Part shown: positions 1 to 64,000 of the stretch, piece after piece
How the letters are laid out: each line of letters begins with the position of its first letter
How positions within the stretch are numbered: the first letter of the stretch is position 1
Source: Heptranchias perlo
Lineage: Eukaryota
Length of the DNA: 64,000 nt
Direction of reading: 5' to 3'
Assembly (NCBI RefSeq): GCF_035084215.1
Contig: NC_090327.1
Coordinates: forward strand, 106,454,001 to 106,518,000
Program-made: the position numbers and the translations under genes
Notes under the pieces: model-generated
What the model saw: the letters and a program-made list of their open reading frames with translations, nothing else
What the model was told of the DNA's origin: nothing
Database searches by the model: none

Positions 1-153
1 TGGAAAATTCAAATCAAACAGGTACCTCCCCAGGTAGCACTGTTTTGTCATATGAGCCACATGCTCATAGAATTGACAGTGATACAGCAGAGCCTGGAGA
101 GCAGGCAGCCCAACCAGTGATAAGCCAGATTCCTCATCATGAACACATGGGCT
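1..153 (-). CDS. RTTN: Rotatin exon (partial, runs off window start): [51 protein letters not shown]
   Basis: Acceptor tgtag at 154-158, phase 0; matches recalled human [35 protein letters not shown]. Confidence 0.93.
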
Positions 154-927
154 CTACAGAAAGGAAAGACATTCAGGCAAGTGTGAAACCAAAACCATAA
201 ATTCACAAAATCCAAAACACAATGAAATTGACTTTCCTTACTTTATCTGATTTATTAAACATATTATGCCTGTTACCTCCTTTGGGGATCCCCACTCAAG
301 TGCACCATATATATTGGTTATATTTGTTGAATTATCACAGATTTTATTTTGGTTTAAAAACTGCAGGAATCAGCATGAAAAGCTGGATTATTCACTTTTA
401 GGGGTAGTCATTATTCAAATTGAAGTTTACTCTATGATAGACAATTCATCAACCTAACTAGGACAATCAGATTCCTATCCCTTTATGATCATAAAAGGGA
501 ACCAACTGTGCTTTTCGCTCTTTTCACAGTTTAAGAATACCTTTTGACTGCTAGATACATAAATGTGGTTGCTAAGCAAGAAAATCTATATATTTGATAA
601 AATAATGAGTTCAATAATTACCTCTCTATTTTATATATTGAAATTGCTGGGTGAGTCACAACATCCCATGCACTGCCTGTTATACATTTAGGTGATGCTG
701 TGTTAGGTAAGTGCAATGAAAAATCATGTTACTTTTCACACCAACACTCAACTTGCAATTCCGTCCATGCTTATCCAATATGCCTGCAATCCATCACTCC
801 TCCCCTTCCATGCCTGGGTGCAATTATCTTGCCACACTCCCACCCTGTTTGACCTGAATACTGCATTTAGTCTTGACTGCCCTTGTACAACATTACAGGA
901 GATTGACTACTGATAAACCAAATTTAC

Positions 928-2660
928 AACATAAGAAATAGGAGCAGGAGTAGGCCATACGGCCCCTCGAGCCTGCTCTGCCATTCAATAAGATCATGGC
1001 TGATCTTCTACCTCATCTCCACTTTCCCACCCTATCCCCATATTCCACGATTGCCTTAGTGTCCAAAAATCTATCGATCTCAGTTTTGAATATACTCAAT
1101 GATTGAGCATTCACAGCCCTCTGGGGTAGAGAATTCCAAAGATTCACAAGCATCTGAGTGAAGAAATGTTTCCTCATCTCACTCCTAAATGGCTGACCAG
1201 TTATCCTGAGACTATGACCCCTAGTTCTAGACTCTTCAACCAGGGGAAACATCCTCTCAGCATCTATCCCGTCAAGCCCTCTAAGAATTTTATACCCATC
1301 AATGAGATCATCTCTCATTCTTCTAAACTCCTTATGCTTATACTCCAACCCCCTTACAACAATGGCCAACATACCATTTGTCTTCCTAATTGCTTGCTGT
1401 ACCTGCATGTTAATTTTCTGTGTTTCGTGTACAAGGACACCAAATCCCTCCTAATACCAACGTTTACGAGTCTCTCACCTTTTAAAAAATATTCTGCTTT
1501 TCTAGTCTTCCTACCAAAGTGGATAACTTCACATTTCCCCACATTATACTCCATCTGCCACCTTCTTGCCCAATCACTTAACCTGCCTATATCCCTTTGC
1601 AGTCTCTTTGCGTCCTCCTCACAGCTTACTTTCCCACTTAGCTTTGTATAGTCAGCAAACCTGGATACATTACACTCGGTCCCCTCATATAAGTCATTGA
1701 TGCAGATTGTAAATAACTGAGGCCCAAGCACCGATCCTTGCGGCACCCCACTAGTTACAACCTGCGATCCCGAAATTGACCCGTTAATTCCTACTCTGTT
1801 TTCTGTCAGTCATCCAATCCTCAATCCATGCTAATGTATTACCCCCAATCCCATGAGCCCTAATCTTGTGTAACAACCTCTTGTGTGGCAGCTTATCGAA
1901 TGCCTTTTGAAAATCCAAATATACTATATCCACTGGTTCCCCCTTATCTACCCTGCTAGTTACACCCTCAAAAAACTCTAATAGATTTGTCAAACACGAT
2001 TTCCCTTTCATAAAACCATGTTGACTCTGCCTAATCATATGATGATTTTCTAAGTGAGCTATTACCACGTCCCTAATAATAGATTCTAGCATTTTCCCTA
2101 CTACTGATGTCAGGCTAACTGCCCTATAATTTCTTGTATCCTCTCTCCCTCCTTTCTTGAATGGGGTTCTACATTTGCTACCTTCCAATTTTCAGGGACT
2201 GTTCTCGAATCCAGGGAATTCTGGAAGATCAAAACCAGTGCATCCACTATCTCTGAAGCCACCTCTTTTAGAACCTTAGGATGTAGGTCATCAAATCCAG
2301 GGGATTTGTCAGCTTTAAGTCCCATTAATTTCTCCAGTACTTTTTCTTTACTAATATTAATTACTTTAAGTTCCTCACTCTCATTAGGCCCTAGGTTCTC
2401 CACTATTTCCGGTATGTTTTTTGTTTCTCCTACTGTGAAGACAGATACAAAATATTTGTTTAACATCTCTGCCATTTCCTTATTCCCCATTATAATTTCT
2501 CCTGTCTCTGCCTCTAAGGGACTCACATTTACTTGCGCTAATCTCTTCCTTTTTACATACTTGTAGAAGCTCTTACAAACTGTTTTCATATTTCTCGCTC
2601 ATTCTATTTTCTCCCTCTATCAAATTTTTGGTCATCCTTTGCTGATTTCTAAAACTCTCC
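928..2660 (-). mobile_element. CR1 LINE, 5'-truncated, frameshifted RT
   Basis: ORF fragments NYRAVSLTSVVGKMLE, QHGFMKGKSCLTNL, YLDFQKAFDK, PQGSVLGP, FADYTKL; CR1-type 3' tail near 928. Confidence 0.92.
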
Positions 2661-3309
2661 TTCTCAGTCCTTCCTCTGTTTATTTCTCAATCCTTTAATC
2701 TCATTGGTTATGGAGATAGACTATTTGTCCCGCTGTTCACCTGATGTCCTCGCTGTGCAGCTAACAGCTCACACTTCCAGCAACTTTTGAGGGCAAAAAA
2801 TTTTAAAACCTAAACGTGCAATTGTAAGTTTAACTAATGGGGCATGTCGTGAGATGCTCCACTCCAGCAAAATCTGGCCCATTAAGTTTACCTACATAAC
2901 AGCCACTTCAAAAAGTAATCTGTTGTAAGTGAAGCGATAAGACACTATATAAATACAAGTCCTAATTATATTATATTGGTTCACAGCACTAATACATCAC
3001 AAAACAAGACAGTTTTCAGATCCAAGATTTGCCACAAAATATATGCAAAGGTTCCACAGCTTATATAGATAGTGCTTAAACAGATTACATAACCTTACTT
3101 GGGATTATTTGGAATAGCTCGTAAAAAAAAGTACTGACATATATAGACTGCTCCTGCTTATAGGCTGCACCCCAATATTCAGCCATCCTTCCAGAAAAAA
3201 AAGTAACCCACAAATAGGCTGCATCCACATATTAAGCTATTCTTTTGACTTTTAAAAAAATGCACCCGACATACAAGTTAATACAGTAAATTCTTTAGAC
3301 TTTCCTTAC

Positions 3310-3387
3310 CTGCCAGACATAATCCTTGGCTTCCTCCATTGTGGCTGGCATACGAATCATCAGTAAATTCTGTAGTATGGATGCTGC
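3310..3387 (-). CDS. RTTN: Rotatin exon AASILQNLLMIRMPATMEEAKDYVWQ
   Basis: ttcag acceptor, gtaagg donor, 78 nt, phase 0/0; similar to RTTN AAFILQNLLVIPMP..KDYTWQ. Confidence 0.93.
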
Positions 3388-3949
3388 CTGAAAGAAACCA
3401 CGCCACTGCCATCTTTCTATACTAGTTAGTGTAAGCAGTATAGCAGCATCATATGAAACCACAGAGATTTTTACAAATACAGTAAAAAAAGATTATCTAG
3501 CATGTAGGGCCTCCTTCATTCTTTGAATGAAGACAAACCCCAACTCATCACTGGGGTTGCACCAGGCAACATATTCTTGGATTACATTCTGGGAAACCAG
3601 GAAGGTAGACATCCTCTTAATATGATGTTAGCAAGATGCCTACTCACATGGTAATACAGCTCTGCGCAACACAAAGCCTCTGTGCATGAGTGAGAGTAAC
3701 ATTTCTTTTTGACCTATATTACAACAGGCCTGGAGGAATAGTTAGATTGGAGCATAGTGGGTCAAGGATACCTTCTATCAAAGAATGAAGATGATCCTAC
3801 AAGATAAGCAATTGTTCTATCTTCTTCATTCAGCATCCTTTACCCAGACTAGTCGTCCTTAAGTTGAGGAGAATGAAGGGACCTTGTTGGCAGAGACCCC
3901 AGACATCAGGATAGATCAGCAAATGGCAACATTCCTGACTGCTAATTCC

Positions 3950-4830
3950 AAGCATATTTTGTAAAAATATGGGGGTTACTCTACGTTGCAGCTTTACAGG
4001 CATTGTCATTAGACAAGTGTTACAAAGATGCCCAAGAAACAATCAAACAGGTAGAGTGACTTCTTACAGAGGCATTAGGTTTCCTGCTGGAGAGGTGGTA
4101 GCAGTGAAGATTGCACTACGCTATTTATTTTGCAAGTCAGTTTAGAAACTGGTCCTCCTAGGATCTTGGGATCATAGGTAAGAAATAGCTGCTGTGTCTA
4201 GCTGAGGAACTTGATGCAATCAGTATAAAAAGTCAAAGCCCTATTAGCATTGACATAGTGGAAGCAACATTCTACTTCAGATTTATGAAGTGTTGGATTG
4301 AATGAAGGGATCACAATTTCATGCGCTAAGGAGTTTGTAAGATGGATATATCAAATTGTGTGTCAATCAGGTGGAGGTTCCAGTTCGGACTAGTGGAGGC
4401 CTGTCGAGATTCAGTTTCCAGGTGGCCTTCATGACTCGAGAAACGAAAGTGTATATTCCTAATGAACCAGATGAGAGGTTCGAATTGCAGAAATATACAC
4501 ATGAATGGAGCTGGGTTTCATTTTCAGGACAAAAATATGTTACATGGATTCCAGGACAGAGTCACTACATAGGAGAGGGAATTAAAAGATTTAATTGAAC
4601 ACTACTGAATCAATGTCTTCCATTTGGTATCCTAAACCAGTCAGGAATGGCATCTTGGTACCAGCTAATGCCAGTGTTCTCTTGCTAGTGGACCTGTCAG
4701 AAGGTGGTGCCAGGGACTCATCCCAATAGTGTAGTCCAGGAAAATAGGGCTAGATTAGCAAATAGTCTTAGCCAACCTGATTAGTCATCCTGATTTGCAC
4801 CACCGTGGCGTGAACTGGAGCATGTTGGTC
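3950..4830 (-). mobile_element. Decayed DIRS1-like retroelement, tyrosine recombinase region
   Basis: Manual minus-strand translation across stops and frameshifts: DTKWK, KPSSIHVYISAI, VSRVMKATWKLN, IVIPSF, RALTFY, QLFLTY, VRSHST, CKAAT*SNPHIFTKY; collinear with DIRS1 YR consensus motifs. Confidence 0.8.
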
Positions 4831-5099
4831 ATTACCATTAAGTGACTCGAGCAGAGTTCAAGTCCTCTGCAGGGCTGGTATTATTAACATCAGGCTGACT
4901 CCTTTGATGAAGTGTTAATGCTATTTTTAGAAATTTAAAAAGCATAACTGTGAAAAATGTTAAGATTTAATATGAATAATTATCAGCAAGTGAAAATATT
5001 TGAGTTTTTTTTGTATTTTAAATGCAAATCAAAACCTCAGATCTTCAAATCAACATTTTTTTTTAAACAAAAAAATAAACACAACACTCTTTCTATACA

Positions 5100-5910
5100 C
5101 TTCCTGGAAGGACTCTCTTCCATTTTCCCAGTTTTTCCGTCTCAGTCTCATCTGCTCTGCCGATGCCACCTTATACACTAATGCTTCCGATATGTCTTCC
5201 TTTTTCCTCAACCGAGGATTCCCCTCCACTCTGGTTGACAGGGCCCTCGACTGTGTCCACCCTAGTTCCCGCACTTTTGGATCCCCCTCCCTCACAGAAC
5301 CACGATAGGGTCACCCTTGTCCTCACCTTTCACCCCTCTGGCCTCCACATTCAACGGATCACCCTCCAATATCTCCAGCGCAATGTCACCACCAAGTACA
5401 TTTTCCCCTCCCTTCCTTCCTCTTTCAGCATTCTGAAGTGACTGTTCCCTTTGCAACACCCCTGGTCCATCACCCCTAACACGTGCTCCCCTTCCCTTGG
5501 CACCTTCCCACGCAAGCGCAGGAGATGCAACACCTGCCTTTTCACCTCCTCCCTTCCCACCGTCCAGGGCCCGAAACACTCCTTCCAGGTGAAACAGCAG
5601 TTTACTTGTACTTAATCCAACTAAGTATAATATATTCGCTGTTCACAATGCGGTCTCCTACAAATTGGGGAGACCAAACGCAGATTGGGCGATCGCTTTG
5701 TTGCACACCTCTGTTTAGTCTGCAAGCGTGACCCTGATCTTCTGGTTGCTTGCCACTTTAATTCTCCACCCCACTCCCACTTTGACCTCTCGGTCCTCTG
5801 CCTCCTACGCTGTTCCAATGAAGCTCTATGCAAGCTCGAGGAACAGCACCTCATCTTTCGATTAGGCACTTTATAGTGTTCCGGCTTCAACATTAAGTTC
5901 AACAACTTCA
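5100..5910 (+). mobile_element. Penelope-like element fragment (family 2; RT C-terminus and GIY-YIG region)
   Basis: FFLNRGFPSTLVDRAL, LVLTFHP, CNTC..QGPK..FQVKQQFTC, GDRFVAHL, VACHFN, LEEQHLIFRLGTL. Confidence 0.8.
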
Positions 5911-6591
5911 GATCATACCACTGCTCCCATTTTCTGTTTATTCAAAGGCCTGTTTGCCTAGGAGTACATACTGCAGTCTTTCCTCAATATACTTAATTCC
6001 GTTTTCAAGTTCAGTTTCAGTTGAGTCTAAATTGACAGATAGTTACTTAACCACAGTGCAGTATTCAGGAATATTACCTCATCATTTACAAACATCAAAC
6101 AAGGAAGTCAAGAAATAGTGTTTCTTTCACAAGTGTTGCAGATTATCACATTTATTAATATGCAAGATTTGTGAAGATATTTTAAATTCTTTTGGCTTGA
6201 TTTAGTCCTGTTTATTTTCTATTATTTGTACCATCTGTATCATGTTGCGTCTCTCTGCTTCTGTGTAATTATCTTACTTGTAAATAACTCTGGCCATCAG
6301 TGTACCCCGAACATATTGGCCTGACAATGTAGTATTTACCATCTTTCAAAATAGGCAAGAGGACATGGTTAACATCCTATGTGGTTTCTGGTGTCCTATA
6401 TCATAATTAGAGTAATTGTTAGTCCTGTGGTATGCCATCCCTTTCATGGCATGTATAAAGTTACAGATTTTGATTCATAGGAGACTGTCTAATTATGGAA
6501 ACTGCCTTGTTGCTATGAACACATTAAAAGTGTTGGGAGGAAGCTGAATCATAGCACGGGTATCTAAACATTATTTAGAAGCATTACTCAC

Positions 6592-6750
6592 CTCTTTGCG
6601 AACCATGCTGCACTCAGATTGATCCAGAAGGATATTTAGCACTGTGCCCCATAATCCTCCAGAAATGTTTTGACAGCTGGCTGCCAATGCAATGCAGCCA
6701 TTTTCAACCAGTGTAAGTGCTGATCCAATACCCAAGCTGCCAAAACGGAC
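6592..6750 (-). CDS. RTTN: Rotatin exon [53 protein letters not shown]
   Basis: AG/GT boundaries, 159 nt; near-identical to [33 protein letters not shown]. Confidence 0.96.
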
Positions 6751-7607
6751 CTAAGACAATTTGAACAGAAACTAGTACATATTTTTGACACTGAAAGAAA
6801 TTATTACAATTAATTTTGGTCTTATCACTGGCATAACACACACATTTTATATTTCAAATGTAGAACCACACTTCCTGAATGACATGATTCGAAAAAAATA
6901 TTTAGATTTGTGCCTTTTTTTGCATTAACGTTAGAATATGAACAAAATGTGCATGAAGCAAAGGAATATAACATGTTTTATACAGTTAAAAAGATCAGGC
7001 TAATAAATAATACTAGGCTAAAACAGGAAGCTTCTCAGGAAGCAATAATAGTGAAGAGATTACCAACTTAATATATTTCAGTAGTAGCACACGTGGACAT
7101 ATGGTGGTAAAGTGACTACTCAAGTGTCTAAATGCATGAAGTGAAATGCACCTTCTTATAAATTTGATTGATAGTATATTTTTTGTTAATTAGTACTAGG
7201 AACTGTGAATAGTATAATCTATTTATTAGCCATGGTGCTTACCACAGATGAAAATTGCTCTCGAGAGCGTAGGGTGCAATTTTACCTTTAAGAACCTGGA
7301 GCTGGTACTGTGACTTGAACACGATGCTGCTCTTAAAATAATAAAGTGCTTTCACTTGCCTTAAAGGATATGGACTATTATTCAAATCTAGCCAGTGTTG
7401 AGAAGTATGGGAAGACCCAGAGAAACTCTGCATTGGGAAGTGCTGTATAAATTCAGCTCCTGTGGGAGCTACTGAAAAGGTTAATGCTGTGAAACTATGC
7501 AGAATTAGCAAAAAAAGAAGAGAATCAGAGAGCAGGTCAAGAGCACTGACCCAGCATTACACAAAAATGGATTACTATTAAAACCATAAGCAGCAAAACC
7601 TATATAC

Positions 7608-7718
7608 CTCAGGGTCTCGGTCAACCCAGAGAGGAATGAGCCATGCTAGGCCCAGTCGTGATGGCATCTGATCCTCATTGTTATGCTCGTACGCCAAAGA
7701 CCACAGGGATATCCAATC
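7608..7718 (-). CDS. RTTN: Rotatin exon [37 protein letters not shown]
   Basis: ttttag acceptor, gtatat donor, 111 nt; [15 protein letters not shown] motif of RTTN. Confidence 0.96.
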
Positions 7719-8469
7719 CTAAAACAGGATTAAAAGAAAATGAATGAAACTACCCTGGTATTTGATGTTCAAGACAAACTTTCACCTGGTTTCTATAACC
7801 TCAAATATGGTGGTGCAACCTATTTATATATGTCACTTATATAAAAAAAATACACATAACAGTGCTGCTTTACAAAAAAAATCACTTGATAATATTAGCA
7901 GACTGGTACAAATTTCGGGTGTGCACTAGATATTCTCTCAGATTCGACAGGAACGGTCTCTCCTATAGGTGGACCTACAATCAGGAGTTTACCTTTAATG
8001 CCAATGTAATCCCTTGTCGTGCGCACTGGATTCTGTACTACTGCACGTGTTCCTACTATCTTCCAGAAGGCATGCTGGTCAGCTCTCTAGTGAGGAAAAG
8101 CTAACTATAAACCAATAAGTTGATTTATTTTACATGTAACATGTGAACGAACAGAATAACATTTACTATGATTTTGAATCCATTTCATAATGCTCCTCAG
8201 ACATAGGAAATAACAAAGTATACCCGTTAACAGGCCGCTCTCACTTAACTGACTAGCAAATCTCAAAGTAGTCAGCCCTAATCTTTTAAAGGGAGTTCTT
8301 AGCCACTGTGTCTAACTTCCATTCCAGATTACTGCAGACTGTCTGTCCTTTCTGAGCTGGACAGGAAGCCAAAGGCTTGACCTTTGGCTGTCTTCCAGCT
8401 CTCCATGTCCAGAGATTGGCCAGTTGAGCCAACAATCAAACCGGTTACTACTATCCTACGTTTGGGCTT

Positions 8470-8547
8470 TGCTGACAGCTATCCTTGCTGGGCTCTGCTG
8501 ACAGCTATCCTTGCTGGGCTCTGCTGACAGCTATCCTTGCTGGGCTC
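8470..8547. repeat. Tandem repeat, 3 x 26 nt (tgctgacagctatccttgctgggctc)
   Basis: Three identical direct copies read from the sequence. Confidence 0.95.
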
Positions 8548-8902
8548 ACATGAATGAAGTTATTCCAACATATTACATATGGCGTTTACTGGAACATCTT
8601 TTGAATCTTCACTCTCTCAAGATCATGCGATGTGCCGGAAAAACTTCCCAAGCCAGTTCATCTAGATTTAATTTGCAATCCCAAAAGCTCATGTATTCAA
8701 GTGGCTTTAAGCCTGGTGCTGAATTTTATTTAATGGCAATAACTTGATTTAAACTTTGTAATGTAGGACGGATTTTGGGAAATGAAAAATCCCGAACATC
8801 ATACGGACGAACACTGAACACGACCTTCCTCTGTGTGCTATTTTAATGGAAATGTTAATCGTTGGATGGGTTGGTGTATGAAAATATTAGATATAAAAAA
8901 AG

Positions 8903-9134
8903 TCTCAGGATGTCCCAAAGCACTTTACAACCAATGAGGTACTTTTTGAAGTGTAATCACTGTTGTAACATAGGAAACACAGCAGCCAATTTGTGCACAG
9001 CAAAGTCCCTCTATTAGCAATGAGATAATAACCAGATGGTCTATTTGTTTTTAAGGTGTTGATTGAGGAATAAATATTGGCCAGGACAACAGGGAGAACT
9101 CCCAAGCTCTTCTTCGAAATACTGCCATGGGATA
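8903..9134 (-). mobile_element. Deu-domain SINE fragment (SacSINE1/AmnSINE1-like)
   Basis: Reverse complement is homologous to 38204-38420 (ccaatatttat..aaattggctgc..ggacatcctgag). Confidence 0.7.
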
Positions 9135-9179
9135 TTTAGATTTCCAGCATCCGCAGTAATTTGCTTTTGATTTGCCTTA

Positions 9180-9790
9180 GTCTGTCTCTTGCCTGGAAGA
9201 GGGCTGGAATGTTTGACTGGCGCAAAATGAAAGCATCATGACAACTGCCAGGGGATCTGGTACACACCTGCAGAAATCTCTTCTTGTGGTCATACACCAG
9301 CTGTGCATTGATGGAGTGAAATCTCTTGCAGTTAATGAACACTGCTGGTTCATGTGGTGGTCCTCGGATTGCCGGGTGTGTGCAATTGATTGCGCCCTCC
9401 ACTTGTGGGAAGCCAGCCAGAGAGGAAAAACCCAGTGCTCATTCTAGATGTTGTTGTCGCAGGGGAAGTTCACATAATTGGACGCCCTGGCAAACAACCC
9501 ATCCATCACCTGCGTTATTCACTTGCGGCTGATGATTGAGAGGCCCTGCAGATGTCATCGGTGGAGCCCTGGAAGGAACCAGGGCAAAGGAATTCAGGGC
9601 TGTGGTTACTTTAACTGCTATAGGCAATGTGTGGCCACAGGGTCCAGCCGGGAGCCTTCCTGAAGGAGGCTGCAGATGTCTGCGACCGCCTGCCAACTCA
9701 ACCTGAGCCTGCGTAGGCACTGCTCCTCAGAGAGGTCCAGGAAACTCAGCCTCTGCCTGTACACCCTCTCACATGGGTAGTGTCTACACT
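9180..9790 (-). mobile_element. PIF/Harbinger transposase fragment (HARBI1-like, DDE_Tnp_4)
   Basis: GAINCTH..FINCKRFHSINAQLVYDH..PGSCHDAFILRQS, plus upstream LPIAVKVTTALNSFA HTH-like segment; frameshifted. Confidence 0.85.
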
Positions 9791-9949
9791 TGCCCTATTG
9801 ACCACAGGTTTCAATTACATAATTCCACGTGGAACAGTACATAGTGTTCCTCATAGAAAGTCCCAGCAGTTCAATTTATTAACCATCCGTGTTACGCTAT
9901 CTTGATTATTCCTCCTTGTCCTCTTCAACCTCTACATGGTATCGGACAC

Positions 9950-10895
9950 TGTTGACCACGCCTTTCTCCTTCATCACTTTTCCCATATTGTCCAGCTCCA
10001 TTGGATTATTCCGGTGTAGTTCCGCCTGCTCCAATGCAGCCAATGCATTTCCAGCAATGCCTTCTCTTTCTAGCATTGCAGTCAACTCTAGAGCTCCCCA
10101 AAGATTTATCCTCAACTCCCCTCCTCTTCATGCCTCTCGGGGACATCATCTACACGTACGGGGTCAGCTTCCATAGGAATGCTGATGACACATAGTCTAC
10201 CACATTGGACCCCACAACTACCTCTGTGCTCTTCGACTACCCGTTTTCATTGTCATTGATAAATAAAAATGTCCTTCAACTGAACACTGGACTAAAGCCA
10301 TCACTTTCTGTCCATGCCATAAACTCTGCTTCCTTGCCATTGATTCCATCCTTCTCCCTAATCACTTGCTCGAGTCAAATCGGGCCATGCAAAACTTGTC
10401 GACACACAGTTGAGTTTTAAACCCCTCATCCTCTCCATCAAGATTTCTTACTTCCACAATGCCAGTCTCTACCTCAACTCAGCCCCTCCTCTCCGCCACC
10501 CCCCCTCCTCCGCATTGCTACAGAAACATTTGTTCACTCTCATATCTAGACTTGACCTTCCTCCATAAACTCCAACACATTCAAAACTCAGCTGCCGTAT
10601 CATGTCCTGCATTAAGTTTCTCTGACCCATCATCCACCATCCTTGCCAATCTACTCTGCCTCCCTATTCCCCAACATATTGAATTTTACTCCTTGTCCTC
10701 ATCTTCAAATCACTGTATGGCCTCAACATACCCTACCTTTACAACCTCCTCCAGCCTTACATCCCTTCCCACTCTTTGGTCTTCTGAATCTGGCCTTTGT
10801 GCATTTTCACCCACCTCCTTCACCCCACCAATGGTGGCAGATCCTTCAGCTGCCTTGACTCTATTCTCTGCAACTCCCTCCCTAAATCCCTCATA
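9950..10895 (+). mobile_element. Old L2-like LINE 3' fragment
   Basis: Degraded RT motifs (PQ...P.LF, FH..ADDT, LHKLQHIQNSAA); C/T-rich L2-type tail. Confidence 0.6.
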
Positions 10896-11374
10896 TTTTC
10901 TCACAGGATGTGAGTAATGCTGATGAAGCTTCTCTTGTTGCCCTGTGAGGTTGATGGTGGGCCACCTTTTGCACTTCTGTCGTCCTTGTGGTGATGGTGC
11001 TTCCCCCAATGGTGTTAGGTAGGGAGTTCTGGGATTTTGATCCATTGATAATGAAGGAGTGACAATATATAACCTCAGTCTGGATGGTGTTGCAACTTTG
11101 AGGGGAAATTGAAAATGATGTTGCTCTCATTATATTACTCCTATTGTTCTTCTCGGTAGTAGAGGTCACAGGACACTGAGATGCCGTAGAAGCAAGATTG
11201 GTGAGTTTGTTAGCATTGCATCCTGTAGATAGTACAGACTGCAGTCACAGCACAATGGTGGTGGAAGGGTGGATATTGAGTTCAGTGATGTGGAGATGCC
11301 GGTGATGGACTGGGGTTGACAAATGTAAGGAATCTTACAACACCAGGTTATAGTCCAACTGTTTTATTTGAAAA

Positions 11375-11411
11375 TCACAAGCTTTCGGAGGCTTTCTCCT
11401 TTGTCAGGTGA
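11375..11411 (-). ncRNA. Minimal hammerhead ribozyme motif, core mutated (CUGACAA)
   Basis: UCAC-CUGACAA-A-GGAG AAAGC CUCC-GAAA-GC-UU-GUGA on the minus strand; G8>A change at a CpG. Confidence 0.65.
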
Positions 11412-12890
11412 GTGAGTGTGGGATTCCATGGAAGGTTACCGCATTCATATTCAGAGAACAATACCTGGTGATTACAGATAATCTTTCCAACTGCCCATTG
11501 TCAAGGCAATCAAAGTGTTCAGACAGAGTGATGTTACCGACAGGACCACCGAATACACATTTTCTTCCTATGGACCCATGGCGAAGAATCACTAAAGAGA
11601 CTACACGATAACATCAACAAGTTCCATCCCACCATCAAGCTCACCATGGACTACTCCTCAGAATCGGTTTCTTTCTTGGACACACGAATCTCCATCAAAG
11701 ACGGGCACCTCAGCACCTCACTCTACCGCAAGCCCACGGACAACCTCACGATGCTCCACTTTTCCAGCTCCCACCCTAACCACGTCAAAGAGGCCATCCC
11801 CTATGGACAGGCCCTGTGAATACACAGGATCTGCTCAGACAAGGAGGAACGCGATGGACACCTACAGACGCTGAAAGATGCCCTCGTAAGAACGGGATAT
11901 GACGCTCGACTCGTCGATCGACAGTTCCGACGGGCCGCAGCGAAAAATCGCATAGACCTCCTCAGAAGACTAACACGGGACGCAACCAACAGAGTACCCT
12001 TCGTCGTCCAGTACTTCCCCGGAGCGGAGAAACTACGCCATGCTCTCCGCAGCCTTCAACATGTCATCGATGACGACGAACTACTCGCTAAGGCCATCCC
12101 CACACCTCCACTACTCGCCTTCAAACAGCCACCCAACCTCAAACAGACCATCGTCCGCAGCAAATTACCCAGCTTTCAGGAGAACAGCGTCCACGACACC
12201 ACACAACCCTGCCACGGCAACCTCTGCAAGACATGCCAGATCATCGACACAGACACCACCATCACACGAGAGGACACCACCCACCAGGTACATGGTTCAT
12301 ACTCCTGTGTCTCGGCCAACGTTGTCTACCTCATATGTTGCAAGAAAGGATGCCCCTGAGCATGGTACATTGGCGAGACCATGCAAGCACTGCGACAACG
12401 GATGAACGGACACCGCGCAACAATCGCCAGACAGGAGGGTTCCCTCCCAGTCGGGGAACACTTCAGCAGTCAAGGACATTCAGCCACTGATCTTCGGGTA
12501 AGCGTTCTCCAAGGCGGCCTTCGAGACACACGACAACGCAAAATCGTCGAACAGAAATTGATAGCCAAGTTCCGCACCCATGAGAACGGCCTCAACCGGG
12601 ATCTTGGGTTCATGTCACGCTACACGTTACCCCACCAGTGAACAAATGTTATCTGTTTTTAACACAACGGGTCATTCGCTGTCTTTCTCTTCCTTTCGGA
12701 TGTTTCTCTCCCTCTCTCTCTCTGTTTTGTGTTCTGGCCGTTTGTGTATTCGGTGGTCCTGTAGGTAACATCACTCTGTCTGAACACTTTGATTGCCTTG
12801 ACAACGGGCAGTTGGAAAGATTATCTATAATCACCAGGTATTGTTCTCTGAATATAAATGCGGTAACCTTCCATGGAATCCCACACTCGC

Positions 12891-12927
12891 TCACCTGACG
12901 AAGGAAAAAGCCTCCGAAAGCTTGTGA
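12891..12927 (+). ncRNA. Minimal hammerhead ribozyme motif in Penelope pLTR
   Basis: UCAC-CUGACGA-A-GGAA AAAGC CUCC-GAAA-GC-UU-GUGA; one stem II mismatch. Confidence 0.75.
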
Positions 12928-13599
12928 TTTTCAAATAGAACAGTTGGACTATAACCTGGTGTTGTTAGATTCCTTACAATTCAGTTCAGTGGCAGGGCTT
13001 CAAACTGCTTTCCCTTAGATGATGAAACGCTTCTGGTTGCTTCAGCTGCATCCATGCAGAGGAGTGGTGAATATTCCATAACACTCCTGACTTGAGACTT
13101 GTAGAGTGCAGAGATACTTTGAGGGATAAAGGGTACCAAGTTTTGACTTGCTCTTGCAGGCACAGTATTGATATACTGGTCCAGTTCAGCTTTATCAATG
13201 ATGAGTCCCAAGAAGTTGATTATGGAGAACTCAGCAATAGTGGTGCCACTGAAGGTCAGGGGCAGATGGTTGAGCTTTTTCTTGTTGAAGATGGTAATTT
13301 GCTGGCACTAATGTGGCACGAATGTTATCTGCTTCTTGTCAGCCAAGCATGGATGCTGTTCAAGTCCTGTTGTAGGCCGGAAAGGGCTGTTTTATTATCC
13401 CGACTTCTTTCCCTACCTTGAAAAGACTTCCTAAAATTCATTTTTATGACCAAGCTTTTAGTCACCTCGCCTAGCTCTCCCACAATAGCTCAGCATCTGT
13501 TCCCTTTTTTTAAAAAAAAGCATCTATAAAGTGCCTGGAGACATTTTTCGATGATAAAGGTGCTTTATAATTACCAATTGTTGCAGTTGTTCATAATTT

Positions 13600-16500
13600 T
13601 TTAGCATACTCAAAGAATTAAAGATTCTCAAAGATGTAACAGGAAAACATCTAGAAACCAAAAGTACAATAAAGAATAGTCAGCACGGATTTCAAAAGGG
13701 AAGGTCATGCTTGACCAACCTTATTGAATTTTTTGAAGAAGTAACAGAGGGTAGATAAGGGTAATGTAGAAGATGTAATATATTTGGATTTTCAAAAGGC
13801 CTGGGATAAGGTAGTAGACTCATGACTAAGGTTAGAGCATGTGGGGTCAGGGGACAAATAGCAGAATGGATAGCAAGTTGGCTACAAAACAGAAAACAGA
13901 GAGTAGGTGTTAAAGGTAGTTACTCAAACTGGCAAAAGGTAGGAAGTGGTGTTCCAAAAAATTGGTGCTGGCACCACCGTTGTTCACAGTTTACATAAAC
14001 GATTTGGATTCAGGAATCGGAAGTACAATTTCAAAATTTGCAGACGACACCAAATTGGGGGGGTATAGTTAATACTGGGGAGGACTGTGACAAAATAAAG
14101 AAGATATTAAAAAACTTGCAGAATGGGCCTGTAATTGGCTAATCAATTTTAATATAGATAAGTGTGAGATGGTACGTTTTGGTAGGAAGAATAAGTTGGC
14201 CTCATAGTCCTTGGAAAATAAGAGTCTAATTGGGTAGAGGAGCAGAAGGATCTGGAGGTACAGATACGCAAATCACTAAAAGTAGTGATGCAAGTTAATA
14301 AGGCCATAAAAAAAAAAAAACAAAGCACTGGGGTTCATTTCTCGAGGGATAGAACTGAAAAGCAGGGAAGTTATGTTAAACTTGTAGAGAACCTTGGTTC
14401 GACCACACTTGGAGTACTGTGAACAATTGTGGTCTTCATATTACAAAAAGGATATATAGAGGCACTGGAAAAGGTGCAGAAAAGATTTACTAGGATGATA
14501 TCAGAAATGAGTGGTTATACCCATCAAAGCAGTGGGAGACATTCAAAGGGGTGATTCAGGGGTTCAGGGTAAACATGCTCCCACAAAGAAAAAGGGAGGG
14601 GCTGCCAAATCTAGAGCCCCCTGCATGTCAAGAAGCATTCAGGGTAAGATAAAGCAGAAAACGAAAGCCGATGATAGACACCGGGAACTCAAAACTATGG
14701 AAAGCTTAGAGGAGTATACAAAATGCAGGGGTGAAGTTAAAAAGGAAATTAGGAAAGCAAAGAGAGGGTATGAAAAAATATTAGCAGGTAAAATCAATGA
14801 AAACCCAAAGATGTTTTATAACTACATTAAGAGCAAGAGGATAACTAAGGAAAGAATAGGGCCTATTAGAGACCAAAAAGGTAAACTATGTGTCGAGGCA
14901 GAAGATATGGGTATGGTTCTTAATGAATACTTTGCATCTGTCTTTACAAAGGAGAGGGATGTGTAGGGATTGAAGTTAAGGAGGAGGAGTGTGAAATATT
15001 GGATGGGATAAACATAGTGAGAGAGGAAGTATTAAGGGGAAGTGCTTTGTTTTTTTTTATGGCCTTATTAACTTGCATCACTACTTTTAGTGATTTGTGT
15101 ATCGGTACCTCCAGATCCCTCTGCTCCTCTACCCAATTAGACTCACTTGAGCCAGATGAAATGTATCCCAGGCCGTTAAAAGAAGCCAGGGAGGAAATAG
15201 CAGAGGCTTTAACAATCATTTTCCAAACTTCACTGGATACAGGAGTAGTGCTGGAGGATTGGAGGACTGCTAACATTGTACCGTTGTTTAAAAAGGGAGC
15301 AAAGGATGGAACGGGTAATTACAGGCCAGTCAGCCTAACCTCGGTGGCGGGTAAATTATTGGAATCAATTCTGAGGGACAGGATAAACTGTCACTTAGAA
15401 AGGCACGGACTAATCAAGGACAGTCAGCACGGATTTGTTAAGGGAAGGTCGTGTCTGACTAACTTGATTGAATTTTTCAAGGAGGTGACAAGGAGAATCA
15501 ATGAGGGTAGCGCAATTGATGTAGTCTACATGGATTTTAAGCAAGGCTTTTGACAAGGTCCCACATGGCAGACTGGTCAAAAAAGTAAAGGCCCATGGGA
15601 TCCAAGGGAATGTGGCAAATTGGATCCAAAATTGGCTCAGTGGCAGGAAGCAAAGGGTAACGGTCCACGGGTGTTTTTGTGACTGGAAGGCTGTTTCCAG
15701 TGGGGTGGCGCAGGGCTTGGTACTAGGTCCTTTGCTTTTTGTGGTATACGTTAACGACTTGGACTTAAACGTAGGGGGCATGATTAAGAAATTTGCGGAT
15801 GACACAAAGATAGGCCGTGTAGTTGATAAAAAGCTATAGACTGCAGGAAGATATCAATGGACTGGTCAGATGGGCAGAAAAGTGGCAAATGGAGTTCAAC
15901 CCGGAGAAGTGTGAGGTAATGCATTTGGAGAGAGCAAACAAGGCAAGGGAATACCCAATAAATGGGAGGATACTGAAAGGTGTAGAGGAAGTGAGGGACC
16001 TTGGAGTGCATGTCCACAGATCCCTGAAGGTAGCAGGACAGGTAGATAAGGTGGTTAAGAAAGCATATGGAATGCTTTCCTTTATTAGCCAAGGCATAGA
16101 ATATAAAAGCATCGATGTTGTGCTGGAACTGTATAAAACACCAGTTAGGCCACAGCTTGAGTACTGTGCACAGTTCTGGTCACCACATTACAGGAAGGAT
16201 GTAATTGTACTAGAGAGGGTGCAGAGGAGATTTGCGAAGATGTTGCCAGGACTGGAGAATTTTAGCTATGATGACAGATTGGATAGGCTGGGGTTGTTTT
16301 CCTTGGAACAGAGGAGGCTGAGGGGTGATTTGATTGAGGTGTACAAAATTATGAGGGGCCTAGATAGAGTGGATAGGAAGGACCTATTTCCCTTAGCGGA
16401 GGGGTCAATAACCAGGGGGCATAGATTTAAAGTTTTTGGACTAAGGATTAGAGCAGAAATGAGAAAAAAATTTTCACCCAGAGGGTAGTGGTAGTATGGA

Positions 16501-17085
16501 ACTCACTGCCTGAGAGGGTGGTAGAAGCAGAAATCCTCAACTCATTTAAAAAATACCTGCATGTGCACCTGAAGAACTGTGACCTGCAGGGCTATGGACC
16601 AAATGCGGGAAAGTGGGATTATGCTGGGTGGCTTGTTTCTCAGCCGGTGCGGACACGATGGGCCGAATGGCCTCCTTCTATGCTGTAAGTTTTCAATGAA
16701 TCTATCTATGAAAGATTGAACAGGCTCGGGCCCTTTTCTCTAGAAAAGAGAAGACTGAGGAGTAACCTGATAGAGGTCTTTAAGATTATGAAAGGGTTGG
16801 ATAGGATAGACGTAAAGACAACCAGAACTAGGAGCCATAAATATAGATAGTCACTACTAAATCCAATAGGGAATTCAGGAGAAATGTCTTTACCAGAAAG
16901 TGGTTAGAATGTGGAACGCTCTACCACAAGCAGTAGTTGAGGCAAACAGCATAGATGCATATAAGGGGAAGCTAGATAAATACATGAGGGAGAAAGGATA
17001 TGTTGATAGGCTTAGATGAAGAAGGGTGGAAGGAGGCTCATTTGGAGCATAAACCCTGGCATGGACCAAATGGTCTGTTTCAGAC
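13600..17085 (+). mobile_element. Older CR1 LINE (13600-14527 and 16706-17085) interrupted by a younger CR1
   Basis: QHGFQKGRSCLTNL, FADDTKL; sequence resumes after 16705 (gaaagattgaacagg) where it broke off at ~14527. Confidence 0.8.
14528..16705 (+). mobile_element. Younger CR1 LINE nested in older CR1
   Basis: ORFs 14511-16688: NYRPVSLTSV, QHGFVKGRSCLTNL, FADDTKIG, RPQLEYCAQFWSPHY; CR1 3' tail. Confidence 0.92.
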
Positions 17086-17796
17086 TGATTTGAGTTTTTC
17101 GTCTCGTGTTCTTTTTTTCTCTCTCTCCTTCCCCTGCCTCTCTTTCTCTCCCTCCCTCTGTTACACACAGGCCCATCATCTTTCAACATTAGACTCATTC
17201 CAAACTGACTGCTTTATAATTTGGAATTAAAACTGATCCTCTTATTGCTATCTGATGGGCTCTCAGTCTGTTCCAATTCCTTTTCCTTTCCACATCAGAG
17301 GCTATTTTGAAGTCTGTAATTGTCGACCCTGTGAGAGAATGATTTGTTGGGAGGAGGTAAATATTCTTGTGGAACGAATTGCAATGAAAAGTTTGTATTC
17401 CCGGGGTTGTTGGTGAGGTAAAATTGAACAATCGTAAATGTCTGTTTGCTATGGGAGATTTTACTGTAATTTAACATCTGAAAAGATCAATTCAATATTT
17501 TTATGAAGTAGAAGTTCTGAAGGACTGCATAGATTAGAACAATGACCTATCATCGCTGGGATAAGAGTTTGAATTTAGCTCAGGATGATAGAACAAATAT
17601 CTATGCAGAAAAATTGAGATAGCCCCTGTAACATGCATAAGATTGTCTGTTTGAAGAAATGTTTCTAAAAAAAAGTCTCTGGGATGTAAGTCTTCACGAG
17701 ACATTTTAAACAAAACTATGTTATCTTTCCTTTTCTTGCACTATAGAAGAATGTTAGTGGGCAGGCACTTTGTTCTTTTTAATCTTTGGAGACATT

Positions 17797-18617
17797 GAGG
17801 GGCAATTTTGAACTTCCCACGACAGGCGGGAGTGTGTCAAATTGTTTAAAATGTGAAACCCAATCCCAACCCATTGCGACCCGCGCCAACTTCCAATTTA
17901 ACCACGGCGGGTTTGGGGACATTTGAGTAACACACTCTGGAGAGGCGGGTCACTGATTTTAATATTTAAATGAGGCTGCATTCCTCAGATTTTGGTAGCC
18001 ATTTGAATTTAATGGCTGAGGGCTGGATTTCCCAGGATTTGGGAAACCCTGCGGCTGAAGGGAGGCCGGAGCGGACAGATCCAGCAGGTAAGTGCTTTTC
18101 CAGCACTGCTTGTGGGCCAGGAGGAGGAGTGCTTCCCCCAGCCCCTCAAGCAAACATTCTGCCCCGATCTCTCCGCGCGATCTGCCGACCCACCCACCCC
18201 CCGCTATCTTTATTTTTCCCTCCACAATCGGCAGAACCCCCCGCGACTGCGATCTCTTCCTCCCTCAACCGCGATGGCTTCCCCGCCCGCCCCAACCGCG
18301 ATCGCTATCTTCTCGCCGTACCTCCTGCTCCCCCAACCACTATCACTCCCTCCCTCCTCGCTGCCGCGGTCCGAGCCATCCCCCCTACCAACCCCTGATC
18401 TTCTCGTTTGCCAGGGACTGTTCCCAGCGGTCCCTGACTGCTGCCTTCTACTGCAAGCTTTCCCACCCGGCAGCGGCCAGCCTCTCAATCTAGCCAGCTG
18501 CCTGATAGGAAAGGGAGTAAAAAAAATTGTAATGAGAAACTGCCGTTAAATTCGGCAGGACCTCCGCGTTCCCGGTATTTCCGGGTTTCCCGCTCCCTCC
18601 CCGCAAATATCTGGGCC
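17797..18617 (+). mobile_element. GC-rich MITE (Harbinger-like), copy 1
   Basis: Ends GAGGGGCAATTTT and AAATATCTGGGCC; 3-bp TSD ATT; internal blocks shared with copies at 19464 and 47060. Confidence 0.7.
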
Positions 18618-19463
18618 ATTATATCAGTTTAAACTAGTAAAAATAGAGGGCACTTTACATGAAAATAACTATGCAATATTATTTACAATTTAAGCCAAAA
18701 AGGCTGGTTTTAAATTATTTTTTTTTGGTTTCCCACATGTTAGACTAATAATATGATGCAAAAGGCATTTGGTAAGATTTTTGAACATTTACTACATAGA
18801 AAAACAAAGCAGGTAATGTAAGCACGGAAATAAACTACCCTGGAAAAAAGCATGTTGGGCCAAAAATGTGGGTGGAGGGAAAAATGGGGGCATCGAAGAG
18901 GAATGCTATAAGATCTCCAAACGTCTATGACCTTTTCACAGTAGGAGAAATGGCACTTCTCATGTCAACATTTTTGATAATTCATTGAGTATGACAACCT
19001 GTATTTGGTAAAGTTTAAGGGAAGGAGTATTTTTTTTATATACATGTACTTTTTTATTCTTGATAATGTTTTCTCAGGTATTAACACGAGTTATTTAACT
19101 CCCTTCCTCTGTCACTTCTTTTTTCTCTTTCTTACCTTTATCAGTCTTAATATCATTCTGCATTATTCATTATCTGGAGACTTCCCTTTTTAGTTTTGAT
19201 CGCAGTGGCTCGACCAGCTGGTAGCTATTATTCATCATTTTTGATATCGATACCTATTTCAATCTCCTAAATGCTGTCTTGCTTGTCACTTTTTTAAAAT
19301 TAGTTTCAGATGTTTTCCCTCCTTCTAGATTCTTGCCTTTCTGTATGTTGCTTTTCTATTACTTCCACCATTTGTCAATCTCTAGCCTACTTTATCCTTA
19401 ATCAGCCAAAATCATAGCGCTGTTAAAAGGACTCCCACAGTGCCTTCTGAGGTCTTACTTATC

Positions 19464-20349
19464 GGGCAGAAATTTAACTTTGAAAAACTGGTGGGCTGGG
19501 GGCCGGGGAGCGAAGGAGAGGGGGCGGGCATTGAAAATTGCATCAATTTCAGACCCGCATCCAACCTGCCCATTTCCAGTTTTCACCGGGACAGGACAAG
19601 GGGCGGGCAACCAACCTGCTCCCAGGAGGCGGGTTGTCACTAAAACCTATCAAGGAGGCTGCAGGCCTCCATTTTCAAAGGTTTTTTGATTTCAACCCCT
19701 GGGGGCCGGGATTCCGAGGCCTTCTCCTTCACGCCACACGAAAGGAGGTGAGAAAACCCAAAATTGCAGGTAAGTGCCCTTCTGGGACTGCTTGTGGACC
19801 CGGAGGATGAGGAGTGTTTCCCCAAGGCCCAACAAGCCTACCGGCAGCGACCCCACCTAACGATCGCAGACTCCTGCAATGACCCCCGATCTGCACCCCC
19901 CCAACGATCTCGCACCCCCGCGATGACCGCCAATCCGTTTTCCAATGATCGCGGAACCCCGTGATGACCCCCAATGACTGACCACCGATCTCTCCCCCCA
20001 TGACTGACTCCTCCGATGACTGACTCGACCACCCCCCCCCACGTGACCCCCCATGCCCATCGGTCTTCCCGTGACCCCCATGCCCATCGGTGCCCCCATG
20101 CCCAGCCATGCCCACCCATACAACGAAAGACTTACCTTTTCACGTCCTCTTCCTTGGTTTGCTCTGCTCCTGTTCGACTGAGACCAGCCTGTCAATCAGG
20201 CCGGTCAGTCGGATGGCAAACCGGCAAAAAAAAGACGTGCTTACGTCAAAATCGTAAGGACATCCGGGAAACCCGTACTTCCGGGTATCCCATCTGCGAT
20301 TCGACCCTCCCCACCACCCCTTTTCCGGCTCCGGGTTAAAATTACTCCC
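19464..20349 (+). mobile_element. GC-rich MITE (Harbinger-like), copy 2, with internal C-rich degenerate tandem repeats
   Basis: Ends GGGCAGAAATTTA and TAAAATTACTCCC; flanks ATC/ATT; shared caggtaagtgc..ctgcttgtgg..ggaggagtg block. Confidence 0.7.
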
Positions 20350-21433
20350 ATTGTTGCAGCCACAAGCAACTTCAGATTCCTAGAAGGTCTTTCATTCTTC
20401 TAACTTCACTTAATTCAGCCATTGTAGTTTTAAATTCTTCTAACTGTGCCCATTTGGATACCTCTAATTCATCTTCCTCGCATAGTCTTTCACATTAGCC
20501 TAAATGCGTATGTCTCACATTCAATGAACCTCAATCACCTCATAATTCCTCACTGTCCTCTTGCATTCCTTATCCTATTTCTATACTTCAAGTAACAGAA
20601 GAACAAAGAATTTTTTTTAGGCATTTCAACTATTTTTTCTGACTCTTAATGTTCCTGTACTCTGCTAAACTAATATGATTACTAAACTTTTTAAATTTCA
20701 GTTTTAATGCCCATTAACTGTTTTTATTGTGAGTGTCCTTTAGCTTCACTGTGGCTTCTGAATAACTGAATCAAAGCGCGACATTCCTTTAAAATTCAAA
20801 CCAAATTCAAATCTACTATCATTTTGTTCTTTAAAATAGACTTCCAACAGATTAGAACTATAAATTTTATACATACACCCCAATGTGTAATCTTAATCAA
20901 TTTGTCAAGTTCCCCCCACCCCACCAAAAGCTGTTCTTTCACCATATGCAGGCAGGCGTCCCCTGCTCTAAGTCTCCAATAATACTAAAGCTTATTATTC
21001 TGGCTAGCAACATATTTGTACACCCGCTCACTTGAAGTATTATGTATTTCCTAACCTTGGCAAGTTTGACTGATATGCCGTTAGACCATTCTCCAAGAGA
21101 GCTTTTCAGGTGATGTGTTATAATTATATTACTACTATTTTACATTTCAGAGTCTCCATCATATATTTTAAGGAAAACATATTAACACAACATGCTTTGC
21201 TAATATTATAATATACATTATAAATGATTAATTGAAGTGTACAATGCATTTAAGTGGTTCTTAAAAATATATGTTTTTTCAAATTTAAAAAAAATAGAAT
21301 ATTGTACAACTGGTGAGACACAAGGTCTATTAAGCCATCTCACCACCTCACAATCCAAATTCATTGGACACTGGAACATATTGAAATGAGCTTGGTGCAT
21401 ATATGATTTATTAAAATATGCATGTTAAAATAT

Positions 21434-22980
21434 GAATCACAGAAAATTTACGACACAGAAAGAGACCATTTGGCCCATCGTGTGCACGCCGGCCATAAAT
21501 GAGCAACCCAGCCTAATCCCACTTTCCAGCACTTGGTCCGTAGCCTTGTAGGTCATGGCACTTCAGGTGCAGATCCAGGTACTTTTTAAATGAGTTGAAG
21601 GTTTCTACTTCTCCCACCCTTTCAGGCAGTGAGTTCCAGACCCCCACCACCCTCTGGGTGAAAAGATTTTTCCTCAGCTCCCCTCTAATCCTTCTACCAA
21701 TCACTTTAAATCTATGCCCCCTGGTTGTTGACCTCTCTGCTAAGGGAAATGGGTCCTTCCTATCCAATCTATCTAGGCCACTCAATTTTGTACACCTCAA
21801 TTAAATCACCCCTCAGCCTCCCCTGTTCCAAAGAAAACAACCCCAGCCCATCCAATCTTTCCTCATAGCTAAAATTCTCCAGTCCTGGCAACATCCTTGT
21901 AAATCTCCTCCGTATCCTCTCTAGTGCAATTATATCCTTCCTGTAATGTGGTGACCAGAACTGTACACAGTTCTCCAGCGGTGGCCTAACCAGTGTTTTA
22001 CACAGTCCCAACATAACCTCCCTGCTCTTGCATTCTCTGCCTCAGCTAATAAAGGAAAGTATTCCATATGCCTTCTTAACCACCTTATCTACCTGTTCTG
22101 CTACCTTCAGGGATCAGTAGACATGCACTCCAAGGTCCCTCCCTTCCTCTACACCTCCCATTTATTGTGTACTCCCTTGCCTTGTTTGCCCTCCCCAAAT
22201 GCACCACCTCACACTTCTCCGGATTGAATTCCATTTGCCACTTTTCTGCCCAACTGACCAGTCCATTGATATCTTCCTGGTGTTTACAACTTTCCTCTTC
22301 ACTATCAACCACACAGCCAATTTTTGTATCATCTGCAAACTTTTTAATCATGCCCCCTATATTTAAGTCCAAATCATTAATACATATCACAAAACGCAAA
22401 GGGCCTATTACTGAGCCCTGCAGAACCCCACTGGAAACAGCCTTCCAGTCACAAAAATACCCATCGACCATTACCCTTTGCTTCCTGCCACTGAGCCAAT
22501 TTTGGATCCAGCTAGCCACTCTCCTTTGGATCCCATGGGCTTGAACTTTTTTGTCCATTCTGCCATGTGAGACCTTGTCAAAAGCGTTGCTAAAATCCAT
22601 GTAGATTACATCAAAAGCACTACCCTCATCGACCCTCCTTGTCACCTCCTCAAAAAACTCAATCAAGTTAGTCAAACACGATCTTCCCTAAACAAATCCA
22701 TGCTGACTGTCCTTGATTACTTCGTGCCTTTCTAAGTAACGATTTATCTTGTTCCTCAGAATTGATTCCAATAATTTGCTCACCACCAAGGTTAGACTGA
22801 CTGGCCTGTAATTATTTTTTCTATCCCTCGCTCCTTTTTTAAACAATGGTACCACGTTAGCAGTCCTCCAATCCTCCGGCACCACGCCTGTATCCATTGA
22901 GGATTGGAAAATGATGGTCAGAGCCTCTGCTATTTCCTCCCTTGCTTCTTTTAACAGTCTGGGATACATTTCATCCGGCC
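21434..22980 (-). mobile_element. CR1 LINE, 5'-truncated
   Basis: ORFs with [42 protein letters not shown]. Confidence 0.92.
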
Positions 22981-23196
22981 GTGAAATTTAAATTATTGCT
23001 TATGTATACATTTTTAATCTACATTCAGCAGAACTCTTATGATTCATAGCCTACATACAGTTCATTGAACTAGATGTACTCTGGAAATACATCCAACCAC
23101 ACACTTGCAAGCAAAACATCAGAAAATAGGTTTGCTTTATCTGAAAAGGAAACTTTTTGTTTATGAAACATGTAAAAATCCTGTTGATGTTCCTAC

Positions 23197-23325
23197 CTTG
23201 TCTTTGGCCTGTGTTATCATCTCAAAGGACAGCTGGAGTAAGCAGATAACTGCACTCTTTGTGACTCCTTTACCCATGAAAGACATTGCATTTCCTCCCC
23301 ATTCCACATAAAAAGATGAAATGAC
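23197..23325 (-). CDS. RTTN: Rotatin exon [43 protein letters not shown]
   Basis: aacag acceptor, gtagga donor, 129 nt; [15 protein letters not shown] motif. Confidence 0.96.
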
Positions 23326-23923
23326 CTGTTAATGACAGAGTTGGCATAGTCAAAAAATTCATATGAAACAAAATATTTCAGCAGTGGTGGTAAAAACATT
23401 TACCTTGTGTCTCTTCACAGGTTCACTCACAGGTCTGGCTCAATCAATATTAAATATGAAATGGGCTTGCTAGTTCTGAAGAAAGGCACTGGTGCAGAAA
23501 ACCAGAGGGTACAAAGTATTTTCTTTATTTAACTTCAGCATACTTCTAATTTCCCAAGTATCATTTTACTATTATTCTCATTTTTCTTATTTTTACTATT
23601 AGATTTTCGATCCCATTAAATGATGATTATTTCTATCCTTCAAATTGCATCACTGTTACCACTCTCTTTGTCTCCGTTTACTTCCCTTTAATTAGTCCGA
23701 TATCTTTTTCCTTTCTTGAGCTCTCATCGTTAAAGGAAAGAGAATGAAGGGAGCAGTCATTTTTATTTCAAAGATTAGTTGGTGAAAATGCTGTAATCTT
23801 GAATTTTTCTCAGGTATATTATGGTGTTTAAAAAAGGATACTTAGTATTTAAAATTGATTCTTGTAACCTGACAAGTCAAAGATGAGAGCCTTCTCATTC
23901 ACATTTATCACAGTGTTTCAAGA

Positions 23924-24086
23924 CAGGTGAACGGTGTGGGTGAACGGTGTCCACACCGTTCACCTGACGAAGGAGGAAGCCTCCGAAAGCTTGTGGAATT
24001 TAAAATAAATTTGTTGGACTATAACTTGGTGTTGTAAAATTGTTTACAATTGTCAACCCCAGTCCATCACCGGCATCTCCACATCA
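23924..24086 (+). mobile_element. Penelope family-1 3'-end mini-copy with inverted 5' segments
   Basis: Ends in catctccacatca; caggtgaacggtgtgg is the reverse complement of the adjacent ccacaccgttcacctg. Confidence 0.8.
23960..23996 (+). ncRNA. Minimal hammerhead ribozyme motif, intact core
   Basis: UCAC-CUGACGA-A-GGAGG AAG CCUCC-GAAA-GC-UU-GUGG. Confidence 0.8.
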
Positions 24087-24124
24087 TAGTTCAATTATAG
24101 TTGGGAACAGAAATGAGAGGCAAA

Positions 24125-25220
24125 AACCTCCACCATTTCCAGCACAATGCCACACCAAACACATCTTCCCCTCCACTCCCCGGTCAGCATTCTGAAGGGA
24201 CCGTTACCTCCGTGATACCCTGGTCAACTCTTCCATCACCCCCAACACCTGCTCCCCTTCCTCCGGCACTGTCCCATGAAAGCGCAGGAGATATAACACC
24301 TGCCCGTTCACCTCCTCCCTTCCCACCATTCAGGACACCAAACACTCTTTCCAAGTGAAACAGCAATTTACTTGTACTTCTTCCAACTTAGTATACTGTA
24401 TTCGCTGCTCACAATGTGGTCTCCTCTACAATGGGGAGACCAACTGCAGATTGAGTGATCATTTTGCTGAGCAGCTCCGTTCAGTCCACAACTGTGGCCC
24501 TGAGCATCCGGTCGCTTGCCACTTTAATTATCCATCCCATTCTGATCTTTGACTTGGCTTTCTACACAGTTCCAATGAAGCTCAACGCAAGCTCGAGGAA
24601 CAGCACCTCATCCTTCTATTGGCCACTTTACAGCCTACCGGCCTTAAAATTAAGTTTAACAACTTTAGACCTTAATCACTGTTCTCATTATCTCTCGGAA
24701 GCAGGTACTGGTAATGGAGGAGGGCTGCATCAGACCCACTGGGAATGGAAGAGGTTTGGACTGGTGATTGGAGTGGGGATCCCCCATTGGTACACAGCCA
24801 TTGGGGTGGTTTGCGCCCCTGCGGTCTACCTGCATTTCTTCCGCCACATTCCTGGGCCACAGGAACAGTTTCCTCTTTGCCAGGTTTTCCTTGCTTCTCT
24901 GCTATTCTGCTGTAACCAGTTACAACTCCTCTGGACCCATCTTTTGTTTTTATACTTGTCTCATTATCATCTCCTTTTGCCTTACACCACATCACTTTTG
25001 TCATTTAATCACTCCTGCCCTCCACCCTTTCACAGACCTCTCTCCTTTGTTCTCTTCCTGCCCCTTTTCCCTGGCATTGCACTAGCTTAAAAGTTATTCC
25101 ACTCTAACACCTTCCAGTTCTGAAGAAAGTATCATTGACCTGAAACGTTGACTCTGTTTCTCTCTCCACAAATGCTGTCTGATCTGTTAAGTCTTTCCAG
25201 CATTTTCTGTTTTTATTTCA
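24125..25220 (+). mobile_element. Penelope family-2 3' fragment (GIY-YIG region plus tail)
   Basis: KQQFTCTSSNLVYCIRCSQCGLLYNGET..VACHFN; tail with hammerhead-like motif and ccagcattttctgtttttatttca end. Confidence 0.8.
25116..25153 (+). ncRNA. Degenerate minimal hammerhead motif (family 2)
   Basis: AGUU-CUGAAGA-AAGUAUCAUUGACCU-GAAA-CG-UU-GACU; stem II partly disrupted. Confidence 0.55.
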
Positions 25221-25284
25221 AACCTGAATCCTGTTTAAAATGCAATTCATTTTCATAAATTATATCTGACATTTGAATACATAC

Positions 25285-25504
25285 CTCTAGCAGCCCAGTC
25301 AAATATTTTGTACAAAGAGAATAGGATTCCATAGTGGCTGAGTGCATGGTCCAGCCGGGAAGAGCAGTAACGTGGACCATTCCACGCAGTGTCCGCTCTA
25401 ATGAAGGTAGACCGTAGAAATGTGGTGCATCTGTAATTCGCAAACACTGTAGGAGTTTAACAGACAGCTGTGTTCTGAAAGGACCAGCCAACAACAGACA
25501 CTTT
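25285..25504 (-). CDS. RTTN: Rotatin exon [42 protein letters not shown]...KYLTGLLE
   Basis: Inside ORF 25213..25521; ttcag acceptor, gtatgt donor, 220 nt, phase 2/0; [19 protein letters not shown] motif. Confidence 0.96.
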
Positions 25505-25859
25505 CTGAAAAGAAGCAACAAAATGCAAACTCAACGGAAGATCTTTTTTTAATAAATCAAACATGTTTAGTGAAGCAAAAATACTTAATAAAAAATAGCA
25601 TAATCCCTTATTTCAGGTGCAAGTGAAAGGCTTTCAAATGAAAGTTTTACAAAAGCTTCAGTGCAATCATGAACAATTCTGCTACTAGTAGAAAGGTCAT
25701 ATAAATAGTGGCATGAACAGTTAGAAAAAAAATTAATGTCCTGAAAAATGGTAAATGATACTGCTGTCAAGCATACTTGAGAAAGAAAGAGGTTCATTTC
25801 ATACAGGAAACCTTTGAGGTTGGATGTCAAGCACATTACCACAACTTGCATTTATATAG

Positions 25860-26290
25860 CCTTTAATGTAGAAAACTGTCTCAAGGTGTCTCACAGAGGT
25901 GTGAAGAAAAAAAATGGATGCTGAGACAAAGGAGGAGGGATTCAGAGTGGTGACCTAAAGCTTGGTCAATGGGATAAGTTTTAAAGGGGGATATTAAAGT
26001 AGGAGAGGGAGGTTTAGGGAGGGAACTGCAGAGCGTGAGGCCCAGGTGGATTAAAGCACAGCAGCCAATGGTGGAGCAAAGGGAGAGGGGATGCACCAGA
26101 GAATGGATACAGAGGAATGGAGGGTTTGGGTTAGGGGTAGTAGGGCTGGAGGAAGTTAGAGAGATAGGGAGGGTTGAAGCAATGGAGGGATTTAAATTTA
26201 AAAAATCAAAATGTTGGGAAACCAGAGCCAACATAGGACAGGGGTGCTGGGCAACCACGACTTGGTGTGGATTGGGACATCGGTGGCAGA
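25860..26290 (-). mobile_element. Old L2-like LINE 3' fragment
   Basis: G/A-rich on plus strand; reverse complement resembles the L2-like tails at 10600-10895 and 35100-35570. Confidence 0.5.
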
Positions 26291-26681
26291 TGAAGCAAAA
26301 ATTCCAGAGTTCCAAATCAATTTAACAATGTTGAAGAAAATTTTAAAAATATACAAACTATACAGTGAACTAACAGAGACATATTACTCAGCCTGAAAGT
26401 TGCAAGTTTGAGTCAGTGAAAGTAGGCAAGTAAATCCAGATGTCTGAAAAAGCAGCTCAGAATTACACAGGAGTGGTTCAGGATGATTCCCTTTCCACCT
26501 TTATCTCCCCATGGGAAGCACCTGCTCTTCACCAAGCACTTTCCTGATGACTTTGCTAAAATCATGACCTTGCCAAGTCAGAAATCGTACACACAAACTG
26601 TATGTATACCCAATGCAATGCAAAAACTGCAGGTTAAACTGTTGAAGAACAGAAGATATCATCAGCTTCAAATGTCAGTAC

Positions 26682-26836
26682 CTGTCGGTAACAGAAGTGA
26701 GGGATCGTAATATAGCATTGAAGAATCCAGTCAGCTCCTTTTGCAGTTTCTGTCTTACAAGGGTTTGAACTTCATCCATTTCACCTTGCCCAGGTGATTC
26801 AGTTTGCACCAACAAATTCAGCAGTGGATTTGTTTC
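26682..26836 (-). CDS. RTTN: Rotatin exon ETNPLLNLLVQTESPGQGEMDEVQTLVRQKLQKELTGFFNAILRSLTSVTDR
   Basis: Inside ORF 26675..26956; ggcag acceptor, gtactg donor, 155 nt, phase 0/2. Confidence 0.93.
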
Positions 26837-27961
26837 CTGCCAGTGAAACACCACATCAATACAATAGTAACTAAAGCGAGTCAAATGTTCCATTTCTTTA
26901 AACCTCACCACCTCCCCACCCAAAATCATACTTCTGCATTTGATACACTGCAACAATTCTATGGCTTGTGGTTATCACTGAACACCTTCACTGTCCGTTC
27001 ACGACAGTTGTTCTGCCATAATATTCAGGGTTTAAGTAATGAACCTCAGTGACAGGGACACAAAACTTGAAAGAGCAGGAAGGTTTAAGTATTTATGGTT
27101 GATTTACAAATTTTTATCATAAATAAGCTTGGGGTCTTAAATGATTAATTTCAGTCATGGCGAGCAGACAGGTTTGCATTCACAGATGGCACTGAGGTGT
27201 AAAATTAGACATTTGCTATCAGGCACATTCTGAACGTCAAAGCACACAAAACACATGTATTCTTGTCGATCCATTCAGCAAACACAGAATTATTCAGTAT
27301 GCCATTTATATTCTAGAGAACGTGGATAGGTGAAGGCAGGTTTGTGGTGTTACTCCAAGAGATGCCAGATTTGGATTGTCTGGAGCGATTTTCATGCAAC
27401 GCTACCTCTATCAAACATATATGCAATTTATGGCTATGCTAATATGAAAAGTGAAAGATACTGCATTACAACCACGTGACTGATGTTAATCATATCCTAA
27501 CAAACAGAAGGATGATGCAAAAATACATTGGAATACTGTTGACATTCTTCAAACATCATGGTTAACTATCACAGCTTTGTGAAACCCTCGTACATTCACT
27601 TAGAACACAGTGCTGCTTGAATTCTTATTATTAGTGAGAACACTACAACCTTCCAAAGTCAGCATGAGCATCCAAAATCATAAAGCAGACTAAGAGTTGA
27701 TTCTGATCTAGCATGTGCACAAGTGGCACGGTAGCAAGAAAAGCTTTTTTTCATAGTGTCTTTCATGTAAAGAAGTATTCCAAGGAACTTCACAAATAGG
27801 TGCAAGGGAGGGGGGAAATTAGAAGGGATCACTCTAAGTTTGGTCAAAAAGATAGGTTTTGAGATGGTTTTTAAAAAGATGGAGAGGGAGGTAAATGAGT
27901 AGGAATAGACTGATTGCACCTCAATAATTCATCTCCTGATCCTACAAATTCATCACATTAC

Positions 27962-30900
27962 ATACTATGTACAGCACAGAAACAGGCCATTCGGCCCAAC
28001 AGGTTCATGCCAGTGTTTATGCTCCACACAAGCCCCCTCCCACCCTCCTTCATCCAACCTTCAACATATCCTCCTATTCCCTTCTCTCTCTCTCATGTGT
28101 TTATCTAGCTTCCCTTTAAATGCATCTATGTTAGTCGCCTCAACTACTCCTTGTGGTAGCGAGTTCCACATTCTAACCACTCTCTGGTGAAGAAGTTTCT
28201 CCTGAATTCCCTATTGGAGTTATTAGTGACTATCTATATTTATGGCCCCTAGTTCTGGTCTCCCCCGCAAGAGGAAACATCTTCTCTACATCTACCCTAT
28301 CAAACTGTTTCTAGTGTGGCCTAACTAAGGTTCTTTACAAGTTTAGCATAGCTTCCCTGCTTTTCAATTCTATCCCTTTGGAAATGAACCCAAGTGCTTT
28401 TTTTTATGGCCATGTTATCCTGCCTCACTTTTAGTGATTTGTGTATCCTGTACCCCTCGATCCCGCTGCTCCTCTACTCTATTTAGACTCTTATTTTCCA
28501 AGCAGTACGTGGCCTCCTTATTCTTCCTACCAAAATGTACCATCTCACACTTGTTTATATTGAAATTCATTTCTGCAAGTTTATTGTCTTCCTGTATTTT
28601 GTCACAGTCCTCCTCAGTATTAACAATACCCCACAATTTGGTGTTGTCTGCAAATTTTGAAATTGTACTTATTTATGTGGCTATAGAATATTTTACTATT
28701 TATTTTTATATTCCTTGATAATTTAATTTTGTAGTTTCTCTTTGCCTTCCTAATTGTTTTTCTGACTTCTTTCCTAACCTTTTCATATTCCCTCACGTCA
28801 GCCTCTCCTTTGTTGTCTATGTACTTAGTGTATGCCTTTTTCTTTAGTTTCAATTGTGCCTTTATTTATTTATTCATCCATGGTGTGTCATTACTGGCTA
28901 GATTGTTCTTGCTTTTTAATTGGATCTATTTCTCCTGGACTCTACTGATCACAGTTTTATATGTTTCCCAAAGCTGTTCTATTTCTTTGTTTGTCATTAA
29001 ATTTTTCCAGTTTATTTTCCCTAGTTCTATTCTCAGCCCCTTAAAATCATTTTTTTCCCAATCTATTACTTTGTCTTACTTATGTCCTTCTCAATCCTTA
29101 TCTTAAACCTTATTATGTTGTGATCGCTATTGCTTAGATGTTGCCCCACACTTACTTCTCTTATCTGTTCTGGTTCATTTCCCATTACTAAATCCAGCAG
29201 TGCTTCCTCTCTTGTTGGGCTTTTTACATACTGGGTAAGAAAGGAGTCCTGCACATATTGTAAAAACTCCATTCCCTGTACCTCTTTACCTACCTGTTCT
29301 TGCCAGTTTATTTAGGGGTAGTTAAAATCTCCCATGATTATTAGTCTATGTCCTTTACTCATTTTGCATCTTTGCTTACATATTTCTTCCTCCACCTCCT
29401 TTCCACTATTAGGTGGTCTGTAGTATACCCCTATTAGTGTGATCAATCCCTTCTTATCTTTTATTTCAATCCACATGGATTCTGTTTCTATCCTTCTGTT
29501 AGTTATGTCCCTTTTTTCTACTGTCATTATATTATCTCTAATTAGTACAGCTACTCCACACCCCCTTCTTCCTTCCCTATTCTTTCTGATTATGTTATAT
29601 CCTGCAATATTTAGTTGTCAGTCCTGTTCTTTATGTAGCCATCTTTCAGTTATTCCTACATCTGGTTCCTCACTACAGATTTATTTTGGACACTGTGTAC
29701 ATTGCTGTACAGTCAGTTTAATTCGTCTTCAATTGATGTTCCTTTAACTTTATTTTAATAGTCCTTTTATACTTCTGTTTTATAACTGTATTTGTTTCTT
29801 GACCATTCAGGTTATCATTATTCCTTGCCCTGGATCCCCTCCTTGTTCTTCCTTATGTCATTGGTTTCGACATGGACCACTACAACTGGATGCTCCCCCT
29901 CCCTTTCCAAGTTCCTCTCCAGTTGCCCATAGTGTCTTTTACCCTTGCAACAGGTAGGCAACACATCCTCCTGGATTCTCTGTCACGACTGTAGAGGACG
30001 CTACCTGTGCCCCCAATTATAGAATTCCCCATGACTACAACCTATTCTGATCCTCCCTCCCACCTCCTCCTCGCCACCCCCCCCCCCCCCCGCCCCCCTA
30101 GACTGCCTCATGCTCCACAGTGCCCTGGTTAGCATTTTATGACCTTTACACTTACCTCTTCTTTCTTTTATCTTTCTTTTATCTTTAAGCTTTTGTTATT
30201 GCTACTAGATCCCTCCCCCCATCTTGCTAGTTTAAAGTCTTATCCACCGCCCTATTTATCTTATCCACAATGACTCTGGTACCAATCCCATTCAGGTGAA
30301 GCCCATCCCAGCGGTACGGCTCCTTCCTGTCCCAGTACTGGTGCTAAAGTCTCATGAAATAGAATCCCTCCTTCCCACACCAGTCTTTCAGCCAAGCATT
30401 CACTTTTCTAATCTACCTATCCCTATACCAATTAGTATACGGCTCGGGTAGTAATACTGAGATTACCACCCGTGCGATCTTGCTTTCTAATTTAGTTCCT
30501 AGCTTCTGATATTCCCTTAGCAGGACCCACTCCTTATTCTTCCTTATGTCATTGGTGCTGACATGGACCACTGCAACGGGATCCTCCCCCTCCCTTTCCA
30601 AGTTCCTCTCCAGTTGCCCGGAGTGTCTTTCACCCTCCTGGACTCTCGGTCACGACTGTAGAGGATGCTATCTATCTGCCTAATTATAGAATTCCCCATG
30701 ACCACAACCTTTGTATTCTGATCCTCCCTCCCTGCCCCCCGCTCCCCTTAGACTGTCTCATGCTCCAGAGTACCCTGGTTAGCATTCTGAGCATCCTCCC
30801 TGCAGCCTCCAGCCTTATCCTCACAGGTATCAAATACCTCGTACCTGTTGGATAGGACCAGTGTCTGTGGGACCTCCTTCTCTGCCTTTCCTAGGTTTCC

Positions 30901-31140
30901 CCTGCCCTTCCTGCACCTGTGCTTTTCTCTGAGGTGTGACTTTACTCTGGAGAAAACTATGTAGATATTCCTCCCCCTCCCCTATGTATCGGAGTGTCTC
31001 TAACTCGTACTCCAGCTTAAAGACTCTGAGCCAGAGTGTCTCAAGCCAGAGACATTTAGTGCAGATGTAGCAATCCAGGACATTCTCTCTGTCCACAAAC
31101 TCTCACATACTTAATACTGACACACAGCCTGTACAGCCAT
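27962..31140 (-). mobile_element. Long, internally deleted CR1 with ORF1 and endonuclease remnants
   Basis: ORF1 zinc-finger-like YICTKC and esterase-like VVHVSTNDI..VVISVLLP; APE GVYYRPPNS, IMGDFNYP, LDLV, SDHN; RT fragments. Confidence 0.85.
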
Positions 31141-31514
31141 TTCTAGTTTTTTATTTATTTATCATCAATAGTTTATTTCTAGGACTAATAGAATCACTTG
31201 AGATCTAGATTATATTTAATAAATGGATTTAGCTTGATTTCAAAATAATTACTAATTATCTAGTCTTTTTTTTATTTAAGTTTTAGAAGTTGATAGATTA
31301 GTTTCTAATCCCTTGGCTTAAATCACTTAGCACCTCCTTCCATCTCTGCACCTAATTCCCATACTCATCAAATTCCCAGTTGAAAGTCCTCACGCTCTTC
31401 ATAATTCACTCCGTTAGAAATTCACTCTCTGTCGTTACCAACCTCTGTGCTCAAGTTCAAATGGCTGAAAGAAGTTCCATGGGTTGGAGGCATTTATAAT
31501 GCCCATTAACCCCG

Positions 31515-32022
31515 TTACATAGAATTTACAGGACAGAAACAGTCCATTCGGCCCAACTGGTTGATGCCGGTTTTTATGCTCCACATGAGCCTCCTCCCAC
31601 CCTACTTTATCTAATCCAATCAGCATATCCTTCTATTCCTTTCTGCTTCATGTACTTAAATGCATCTATGCCATTCGCCTCAACTACTCCATATAGTAGC
31701 AAATTCCGCATTCTAATTACTCTCTGGGTAAAGAAGTTTCTCCTGAATTCTTTATTGGATTTATTAGTGTTCTCTTATATTTGTGTCCTCTAGTTTTAGA
31801 CTCCCCCACAAGTGGAAACGTCTTCTCTACATCTACCTTATCAAACCCCTTCATAATTTTATAGACCTCGATTAAGTCACCCCTCAGCCTTCTCTTTTAT
31901 AGAGGAAAGAGCCCCCATTGTTCAGTCTTTCCTGATAGTTATAACCTCCCAGTTCTGGTATCATCCTTGTAAATCTTTTTTGCACCTTCTCCACTGCTTC
32001 TATATCCTTTTGTAATATGGCA
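31515..32022 (-). mobile_element. CR1 3' fragment
   Basis: KDIEAVEKVQKRFTRMIP; CR1 tail. Confidence 0.8.
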
Positions 32023-32096
32023 ACCATTGTTATGTTCACATAATACCTTCTGAATATTGGTGTAAGCAATTTTTATTTATACAAAAGAAACGCATA

Positions 32097-32904
32097 TTAA
32101 TGCGGAAAAATGTGAAGTGATACATTTCGGTAGGAAGAACTAGGAGGGGCAATATAAACTAGAGGGCACAACAAGGGGTACAGGAACAGAGAGATCTGGG
32201 GGTATATGTGCACAAATTGTTGAAAGTGGCAGGGCAGGTTGAGCAAGCAGTTAAAAAAGCATACGGGATCCTGGGCTTTATAAATAGAGGCATAGAATAC
32301 AAAAGTATGGAAGTCATGATGAACCTTTTATAAAACACTGGTTCGGCCACAACTGAAGTATTGTGTTCCAGTTCTGGGCACCGCACTTCAGGAAAGATGT
32401 GAAGGCCTTAGAAAAGGTCCATAAGAGATTTACTAGAATGATTCCAGGGATGAGGGGTTTTAGTTATGTGGATAGACTGGAGAAGCTGGGGTTGTTCTCC
32501 TTTGAATAGAGATGGTTGTGAGGAGATTTGATAGAGGTATTCAAAATCATGAAGGGTCTAGTCAGAGTAGGTAGAGTGAAACTGTTCCCATTGGTGGAAG
32601 GGTCAAGAACCAGAGGACATAGATTGAAGGTGATTGGCAAAAGAACCAAAGGGGACACGAGGAAAAACTTTTTTACACAGTGAGTGGTTAGGATCTGGAA
32701 TGTACTGCCCGAGGGGGTGGTGGAGGCAGATTCAATCATGGCCTTCAAAAGGGAACTAGATAAGTACTTGAAAGGAAAAAATTTGCAGGGCTACGGGGAA
32801 AGGGCGGGGGAATGGGACTAGCTGGATTGCTCTTGCGTAAAGCCGGTCCGGACTCGATGGGCTGAATGGCCTCCTTCTGTGCTGTAACCTTTCTATGATT
32901 CTAT
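32097..32904 (+). mobile_element. CR1 3' fragment
   Basis: EKCEVIHFGRKN region; tail ending ttctatgattctat. Confidence 0.85.
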
Positions 32905-33408
32905 TTGTTCCTTCTAAAGTTGAGTCTGACTGGCCAAACTGGTACAAAGTTAGTACCTGAATGGATCATGAGTTGAAGAAACACAATTTGAGAAATTCCC
33001 ACGTCTATCTGCAACGACAGAACAGACCTTTCCAGTCATCCTGGATCTGTTTAGAAGGTGGGAGTAGGAGAGCAGCCTCAATGACATTATGACAAAAAAA
33101 AGTGATTTCCCCCAAACCAATAAAGATTGGACCAGTTTCTAGTAAGAGAAATGCCTGTATGAAAATGACTTAATTGCTCGTGTCCGATTTCATCCAAATT
33201 CAGCAAAAAATATAAATAGCAGAAGGCCTATGTAAAAAACAAACAGACTCTCCTGAGTCCATTATCTTAAGCCGATATGCTAACATTGGTATTCAACTGA
33301 CATTAATGACCATTCTGATCACATCTGATGCCCTTGATTGGATTAGAGCCATTCAGTTCAGTATCCATTCATCTACATTAACTAGTAGCATTAACAATAT
33401 CTTATTAC

Positions 33409-33553
33409 CTGTCTAAGCAGGAGCTCCAAAAGCAAGTTTAGGTCCTTGGTATCTGTACCATCCCTTTGTGCTATCAATATTTTGCTCAGGAAAGCCACAA
33501 CATCAGCCAAGAGTTTCTCATCTTCAACACAAGCTGGAAGAACTTGCAAAAAC
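33409..33553 (-). CDS. RTTN: Rotatin exon FLQVLPACVEDEKLLADVVAFLSKILIAQRDGTDTKDLNLLLELLLRQ
   Basis: ttccag acceptor, gtaata donor, 145 nt, phase 2/0; FLQVLPAC.EDEKLL motif. Confidence 0.95.
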
Positions 33554-33997
33554 CTGGAACATAATTAATAACTACTGTGTACAAATTTCAAACTAAGACA
33601 GGTCGCTGAACATTCTGTGAGTAAGTTTTTCATGCAGGTGCTTTCACTTTACTTTTGAAATGCTAGCTTTTGTTCCAAGTAAATTAAGAAGTTGAAACAA
33701 ATCAAATGCAAGATTTGAAAACATAACAATTCCATTCCTTCAGAAATGTAATCTGTTAATTTATGCACATTGTGAATGCACCCCCTGGTGTCTCAGTTGC
33801 ATATTCCCTCCCCCCATTTTGCCTGTACTCTTTTGTAATGCACTCATCATATTAATTATGCAAAAAAGAACTCTGGAAATAAGACTTGGGTTGTTTCATG
33901 TGTTATCTATATAATCAACTTCCAACAGCATCAGTAGAACAGGTAATGATCCGGCTTCATTCCTATTCCCATTTGAACAGCCGTTTTGTCAAGACTG

Positions 33998-34665
33998 CAA
34001 TCAACATCCTGGGGGTCACCATTGACCAGAAACTTAACTGGACCAGCCATATAAATACTGTGGCTACAAGAGCAGGTCAGAGGCTGGGTGTTCTGTGGCG
34101 AGTGACTCACCTCCTGACTCCCCAAAGCCTTTCCACCATCTACAAGGCACAAGTCAGGAGTGTGATGGAATGCTCTCCACTTGCCTGGATGAGTGCAGCT
34201 CCAACAACACTCAAGAAGCTCGACATCATCCAGGACAAAGCAGCCCGCTTGATTGGCACCCCATCAAACACCCTAAACATTCACTCCCTTTACCACTGGC
34301 GCAACGTGGCTGCAGTGTGTACCATCCACAGGATGCACTGCAGCAATTCGTCAAGGCTTCTTCGACAGCACCTCCCAAACCCACGACCTCTACCACCTAG
34401 AAGGACAAGGGAACAACACCACCTGCACGTTCCCCTCCAAGTCACACACCATCCCGACTTGGAAATATATCCCCATTCCTTCATTGTCGCTGGGTCAAAA
34501 TCCTGCAACTCCCTTCCTAACAGCACTGTGGGAGAACCTTCACCACATGGACTGCAGCGGTTCAAGAAGGCGGCTCACCACCACCTTCTCAAGGGCAATG
34601 AGGGATGGGCAATAAATGCCGGCCTCGCCAGCGACGCCCTCATCCCATAAACGAATAAAAAAAAA
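33998..34665 (+). mobile_element. Non-LTR retrotransposon 3' end (CR1/L2/Jockey-group RT C-terminus)
   Basis: ILGVTIDQKLNWTSHI..YKAQVRSVMECSPLAW..LDIIQDKAARLIG; A-rich tail at ~34655. Confidence 0.85.
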
Positions 34666-34904
34666 TTGCAAGGTTGTTTCATGAAGGAGGAGGAAAACAA
34701 CACGATTAAAAGAAAATCTGGCATGCATTCCTACTGTAATGTTAATCCTGCAGTTTCATCAGGACCTCAGCTTTGGTTTCATCACTTTCAGTGTAACTGA
34801 AGTAAGGAAAATCAAAATAAAAAATTCTGCGTATAACAACATTAAAAGCCTGTTGGGTTCCCACCAGAACCTTTGCGTTTGTCACCTATTCCATCCCCCA
34901 TTCT

Positions 34905-35570
34905 GGCTGCTCACTCAAGCTGAACATGGCAGTGCTCACCCTCAATATCCTGTTCGTCATTAAACTGAACTTCAAAATCCACATCCCGTCTGTCACCATG
35001 ACCACCTATTTCCATAACAATACCTGCCTAAATCCCCACTCATCATCATTTCCCAGGCTTGATGTCTCCAATATGCTCCACAGCAGCTGCCTGAGCTCCA
35101 ATCTACACAAACTCCAACTCATCTAGAACTCTACTGGTTGTATTCGAACCCATCCTGATTGCTACACCCCTGTCCTTGCAAACCATCTTTGGTTCCCCAT
35201 GTCCCAGTCCATCACCTTTTAATTCCTCATTCTCTTCTTCAAATCCTTCCATGGTCTCACTCCATCCTACCTCTGCAATCTTCCCAGCCCCACATCTCAG
35301 CACTCACTATCCACTTTTCCAAATTTGGCATTTTATAATTCCCCCACTCCCTTTGTCCCACCTGCACTGACAGGTCCTTTGGCCACCAGACCTTTACATT
35401 CTGGAACTTCCTAAACCTTTATCACTTTGCCACCTTTTTCTTTACCTTCAAGAGCTACCTTAAAACCTATCACTTCAGCAGTGTTTTTGATCACCCGTAA
35501 CTTCTCTCCCACTTCTTGCAAGAGTCCCCTATATCCTGTAATTTGTTATGTAAAAGGTGCTATATGGAGT
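34905..35570 (+). mobile_element. Old L2-like LINE fragment
   Basis: LHKLQLI*NS motif and C/T-rich tail ending aaaggtgctatat. Confidence 0.5.
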
Positions 35571-36152
35571 AAGCTAAAGTTCTTTAGATATCTTGTTAGA
35601 ACTACATTGAAAGTTACAAGACTCAAGGTTAGTTCTATTGATATCACCTTTTTTGTTACAACAATTAGAAGAGGGGCAGGAGTTTAGGAAATGAGAGGAC
35701 ACAATAACTAAAACTGGTTGGCATGCATTCTGTTCTACAATGTTTATACAATGTTTATGTTTAAGAAAATTTGAAATAAACAAAACACTCTTAAAAAGTG
35801 GGGTTCATTAATTCCTAAAAGTTCAAATTTACTATAAAAACAAATTGCAAAGATTTCCCAGGAGCACTTTCTAGCATTGTCCTAATGAGAGAAAACCATC
35901 TGGTAACAACCACTTTCAATACCACTTAAATGCACTTCTCGATGGGAAAATCAAGCATTTGGTAGGAAGCTACCTAGAAAATGAACCACTTGATGTAGAA
36001 AAAGGGTAGATAGGACTCAATAAAAAAAACACTAAATAAACAATAAAAGTGCGCACATATAACTATTAAACATGTTAGATATAGAATGCATCATTTGAAA
36101 AAAGTAGCTACCAACTTTTGCAAATGTTGTGGTTTTCAGTAATTGTACAAAC

Positions 36153-36392
36153 CTGCCCAGTGCTGTTTGCCATTCGAGATGATGTAATATAGATATGCTG
36201 CTACCAGTTCCTTGTTTCAGAGCTAGTTTGTCATTCAGCAAGTACAATCTCATTCTGATAAGAGCAGAACTGACAACACTGTGAGAGACTGCCTGGGTGA
36301 TGGAAACAAGACAGTCCTGCAGACCACTAGTGACATGGCTTGTTTTTAGCACTACATTGTCAACAGGAGACAACCTCAGGTTCTCTATACAT
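36153..36392 (-). CDS. RTTN: Rotatin exon CIENLRLSPVDNVVLKTSHVTSGLQDCL...YLLNDKLALK...WQTALGR
   Basis: Inside ORF 36032..36499; ttacag acceptor, gtttgt donor, 240 nt, phase 2/2. Confidence 0.94.
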
Positions 36393-36456
36393 CTGTAACA
36401 GAAGAAAAATATAAAGCAACAAATCAATTTGTCATTGAAGTCAGTATGTACACAAT

Positions 36457-36549
36457 CAGATTTTGTAGCTTCAGTATTTAATGCATAGTGAGATAACACA
36501 CAGATTTTGTAGCTTCAGTATTTAATGCATAGTGAGATAACACACAGAT
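36457..36549. repeat. Perfect 44-nt tandem duplication
   Basis: cagattttgtagcttcagtatttaatgcatagtgagataacaca x2, followed by cagat. Confidence 0.95.
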
Positions 36550-37714
36550 AAAACAAGCAGTCACTTGTAATTTTCCAAAGGCAACAATCAAATAAACCAT
36601 AACAGTCTAAGGCTTTTAGAAGTCACAGTTTGCTTTTGGGAGGCATTTTGGATCTGAATTTCTATTTCGACTCCCTAATTTCTGTAGAGCTGCTGGTTTG
36701 ACAAAACTTGTACAGATTTTTTCCAGATCATTCAGTTTTTCTGGTTTTAGAAATAGCATGTGTTCTTGTACAGGGCACCGGAATGATGACTCAGAGGAGG
36801 TCAGAAAGTAGTAACTTGAACTCCCTTTGTCAGTGGGCAAATGGCCCATGTAGTGCAACACTAAACCACATAGACCATCAAGGTCCAAGGCTGCCTGACT
36901 TGCTGAGCTTCTCCAGCATTTTCTGTTTTTATTTCAGATTTCCAGCATCTGCAGTATTTTGCTTTTGATGCGGGATTCAATTACTGGTCTATACCGAGGC
37001 ATTCAATCCTAGTCAGGTGCCGCAATGAGCATCAGCCAAATACAGACCAGGGCTCCCCAGCCTCATAACTATCCAGAAACCGCTGTTGGAAGTGTGTACA
37101 CATCGAAAAGAAAGAGAACATTAGTTGGGCAGCCCACTGATAATCTGTGTCCATGTTTACATACAAAGAATAGTCGCATAGATAAAATGAAGTACTGAAC
37201 AGACCCCAGAATGAGTCACTACTTTCAAGAAAACGAAGAGCAAACAATTGGAGGGGATTAAAAAGACGTAACACCTTTTAGAGCATGGGTGACTGGACAC
37301 CGCACATGTTAACTCTATGACAAAGAGCAGGGAAATTGTACTAAATGTTAACTTCTATTGTCTTTGCATAGTTCTTGGAGCAAATCTTGTATGCGTCACC
37401 CTAGAACACTATCATAACTGGAGTCAGCAAGGTATCAGACCCATTGCTGGAAAAATGCACACTGCCTAGCCTTCAGAGGGACTTTACATAAGTTTCTCTG
37501 AAGAGTTGCCTCCACGGATCTAACGGTAAAATTTGTACTGAAAATGAAAGTTTCATCAAAATTCACATATTTTGCTTTGTTTTAAAACTGTTATTGCTCA
37601 TCAATACTTTAAACCATTTGTCCCTGATTGTTGCGCACTGTGACTATAATTCTTGTATTACTGTGGAACCCCGTTAAGTGCAAACATTTTACTGAACATA
37701 ATATTTATACTTAC

Positions 37715-37909
37715 TCTGGTGAGGTATCAATTCCTTGATATCTATTCTGGTCCAAGGTCTGATCAATCCCATGATACCATGCAAGATTCCAGGCTACTTT
37801 CAACATGTCTGACTCAGGTCTTAATGTCATAGGGTCTGAAGTAGATGGAACCACAGTGCAGTGGGGACTCACCGCGTGATGAACTGCCACTTTGACCATC
37901 AAGTTGTAC
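37715..37909 (-). CDS. RTTN: Rotatin exon YNLMVKVAVHHAVSPHCTVVP...SDMLKVAWNLAWYHGID...TSPE
   Basis: Inside ORF 37711..38007; aaaag acceptor, gtaagt donor, 195 nt, phase 2/2. Confidence 0.94.
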
Positions 37910-38203
37910 CTTTTCAAATTAAAAAACAAATCAAAACAAAACCATGGAGAGCATGCCTTAACAAAAGCAGTTGATAGAAAATATCTGCAGCAATTAAAAT
38001 ATCCCACAGGCTTTTCCAGCCAATTAGGATAGTGAACAGTGAATTATAACCTGGCTGCATCATTGGATCTGACATAACAAATTCCTGATATTTTTCCAGT
38101 CGGACATCAGGCGCACCAAACACCTTGCCAGCAGCTCCTAGAGCTGCACTGCCAAGATGAGTCATTATGTTGGTGGCACTGGAAGCATTAACAATACAGA
38201 TAT

Positions 38204-38420
38204 GTCTTGGCCAATATTTATCTCTCAACCAACATCAGTAAAACAGATGATCTGGTCACTTATTTCATTACTGTTTGTGGCAGCTTGCTGTGTGTAAATT
38301 GGCTGCCTCGTTTCCTACAATACAACGGTGACTACATTTCAAAAGTACTTCATTGGCTGTACAGCCCTTTGGAACATCCTGAGGATGTGAAAGGTGCTAT
38401 ATAAATGCAAGACTTCCTTT
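38204..38420 (+). mobile_element. Deu-domain SINE (SacSINE1/AmnSINE1-like) 3' part
   Basis: Central block ..gctgtgtgtaaattggctgc.. and tail gtgaaaggtgctatataaatgcaag, recognised from recalled DeuSINE consensus. Confidence 0.7.
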
Positions 38421-39413
38421 CCTTATCTCTTACCTCTTAACAGCCCAGGAAGTGTAGCAAGATGGTACGGAAAATGTGCAAAGGAGGTAGGTAGGTATCC
38501 GGTGTTCAATTGGACAGAAAAGGGAGGGAGAAGAGGATCTTGGGGTCTAGCAGCATTGGCGGATGGGGGAGAAAGGATCTAGAAATTTTGTAAGAGATCT
38601 TCCCAGGGACAGTCAAATAAGTATTTACTTATTGGTTCTTGGAAAATAAATAAATCAGTCTTTTCAGACACTATCAGCAAGTATATGGCTGTTTTAAGTA
38701 AACATAAGTTGCATATATAAACAATCTCTGGTACATATATTTGTTTGTGTCAAAATTACCTTATGAAATATTCAAAACTTTGTACTTTACACTGTTTCCA
38801 TTTGGGAAGTGGGTGAGGAGTGTATATCTCCAGTGAAAGAATTTAGAAAGAAGATACCCAAAGGCAGTGAAGCAAAAATGGTTTAATTTGAAAATTCTTC
38901 ACATCGCACATGCTCAGACTGGAATTCTGCAATTGCAGGCACAGGTGTAGTTGGTGACTCCCTTCAACTGACAGAAAAATATCAATTGCAAGCCAAGGCA
39001 TTTGAGAGAAGCTGAAGTTTCCAAGTAAATCCATTAATGATCCACAAGACACAAAAGACAATTTTATAGACAAGTTTGTGATCACAGTAATTATGTGTAT
39101 TTTTTAATGCTCTTTATTAGATTAGAAATTATAATTTGAACTCAGGAAAAGAAAATTGGTAGACAAATGTCTTTTGCAAAACTATTTTCAGCAATTTGAC
39201 TAGTTCAGTTTCTGGGTTGACAGATGTTCATCATTTATCACAGTTAGGTTTCTGATCGCTTGCTGTTTCAGCAATATGAAATTTGAGCAAATCAACTAAG
39301 TGTCACGCTGGATGGAAGTGTGCACAGACACACTATGTTATGACATTTTATAAAGAATAAAGGATAGTGCTAAAACATCTTAGCAATAGCAAGAAAAGAG
39401 TGAAAAGGCTTAC

Positions 39414-39470
39414 CTTCGAGTTACAGTAACAGGTAAGCTGAATGGAGGAGGAGCAGTGATGCTATCAGAC
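39414..39470 (-). CDS. RTTN: Rotatin small exon SDSITAPPPFSLPVTVTRR
   Basis: taacag acceptor, gtaagc donor, 57 nt, phase 2/2; aligns to RTTN FSLPVSVFRR. Confidence 0.88.
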
Positions 39471-40311
39471 CTGTTACAAAGACAGTATTATGGGCAAAGT
39501 ACTCAGCAAATGAAACACATTAACACAGAATGCAATGAAAGATCAGTACTTTTTAACAAACTCACCACTGAGCTTTAGTCTACAAACATGGTAATCTGCA
39601 ACAGCAGAATGTACCCTTTATATTAAGTCTCAAATTCAGTTCACATAGAAGTTATCACACATATCACATATACTTGCTTTATAACAGATGGAAGATATTA
39701 TTAATTCGCTCAAACCTTCAATTAAGTAAACTTTTTTTTTCAAGTTCTCAGTTGGGGTGAGGGAGGTTTTATTGTACTTTTAATAATAGTCAGCTTTAAA
39801 AAGGATGAAGATTTACAAAAAAAACCAAAATGTTGAGACTTTCTTGCTGCACAACTGATGGGATTTTCATCTTGCCTTATTGTGTGATTTCTAATTTTCA
39901 GCTTTGTAAAGAATTTCTTTTAGGGACTGAATATTTGAATGAGCTGAGAAAAACTCACACAAGTCAAAACTTGCAGCGAGAATCTCTTCAGAGCAATAAA
40001 ACGAGGAAAAAAGTTGAAAACCTCATTTACCAAATCCAGTATTTTCTAATTAAAGATTTCTAAGTAGGAATCAAAATACCGTGTATTTCTGTAACTTGTT
40101 AACTGTGATGGAATTAGAACATTGATTACTCCTTTCTTCAGAAACACTCTAAAATCATCAAAATCTTGTTTAAATTGAACATTATAGCAAATATACACTG
40201 GTTTACTTCTTTTTTTCTTTTGTTTAGAAGCATAGGAACTATACACAATAATTTACAAATATTAAATTTTACTGGTTTCAGTTATGAAGTTGACAACTTG
40301 CTTAGTCTTAC

Positions 40312-40408
40312 CAAGAATCTATCCTTGCTACTTCATCAAACAGCAGCAGAGTTAGCAAAGCCGCCACCTCAGTAAGAGTATCTTTGTCTTTCTGCAAAAC
40401 CAGGGACA
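40312..40408 (-). CDS. RTTN: Rotatin exon VSLVLQKDKDTLTEVAALLTLLLFDEVARIDSW
   Basis: tttag acceptor, gtaaga donor, 97 nt, phase 1/2; LLLFDEV motif. Confidence 0.93.
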
Positions 40409-40937
40409 CTAAATGGGCAACAAAAATAAATTACAAGTTTACAGGATAACATCATAAGATATAAGGTTATCTTTTTAAATGGTACACTAGTTCATTCAAC
40501 TCTTGACTGCTGGTATTTTTCACATGCATACTCCTGGCTTGCTGAACCATTTTGATATAAAATTATAACTGTGAAATCATGTACAATCTAATGCAACTCA
40601 TTATATTAAATAAAAAAACAAAGTAAAAGTCTTCAACTCTACTGTGAATAAATATACCTCATTAGTCTTATCAAACAGCACCACAATTCAGTAGTAAGTT
40701 TAAGAGTGGTTATGGCATTTTTTTTTTCACTTCAAAGTATAGATGCAAGTTGGATCAGTGTCTCAAAATGAATGCTGATATACAAGGATGCTTAGAGGTT
40801 CAAGAAAATATCACATTGTTTTCTGAAAATACCTATGATACAGAACCTAAATACAGAATCCAGGATATATCTCAATATAATACACATTCTATTTCAATAA
40901 TGAAAAGGCATGCAACAAAAACACTTATTTTCAGATA

Positions 40938-41093
40938 TGATGTGGAGATGCCGGTGATGGACTGGGGTTGACAAATGTAAAGAATCTTACAACACCAGGT
41001 TATAGACTCACCTGACGAAGGAGGTAATCTCCGAAAGCTTGTGATTTTCAAATAAAATTGTTGGACTATAACCTGGTGTTGTAAGATTCTTTA
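40938..41093 (+). mobile_element. 156-bp fold-back Penelope mini-element with 12-bp TSD
   Basis: TSD tattttcagata at 40926-40937 and 41094-41105; inverted arms ~40978-41005 and ~41066-41093. Confidence 0.88.
41008..41044 (+). ncRNA. Minimal hammerhead ribozyme motif, intact core
   Basis: UCAC-CUGACGA-A-GGAG GUAAU CUCC-GAAA-GC-UU-GUGA. Confidence 0.8.
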
Positions 41094-42629
41094 TATTTTC
41101 AGATACAATAACCTATCTGTAGTAACAACAAATAAAGTAACTGAAACAAAAATGTTTGAAAGTTGGCAATTTACAGTGCTTAGTCTATTTTAGAATTATT
41201 AATATCTTAGAATTATTCTTCAATTTCTTACATTTACAACCATGTCCTGGAAGAGTGTGCAGGAGTATCCCATGAGTAATGTGTTTCTCCCTCTCCCCTC
41301 TAGAATAGGCAGCTCTGGATCAACTTTCAGGCCAGTCTGAAGTGCTATCTTCCATTGAGATAAAGGAAGCTACTCCAGGACATACACAGTCCTGCTACAC
41401 AGTACATGTCACAGAGCAACTGAAGAGGGAAGCAGAGCTGGAATGGAGATTTTCGATGAAACGAGGAAAATGCATATTTCATAAATCTTGCATTGCATCT
41501 GGTGTGCAAGTCCATTTCACTTCAAAGTGTCAAAATTATATATAAAAAAAGAGTAAGCCAGACTTTACTGGCTTTTCCAATGTTGATAGACTCGCTACTC
41601 CCCAAGGACAAGAGCCAGGATTATCAAGAACATGCCAACCTTTAGAAACGTTCTCAATAAACAGCATCAGGACATGCAAGTTCCCAATAAGGAGTATCTG
41701 AGCAATGCCTTACAGAGACAGGCCATGTTAAGCAAAGCTCCACCTCAGTAGCGAAACATCACAACTCTCCTTCAGACCCAAACTACCTATGAGCAGCACC
41801 ATGGGAGGCGAGATATCAATCTATCTCATCTGCATGCACTTCTTTTCAACTTTTTACATTATGTCCACACATAACAGAAATTGCCTGTGTAAATTTGTCA
41901 TGCTGTAATTACACCATTGCCCCCCCTTGAGAGCGAGGGGGAAATGGATGAAGGGATGAGTCAGGTGACTTTTACAACAGGCTGAGGGGGAGGGAGGATA
42001 CAGGGGTTGAGTAAGTAGTTCAAAGGACAAGAGGTAAAGGTAGCACTAAAAGTGAGTAGCGATAGCAATGGAAGTGAGGGGGTCATTAGAACTGGAAGAC
42101 GTAGTAGAAAGGCAAAGGGATAGGGGAATAACAAGTAATAGGGGAGAGGAAGGGAAGGGACCAAGAGGATTACAGGCCTCATTTTCCCTGCAGCCCCCCC
42201 CCCAGTAGAAAATGTGGCCTTGAGCTTTCCGTGGCTCCTTTTCCTACCAGGCCATCAGTTCCCACAGAAAGGGTAGAGCAGAAAGGATAGAGAAGAAAAG
42301 ACGACTGGGAAAGTAGAAGAGGACAGAGAGAGAAGCAAAGAGAGTTAGGGAGAAAGAAAAGAGAAAAAGCGATTCAGAAGCAAAAGAGCAGAAACAGAGA
42401 GAAACAGCACAAGAGAGCACAGTAGTCTCTAACTTACTGTGTGTAAAGCAATGGGAAATAGTTTAGTATACAAGAATAAATCTTAAAACAGATCAGGTTG
42501 GGGAGGGGAATAGTTTGAACAAAAAAGCATTGCCTAGACTCTCCTTTCCCTTTAGTAATTTAGCTTGAGGTCTCACTAACAGAGCATTTCATTTGAAGAA
42601 TGTAATAAATGAAAGTTCAGGGATCTCAC

Positions 42630-42747
42630 CTCTGAAGAGGGATAGTAGAAAAGAGGATTGCTGAGCTAGGCTGTGGCGCAGGGTTGGGTCCAAGTAAACC
42701 AGTTTCCTTAAAACAGCAAGACATGGCAACACCAAGCACTGCATGCT
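42630..42747 (-). CDS. RTTN: Rotatin exon SMQCLVLPCLAVLRKLVYLDPTLRHSLAQQSSFLLSLFR
   Basis: Inside ORF 42589..42801; accag acceptor, gtgaga donor, 118 nt, phase 0/1. Confidence 0.93.
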
Positions 42748-43899
42748 CTGGTCAACAGAAAAATAAAATGTATACTCAAACACATTATTGTGAATATACA
42801 TTCAAATTTTAACTATTTGAGATCATTTACTTTACTTTTAAGTTCTAAAACGTATAGAACGATGCTGGAAAAACCCTGAGCAAGTTTGCATCATCTGTGG
42901 ACGGATTTTCAATTAGTTTTTTTTAGAAGAAACACCTTTAACCTATCATTTTCCATTGCACCACTCATCACAACTAGGCAAGAAATTCTGCAAGTGGAAA
43001 AATAAGACATTAAATCAGAATTCAACTGTAATAAATTGATTCACAAGCTTAATCACTAGGCGTGCATCACTTAACCTATGCAACTGAGCTTTTTATCCAC
43101 TCCATACAGATGGCAAAAAAAAATCAATATGGTTTGAAGGGGAGAAAAATGGCAAAAAAATGTATTTTTTTTTACTTAAAATACTCAATAGCTTGTCAAT
43201 ATTTGTTTCTGTGCACATCCCAGCCACTGACAACTGAAACAGATTATAGGAGTTGATGCATCTCTGGAAAGAAAGTTAAAGTACCTAATGTTATCAGAAT
43301 ACCAGAAGACAGTAGGAAATGCAACATTAACTTATGTTGAATGACCAGATTAAAGATGTGAATAATACCAAAGATTCACTTTGAAGATCTAAAAATGGAC
43401 ATAAAGAAAAAGAATTGAATTGGGCAGAAATGTACCTAACATTTCAACTCACGGTACAAAGGACTGAGACATCTTATGATTTCTTTGAGGCTATTAAGTT
43501 TGACACTTGAAAGAAAACACTAACTTGAATACATTACATATTGCAGCCTCACCGATTACCATTTTGCATTGCATAATATTGGAGTAGTGCATTATGTAAA
43601 TCCACTAAAGTACAGAAGATTTGAAATAACTGCTTGCAATATTAGCAGACAAGTGCTTAGCATATTTGTACAACATTCATTTATCCATTATTTAACCAGT
43701 TTATTTTAAATAGAGTAATGTCATGAATCTGTTAAGCATTTGCCCTCTAACATCATTAATTTCTAGACAATGGGTATATTTTTGCTCCTTTATTTGTTTC
43801 TTTAAGTAAATTCAGGCTTGCTTGATATTTCAAATGCTTTCAAAGTTGATGAGGAGTTAGAATTATTGTCCTTACTTGGCATTTAACCGGGTACGGTAG

Positions 43900-44295
43900 A
43901 ACATAAGATCAGAACAAAAGAAATAGGAGTAGGCCACATGGCCCCTCGAGCCTTCTCCGCCATTCAATAAGGTCATGGCTAATCTTTGACCTCAATGCCA
44001 CTTTTCTGCTCTATTCCCATATCCCTTGATTCCCTTAAAGTCCAAAAATCTATCGATCTCAGTCTTGAATATATTCAATGACAGAGCATCCTCTGGGGTA
44101 GAGAATTGTACAGATTCACAACCCTGAGTGAAGAAATTTCTCCTCATCTCAGTCCTAAATGGCTGACCCCTTATCCTGAGACTAATGTCTCTTAGTTCTA
44201 GACTCTTCAGCCAGGGGAAACAACCTCTCAGATCCACCCTATCATGCCCTCTCAGAATCTTATATGTTTCAATGAGATCGCTTCATTTTTCTAAA
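43900..44295 (-). mobile_element. CR1 3' fragment (same family as 928-2660)
   Basis: IRGQPFRTEMRRNFFTQ..IFKTEIDRFLD; shared tail. Confidence 0.85.
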
Positions 44296-44670
44296 TGCAG
44301 TGGTTATGTTACTGGACTACTAATCCAGAGTCTTGGACTAATAATCCAGAGAACATGAGTTCAAATCCCACCATGGCAATTTGAGAATTTGAATTCAGTT
44401 TAAAAAATTTGGAAATAAAAATCTGGTATCAGCAAAAGTGATCATGAAGCTGCTGGATTGTCGTAAAAATCCAACTGGTTCACTAATATCCTTTAGGGAA
44501 ACCTGCCATCTTTACCTGGTCTGGCCTATATGTGACTCCAGTCCCACACCAACATGGCTGACTCTTAACTGGCCGAGCAAGCCACTCAATGGTATCAAAC
44601 TCAAGACATCTAAAGATGGGCAATAAATACTGGCCATGCCAAGCGACGGCCATATCCAGAGAATAAATAG
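44296..44670 (+). mobile_element. tRNA-derived SINE with LINE-derived tail
   Basis: A-box-like gcagtggtta, B-box gagttcaaatccc (44357-44369); tail gatgggcaataaat..ggcc..gcgacg matches LINE end at 34603-34645. Confidence 0.7.
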
Positions 44671-44961
44671 AACATTTATGGTGGTAGCTCATGGATGGCT
44701 CACATCATTTTACACACATACCATATACAAACATTTGATCTTATGATGATTTACGGGTTAAAAAATAAAACTCAGACTTTTAAAATGGGTACAGGCCAAA
44801 AGCAGCACTCCAGTGTTTTCAAACATGAAAATAATTACAGAGAATTAGAAAGTTTAAGACATTTTAAAGAACGGTTATACAAAACCTTTTACAAAGCACC
44901 GACTTTACAATCACATCAGCAATTATCATAAACAATGGAAGGAAAATGTTTTGCACAGTAC

Positions 44962-45050
44962 CTTTCCATTTTTGTGCACACTTTCACATATAAATGAAAT
45001 TATCTTTTCTACTATCCCCTGGTTTTTCAACACTGCATGGATTGTGGCAT
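44962..45050 (-). CDS. RTTN: Rotatin exon DATIHAVLKNQGIVEKIISFICESVHKNGK
   Basis: tacag acceptor, gtactg donor, 89 nt, phase 1/0. Confidence 0.9.
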
Positions 45051-45114
45051 CTGTAGATAAATAACAAAGAATACTAGTTTTAAACATTACATTTCCAAAA
45101 ACTGTATATTTTTT

Positions 45115-45940
45115 CAATTAATTCATGGGATGTGGACATTGCTAACAAGGCCAGCCTTTATTGCCCATCACTAGTTGCCCTTGAGAAGGTGGTAGTGAGC
45201 CACTTTCTTGAAAGTCTGTGTTGTGAAGGTACTCCCACAGTGCTGTTAGGTACGGAGTTCCAGGATTTTGACCCAGCAACGGTGAAGGAACGATGATACA
45301 TGTCCAAGTCAAGATGGTATGTGACTTAGAGGGGAACATGCAGGTGGTGTTGTTCCCATGCACCTGCTGCCCTTGTCCTTCTAGGTGGTGGAGGTCAAGG
45401 GTTTGGGAGGTGCTGTCGAAGAAGCCTTGGCGAGTTGCTGCAGTGCATCTTGTTGATAGTACACAGTGCGCTGGTGGTGGAGGGAGTGGTTATTTAATAT
45501 GGTGGATGGGATACTGATCAAGTAGACAGCTTTGCCCTAGATGGTGTTGTGCTGCTTGAGTGTTGTTGCAGCTGCACCCATCCAGGCAAGAGGAGAGTAT
45601 TCCATCACACTCCTGACTTGTGCTTTGTAGGTGGTAGAGGGGCTTTGGGAAATCAGGAGATGAGCCACTCACCACAGAATACCCAGCCTCTGACCTGCAC
45701 CAGCAGCCATGACATTTATGTAGCTGGTCCAGTTCAGTTTTTGGTCGATGGTGACACCAGTGATGTTGGTAGTAGGGACTGCCATTGAATGTCAAAGTGA
45801 TGTGGTTAGACTGTATCCTGTTGGAGATGGTCATTGCCTGGAACTTGTATGGCGCGAATGTTACTTGCCATTTATCAGGCCAAGCCTGGATGTTGTCCAG
45901 GTCTTGCTGCATGCGAGCATGGACTACTTCATTATCTGAG
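45115..45940 (-). mobile_element. LINE 3' end, same family as 33998-34665
   Basis: MQQDLDNIQAWPDKWQVTFAP; reverse-complement similarity to 33998-34650. Confidence 0.8.
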
Positions 45941-46463
45941 AAATTTCAACTACCAAAAGGTGTAACTAACTGAGAACTCCAGGCTTTGCCATTTTTAAAC
46001 TTTTGTTTCCAATTTGGCAATGCTACCAAATAAATAATAGCAGCAAAGAGCTAATCTAATAGCTTTCACCGATTCTCCCCCCTCTTTTTTTCAACAATCT
46101 CCTCTGCTCCTTTCCTGAAGACATTTGACTACTTGTTGGGGTAAAGTTCTATGAGCTCCAGGCACCACGTTATATCGCACTTGAGTGGTCATTCTTCATG
46201 TATGAGCAGCCACAGTGGGTGCTATCAGGCTATTTAACCATTGGGCACCATCCCAATACTGTCCTCACCTGGGGCAAGATTTTGACTCTGAGCTGGGAAG
46301 GGGGTCGAATCGCGGATGGGAAACCCGGAAGTACGGGTTTTGCAGTACAATATATTTTAAATGAATGTCCCCAAAACAGACAAAACTGTTTCATGGGACG
46401 GGTCGTAAAAGTGTTACCATTTGAAAAATTATAGACAGCGCTGCATTGCATGGGAGCACTTAC

Positions 46464-46563
46464 CTTGTGCCATTATAGCCAGTTGCTCTGCTGCAGATTT
46501 CCGGAGAGCCAGGTCAACAGTCTCCGAGATCAGTATTTCATACACTTTGCAAACACTATCACC
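46464..46563 (-). CDS. RTTN: Rotatin exon GDSVCKVYEILISETVDLALRKSAAEQLAIMAQ
   Basis: cctag acceptor, gtaagt donor, 100 nt, phase 0/1; VDL.LRKSAAEQLA motif. Confidence 0.95.
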
Positions 46564-47059
46564 CTAGGGCAAAAATGACAGTAGGATGATATTGCCCTCA
46601 AAATTCATTGATTTCTATGTTTAAATATGTCAATGAGAACATGCATGCAGAGCTGTGCATGAAAAAGGTATAATAATCATGCTCTGAAGGTTTCATCCAC
46701 CTTCACTATCTATGGGGCTGCTGAAAAGTATATCAGGTTAAAACTGTAATTGTCCTCTAACATACTAATTATCGCTAAACAATATAAACAGATTACAGTT
46801 TTTGGCTGGCTATTAATAATTCATGAAACTGTGTATTTTTAAGCACCTTTACTCCATTGATATCTGGAATACAAGATACAGTATGTTGGAGTTCAAACGA
46901 GGTGCTGCAAAATGGTGAGATGATGCTTCATAGCTAGAGTCATCCTTCCCCACATTGAGTTCCACACTGATCTCGTCCATGCCATTGTGGATAGCTTCTG
47001 ACTAGAGGCCAAGACCCTCTCCCCGTAGAAAGGTAAGAAAAGAAATAGACTGAGAGATA

Positions 47060-47683
47060 GGCCTGGATTTTTACTCAGAGCCATAGAAAGAGCGTACGGG
47101 AGGATTTACGGACGGGAAACTCAGAAGTACCGGTTCTCCGGACATCCTGCCCCTTTTGTTGTCAGGGCGTCTTTTAAATTTATTCAGCAAGTTTCCCACA
47201 AGATAGCCAGCCAGATAGACAGGCTGGCTGCCTTTCGGATGGGAAAGCAGCCAGGGAGTGGATGCCAGGTGAAGTCGGACATAGGGGAAGGAGGGGGGGT
47301 CACCCGATTGTGTGTATCGGATCGTGGCTTGTTGGGCCTGGAGGAAACACTCCTGCTCCTCTTGGCCCACAAGCAGTGCAATAAAAGCACTTACATGTTG
47401 AACCGGGCCTTCTCGCTTCCCCTTATGCGGCGAGAATCACGAAGCCCGGAATCCTGACCCCCAGGAATTAAAAATTTTAAAAAACTATTAAAATGGAGGC
47501 ATGCATCCTCCTTAAAAGATTTTACTGACTGACCCGCCGCCTGAGAGTGGATAGTCGCCCGCTGTCGCCCGCTGCCGCCCCCCACCCACCTCTGTTAAAA
47601 TGGGCGGGTTGGAGTAGAGTTTTACATTTCTTACCTTCCCACCGTCCCCAACCCACCCATCCTTGGGGATTAAATTTACCCCC
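47060..47683 (-). mobile_element. GC-rich MITE (Harbinger-like), copy 3
   Basis: Ends GGCCTGGATTTTT and TAAATTTACCCCC; TSD ATA; shared internal block in reverse orientation. Confidence 0.7.
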
Positions 47684-48215
47684 ATAGGGTAAGAAATAGA
47701 GCTATCTTCAGGCTGCTCTCTCGCATTATTGCAGAGATTCGTTGGCAGAGACCTGTGAGCAGCCACTCACAGGGAATGATATGTGGCACAGAAGATTTTG
47801 ATAAGGAGAATATGTTTTAAAAAGAGCCTTGCTCTTCCCCACTGCAGGAAAGTTGGTTACTATCTACAATCTTTCAGATGAGCATCAGACAAGATTTCTG
47901 AGTGAAATTTTGTACAGTTCTGTGATCTGATCCAGCTTTTACAATGCAGTTTCTTGTGTAATTAAGTGTGCAGGGAGACTCAAGCTAGGAAAAGGAAGGG
48001 AAAAGGTGTCTTGAAATGAGCATTTCCACTCCCTCTCCGTGAGAAAAGGGTTAATTAGATGGTACTGCTATTGATTTCTTTTATATTAATTTCCCCCACC
48101 CTCCGCATGTCCCACCTCCCTGAATTCCAGTCAGACAGCTTTAGCTAATAACAAGTTACTGCACAGGCAGCATTTTAACTGATAGGAGGGGCAGCAGAGG
48201 CATACGGAAAGTCTT

Positions 48216-48769
48216 TGTTAGGAGACAGCTGCTTCAGCCCATAGATCTTGCAGCTGAGATAAGTGACGTGTTTGACCGTCAATTCGAGAAGTTACAATTT
48301 CAATAGCTCGGACTGCTAACTCCTCCGAGGACATTGATTAGGAATGCGGTCAAGTGCTATAACTGTCTCCGGTTGAATGTTTTGAGTGACAGCTCAGTCA
48401 AGATATGATAAAGAGTGGGGAGTGATTTTTGTTAAAACTTAAGTTATTTCAGCTAATTGAATGAGATAATGTAGAAATATGTGGATTGTCATGCAGCTAG
48501 AGTGAAAGAAAGGTTGAAAAAGTGAGTGTTAGAACAGTTACTTCAGAATTCAATGAGGTCTGATCAGCCGATGACCCCCCTTTCAAGCTCAAAAACTGTA
48601 ACGCGGTGAATTCTCCGGTAACTCGTATTATCATAAGTGTGCTTTTAAGTATGTGTGTAATTATTATTAATAATCATTGTACGCTTAATTCTTATGATTG
48701 TCAATAAATGCCTTTGAATCTGATTATCTTGAGCAATTACTTATAAGTAAGAACATCCATTCCCTAACA
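48216..48769 (+). mobile_element. Probable solo LTR
   Basis: TGTTAGG...CCTAACA 7-bp inverted termini, TATAA at 48358, AATAAA at 48703; TSD not clearly retained. Confidence 0.5.
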
Positions 48770-49054
48770 TCAGCACCATCCTCAAAACAATTAAACTGCA
48801 GATACAAGGAGACTTTCACTCCACTTTTCTGAAATTCCATAACAATGTTTCACATTCTGCCTCAGGTTGATAAGCAGCGTTACTTCATTTCGAAGCTTCA
48901 CAGACCTCAAACTTTACCTAGGGATCTGAGTTCACACATCTACCCCACTAGGTTAATACAATGTCTATCTAACTGCATTAGTCTTTACCTTTAAGAGCTC
49001 TGTAGGGAGCATTCACTCCACCCAAAGTGCAGCCAAATGCGAAAAGCCCTATGA

Positions 49055-50060
49055 CACAGATGCACCTAGACTTCCAAAAAGCATATGACAAAGTGCTGCA
49101 CAAAAAGCTGCTACTTCGACTTAATACTGATGAGATTCAATGTAATGAGTAATAAATTGGCTGACTGGTAGGAAGCAGCAGATACTTCTTAGATGAGTGT
49201 TGCCAGAGAGGTGAAAGCGCTGAGCGGAGTGTTCTAGGAATCAGTGCTGGGACACCTACAGTTTCTAATTAACATTAACAAATAGGATTCAGAACCTCAA
49301 TGCAACTGGTCAAACTCGCAGTTGGGGCAGCAGAATCTGAAGCACCCCAAGAACGACAAAATGAGTCACATAAAATATGTAAACATGCAGAACAACGGCA
49401 GATGAAATTTAAAATAGACAGGTGTAAAGGAGTGTGTGTGGTGCGGAGAAAAAAAATGAACGTCATAGGTACTCCAGCTAAGGGAGGAGTTGAAAGAGAT
49501 CTAGAGGTATTAGTACCTCTGTTCAACATATCCAAACACTGTGGAGCAGCATGCGACAACCAAATAAAATGTTGATTTACATAGCCAAAACAAGTTGGAG
49601 GAAGTCGTGCGTAAAGGTGTACAATGCTCTTATTAGGTCACATGTTGAGTACAGGTCCAGTTCTAGTGACCGATACACAAGGGAGGCATTCAAGCCCTGG
49701 ATGTGGTACAGAGAAGAGTCATGAAACCAATTTCTAGAGTTAAAGAACTGAGTTATGAAGAGAGACTAGGGAAACTTGAACTTTTTAGCCGCAAAAGGTA
49801 GCAACTGAGGTGATCTTTTTGTTGATGTATAATAGATTATAAACAGTATAGGAAACCTATATTCAGAACACTACTTTAGATTAAACTATGACAGCGGGAC
49901 AAGGGAGCACAGATCCAAATTGGAGAGCAGCAAATTTAGGACTGAACTCAAGCAGTGATCATAAGCTTTGGAATCATTTGAAGGAGGAGGACTGCACTGT
50001 CTGACTGGGTGAATGAGAAACAATGAGCCAAATGGCCCTCCTCATCCATGTCTACGTTGT
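49055..50060 (+). mobile_element. Ancient degraded CR1
   Basis: LDFQKAYDKVLHKKLL, GSVLG, QMKFKIDRCK, ERDLEVLV remnants. Confidence 0.7.
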
Positions 50061-50262
50061 AATATGTAGCGTCGCTCCTATTTTCCTGTTACCTGTAACT
50101 TCACATTGTTATATTTTAGGAATTATTTGGCTAGAAAGAAGAACTTTAATGTCCAACTACATATGAACAATTAGAATCTTCACAAAGGTCATCAAAGGGA
50201 TAAATATGTACTTTGTTTACGCATCCTGTATAGTTAGAAGAAACAAAATTATAGCTTCTCAC

Positions 50263-50434
50263 CTTGAAAAAGGATTTGCCAGTGTCTTCTAACTGTAAAT
50301 CAATAGATTTATCCAATATATACAAATTAGATGCACTGTTGAGTACACTTCCTTGTAATGCAGGCTGTTTATTGGAGGCTCCTTCTTCATTTACCAGGTA
50401 CGACATCAAATGTGTAAGAGCTACAGAGCGCACT
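50263..50434 (-). CDS. RTTN: Rotatin exon VRSVALTHLMSYLVNEEGASNKQPALQGSVLNSASNLYILDKSIDLQLEDTGKSFFK
   Basis: Inside ORF 50146..50445; aatag acceptor, gtgaga donor, 172 nt, phase 2/0. Confidence 0.92.
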
Positions 50435-50892
50435 CTATTGAACAAATAGATAGAAAGATCAAATAATTCTTCAGAGTTAAAAACAAGAAGATTATATTGC
50501 CAAAAAAGTGATCACAGCTATCAGACCAGGCTAATTATAAATAAGGTAGCTAATGTTCTTGGTGCATGTCAAGTTTGGTACATAGGTAGAATAGGAGTGG
50601 AATCACTTCAGTTCAAAGCTGCCATTTTGATAATGATTTGATTTTAAAATTGGACTTGTGAATGAAATCGTTCTAGTTATTATTAGAACTATTGAACATA
50701 CAACAGTAAATAAAAGGTGCTTTTTGTTTAGCTAAGTGCCTGACCTTTAACAGTTCAAATCATATTTGAACAATCGATTCAAAAGTGTTCAACTGCAAAA
50801 ACTAGTAAAGATTATCTTGCCTTGTAGACTCATCCTTCAGCTTGGAGGATTGTGATTTTAACAGGAGAAATTGATGAGAATATTACTGTACG

Positions 50893-53800
50893 TGATTGTG
50901 AAGGGTTTAGATAAAGTAAATAAAGAGAAACTGTTCCCATTGGTGGAAAGGTCGAGAACCAGAGGACACAGATTTAAGGTGATTGGCAAAAGAACCAAAG
51001 GCAACTTGAGGAAAAACTTTATTATGCAGCAAGTAGTTATGATCTGAAATGCACTGCCTGAATGGGTGGTGGAAGCAGATTCAATCATAGAATCATAGAA
51101 AGTTACGGCACAGAAGGAGGCCATTCAGCCCATCGTGTCCGTGTACGCCGAAAAAGAGCTATCCAGCTTAATCCCACTTTCCAGCACTTGGCCTGTAGCC
51201 CTGTAGATTACGGCACTTCAAGTGCACATCCAAGTACTTTTTAAATGAGTTGAGGGTTTCTGGCTCTACCATCCTTTCAGGCAGTGAGTTCCAGACCCCC
51301 ACCACCCTCTGGGTGAAAAATTTCTTCTCAGCTCCCATCTAATCCTTCTACCAATTACTTTAAATCTATGCCCACTGGTCACTGACCCCTCTGCTAAAAG
51401 AAATAGGTCCACCGTATCTCGTCCCGACTCTTCAATTATTCTCTTAAATTTCTCCTGTTAAAATCTCTATCCTCCAAGCTGAAGGATGAGTCTACAAGGC
51501 AAGATAATCTTTACTAGTTTTTGCAGTTGAACACTTTTGAATCGATTGTTCAAATATGATTTGAACTGTTGAAGGTCAGGCACTTAGCTAAACAAAAAGC
51601 ACCTTTTATTTCCTCTTCTATGTTTAAGAGTCCTAATAATAACCAAAACAATTTCATTATGCTTCAATTAAATCTCCCCTCAGCCTCCTTTGTTCCAAAG
51701 AAAACAATCCCAGCTTATCCAATCTTTTCTCACAGCTAAAATTCTCCAGCCCTGACAACATCCTCATAAATCTCCTCTGTACCCTCTCTAGTGCAATCAC
51801 ATCTTTCCTGTAATGTGGTGACCAGAACTGTACGCAGTACTCAAGCTGTGGCCTAACCAATGTTTTATACAGTTCTAGCACAACCTCCCTGCTCTAATAT
51901 TCTATGCCTCGGCTAATAAAGGAAAGTATTCCGTATCCCTTTTTAGCCACCTTATCTACCTATCCTGCTACCTCAGGGATCTGTGGACATGCACTCCAAG
52001 GTCCCTTTGTTCCTCTACACCTATCAGTATCCTCCCATTTATTGTGTACTCCCTTGCCTTGTTTGCCCTCCCCAAATGCATTACCTCACACTTCTCTGGA
52101 TTGAATTCCATTTGCCACTTTTCTCCCCACCTGACCAATCCATTGATATCTTCCTGCAGTCTACAGCTTTCCTCCTCACTATCAACCACATGGCCAATTT
52201 TTGTATCATCTGCAAGCTTCTTGATCAAGCCCCCTACATTTAAGTCCATATCATTAATATATACCACAAAAAACAAGGGATCTAGTACTGAGCCTTGCGG
52301 GACCCCAGTGGGAACAGCCTTCCAGTCGTAAAAACACTTGTCAACCATTACCCTTTGCTTCCTGCCACTAAGCCAATTTTGGATCCAACTTGCCACTTTC
52401 CCTTGGATCCCATGGGCTTTTACTTTTTTGACCAGTCTGCTGAGTGGGACCTTGTCAGTAGCCTTGCTAAAATCCATGTACACTACATCAAACGCACTAG
52501 CCTTATCGACCCTGCTTGTTACCTGTTCAAAAAATTCAATCAAGTTAGTCAGACACAACCTTCCCTTAACAAATCCATGCTGACTGTCCTTGATTAACCC
52601 GAGCTTTTCCAAATGATGATTTATGCAGTCCCTCAGAATCGATTCCAATAATTTGCCCACCACCGAGGTTAGACTGACTGGCCTATAATTACTCGGTCTA
52701 TCTCTTTTTCCCTTTTTAAACAACGGTACAACGTTAGCAGTCCTCCAATCCTCCGGCACCACGCCTCCCTTGCTTCTCTTAGCAGCCTGGGATAGATTTC
52801 ATCCGAGCCTGGAGAGTTATCTACTTTCAAAGATGCTAAACCCCTTAAAATACTTCCTCTCTCGCTATGCTTATCCCATTCAATATTTCACACTCCTCCT
52901 CCTTAACTACAATCTCTGCATCGTCCCCCTCTTTTGTGAAGACAGACACAACGTATTCATTAAGAACGATACCCACATCATCCGCCTACACACATAGGTT
53001 ATCTTTTCGGCCTCTAATAGGCCCTACTCTTTCCTTAGTTATCCTCTTGCTCTTTATGTATTTATAAAACATTTTTGGGTTTTCTTTAATTTTACTTGCC
53101 AGTACTTCTTCATGCTCTCTCTTTGCTTTCCTAATCTTCTTTTTAATTTCACCCCGGAATATTCTATACTCCTCTAGGCTTTCTGCAGTATTGAGCTCTT
53201 GGTGTCTGACATAAGCTTCCCTTTTTTGCCTTATCTTACCCTGTATGCTCTTTGTGGGAACACATTTACTCTGAACCCCTTGAATCTCCCCCTTGAATGC
53301 CTCCCACTGTTCTGACACTGATTTACCTTCAAGTAGCAGTTTCTAGTCCACTTTTGCTAAATCACTTCCCAGCCTTGTAAAATTGGCCTTTCCCCAATTT
53401 AGAATATTTACTCCTGTTCTTTGTCCTTTTCCATAACTATGCTAAATCTAACTGAATTATGATCACTATCACCAAAATGCTTTCCGACTGATATTCCTTC
53501 CACCTGCCCAGCTTCATTCTCTAAAACTAAATCCAGAACTGCCCCCCCACCCCTGTTGCGCCCTCTATACCTTTTGCACTGATTGCATCCCAGTTAATAT
53601 TAGGGTCGTTGAAATCCCCTACTATTACTGCCCTATTGTTTTTGCACTTCTCAGAAATTTGCCTACATATTTGCTCTTCTATCTCCCTCTGACTGTTTGG
53701 GGGTCTATAGTACACTCCAAGCAGTGTAACTACCCCTTTTTTGTTCTTTAGCTCAACCCATATGGCCTCATTTGATGATCCTTCTAACATATCATCTCAC

Positions 53801-54075
53801 AGCCGTAATTATTTCTTTAACCAATATGGCCACCCCCCCACCCTTTTGTATCCCCCTCTTTATCTCGTCTGAAAACCCTGTAACCAGGAACATTGAGCTG
53901 TGGCTTTCAAAAAGGAATTTGATAAATACTTGAAGGGAAAACATTTGCAGGGCTACGGTGAAAGAGCGGGGGAATGGGACTAACTGGATTGCTCTTACAA
54001 AGAGCCGACACGGGTTCAAAGGGCTGAACGGCCTCCTTCTGTGCTGTAACCATTCTATGATTCTATGACTCTATG
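50893..54075 (+). mobile_element. CR1 3' fragment (50893-51085 and ~53901-54075) split by nested CR1
   Basis: gcagattcaatcat ... ggctttcaaaaagg is contiguous in the uninterrupted relative at 32726-32752. Confidence 0.8.
51086..53900 (-). mobile_element. Young long CR1 (endonuclease plus RT) nested in an older CR1 tail
   Basis: GGGVAILVK, GVYYRPPNS, IVGDFN; 264-aa RT ORF 51968..52762; catagaatcataga tail repeat. Confidence 0.92.
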
Positions 54076-54079
54076 TGTA

Positions 54080-54900
54080 AAATGGAGAATGTACAAGTTT
54101 ATGAAGAACAAGATTTCAGTTCAGATATTGCAGGATTTTGCATAGGGTTAGATTTCTAAATCATTCACAAGAGACAGGAAATGCAAGGATGCTCTCCAAC
54201 TTCTTCAGTTACTCCAGTGGGTAATCTAATAGGAACTTGGCATCAGACTCATGTTGACGAGAAATTGCAGCTACTCCAAAATAACTGCAAATTCTCAAGA
54301 GAAAACAATGTTCTAAGCACCACAGAACATTCCTTCATTTGGTATCAAAAGTATGTTTAGTAGAATTTCCTGGCTGCCATCATTCCCTACCACTTTGAAC
54401 AGTAAGCCATTAGTTTCTCTCCTTTTCAGTAGCAAAGCTGTCAAGGAGAGGTTAATAGCACATCAGGCCATCTAGCTGTGATGGAAGGTCCTGTATGTGA
54501 GACACATGAAAACCATATTTTTGTGGGCCAGTGTGGGGTTATGACAGTTACGCTGGTGACCTTTACCTGAGGATTCTGTAAATGAGAGAGAATGGAGCGA
54601 AGGCAAAAAGAAATATTCCATTTCATGAAATGCGACACAATTCAGATTCCAAGTTCAGGGATCTCAATTTCTGGAACAGAGAGCCAGTGAACATCTTGTT
54701 GTAAAACACCAGGAAGAACTGCAGCTCCAGAAAACGCCACATCTTAAACAGGCCAATGATCACCTCTGAGTACAGAGTCCATTTGCGAGGATTATTTAGA
54801 TTCCGGCTGAGAAGCAGACAAATGCTAAATTGATAGGATTATGGTCGGGATCACAAAAGGGATCCAGTACAAAAACACAATTTTTGTCACAGCTTGATAA
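54080..54900 (-). mobile_element. Second decayed DIRS1-like element (RNase H end, MT-like domain, YR N-terminus)
   Basis: Manual translation: LSRNLNNPRKWTLYSEV..MW, FAFAPFSLIYRILR, VTVITPHWPTKIWFS, MMAARK.STKHTFDTK*, VGEHPCIS. Confidence 0.75.
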
Positions 54901-55526
54901 AGGTAATGAATGAAATCAAGCTCCCTTTGTGGCTGGGCCCAAATAGTGTCAGCAGCTGTACCAAAATAAATGAGCCAAGGTTAGAGTGGCGACTAGTGAC
55001 CATCACAGTCATATTCATAGAAGGTGACATAGATCAACCTGAACTGACGTCCATGAGAACCTTTCAGTTGAGGTTGGTCTGTGGTCAAGACTTACGCTAA
55101 TTTATAATGACCTGCCGTCACAAAAAACGTGACTAATTTCCACAAATGGCTGATGCCCAAAGTGTCCCTATATACAACAGAAGAGCATCAAATAGGCATT
55201 CCTCAAAAATGCCTTAAAGGGTGGCTCCCCTATTATTCTCACCACAGGCATCCTTGAGCTATAACATGTGGGGATACTGGAATGTAGAAGAAATTAGATA
55301 ACCTCAGAATTTCAACCATTTAACTAGCGCACTGCCAATGCAGAAGTAAAGTGGCTCCTTTATCTAGAACCGGATCCCATATCTGTAATAAATCGATGAA
55401 GGACAAACCAATAATACAAATCATATCTGGCTAGAGATTTGCGTCAAATACTCCCAATCTAGTCAATTTCTTGTAATGGCTGTGGAATGCTATTATAGCA
55501 CAAGAAAAGATCCCGTTATTCTTTGC

Positions 55527-55975
55527 CAAAAGTAAAATATTGCGGGGATGCTGGAAATCTGAAATAAAAACAGAAGATGCTGGAAATACTCAGCAAGTCA
55601 GGCAGTGTCTGTGGAGAAAAAAAGTTAACGTTTCAGGTCAATGACCCTTCGTCAGAACTGGAAGTTGAAGATTAAACAGTTTTTAAGCAAGTACAGAGCC
55701 AGGAAAAGGGGGGAGAAAGGGGAGGGGAGGAAAGAACAAAAGAGAAGGTCTGTGATAGGGTGAGGGCAGGAGTGATTAAATGACAAAAGGGATGATGGTG
55801 TAAGGCAAGGAGGGTGGTAATGGGACAAGTAAAGAAACAAAAGATAGGTCTAGAGGAGCTGTAAATGGGAAGATCAGAACCATTACCAGCACTTGCTCTC
55901 TGAAAAAAAATGTGAGTAGTGGTTATGATTTGAAGTTATTGAAATCAACATGGAGTCCAGAAGGTTGTAAATTGA
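55527..55975 (-). mobile_element. Penelope family-2 3' tail
   Basis: Reverse complement is similar to 24630-24720 and 24920-25220. Confidence 0.78.
55623..55659 (-). ncRNA. Minimal hammerhead ribozyme motif, intact core, sense to RTTN
   Basis: AGUU-CUGACGA-A-GGGUC AUU GACCU-GAAA-CG-UU-AACU. Confidence 0.78.
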
Positions 55976-56956
55976 TTATTCTTTGCGATGTGTTGTAGCC
56001 TTAACCCTGCATGGCACTTGTGTTTTGTCATTGCTGTTGGAACTGTCATTTTACCTCCATTGCTTCTCTCAGTTTTACTATTATTAGATTTCTATGTGCA
56101 GTATACTCTTTGACAAAGTGCCTTTTATCTTATTGTTAACTTCACATATCTCTTTTAGAGATTATAGTTGATTTAAACTGGCATAGAAATGTAATTTTAT
56201 GTTCAAGCATTGTCTGAACAACTATTAAAAAACTGAGGGAGGAATAAACTATCTTCATACTTTCTTCCTACAAATAAACTGTGAAATTTTTCATTCCATC
56301 TGGACACAGGATGAAAGGTAAATTGCTACTATTGAAAAACAATGAAAAGTTTCACCCCAACCTGTATTAACTTCCTATGTTCCTCCATTTACCAGCTGAG
56401 AAGCCTGGCAAGTGAGTTGCTCCTACACTTCTACAATCAATGAAGCACCATAGCTGGTTATTTGGAGGTGTTCTGGAGATCCCCTTGTCATGTGGGGAAG
56501 CACCTTGCCTACAAAATGGCACCTCACTCAGATAGGATAGTGAGATTGGGAGCCAGCATGTGGCCTATTGTGCTTACCAACATCTTACAGCTCAATCGTG
56601 CAGCATGTTCGTACAACACAAACTGTGCCACAACTCTACCACAACAAGATCTTTACTCATTCATTTTCTTTATTTTTTTGTATAGTTACACAAAAATTTT
56701 GTAGGTTATCAATAAAATATTAGCATTTATATGTTACTCTGACAAAGGATGCTAAAGATTTAATTGTAATATAAAAGTATTACTTTCCAAACAGTAGAAT
56801 CTAGCATATGCTTCATGCTGTTGAAATTATCTGGCATGACTGAGTTCTTTCTAACTGTTTCAATATTTCTCCCAACAATAATCCAAGAAATGTTGTGCAT
56901 TGCTGTAACTCAGTTTTGATTTAATGAAATCACACCAAAGAAAGTAGAAAAAGGAA

Positions 56957-57490
56957 GTGCATTTTTATAGCGCCATTCCCGACGTCTGGACATTCCAAAG
57001 AGCTTCACAACCAACAAAGTACTTCTACATAGAATTTTACAGCACAGAAACAGGCCATTCAGCCCAACAGATCTATACCAGTGTTTATGCTCCACACGAG
57101 CCTCCTCCCTCCACCTTACTTCATCTCACCCTATCAACATATCTTTTAATGAAGTCACTGTTGTAACTTAGGGAAACACAGTAGCCAATTTGTGTACAGC
57201 AAGGTCCCACAAACAACAATGACCAGATAATCTGTTTTAGTAGTTTTGATTGAGGGATAACTATTGGCCAGGACACAAAGACATCTCCTCTGGTTTTCTT
57301 TGAATAGTACCATGGGATCACTAAAAACAGATTAACTGGTCATGTGTGTTTGTGGGACCTTGCAGTGTATATATTAGTTGTCGCATTTTCCTACAATACA
57401 ACGGACTTCAAAAGTTCTTCATTGGCTGTGAAGTGCTTTAGGTATGCCCTGAGGACATGAAAGGCGCTATATAAATGCAACTTCTTTCTT
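56957..57490. mobile_element. Two inverted DeuSINE fragments, the left one interrupted by a CR1 tail (~57027-57145)
   Basis: 56957-57320 on the minus strand and 57318-57490 on the plus strand both match 38204-38420. Confidence 0.65.
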
Positions 57491-57574
57491 TTTCTAATTT
57501 GCTGAAGTTTACAGGGTTGCATCTCAGTATAATGTAAGAGTGACTTCTTTTAAAATAAATTAAAATATGCTTAC

Positions 57575-57714
57575 AAATGTTGTTTGCTCATAAAAAGTCG
57601 AAGAGATGCACGAATCCTGGCTGTCCTCGATAGAATGCCAGAAGTCGCTTCATTGCATGGCTCACTCAGTGCAAGGATGCAGCTTCCTAGTGGGCCTTCT
57701 GTAGTTGCAAAGCC
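57575..57714 (-). CDS. RTTN: Rotatin exon GFATTEGPLGSCILALSEPCNEATSGILSRTARIRASLRLFMSKQH
   Basis: tgtag acceptor, gtaagc donor, 140 nt, phase 0/2; aligns to RTTN GYADTEDPLGNCILLLS. Confidence 0.92.
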
Positions 57715-59714
57715 CTACAAAAACCACAGAACACAATAATGTGTGGGGATACTTCAAACTGTAACAATAAACTTTTTTGACTCAAAAGGCAGATGTTCTT
57801 AACTGTGACATTTAAATCAGTAGCTTTTCTGTGATATATCCCATCCTAATGAACTAACAATATTTGTACTTTTATAGGAGCACAAAGCAACATTTTCAAA
57901 CTGCACGTGTACAAAACGATCCCATGTCAAGATACAATGATATAACAAAGGAAGTGATCTGCCAAACCATCTGCATTTAGTCGGGGCATCCAAGGTTTCT
58001 GAGAAGTTGTACCAATCAGGAAAGGGGTACAACCCAAAACCCAATGAGACATATTAAGGTTGACCATCTTTATGAACTGTGGTCAAACCCCATCCAAATC
58101 ACAATGGGGGAAGAGGACAAAATACCAGCAGTACAAGGGAGCTTAAAACAAATTCAAAAGGCAGGGGGTGGAGTGGGATTTAGTGGATTTAATATAGATA
58201 ACAAAAATGGTATGGAGAAAATAATGGGACTTAAGATAGACAAATTTTCAAGATCTGATGGTTTCCACTGCAAAAGAAATAGGTGAGGAAATTGCAGATG
58301 CATTAGTCATAATTTTCCAAAGCTCTCTAGATTCAGCAATTGTGCCTTTAAAATCAGAAAATAGCAAATATCATTCCATTGTTTAAAAACGGAGGGAGGG
58401 AGGGAAAAAACAGATAACTACAGACATTGACAGTTTAACATCAATTGTAGGGAAATTCCTGGACTGAGCACTTAAACAAGTATGAGCTGATCAAAGAGAG
58501 TCAGCATGGATTTCTGAAGGGTAGGTCATGTCTAACTAATCCAGTTAAATTTTTTTGAGGTCACCAGCATGGTAGGTAGTGTCTATGGATGTTGTCCATA
58601 TGGGCTTCCAGAAGGTCTGATAAGGTTCTGCATAAGAGATTATTAGCATAAATAAGAACCATGGAATTGGAGGTAACCTTGTGACATGTGCTGATAATTA
58701 GTTGGAAGGTAGGAGACATGGAGTAGGGGTAAAGGGTACATTCTCCGATTGGCAGGATGTGACAAGTGGTGATTCCCCCAGCGATCAGTACGGGGACCTC
58801 AGCTTTTCACCATATATGAATGACTTGGATGAAGGAAGAGAGTTGTATATCCATGTTTACAGATGACACTAAATTAGGAGGTACAGTAAGTTGTGTAGAT
58901 AGGAGGAAGTTACAAAGAGACATAGACAGGGTAAGTATGTGGGCAAAACTATGAGAAATGGAGTTAAATGTGGGGAGTATGAGGTCATCCTCTTTGGATC
59001 TCAGAAAGACAAATCAAAATATTTTCTAAACGATGAGAGACTAGGAGCTGTAGAGGAGCAAAGGGATTAATGTGTCTATGCACACAAACCATTAAAAGTT
59101 AGTGTACAGATACAAAAAGCAATCAAAAAGGCTAATGGAATGTTGGTTTTTGTTTCAAGGGGATTGGAATACAAAAGTGAGGCAGTGATGCTTCAGCTGT
59201 GCAGAGCCTAAGTCAGACCCTATCTGGAGTACTGCATTCTGTTCTGGGCACTGGGCCTCAGGAAAGATACATTGGCCTTGGAAGGGGTGCAGTGCAGATA
59301 CACCAGAATGTTTCTGGGGTTGAGGGTTATATTATGAGGACATAAATTTGGCTTGTATTCCTTTGAGTTTAGAAGGTTGAGGGGTAATTTAATAGAGGTA
59401 TTTAAAATCATTAAGGGATTTTATAGGGTACATAAAGAGAAAAAATTTCCTTTGGTGGAGGAATCCAGAACAAGGCGGCATAATCTTAAAATTAGAGCTC
59501 GGCAATTTAGGAATGAAATGAAGAAGCACTTTTTCACACAAAGGGTAGTGGAAATCAGAAACTTGCTCCCCCAAAAGGTTGTGAATGCTGGGCTGATTGA
59601 CATTTTCAGGACTGAGATCGATAGACTTTTGTTAGGGAAGGATATCAAGGGATATGGAGCAAAAGCAGGTAAATGGAATTAAGGTACAGATCAGCCATGA
59701 TCTATATTGAATGG

Positions 59715-60028
59715 TGTGGAGATGCCGGTGATGGACTGGGGTTGACAATTGTAAATAATTTTACAACACCAAGTTATAGTCCAGCAATTTTATTTTAAAT
59801 TCACAAGCTTTCGGAGGCTTCCTCCTTCGTCAGGTGAACGATGTGAAAATGAAATCCTCGAAATGAAATCGCATTTATAATTCACAGAACAATGCTTGGT
59901 GAGTACAGACAGTTTTTTCAACTGCCCGTTGCCAAGGCAATCAGTGTGCAGACAGACAGGTGTTACCTGCCAGGTCTCACAGAATTCTGTGACAACTGTC
60001 TGTACTCACCAAGCATTGTTCTGTGATT
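59715..60028 (-). mobile_element. Penelope family-1 pLTR copy with 5' inversion and 12-bp TSD
   Basis: TSD tatattgaatgg at 59703-59714 and 60029-60040; 59994-60026 is an inverted copy of 59882-59914. Confidence 0.87.
59800..59838 (-). ncRNA. Minimal hammerhead ribozyme motif, intact core, sense to RTTN
   Basis: UUCAC-CUGACGA-A-GGAGG AAG CCUCC-GAAA-GC-UU-GUGAA. Confidence 0.82.
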
Positions 60029-61349
60029 TATATTGAATGGCGAAGCAGACTTGAGGGGCTTAATACCTATTCCTGTTCCTTTGTAAGTGGTAGTCAAAAT
60101 AACTCAGATGAGATAGTATGCAAATGACAGTAAGCACACCTCAGTAACAGGAAGTGGAATAACAACTATTAGAGGACAATGAAAATAGTCATAAAAGTGG
60201 GGTTCTTACATCCTAATTATCAGTTCAAGTGCAACATATATGCTGATAGTGGTGTTTCTCACACACATGAAACAGAAGTTGCATAACCAGCCTATTTTTC
60301 TGAAGTCCAGGTTAACAATTCCACTGACATGTACAATTTTGAGTACCTCGATGCCATTAAATAGCAACAGATGAAAGTACAAGGAAATAATGGGAGAAAA
60401 AAAAATCACAAAACTATAGTTTAAATATCCTAGGAACAGTATTAATTAATTATTCAGGACTGAATTTTGCCACGTTACAAGCTGGGATTGTTATAAAATA
60501 AGAACAGAAAATGCTGGAAACACTAAGCAAGTCGGGTAGCATTTGTAAAGAAAGGAATGCATTTTCTGTTTTTGCTTCAGATTTCCAACATCTGCAATAT
60601 TTTATTTTCTGTGAACACTGTGGTTGTGTGCAGTTCCATTCTTTCTGTAGACTTGATAAATTTGTGACATCAGAAAACTCATCTAAGGTATTCTGTCTAA
60701 TAAGTGGAATTCACGGGAAAAATGTTGAGTTTAAAATATAACTGCTTGTGTGCCACATGTAGCCCAGTTTTTCATACAATATTTGGTTGACCCTGGCCAC
60801 AAAGAGTGGGCCATTCAGCTGCTCTCCCTTGCTCACTGATGCACCACAAGTTATATGGGCTGAAGTGAAATCCAAAAAAAAGCATTGCAGTAAAATGTAT
60901 GCACTGCAACGCGGTGCAAATGTTGTTTTGGAAGGGAACTCTGCTGCAAGTGGTGAACTTCTGCACAAGTATCCACTGAAACTTACTGAATATAAATGGC
61001 CTGTGGCAAATTTAAGCATTATATTCTAATGTCAAAAAAGTTTGTCTCTTGTTCTGCAACCTGAGTCTAATAAGAGTTGCATATTTAATTCCCCTCATCG
61101 AAGATGAGTAAATAACGTGGCAACATGTGATGCATTGAAGTAAATGAGAATACAGTGGCAAGGCTTCTATGTTAGATGTAGTGAAGCTCATGGATCAAAG
61201 TATTAGGCAGATAAGGAAACACACTGGTTCACTGGGGTGCAAAGTCCATTTATGGTAATGGCCATCAAAACTGAACCCAAGTGGTATATCTCTTGTAAAA
61301 ACCTAAAACTTGAACAGGTTTGACTTCACAATCATATAGTTAAACCTAC

Positions 61350-61466
61350 CTGCAGAACTGGAATCACAGGATATAAAGCTTCAATTAACTTGTTCCAGCT
61401 TAAAGTGCTCATAACCAGGCGTCCCTGCATTAAGTAAATGAGGATGTCCTTTGCAGCACTGTTCAC
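61350..61466 (-). CDS. RTTN: Rotatin exon [39 protein letters not shown]
   Basis: Inside ORF 61332..61559; tacag acceptor, gtaggt donor, 117 nt; aligns to RTTN VNTAAKAILLYLLQGRLMM. Confidence 0.95.
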
Positions 61467-61559
61467 CTGTAGGATAATAGAGAAACGTGTTGTTAATGAT
61501 AATAAAAAATTTATCCACACTTTCTCAGCAAATCGACCATGAAAAACAAGACAAGGCAT

Positions 61560-62390
61560 GATGTGTTTTAGGTTTTAAGAAGGCTTTTGAGGGAAGAGAA
61601 AGAGGTAGCAAGGTAGAGGGGTTTAAGCTTTCCAGAGCATGGGGTCAAGACAGTTTGAGGCTCTTCTGTGAAGATTGAATGGAGGGTGCAATACAAAGAG
61701 AAGCTAAAGACAAGAAGCCAGGGCTCATGCTGGAACATAGAGCTGAAGGAAAAGCAGAGGTATGAAGCCACAGGGGGATCTGTGGATGAGGACAAAGATT
61801 CTGAAATCAATGCACTGGGGGATGGGGAGTCAACAAAGGTTGCTGAGGACAGGGGAGATAGGGAAGCTGGACTTAATGTGGAATAGGGTGCAGGTGTGGA
61901 GTGTTAGGGAAGTTTCAATTTGTGAAGGACAGCACCCAAAAGGCTAGCAAGGACAGCATTGAAGTAATTGAGTGTAGCATTAGCCAGGGTGTGGCTAATA
62001 GTTCCTGCGGTAGCAGAGGCGAGAAAAGAGCGTAGGTGGGAGAGGCTGTGGAAATGGTAATACATGATCTTTGTGGTGACTAGGACATGGAGTTTACAGT
62101 TCGGCTCAGGGCCGGACATTGAGATTGTACAATGCCAGGCTCATCCAAAGCAGGCAAGTGGGGAGAGGAACAGAATAGGGGCTAAAGGTGCTGAAGCTGG
62201 TGGAAGCTCAACAGCATTGGTTAGGCTTTAGTGTTGCTGATGTTGAATTTGAAGGAAGTTTTTGCTTTTCCAGAATTTGATGTCCACTAAATAGTTGGAG
62301 CTCAAAGATGATCAGGATGTCAAGGGTAGCAACAAGAAGAGTTGGGTGGTGTCAGCATACATGTGTAAGTGGATCCCATGCATAGTAATC
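61560..62390 (-). mobile_element. Old L2-like LINE fragment
   Basis: Minus-strand MYADTTQL (YADD-like), LNYFNAVLA, LHKLKL remnants. Confidence 0.55.
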
Positions 62391-64000
62391 TCCCTCCTGC
62401 TTAGGTCTGACTCCCAACTATGAAGCACCCTGGGACATTTTGCTATGTGAAAGGTAAATCATAAATGCAAGATGTTCCTCTTACAAATCAATTCAATAGA
62501 AAGATTGACAAAACACTAAATCTATTGATTACGTAAGTCAATAAATAATTGAAAACTGATTTCTCTCCTGGTTTGACTCCATCATAGTTTACTACAGAAG
62601 TACAAACAAAAAATATGGAAAATGCTGGAAATATGACATTTTAAAAACACAGAAAATACTGGAAAAACACAGATCCATTAACATTTAAAAAGATAGACTA
62701 ACATTGCAGAAATCATAGAACATCTATTCTCTTTTCAGATGCTGACACACCTGCTGTGCACACCCAGCATTTTCAGTTTTTACTTCAGAAATAGTTTCTC
62801 TTCATCTTTTGACTCGGGGTCACAAAATTATCAATAAATTAAACATCTCCTCTTCTCTAAAAGCGAACTAAATCAGTAATCAATTGAAAAATAATCTTTA
62901 CATCTCCCTCCTGATTCCATCAATAATTAAGTATCTCTATGAGATTAATGATGTCTCCCTTTATTTCCAATTAATTCTACAACCAATTAGTAAATAATTG
63001 TCCCTTAGTTCCAACAAACAAGTATTTTCTCTAGTGATTAAATAATTATTCCCTGGATTTGAATAAATTGCTAAATGCTTTAAATGAGCAAATCAAAATC
63101 GTTGCTTGGTATCCTAGTATTTTAATATTGCCACCTATCATTTCTTCGATTTTTGTTTTCGTTTTATGGACGACACAAATTGTTGGTACAATATAGTTCA
63201 CTTACTGTCGCCTATATTTAATAAATTTGTCATTTTCCTTTTTGTTGCTGTCAGACAATACAAGCAGTCATAAAAGTCAGCTCTGTATGGCTCAGGTGAA
63301 TTAACCAAATAAATTGGCCAACAAAGAAATATTGATTCAGTTTTTATGTACTTTCCTGTTGAAGTTGAATTCTTTATCTTTGCATCAGTAGGCTGAGTCT
63401 GACGAGGTCTCCTCGGTTTAATGCTCTTCCATTTCTAAATCCCTCCTACCTCCACTTCAGGCTATAGTGCCATGGCCAATTACTACCCCATTTTCCAGTT
63501 CTTCCCCTCGCATCCTATTTCTCCCCAATCAATCTGCAGCTTTTGTGGATTCTCCTCATCTTGTAAATCCATTTTGAGTTTATGCACATTTTCCTTAAGA
63601 AGGAGATAAATCTACTCTATTACACCTGAACAAAGTAAGTCGAAGTTAAGCTGTTATGTGGAAAGAAGCGTAAACCCCCTCCAACAAGCGCGAGGAGCTT
63701 ATGGACTTCGTCACTAAGATTGAGACCATCCGTTCAGCTGCCTCTGCCGCTTCCCTCCCTTCCCTTAGTCCACCAAGCCAAACTTACGCTAAGGATCCCC
63801 CCTACCCTAGCTCCGAACTCGCAGCTTTCTCTATTTTCTCTCCTCTCCCCACTCATCTTGTCCATACGACCCACTGTCTGCTCCCTCAAACCTATTTCCT
63901 CAGATCAGATATGATCTCATTAAATGGCGGAGCAGACTCGAGGGGACAAATGGCCGACTCCTGCTCCTATCTCTTATGGTCCTCCACACACCAAACTGCT

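Follow-up and report, generated by a model that had tools for sequence, protein, structure and literature searches.

Candidate minimal hammerhead ribozymes in pseudo-LTRs of truncated Penelope-like elements from two families, within rotatin introns of a shark

Minimal type-I hammerhead ribozymes of metazoan Penelope elements were described by Cervera and De la Peña (2014, PMC4209133), with two hallmarks: an extra base that separates position 9 from 10.1 (consensus H) and a palindrome at positions 15.2–16.2. The seven motifs analysed here share with that set (which includes fish Xena, Poseidon and Neptune, as well as Tetraodon, Latimeria and Chrysemys) the core CUGANGA and GAAA, the single extra base before helix II, a helix I of 4–6 bp, no helix III past the palindromic 15.2–16.2 and H17; moreover, they share the pseudo-LTR location, the prevalence of single truncated copies and the occurrence of opposite-strand pairs close by. 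They differ in stem sequences and host only, cartilaginous fish being absent from the 56 rows of Figure S3 of that paper; helix II has 5 bp here versus 7–8 bp in the Schistosoma families, while several Figure S3 rows are alike. A second close relative is PAc, the Poseidon hammerhead of Anolis (PMC11167929), likewise a pseudo-LTR hammerhead located upstream of a 3′ end with a tail and likewise with an uncut site in genomic copies, but belonging to the Poseidon clade and of measured activity, whereas our motifs are known from sequence alone; PAc is cleaved only with protein, and cleavage is not needed for insertion in vitro. More remotely, the plus-strand hammerhead of the viroid CChMVd carries an A between A9 and G10.1, as the original prediction had stated, and, according to the available parts of two papers (PMC1636495, PMC3705267), this A10 reportedly lowers the trans-cleavage rate moderately; those parts also describe loop 1–loop 2 contacts, and beyond the common core there is no sign of kinship with our motifs. 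Finally, non-LTR retrozymes (PMC7229834; bioRxiv 10.64898/2026.07.22.740005) also combine type-I hammerheads with a tie to Penelope-like elements and are reported from the one cartilaginous fish sampled (bioRxiv 10.64898/2026.07.22.740005). Retrozymes are made of head-to-tail tandem repeats, each unit with its own hammerhead, while our seven copies are dispersed or inverted, and a retrozyme was thus rejected.

In the window, i.e., the whole stretch of 64,000 nt of Heptranchias perlo DNA that was analysed, all seven motifs of the original prediction were verified at their coordinates and on their strands (11375, 55623 and 59800 on the minus strand; 12891, 23960, 25116 and 41008 on the plus strand). 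The extra A after A9 and the U at position 17 are present in every copy, and the core boxes CUGANGA and GAAA, along with U16.1 and H17, in six, the exception being 11375, in which G8 is replaced by A. Short consensus sequences can be matched by chance, and two null results would fit such an origin: a scan with Rfam covariance models returned six weak matches (E up to 5), none of them to a hammerhead family, and no covariation was seen within the window. However, the pattern CTGANGAA-N10-20-GAAASSTT, whose reach does not extend to the 11375 copy owing to its G8-to-A change, has six matches versus 0.01 expected (none of 100 shuffles reaches six), while a generic descriptor allowing any extra base and any H17 finds six distinct sites, 50 shuffles averaging 0.04. 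This descriptor misses 25116, in which helix II has just two contiguous pairs, and it reveals no further copy in the window. Moreover, the motifs occupy a fixed location in the 3′ ends of elements and a single core is surrounded by two unrelated stem sequences, so that a chance origin appears practically negligible.

Five motifs belong to family 1. The first two lie in a 5′-truncated insertion on the plus strand (11286–12981), composed of an inverted pseudo-LTR with a 35-nt tail (11286–11559), an ORF remnant and a tailless 3′ pseudo-LTR; the arms (239 nt) are 96% alike, and a 13-nt direct repeat with one mismatch flanks the whole. In the inverted 5′ arm, the hammerhead (11375–11411, minus strand; C3 and N17 at 11407 and 11379) has undergone its G8-to-A change at a CpG (by comparison with position 12900 of the partner arm) and is likely dead. 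In the 3′ arm (12891–12927, plus strand; C3 and N17 at 12895 and 12923), the core is intact and helix II bears an A–C mismatch private to this copy, position 12906 being a G in about 99% of the depth of sequencing run X1. The third copy (23959–23997, plus strand; C3 and N17 at 23964 and 23992) looks intact, with 5 bp in both helix I and helix II, and heads a 138-nt solo 3′ end with a tail (23951–24088). The fourth, also intact-looking (41008–41044, plus strand; C3 and N17 at 41012 and 41040), lies within a 163-nt tail-to-tail insertion (40936–41098), in which an inverted 3′ end with its tail (40936–41005) is followed by the forward hammerhead and 3′ end, between 13-nt direct repeats with one mismatch. 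The last (59799–59839, minus strand; C3 and N17 at 59833 and 59805), intact-looking with a helix I of 6 bp and a helix II of 5 bp, belongs to a minus-strand pseudo-LTR fragment (59711–60032) that carries a tail as well as an inverted 5′ piece of 39 nt, is inserted in a CR1-like fragment and is flanked by a 16-nt direct repeat with one mismatch. The two remaining motifs belong to family 2. One (25116–25153, plus strand; C3 and N17 at 25120 and 25149; helix II collapsed) is found in a plus-strand 3′ fragment (24127–25220) made of a decayed linker and GIY-YIG domain (to about 24672), a 3′ region, the hammerhead and a tailless end. The other (55623–55659, minus strand; C3 and N17 at 55655 and 55627) has an intact core and a G10.1–U11.1 wobble, and it is found in a minus-strand 3′ fragment (55527–55943) with the end of the endonuclease frame, a 3′ region, the hammerhead and an end whose tail measures about 33 nt. 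Altogether, four copies look intact (23960, 41008, 59800 and 55623) and three are damaged (by the G8-to-A change, the helix II mismatch or the collapse of helix II), while for two of the five insertions examined no convincing flanking direct repeat was found.

The elements themselves were identified from their coding remnants, their domains being assigned via the precomputed annotation of homologues and a motif search; no match reached the curated cut-off in Pfam scans of ORF pieces and read-throughs. The family 1 remnant (11562–12638, plus strand) encodes the C-terminal part of a reverse transcriptase, a CX4CxxC linker and a GIY-YIG endonuclease, is interrupted by two in-frame TGA stops and is 93% identical over 355 aa to a shark protein (P0002) featuring the reverse transcriptase domain PF00078, YIDD, CX4CxxC and GIY-YIG. 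The family 2 remnant shares 54–55% identity with ray proteins that have CX4CxxC and GIY-YIG; its linker is decayed in the window and whole in three of four relatives, YIDD being present in two of the four. Motifs 12891 and 25116 come directly after GIY-YIG remnants and 55623 after the end of one, while the other four match the 3′ ends of these three ORF-linked copies. By these signatures, both families are of the zinc-linker element type. The two endonuclease remnants are only 30% identical, and a 100/99 branch separates the families in a tree of 17 of the 18 proteins (P0022, which has no linker match, was left out), a set without named reference elements. According to the available part of Craig et al. 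(2021, PMC8557442), a zinc-finger-like linker is typical of Neptune and Nematis, and the EN+ elements of this type share with ours the C-terminal GIY-YIG, the CX2-5CxxC linker and 5′ truncation, as well as an inverted 5′ copy and a tail of 30–40 bp at one end, both described there as typical of such elements; they differ in that the window is devoid of any full-length element and that the clade is not placed here against named references. From vertebrates, only Neptune and Poseidon are reported (preprint bioRxiv 10.64898/2026.07.22.740005), and the clade is most likely Neptune, a name that rests on the linker motif. Family 1 is very abundant, with 18,379 contigs of sequencing run X1 matching 441 bp. 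All four runs compared consist of contigs, which do not reveal RNA ends, and no pile-up of ends was listed among them. The sequence thus supports the original prediction of minimal type-I hammerheads whose helix III is palindromic and which lie in terminal repeats of Penelope-like elements from two families, and we consider it very probable that the locus holds such motifs in the pseudo-LTRs of two families (most likely Neptune), truncated and likely inert, within rotatin introns.

Regarding secondary structure, helix I has 4–6 bp in all copies and helix II 4–5 contiguous bp in five, with three in 12891 and two in 25116. The G10.1–C11.1 pair is conserved in all five family 1 copies, while family 2 departs from it, with a G–U in 55623 and a disrupted pair in 25116; Figure S3 (PMC4209133) also includes G–U closing pairs, for instance in the rows of Xenopus(1) and cichlids. 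Stem II loops had been described as varying between AAG, AAAGC and GUAAU, and these sequences are indeed seen, but they are not separate loops: the 13-nt hairpin is the same and its fifth pair is G–C, broken or G–U. In another organism, low-agreement loose ends give one weak hint that the fifth pair is flipped. Positions 15.2–16.2 are palindromic throughout (GC in the five family 1 copies, CG in the two of family 2), and the energy model predicts a self-duplex of the palindrome; the active dimer is the lowest-energy fold in none of the six copies tested. Among the five family 1 copies, too few for such an analysis, none of ten pairs is altered on both sides, and the support for the fold therefore comes from agreement with the published pattern and from base-pairing potential.

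Whether the extra A and the NUU triplet define a distinct variant class, as had been suggested, can be judged from the published examples. In favour of such a class, both features are found in all seven copies and in two distant families, and the 40 variant rows listed, out of 73, all spare the core, the extra A and U17; in addition, U17 would let the helix III of a dimer grow from 4 to 6 bp through A14–U17 (2.4–2.6 kcal/mol more stable in the model), a possible functional difference. Yet the seven copies amount to two independent observations only, NUU fits the NUH rule and the 2014 consensus already covers both features. According to our hand count of Figure S3 (PMC4209133), the extra base is A in 30 of 56 examples (the commonest) and position 17 is U in 24, while the two coincide in 11 versus 12.9 expected if unlinked (Fisher p = 0.42). 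Moreover, the Tetraodon row combines them with the family 2 palindrome and the Chrysemys row with that of family 1. Nor do the families have to keep these features independently, as had also been claimed: since both are of the zinc-linker type, inheritance of a common plan suffices. A linked variant class is thus very unlikely and largely refuted, the extra A and U17 being common states at two positions whose base differs among known elements. As for cleavage, the most effective triplets are GUC and AUC, one GUU ribozyme being good and another poor (PMC9217987); no figure comparing the rates of U17 and C17 was found in the literature. Scans of other DNA hint that the form with extra A and UU occurs elsewhere. 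With both features fixed, metagenomes yielded at least 113 loci; among the 113 listed, positions 15.2–16.2 are CG in 73, CC in 20, GG in 11 and GC in 9, and 15 pass the combined filter (helix I ≥ 3, helix II ≥ 4, palindrome). A similar but not identical pattern matched 84 loci in prokaryote genomes, of which five pass and which show no CG excess at 15.2–16.2, while two family 1 patterns had no match in viral contigs. The metagenome occurrence is not counted as proof because tblastn of five element proteins against the 300-nt flanks of the 113 loci listed found no match.

Each of the seven motifs is flanked by exon matches of a shark-type rotatin gene, identified by protein search (1–61469, minus strand; 18 exon matches to P0024), which raises the question of whether the host keeps some copies to cut or regulate rotatin pre-mRNA. 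Their confinement to rotatin introns and the sense orientation of two intact-looking copies (59800 and 55623) would be compatible with such a use. However, four copies are antisense, the third sense copy (11375) is without G8, and the two intact sense copies come from different families, for whose palindromes no pairing is predicted (−0.2 kcal/mol for mixed families versus −4.3 and −3.5 kcal/mol). In addition, a single minimal Schistosoma motif showed no cleavage (PMC4209133), and the changes relative to the family are unpaired, as in neutral decay, which makes host use highly improbable. Inertness is the reading that we retain: the sole close pair of one family (11375/12891) is inverted, the close same-strand pairs (23960/25116 and 59800/55623) mix families, and same-family copies on the same strand are at least 11 kb apart. 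The genomic copies are probably inert because no two intact copies of one family stand near each other on one strand.

In a full element, by analogy with elements described in 2014 and 2024, two direct pseudo-LTRs on one transcript would bring together their palindromes (family 1, AGCU; family 2, ACGU). Pairing of these would form helix III of a double hammerhead, with weak cleavage of the RNA after U17, probably aided by the element's own protein. All seven genomic copies extend 58 to 100 nt beyond the point at which cleavage is predicted; the RNA that served as template for the DNA had therefore remained uncut at that hammerhead. An unlikely but more general proposal, derived from the model, is that U17 acts as a built-in brake and the palindrome as a family code; this would extend beyond these copies to Penelope hammerheads with U17 in general (24 of the 56 published examples). 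The A14–U17 pairing would lock core bases until the protein of the element remodels the RNA, while the difference between AGCU and ACGU would keep families that share a host from cleaving one another's RNA. If true, this would partly account for the low activity in vitro, as well as for the coexistence of several families in one genome. As it stands, the locus is of little significance: it extends the motif class described in 2014 by two shark families. Nonetheless, given the high abundance of family 1 and its closeness (93%) to an intact-looking protein, sharks may be a convenient source of material and could serve tests of the in vivo role of Penelope hammerheads.

All seven motifs were found in the window sequence at the predicted coordinates and strands, i.e., 11375 (−), 12891 (+), 23960 (+), 41008 (+) and 59800 (−) for family 1 (palindrome AGCU), and 25116 (+) and 55623 (−) for family 2 (ACGU). 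They read, in order, helix I 5′ strand, CUGANGA, extra A, hairpin of 13–14 nt, GAAA, two bases, UU and helix I 3′ strand, and the deviant CUGACAA box of the 11375 copy is borne out as well. This observation is confirmed, and by sequence the motifs appear to belong to the already described minimal hammerheads of metazoan Penelope elements. The exact pattern has six matches in the window (vs. 0.01 expected), while a generic descriptor leaving the extra base and position 17 free retrieves six distinct sites (vs. 0.04) and no further copies. Counting against the hammerhead reading, an Rfam scan of the window returned no hammerhead match. Moreover, the stem II loop variation originally reported is not covariation, two-sided change being seen in none of the 10 pairs across the five family 1 copies. 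The whole window lies inside the rotatin gene (RTTN, minus strand; 18 exon matches to shark rotatin, residues 322–1147, at 1–61469), and the motifs all fall in introns, three of them in the sense orientation and four in antisense. Many decayed RT-coding LINE fragments, which we take from their motifs to be CR1-like, occur in both orientations (14200–17000, 21400–22980, 50660–53250 and others).

Regarding family 1, sequence anatomy delimits a 5′-truncated insertion at 11286–12981, in which an ORF remnant (11562–12638, two TGA stops) shares 93% identity with a shark protein with an annotated RT domain (P0002), featuring YIDD, a CX4CxxC linker and GIY-YIG. The pseudo-LTR carrying 12891 lies downstream of this remnant, and an inverted copy, 96% alike and alone in bearing a 35-nt tail, lies upstream. 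The same layout recurs in shortened form in a 163-nt tail-to-tail insertion with a direct repeat at its flanks (40936–41098). This insertion may represent a short non-autonomous form or an isolated truncation event, and its RNA has a predicted long-hairpin fold (−68.6 kcal/mol) whose loop retains both hammerhead helices, I and II. Two other 3′ ends with a tail are found at 59711–60032 and 23951–24088, and short nested fold-back repeats immediately 5′ of the 23960 hammerhead (23924–23966) probably stem from template switching at the 5′ junction. Candidate flanking direct repeats (13, 13 and 16 nt, one mismatch) accompany three of the five insertions examined. Two of the five family 1 copies start at most about 15 nt upstream of C3 (region 12880–12895), and several runs show loose contig ends at 12890–12894; ends near 12880–12895 could reflect preferred truncation at the hammerhead or subfamily divergence upstream. 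Family 1 is abundant and common to several species, a 441-bp stretch of it being found in 18,379 contigs from sequencing run X1 and in 4,102 and 22 contigs from runs of two other organisms. Segments of about 100 aa matching its ORF also occur in annotated shark isoforms of XRCC5 (P0017, 92% identical) and PPP1R12A-like (P0019, 74%), as either exonised pieces or annotation artefacts.

In family 2, the 25116 motif follows a decayed linker and GIY-YIG (~24127–24672), 54–55% identical to ray proteins that carry this linker, and 55623 follows the final codons of the same endonuclease frame. Remnants devoid of a hammerhead, i.e., an endonuclease fragment plus short pieces of 3′ end or tail, including one in tail-to-tail arrangement, lie at 5108–5935 (+), 9133–9169, 36887–36967, 60496–60608 and 62622–62816. 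The endonuclease remnants of the two originally proposed families are 30% identical, and a 100/99 branch divides them in a tree built from 17 proteins without named reference elements. Their clade is likely Neptune, because of the linker of Neptune and Nematis, the inverted 5′ copy and the 30–40 bp tail at one end (described in passages of Craig et al., PMC8557442), and because Neptune and Poseidon are the vertebrate Penelope-like elements reported in a 2026 preprint (bioRxiv 10.64898/2026.07.22.740005).

The original prediction also held that the extra A and the NUU triplet may define a distinct variant class, which our sequence comparisons do not support. In PMC4209133, the 9/10.1 nucleotide, the G10.1–C11.1 pair and a palindromic 15.2–16.2 are emergent features of metazoan minimal hammerheads, with a viroid precedent, and the consensus has H both at the extra position and at 17; NUU itself falls under the NUH rule. 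We counted by hand all 56 rows of Fig. S3 of its supplement (PDF text with partly lost columns): the extra base is A in 30, U in 12, C in 11, G in one and missing in two, and position 17 is C in 25, U in 24, A in six and G in one. Extra A and U17 co-occur in 11 rows vs. 12.9 if unlinked (Fisher p = 0.42, the rows being phylogenetically non-independent), and both are combined with the palindrome of family 1 in the Chrysemys row and with that of family 2 in the Tetraodon row. The combination is therefore common and unlinked in this figure, and seven copies from two families are two observations only. The extra A (A10) attributed to the CChMVd hammerhead agrees with published passages, according to which it moderately lowers the trans-cleavage rate. 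Among at least 113 similar motifs from metagenome loci, all retrieved with extra A and U17 fixed in the pattern, at least 73 have a CG palindrome.

PMC4209133 also mentions minimal hammerheads in the fish elements Xena, Poseidon and Neptune, and notes that most copies are single and truncated and that pairs on opposite strands occur. Cartilaginous fish are absent from the 56 rows, and our literature search found no paper joining shark genome, Penelope and hammerhead ribozyme; the word “shark” is missing from the main texts of the non-LTR retrozyme paper (PMC7229834) and of the 2026 preprint, which samples one cartilaginous fish and whose supplements may name these families.

Four copies look intact (23960, 41008, 59800 and 55623). 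The 11375 copy is likely dead, since its G8, the pairing partner of C3 (per a passage of PMC8495972), lies in a CpG and has been replaced by A; the 239-nt inverted arms show 10 differences in all, this one included. Helix II has an A–C mismatch in 12891 (G at that position in ~99% of run X1 depth) and is down to two contiguous pairs in 25116. Beyond the anatomy, position and decay visible in the window, we infer that the full element would carry two direct pseudo-LTRs, each with a motif, the palindromes of which would pair into helix III of a double hammerhead cutting after U17. By sequence, the window copies lack such a partner: neighbouring motifs of a single family lie in inverted orientation, and nearby motifs on one strand come from different families. 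The six-base palindromes of the two families have a predicted pairing energy of −0.2 kcal/mol with each other, vs. −4.3 and −3.5 when each pairs with its own kind. Counting against double-hammerhead cutting, a nearest-neighbour model ignoring the tertiary core never placed the active dimer lowest (six of six copies). In published work, a single Schistosoma motif showed no cleavage, and dimers and trimers cleaved at low levels (PMC4209133); the hammerhead of the Anolis element cleaves only with its own protein and is dispensable for in vitro insertion, and no ends mapping to its cleavage position were found by RNA-seq (PMC11167929). All seven window copies extend 58–100 nt past the predicted cut; therefore, their template was uncut at that site, consistent with these Anolis findings.

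Finally, U17 lets A14 pair with U17 across the dimer, giving a predicted helix III of 6 bp that in six of six copies gains 2.4–2.6 kcal/mol in predicted stability over the 4-bp version. On this modelling, we regard it as conceivable if rather improbable that A14–U17 pairing could damp cleavage until protein remodelling, and that differing palindromes could separate families; if true, the idea would concern many published motifs.

Follow-up and report, generated by a model that had tools for sequence, protein, structure and literature searches.

In L1 twin priming, two target 3'-OH ends prime two cDNAs, and the outcome is an inverted, truncated insert within a TSD. Insertions of Penelope-like elements (PLEs) are described as having an adjacent inverted, 5'-truncated copy and a tail of 30-40 bp at one end (PMC8557442; PMC3846280), with TSDs of 8-10 bp (PMC3846280), and this combination of inverted copy and tail has been used as a curation feature (PMC8969392). 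For the Poseidon PLE of the anole, PMC11167929 reports that the purified protein cuts and extends both target strands, that it prefers ATT motifs in AT-rich DNA, that two RT start sites bound the tail, and that hammerhead cleavage is dispensable. An account of the inverted PLE copies by two-strand priming was found neither in the main text of PMC11167929 nor among the papers that a literature search listed, a weak negative; PMC3846280 proposes instead self-priming on an antisense template. Between RT and EN, PLEs of the Neptune and Nematis clades are marked by a CX2-5CxxC linker (PMC8557442), and the minimal hammerhead of PLEs is described as needing a dimer, monomer cleavage being absent (PMC4209133).

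We analyzed a short fold-back insert within the window, that is, the whole stretch of 64 kb of shark DNA under study. The insert consists of two ends of an abundant PLE of sharks, one with and one without the tail, joined head to head within a 12-bp TSD. It is most probably a dead-on-arrival product of two short cDNAs that were primed from both nicked target strands and then joined. Its anatomy is directly observed (positions are those of the window):

40926..40937, forward strand: left copy of the TSD, 12 bp; its final A fits the element too, leaving the border ambiguous by 1 nt
40938..40977, reverse strand: PLE tail of 40 nt, which the other end lacks; its sense strand is 67.5% A+C
40978..41005, reverse strand: left arm, the final 28 nt of the pLTR, inverted
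41005..41006, no strand: head-to-head junction, blunt, with neither microhomology nor palindrome when both parental continuations are compared with it
41008..41044, forward strand: predicted minimal type I hammerhead
41045..41065, forward strand: spacer of pLTR sequence that separates the hammerhead from the right arm
41066..41093, forward strand: right arm, the final 28 nt of the pLTR in forward orientation, without tail
41094..41105, forward strand: right copy of the TSD; four of its first five letters match the element continuation, possibly a priming microhomology

The TSD, TATTTTCAGATA, is 12 bp long and identical at 40926-40937 and 41094-41105; by the same procedure, an exact repeat of at least 12 was found at 1 of 3,000 random position pairs in a null scan. 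Between its copies lie 156 bp (40938-41093). The left 68 nt (40938-41005) are the reverse complement of the family 3' end, comprising the 40-nt tail and 28 nt of pLTR, and are identical to the left end of a 1.7-kb element (11286-11353) at 67 of 68 positions. The remaining 88 nt (41006-41093) represent the pLTR end in forward orientation; compared with that of the 1.7-kb element, they agree at 80/88 positions for its left arm and 77/88 for its right arm. Only short stop-to-stop frames overlap the insert. The original prediction had described a 12-bp TSD around a 156-bp insert, with 68 nt of inverted PLE 3' end completed by a forward pLTR end and without coding sequence, a miniature of the 1.7-kb element at 11286; all of this was borne out, the last point by the end matches and by the same architecture. 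It had also placed arms of ~28 bp around the ribozyme. The arms (40978-41005 and 41066-41093) do form a perfect 28-bp inverted repeat, but they are not terminal: the left arm begins 40 nt inside the insert, and inverted repeats therefore do not stand at both termini. A MITE or TIR element was rejected on the same ground. As RNA (plus strand), the 156-nt insert folds at -63.7 kcal/mol (z = -8.7), and none of 200 shuffles folded as well. A Pfam search of two candidate frames of the window found no host gene.

The parent family is represented in the window by the 1.7-kb copy and two further copies:

11286..12981, forward strand: 1.7-kb copy with inverted tail and pLTR (274 nt), the 3' part of the ORF, and pLTR; 13-bp TSD with one mismatch
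23924..24087, forward strand: fourth copy, of a second subfamily, with forward hammerhead, pLTR end and tail; starts ~9 nt upstream of stem I and is preceded by a 16-bp local fold-back
59715..60026, reverse strand: third fold-back copy, of the second subfamily, with ~270 nt of inverted tail and pLTR and a short internal forward piece; 17-bp TSD with one mismatch

Translated, the ORF part of the 1.7-kb copy is interrupted by one in-frame stop and shows a CX4CX2C linker as well as a VVY...YIG (GIY-YIG-like) region. A search with the window ORF, made among longer proteins, gave 34 matches, all of which were examined; the best were shark proteins of 80-93% identity. The ORF remnant is 93% identical to the shark proteins P0001 and P0002, which pass the RVT_1 cut-off, while the window fragments themselves had no Pfam match at E 0.01. 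The Pfam GIY-YIG model reached only a subthreshold score (21.7 bits against a cut-off of 22.6) on the homologue P0003 and did not match P0001 or P0002. Judged by its linker and protein identity, the parent is classed as a Neptune/Nematis-type PLE of sharks. Among the matches, shark gene models annotated as NOXP20-like, cytochrome P450 2C31-like and IFIT5-like (P0015, P0025, P0031) hold pieces of the PLE ORF and are probably annotation chimeras.

In three of the four family copies in the window, a TSD encloses a tail-bearing piece in inverted orientation and a tail-less one in forward orientation, and each copy has a junction of its own; the architecture of the insert is directly seen to recur with other junctions and is the usual one for the family. 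The TSDs of the three are 12, 13 and 17 bp long, the last two with one mismatch, and all have ATT inside their first five letters; for the 24-kb copy (23924..24087) no TSD was found, the best candidate being 5 bp. The tail is 40 nt long in the insert and 35 nt in the 1.7-kb copy, whose long arms (239 bp, 96%) differ at 10 of 239 positions as against 0 of 28 in the insert. The junction of the 59.7-kb copy is a 16-bp perfect palindrome (59977-59992). After this palindrome, the copy continues with a 33-bp internal pLTR piece (within 59977-60026) that ends at a nonstandard position with microhomology to the 17-bp TSD. The inverted pieces of the 1.7-kb and 59.7-kb copies, which are of different subfamilies, stop within ~5 nt of each other (11559 and 59985), ~145 nt upstream of the hammerhead, possibly at a discrete RNA 5' end. 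At 23924-23966, two short antisense copies of the 24-kb copy's own first 10-16 nt precede its 5' end (16-bp inverted repeat; TRF period 13), which looks like repeated copying of the template's 5' end, located just upstream of stem I.

The window contains further repeats and duplications. A second repeat family, probably another PLE family, shows 3' ends of two alternative kinds, remnants of short fold-backs and, at 25120 and on the minus strand at 55655, a core resembling a minimal hammerhead; two of its members (60496-60612 and 62606-62792) are similar short, older fold-backs. Its locations are:

24905-25220, 55515-55879, 36887-36965, 60496-60612, 62606-62792 and 9133-9171: second repeat family

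Inverted duplications of non-PLE sequence, with halves a few hundred bases apart, lie near CR1-like LINE remnants at 50661-51658 (222 nt, 94%) and 14222-15144 (99 nt, 96%), and young tandem duplications are found at 36457-36549 (44 nt x 2.1, 100%) and 8463-8547 (26 nt x 3.3, 98%).

The hammerhead was originally called intact. All core positions are indeed kept: stem I (41008-41011/41041-41044) and stem II (41020-41023/41029-41032) each have 4 bp, the CUGACGA core lies at 41012-41018 with an extra A (41019) after A9, and GAAA follows at 41033-41036. The motif is of the minimal type only, however, for a palindromic AGCU (41036-41039) takes the place of helix III, and A15.1 and U16.1 stand only 2 nt apart, leaving no helix III stem; the cut is predicted at 41040|41041. 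At the gathering score, Rfam gave no match in the whole 64-kb window. Within the 156-nt fold, stems I and II have pairing probabilities of 0.74-0.98, showing that the arms leave the hammerhead motif standing, and helix III is predicted to be unable to form in cis. A modeled active dimer reached -16.3 kcal/mol, two monomers reached -18.8 and a different dimer -27.0, in a model without tertiary or protein terms that is uninformative on activity. The base beside the outer pair of stem I differs between the two subfamilies of the window, with pairing kept or extended. The core of the insert is also more intact than both hammerheads of the 1.7-kb element (11380-11406 and 12895-12921), the inverted arm of which has G8 changed to A and the forward arm of which has lost a stem II pair. 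The layout is the one that Cervera and de la Pena (2014, PMC4209133) described for minimal type I hammerheads in metazoan PLEs, with a helix II of 4 bp compared with 6-8 bp in the schistosome and Drosophila motifs described there. The predicted hammerhead would be a passenger from the parent pLTR, and cutting would need a second copy or help from a protein.

We considered contigs of four of eight runs aligned to 40716-41315 at 85% likeness, two taken to be DNA (X1, X2) and two taken to be RNA (X5, X6). Both assignments are guesses, that of X5-X8 to RNA with shares of 0.08-0.11 and with none of the runs listed being recorded as RNA, and X1, X2, X5 and X6 are one sample, possibly the window's own source. 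Flank depth was ~11-16, reaching 25 in single bins, and arm depth 1-5 million; the arms thus had ~240,000-410,000 times the flank depth, a ratio of summed contig depths and not a copy number. The parent PLE is abundant in the shark genome. Loose ends with unlike flanks were found at 40937 in 94 contigs each of X1 and X2, and at 41098 or 41093 in 70 contigs of X1 and 66 of X2; that so many contigs with unlike flanks stop at these positions identifies both outer ends of the insert as standard termini of the family. Both borders between flank and insert were present in single-copy contigs in X1 and X2. Beside the tail (before 40937), the loose-end consensus has the same five final letters in X1, X2 and X5, which suggests that the full element continues beyond the tail into ATG. 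The 20 flank bins were uncovered in X5 and X6, and these runs give no evidence on expression.

None of the 16 DNA pieces listed, out of a set with 37,520 more, crossed the internal junction at 41005|41006, and the longest repeat pieces among those listed, of 69-79 nt, stopped at the junction or started after it. Depth at 41006 was 213,712 in X1 and 164,507 in X2, or ~4% of arm depth, which is an upper bound for the exact junction and includes contigs merely beginning there. Among 15 of the 52 joints, 12 were in DNA runs, all of them different and with depths of 10.8-74.6, and three were in RNA-guess runs only; nine of the 12 DNA joints were near-perfect short hairpins with sides of 20-36 nt, to which alignment effects from the two arms may contribute. 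Similar fold-backs have scattered junctions at ~1-6 times single-copy depth. A junction 2 nt shorter and different at five other letters had a depth of 83.8 (two contigs) in X2, 0 in X1, 259.5 in X5 and 310 in X6, on a piece with 28 letters on its left, below the 31-letter bridging rule. Its presence indicates that near-identical minis exist, and its 2-nt TC microhomology would explain recurrent independent joining. The listed pieces are apparently ordered by aligned length and, if so, an old, diverged family of minis is unlikely; a young, uniform one would break into short contigs and could hide. An empty-site joint was absent among the 15 of 52 joints, and the left-flank contig ran unbroken through the TSD (contigs drop variants). 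The family motifs had no matches in viral contigs, metagenome contigs or prokaryote genomes, collections that hold no shark genome as such and are silent on copy number. In both X1 and X2, a contig of single-copy depth skips 40961-41009, suggesting an even smaller fold-back elsewhere, of ~107 bp and with the hammerhead core retained.

By these observations, the 156-bp insert is likely a one-off, and we are confident that it is a truncation product and not an amplified unit. Of the two origins initially offered, an extremely truncated PLE insertion is supported by the anatomy, the parent matches and the contig junction data. The other, a nonautonomous, retrozyme-like unit mobilized in trans, was not upheld, given the single minimal hammerhead, the lack of a tandem, similar minis with scattered low-depth junctions, and the lack of a piece across the junction among the 16 DNA pieces listed.

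As the route of formation, we favor two-strand priming and consider it likely, with a model borrowed from a Poseidon-clade enzyme while the family of the insert belongs to the clade with the CX4CX2C linker. The GIY-YIG endonuclease of an autonomous copy would nick both target strands, 12 nt apart. The top-strand 3'-OH would prime reverse transcription at the tail end and the copying would stop after 68 nt; the bottom-strand 3'-OH would prime at the pLTR end, 35-40 nt upstream, with a stop after 88 nt, 2 nt past stem I. Host repair would then join the two cDNA ends bluntly. The right cDNA runs through the predicted cut site, so its template would have been uncleaved or religated there. That both pieces share 28 identical letters suggests a tandem RNA or a pair of templates with a single source.

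An alternative reading starts from a longer inverted PLE insertion, which resembled the 1.7-kb copy or arose as a self-primed hairpin cDNA (Arkhipova et al. 2013); a later deletion, or repair driven by a hairpin, would have removed its middle and left the two ends. We consider this reading improbable. The family does have long inverted arms (239 bp, 96%), and palindromic junctions occur in the window (59977-59992) and in rotifer copies (PMC3846280). The junction of the insert, however, is blunt, without microhomology or palindrome; 60 nt of the forward piece are missing from the inverted piece, for which a plain single hairpin needs a deletion; and the forward piece starts at the edge of stem I, near the start of the 24-kb copy. 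Self-priming fits the palindromic junction at 59977-59992 better and does not fit the blunt one of the insert. A small nonautonomous family, in which the fold-back unit is transcribed and reinserted in trans by the parent PLE protein, appears distinctly improbable. The 2-nt-shorter junction reaches ~6 times single-copy depth in X2 and is present in both RNA-guess runs, X5 and X6, the hammerhead core of the insert is more intact than either in the 1.7-kb element, and PLE cis-sequences alone can mobilize cargo in trans (PMC3846280). Against such a family stand the 16 listed DNA pieces, none of which crosses the junction, and the scattered, low-depth junctions of similar minis; the shorter variant differs at five other letters and is not a copy of the 156-bp insert. 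Moreover, nothing of the element lies beyond the tail in the insert, although the anole enzyme requires RNA downstream of the start sites (PMC11167929), and the arms would lock the pLTR end in a hairpin of -63.7 kcal/mol.

That the insert is the monomer of a non-LTR retrozyme, replicating via a hammerhead-processed circular RNA, is very improbable. Its hammerhead is of type I, an origin from the PLE pLTR has been proposed for animal retrozymes, and its size is within the range reported for them (10.64898/2026.07.22.740005), but it has one hammerhead, with no tandem at the insert among nine TRF rows, and that hammerhead lacks helix III and is of the type for which PMC4209133 describes no monomer cleavage. 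The ends of the insert are, furthermore, PLE termini and not those of a unit from cut site to cut site, and 44% of it is inverted. We give hardly any credence to the junction being an assembly artifact by collapse of a longer inverted repeat: inverted PLE structures trouble assemblies (PMC8557442) and the internal junction is absent among the 16 DNA pieces listed, but single-copy contigs of X1 and X2 contain both flank-insert borders, the two TSD copies are identical, and further short fold-backs occur as contig joints.

One lead concerns the truncation points. The forward piece of the insert starts 2 nt before stem I and that of the 24-kb copy ~9 nt before it. Four of the 15 joints (15 of 52) resumed at 41041-41043, at the predicted cut site, compared with 0.6-0.7 expected if uniform (P ~0.003-0.005), a count for which the width of the interval was chosen afterward and the rows were preselected; a single RNA-guess run supplied two of the four, the sides of which are 3-4 letters apart. 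In the DNA runs, the agreement of loose ends was 0.43-0.46 before 41006 and 41008, against 0.36-0.40 at true termini, and these loose ends cannot tell truncation points from upstream pLTR because the reference homology ends there. Truncation points may cluster at hammerhead landmarks, namely the stem I edge and the predicted cut site. More broadly, and as a tentative and somewhat doubtful proposition, the fold-back minis of this very numerous shark PLE could be a genome-wide fossil record of the PLE reaction: two-strand-primed cDNAs from two RT start sites, with stops piled at the stem I edge (the insert, the 24-kb copy and the joints at 41006-41010) and at the predicted cut site. If true, this would explain the long-puzzling form of an inverted copy plus one tail, and in vivo the ends of templates would be set by the minimal hammerhead, an effect not observed in the anole system; if the stops cluster genome-wide, an in vivo role of PLE hammerheads is testable from assemblies alone.

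The single locus, one among very many truncated ends of PLEs, matters little. What makes it valuable is that, as a clean and minimal example, it connects the two RT start sites defined in vitro with the inverted-plus-tail form of genomic copies. Such minis could be misannotated as MITEs or retrozymes.

Among described systems, the insertion units of EN+ PLEs (PMC3846280; Craig 2021, PMC8557442) have in common with the insert the head-to-head inverted pLTR ends, the tail at one end, the TSD and the pLTR hammerhead, and their parents, like that of the insert, have an RT as well as a GIY-YIG-like region at the C-terminus, a candidate one in the case of the insert's parent. The insert differs from them in its extreme truncation (68 + 88 nt), the lack of an ORF remnant and a blunt junction without the rotifer-type palindrome. 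The Poseidon element PAc of Anolis carolinensis (Frangieh 2024, PMC11167929) shares the two termini bounding the tail, an AC-rich tail, AT-rich targets with ATT and cDNA through an uncleaved hammerhead; it belongs to a different clade, the CX4CX2C linker being that of the insert's family. Animal non-LTR retrozymes (PMC7229834; 10.64898/2026.07.22.740005) are, like the insert, noncoding and PLE-related, with a type I hammerhead and a long TSD. They form head-to-tail tandems with mostly canonical hammerheads and have linear and circular RNA, whereas the insert consists of one inverted unit whose only hammerhead is minimal; for this reason, together with the lack of a tandem and its PLE termini, we do not class it as a retrozyme. 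The outcome of L1 twin priming resembles it in arising from two primers and in being inverted and bounded by a TSD. In the insert, by contrast, 28 nt are common to the two pieces, each of which starts at a fixed terminus of the family; this speaks for a tandem RNA or two templates rather than for neighboring stretches of a single RNA. In this company, the insert is an ordinary extreme of the known form of PLE insertion.
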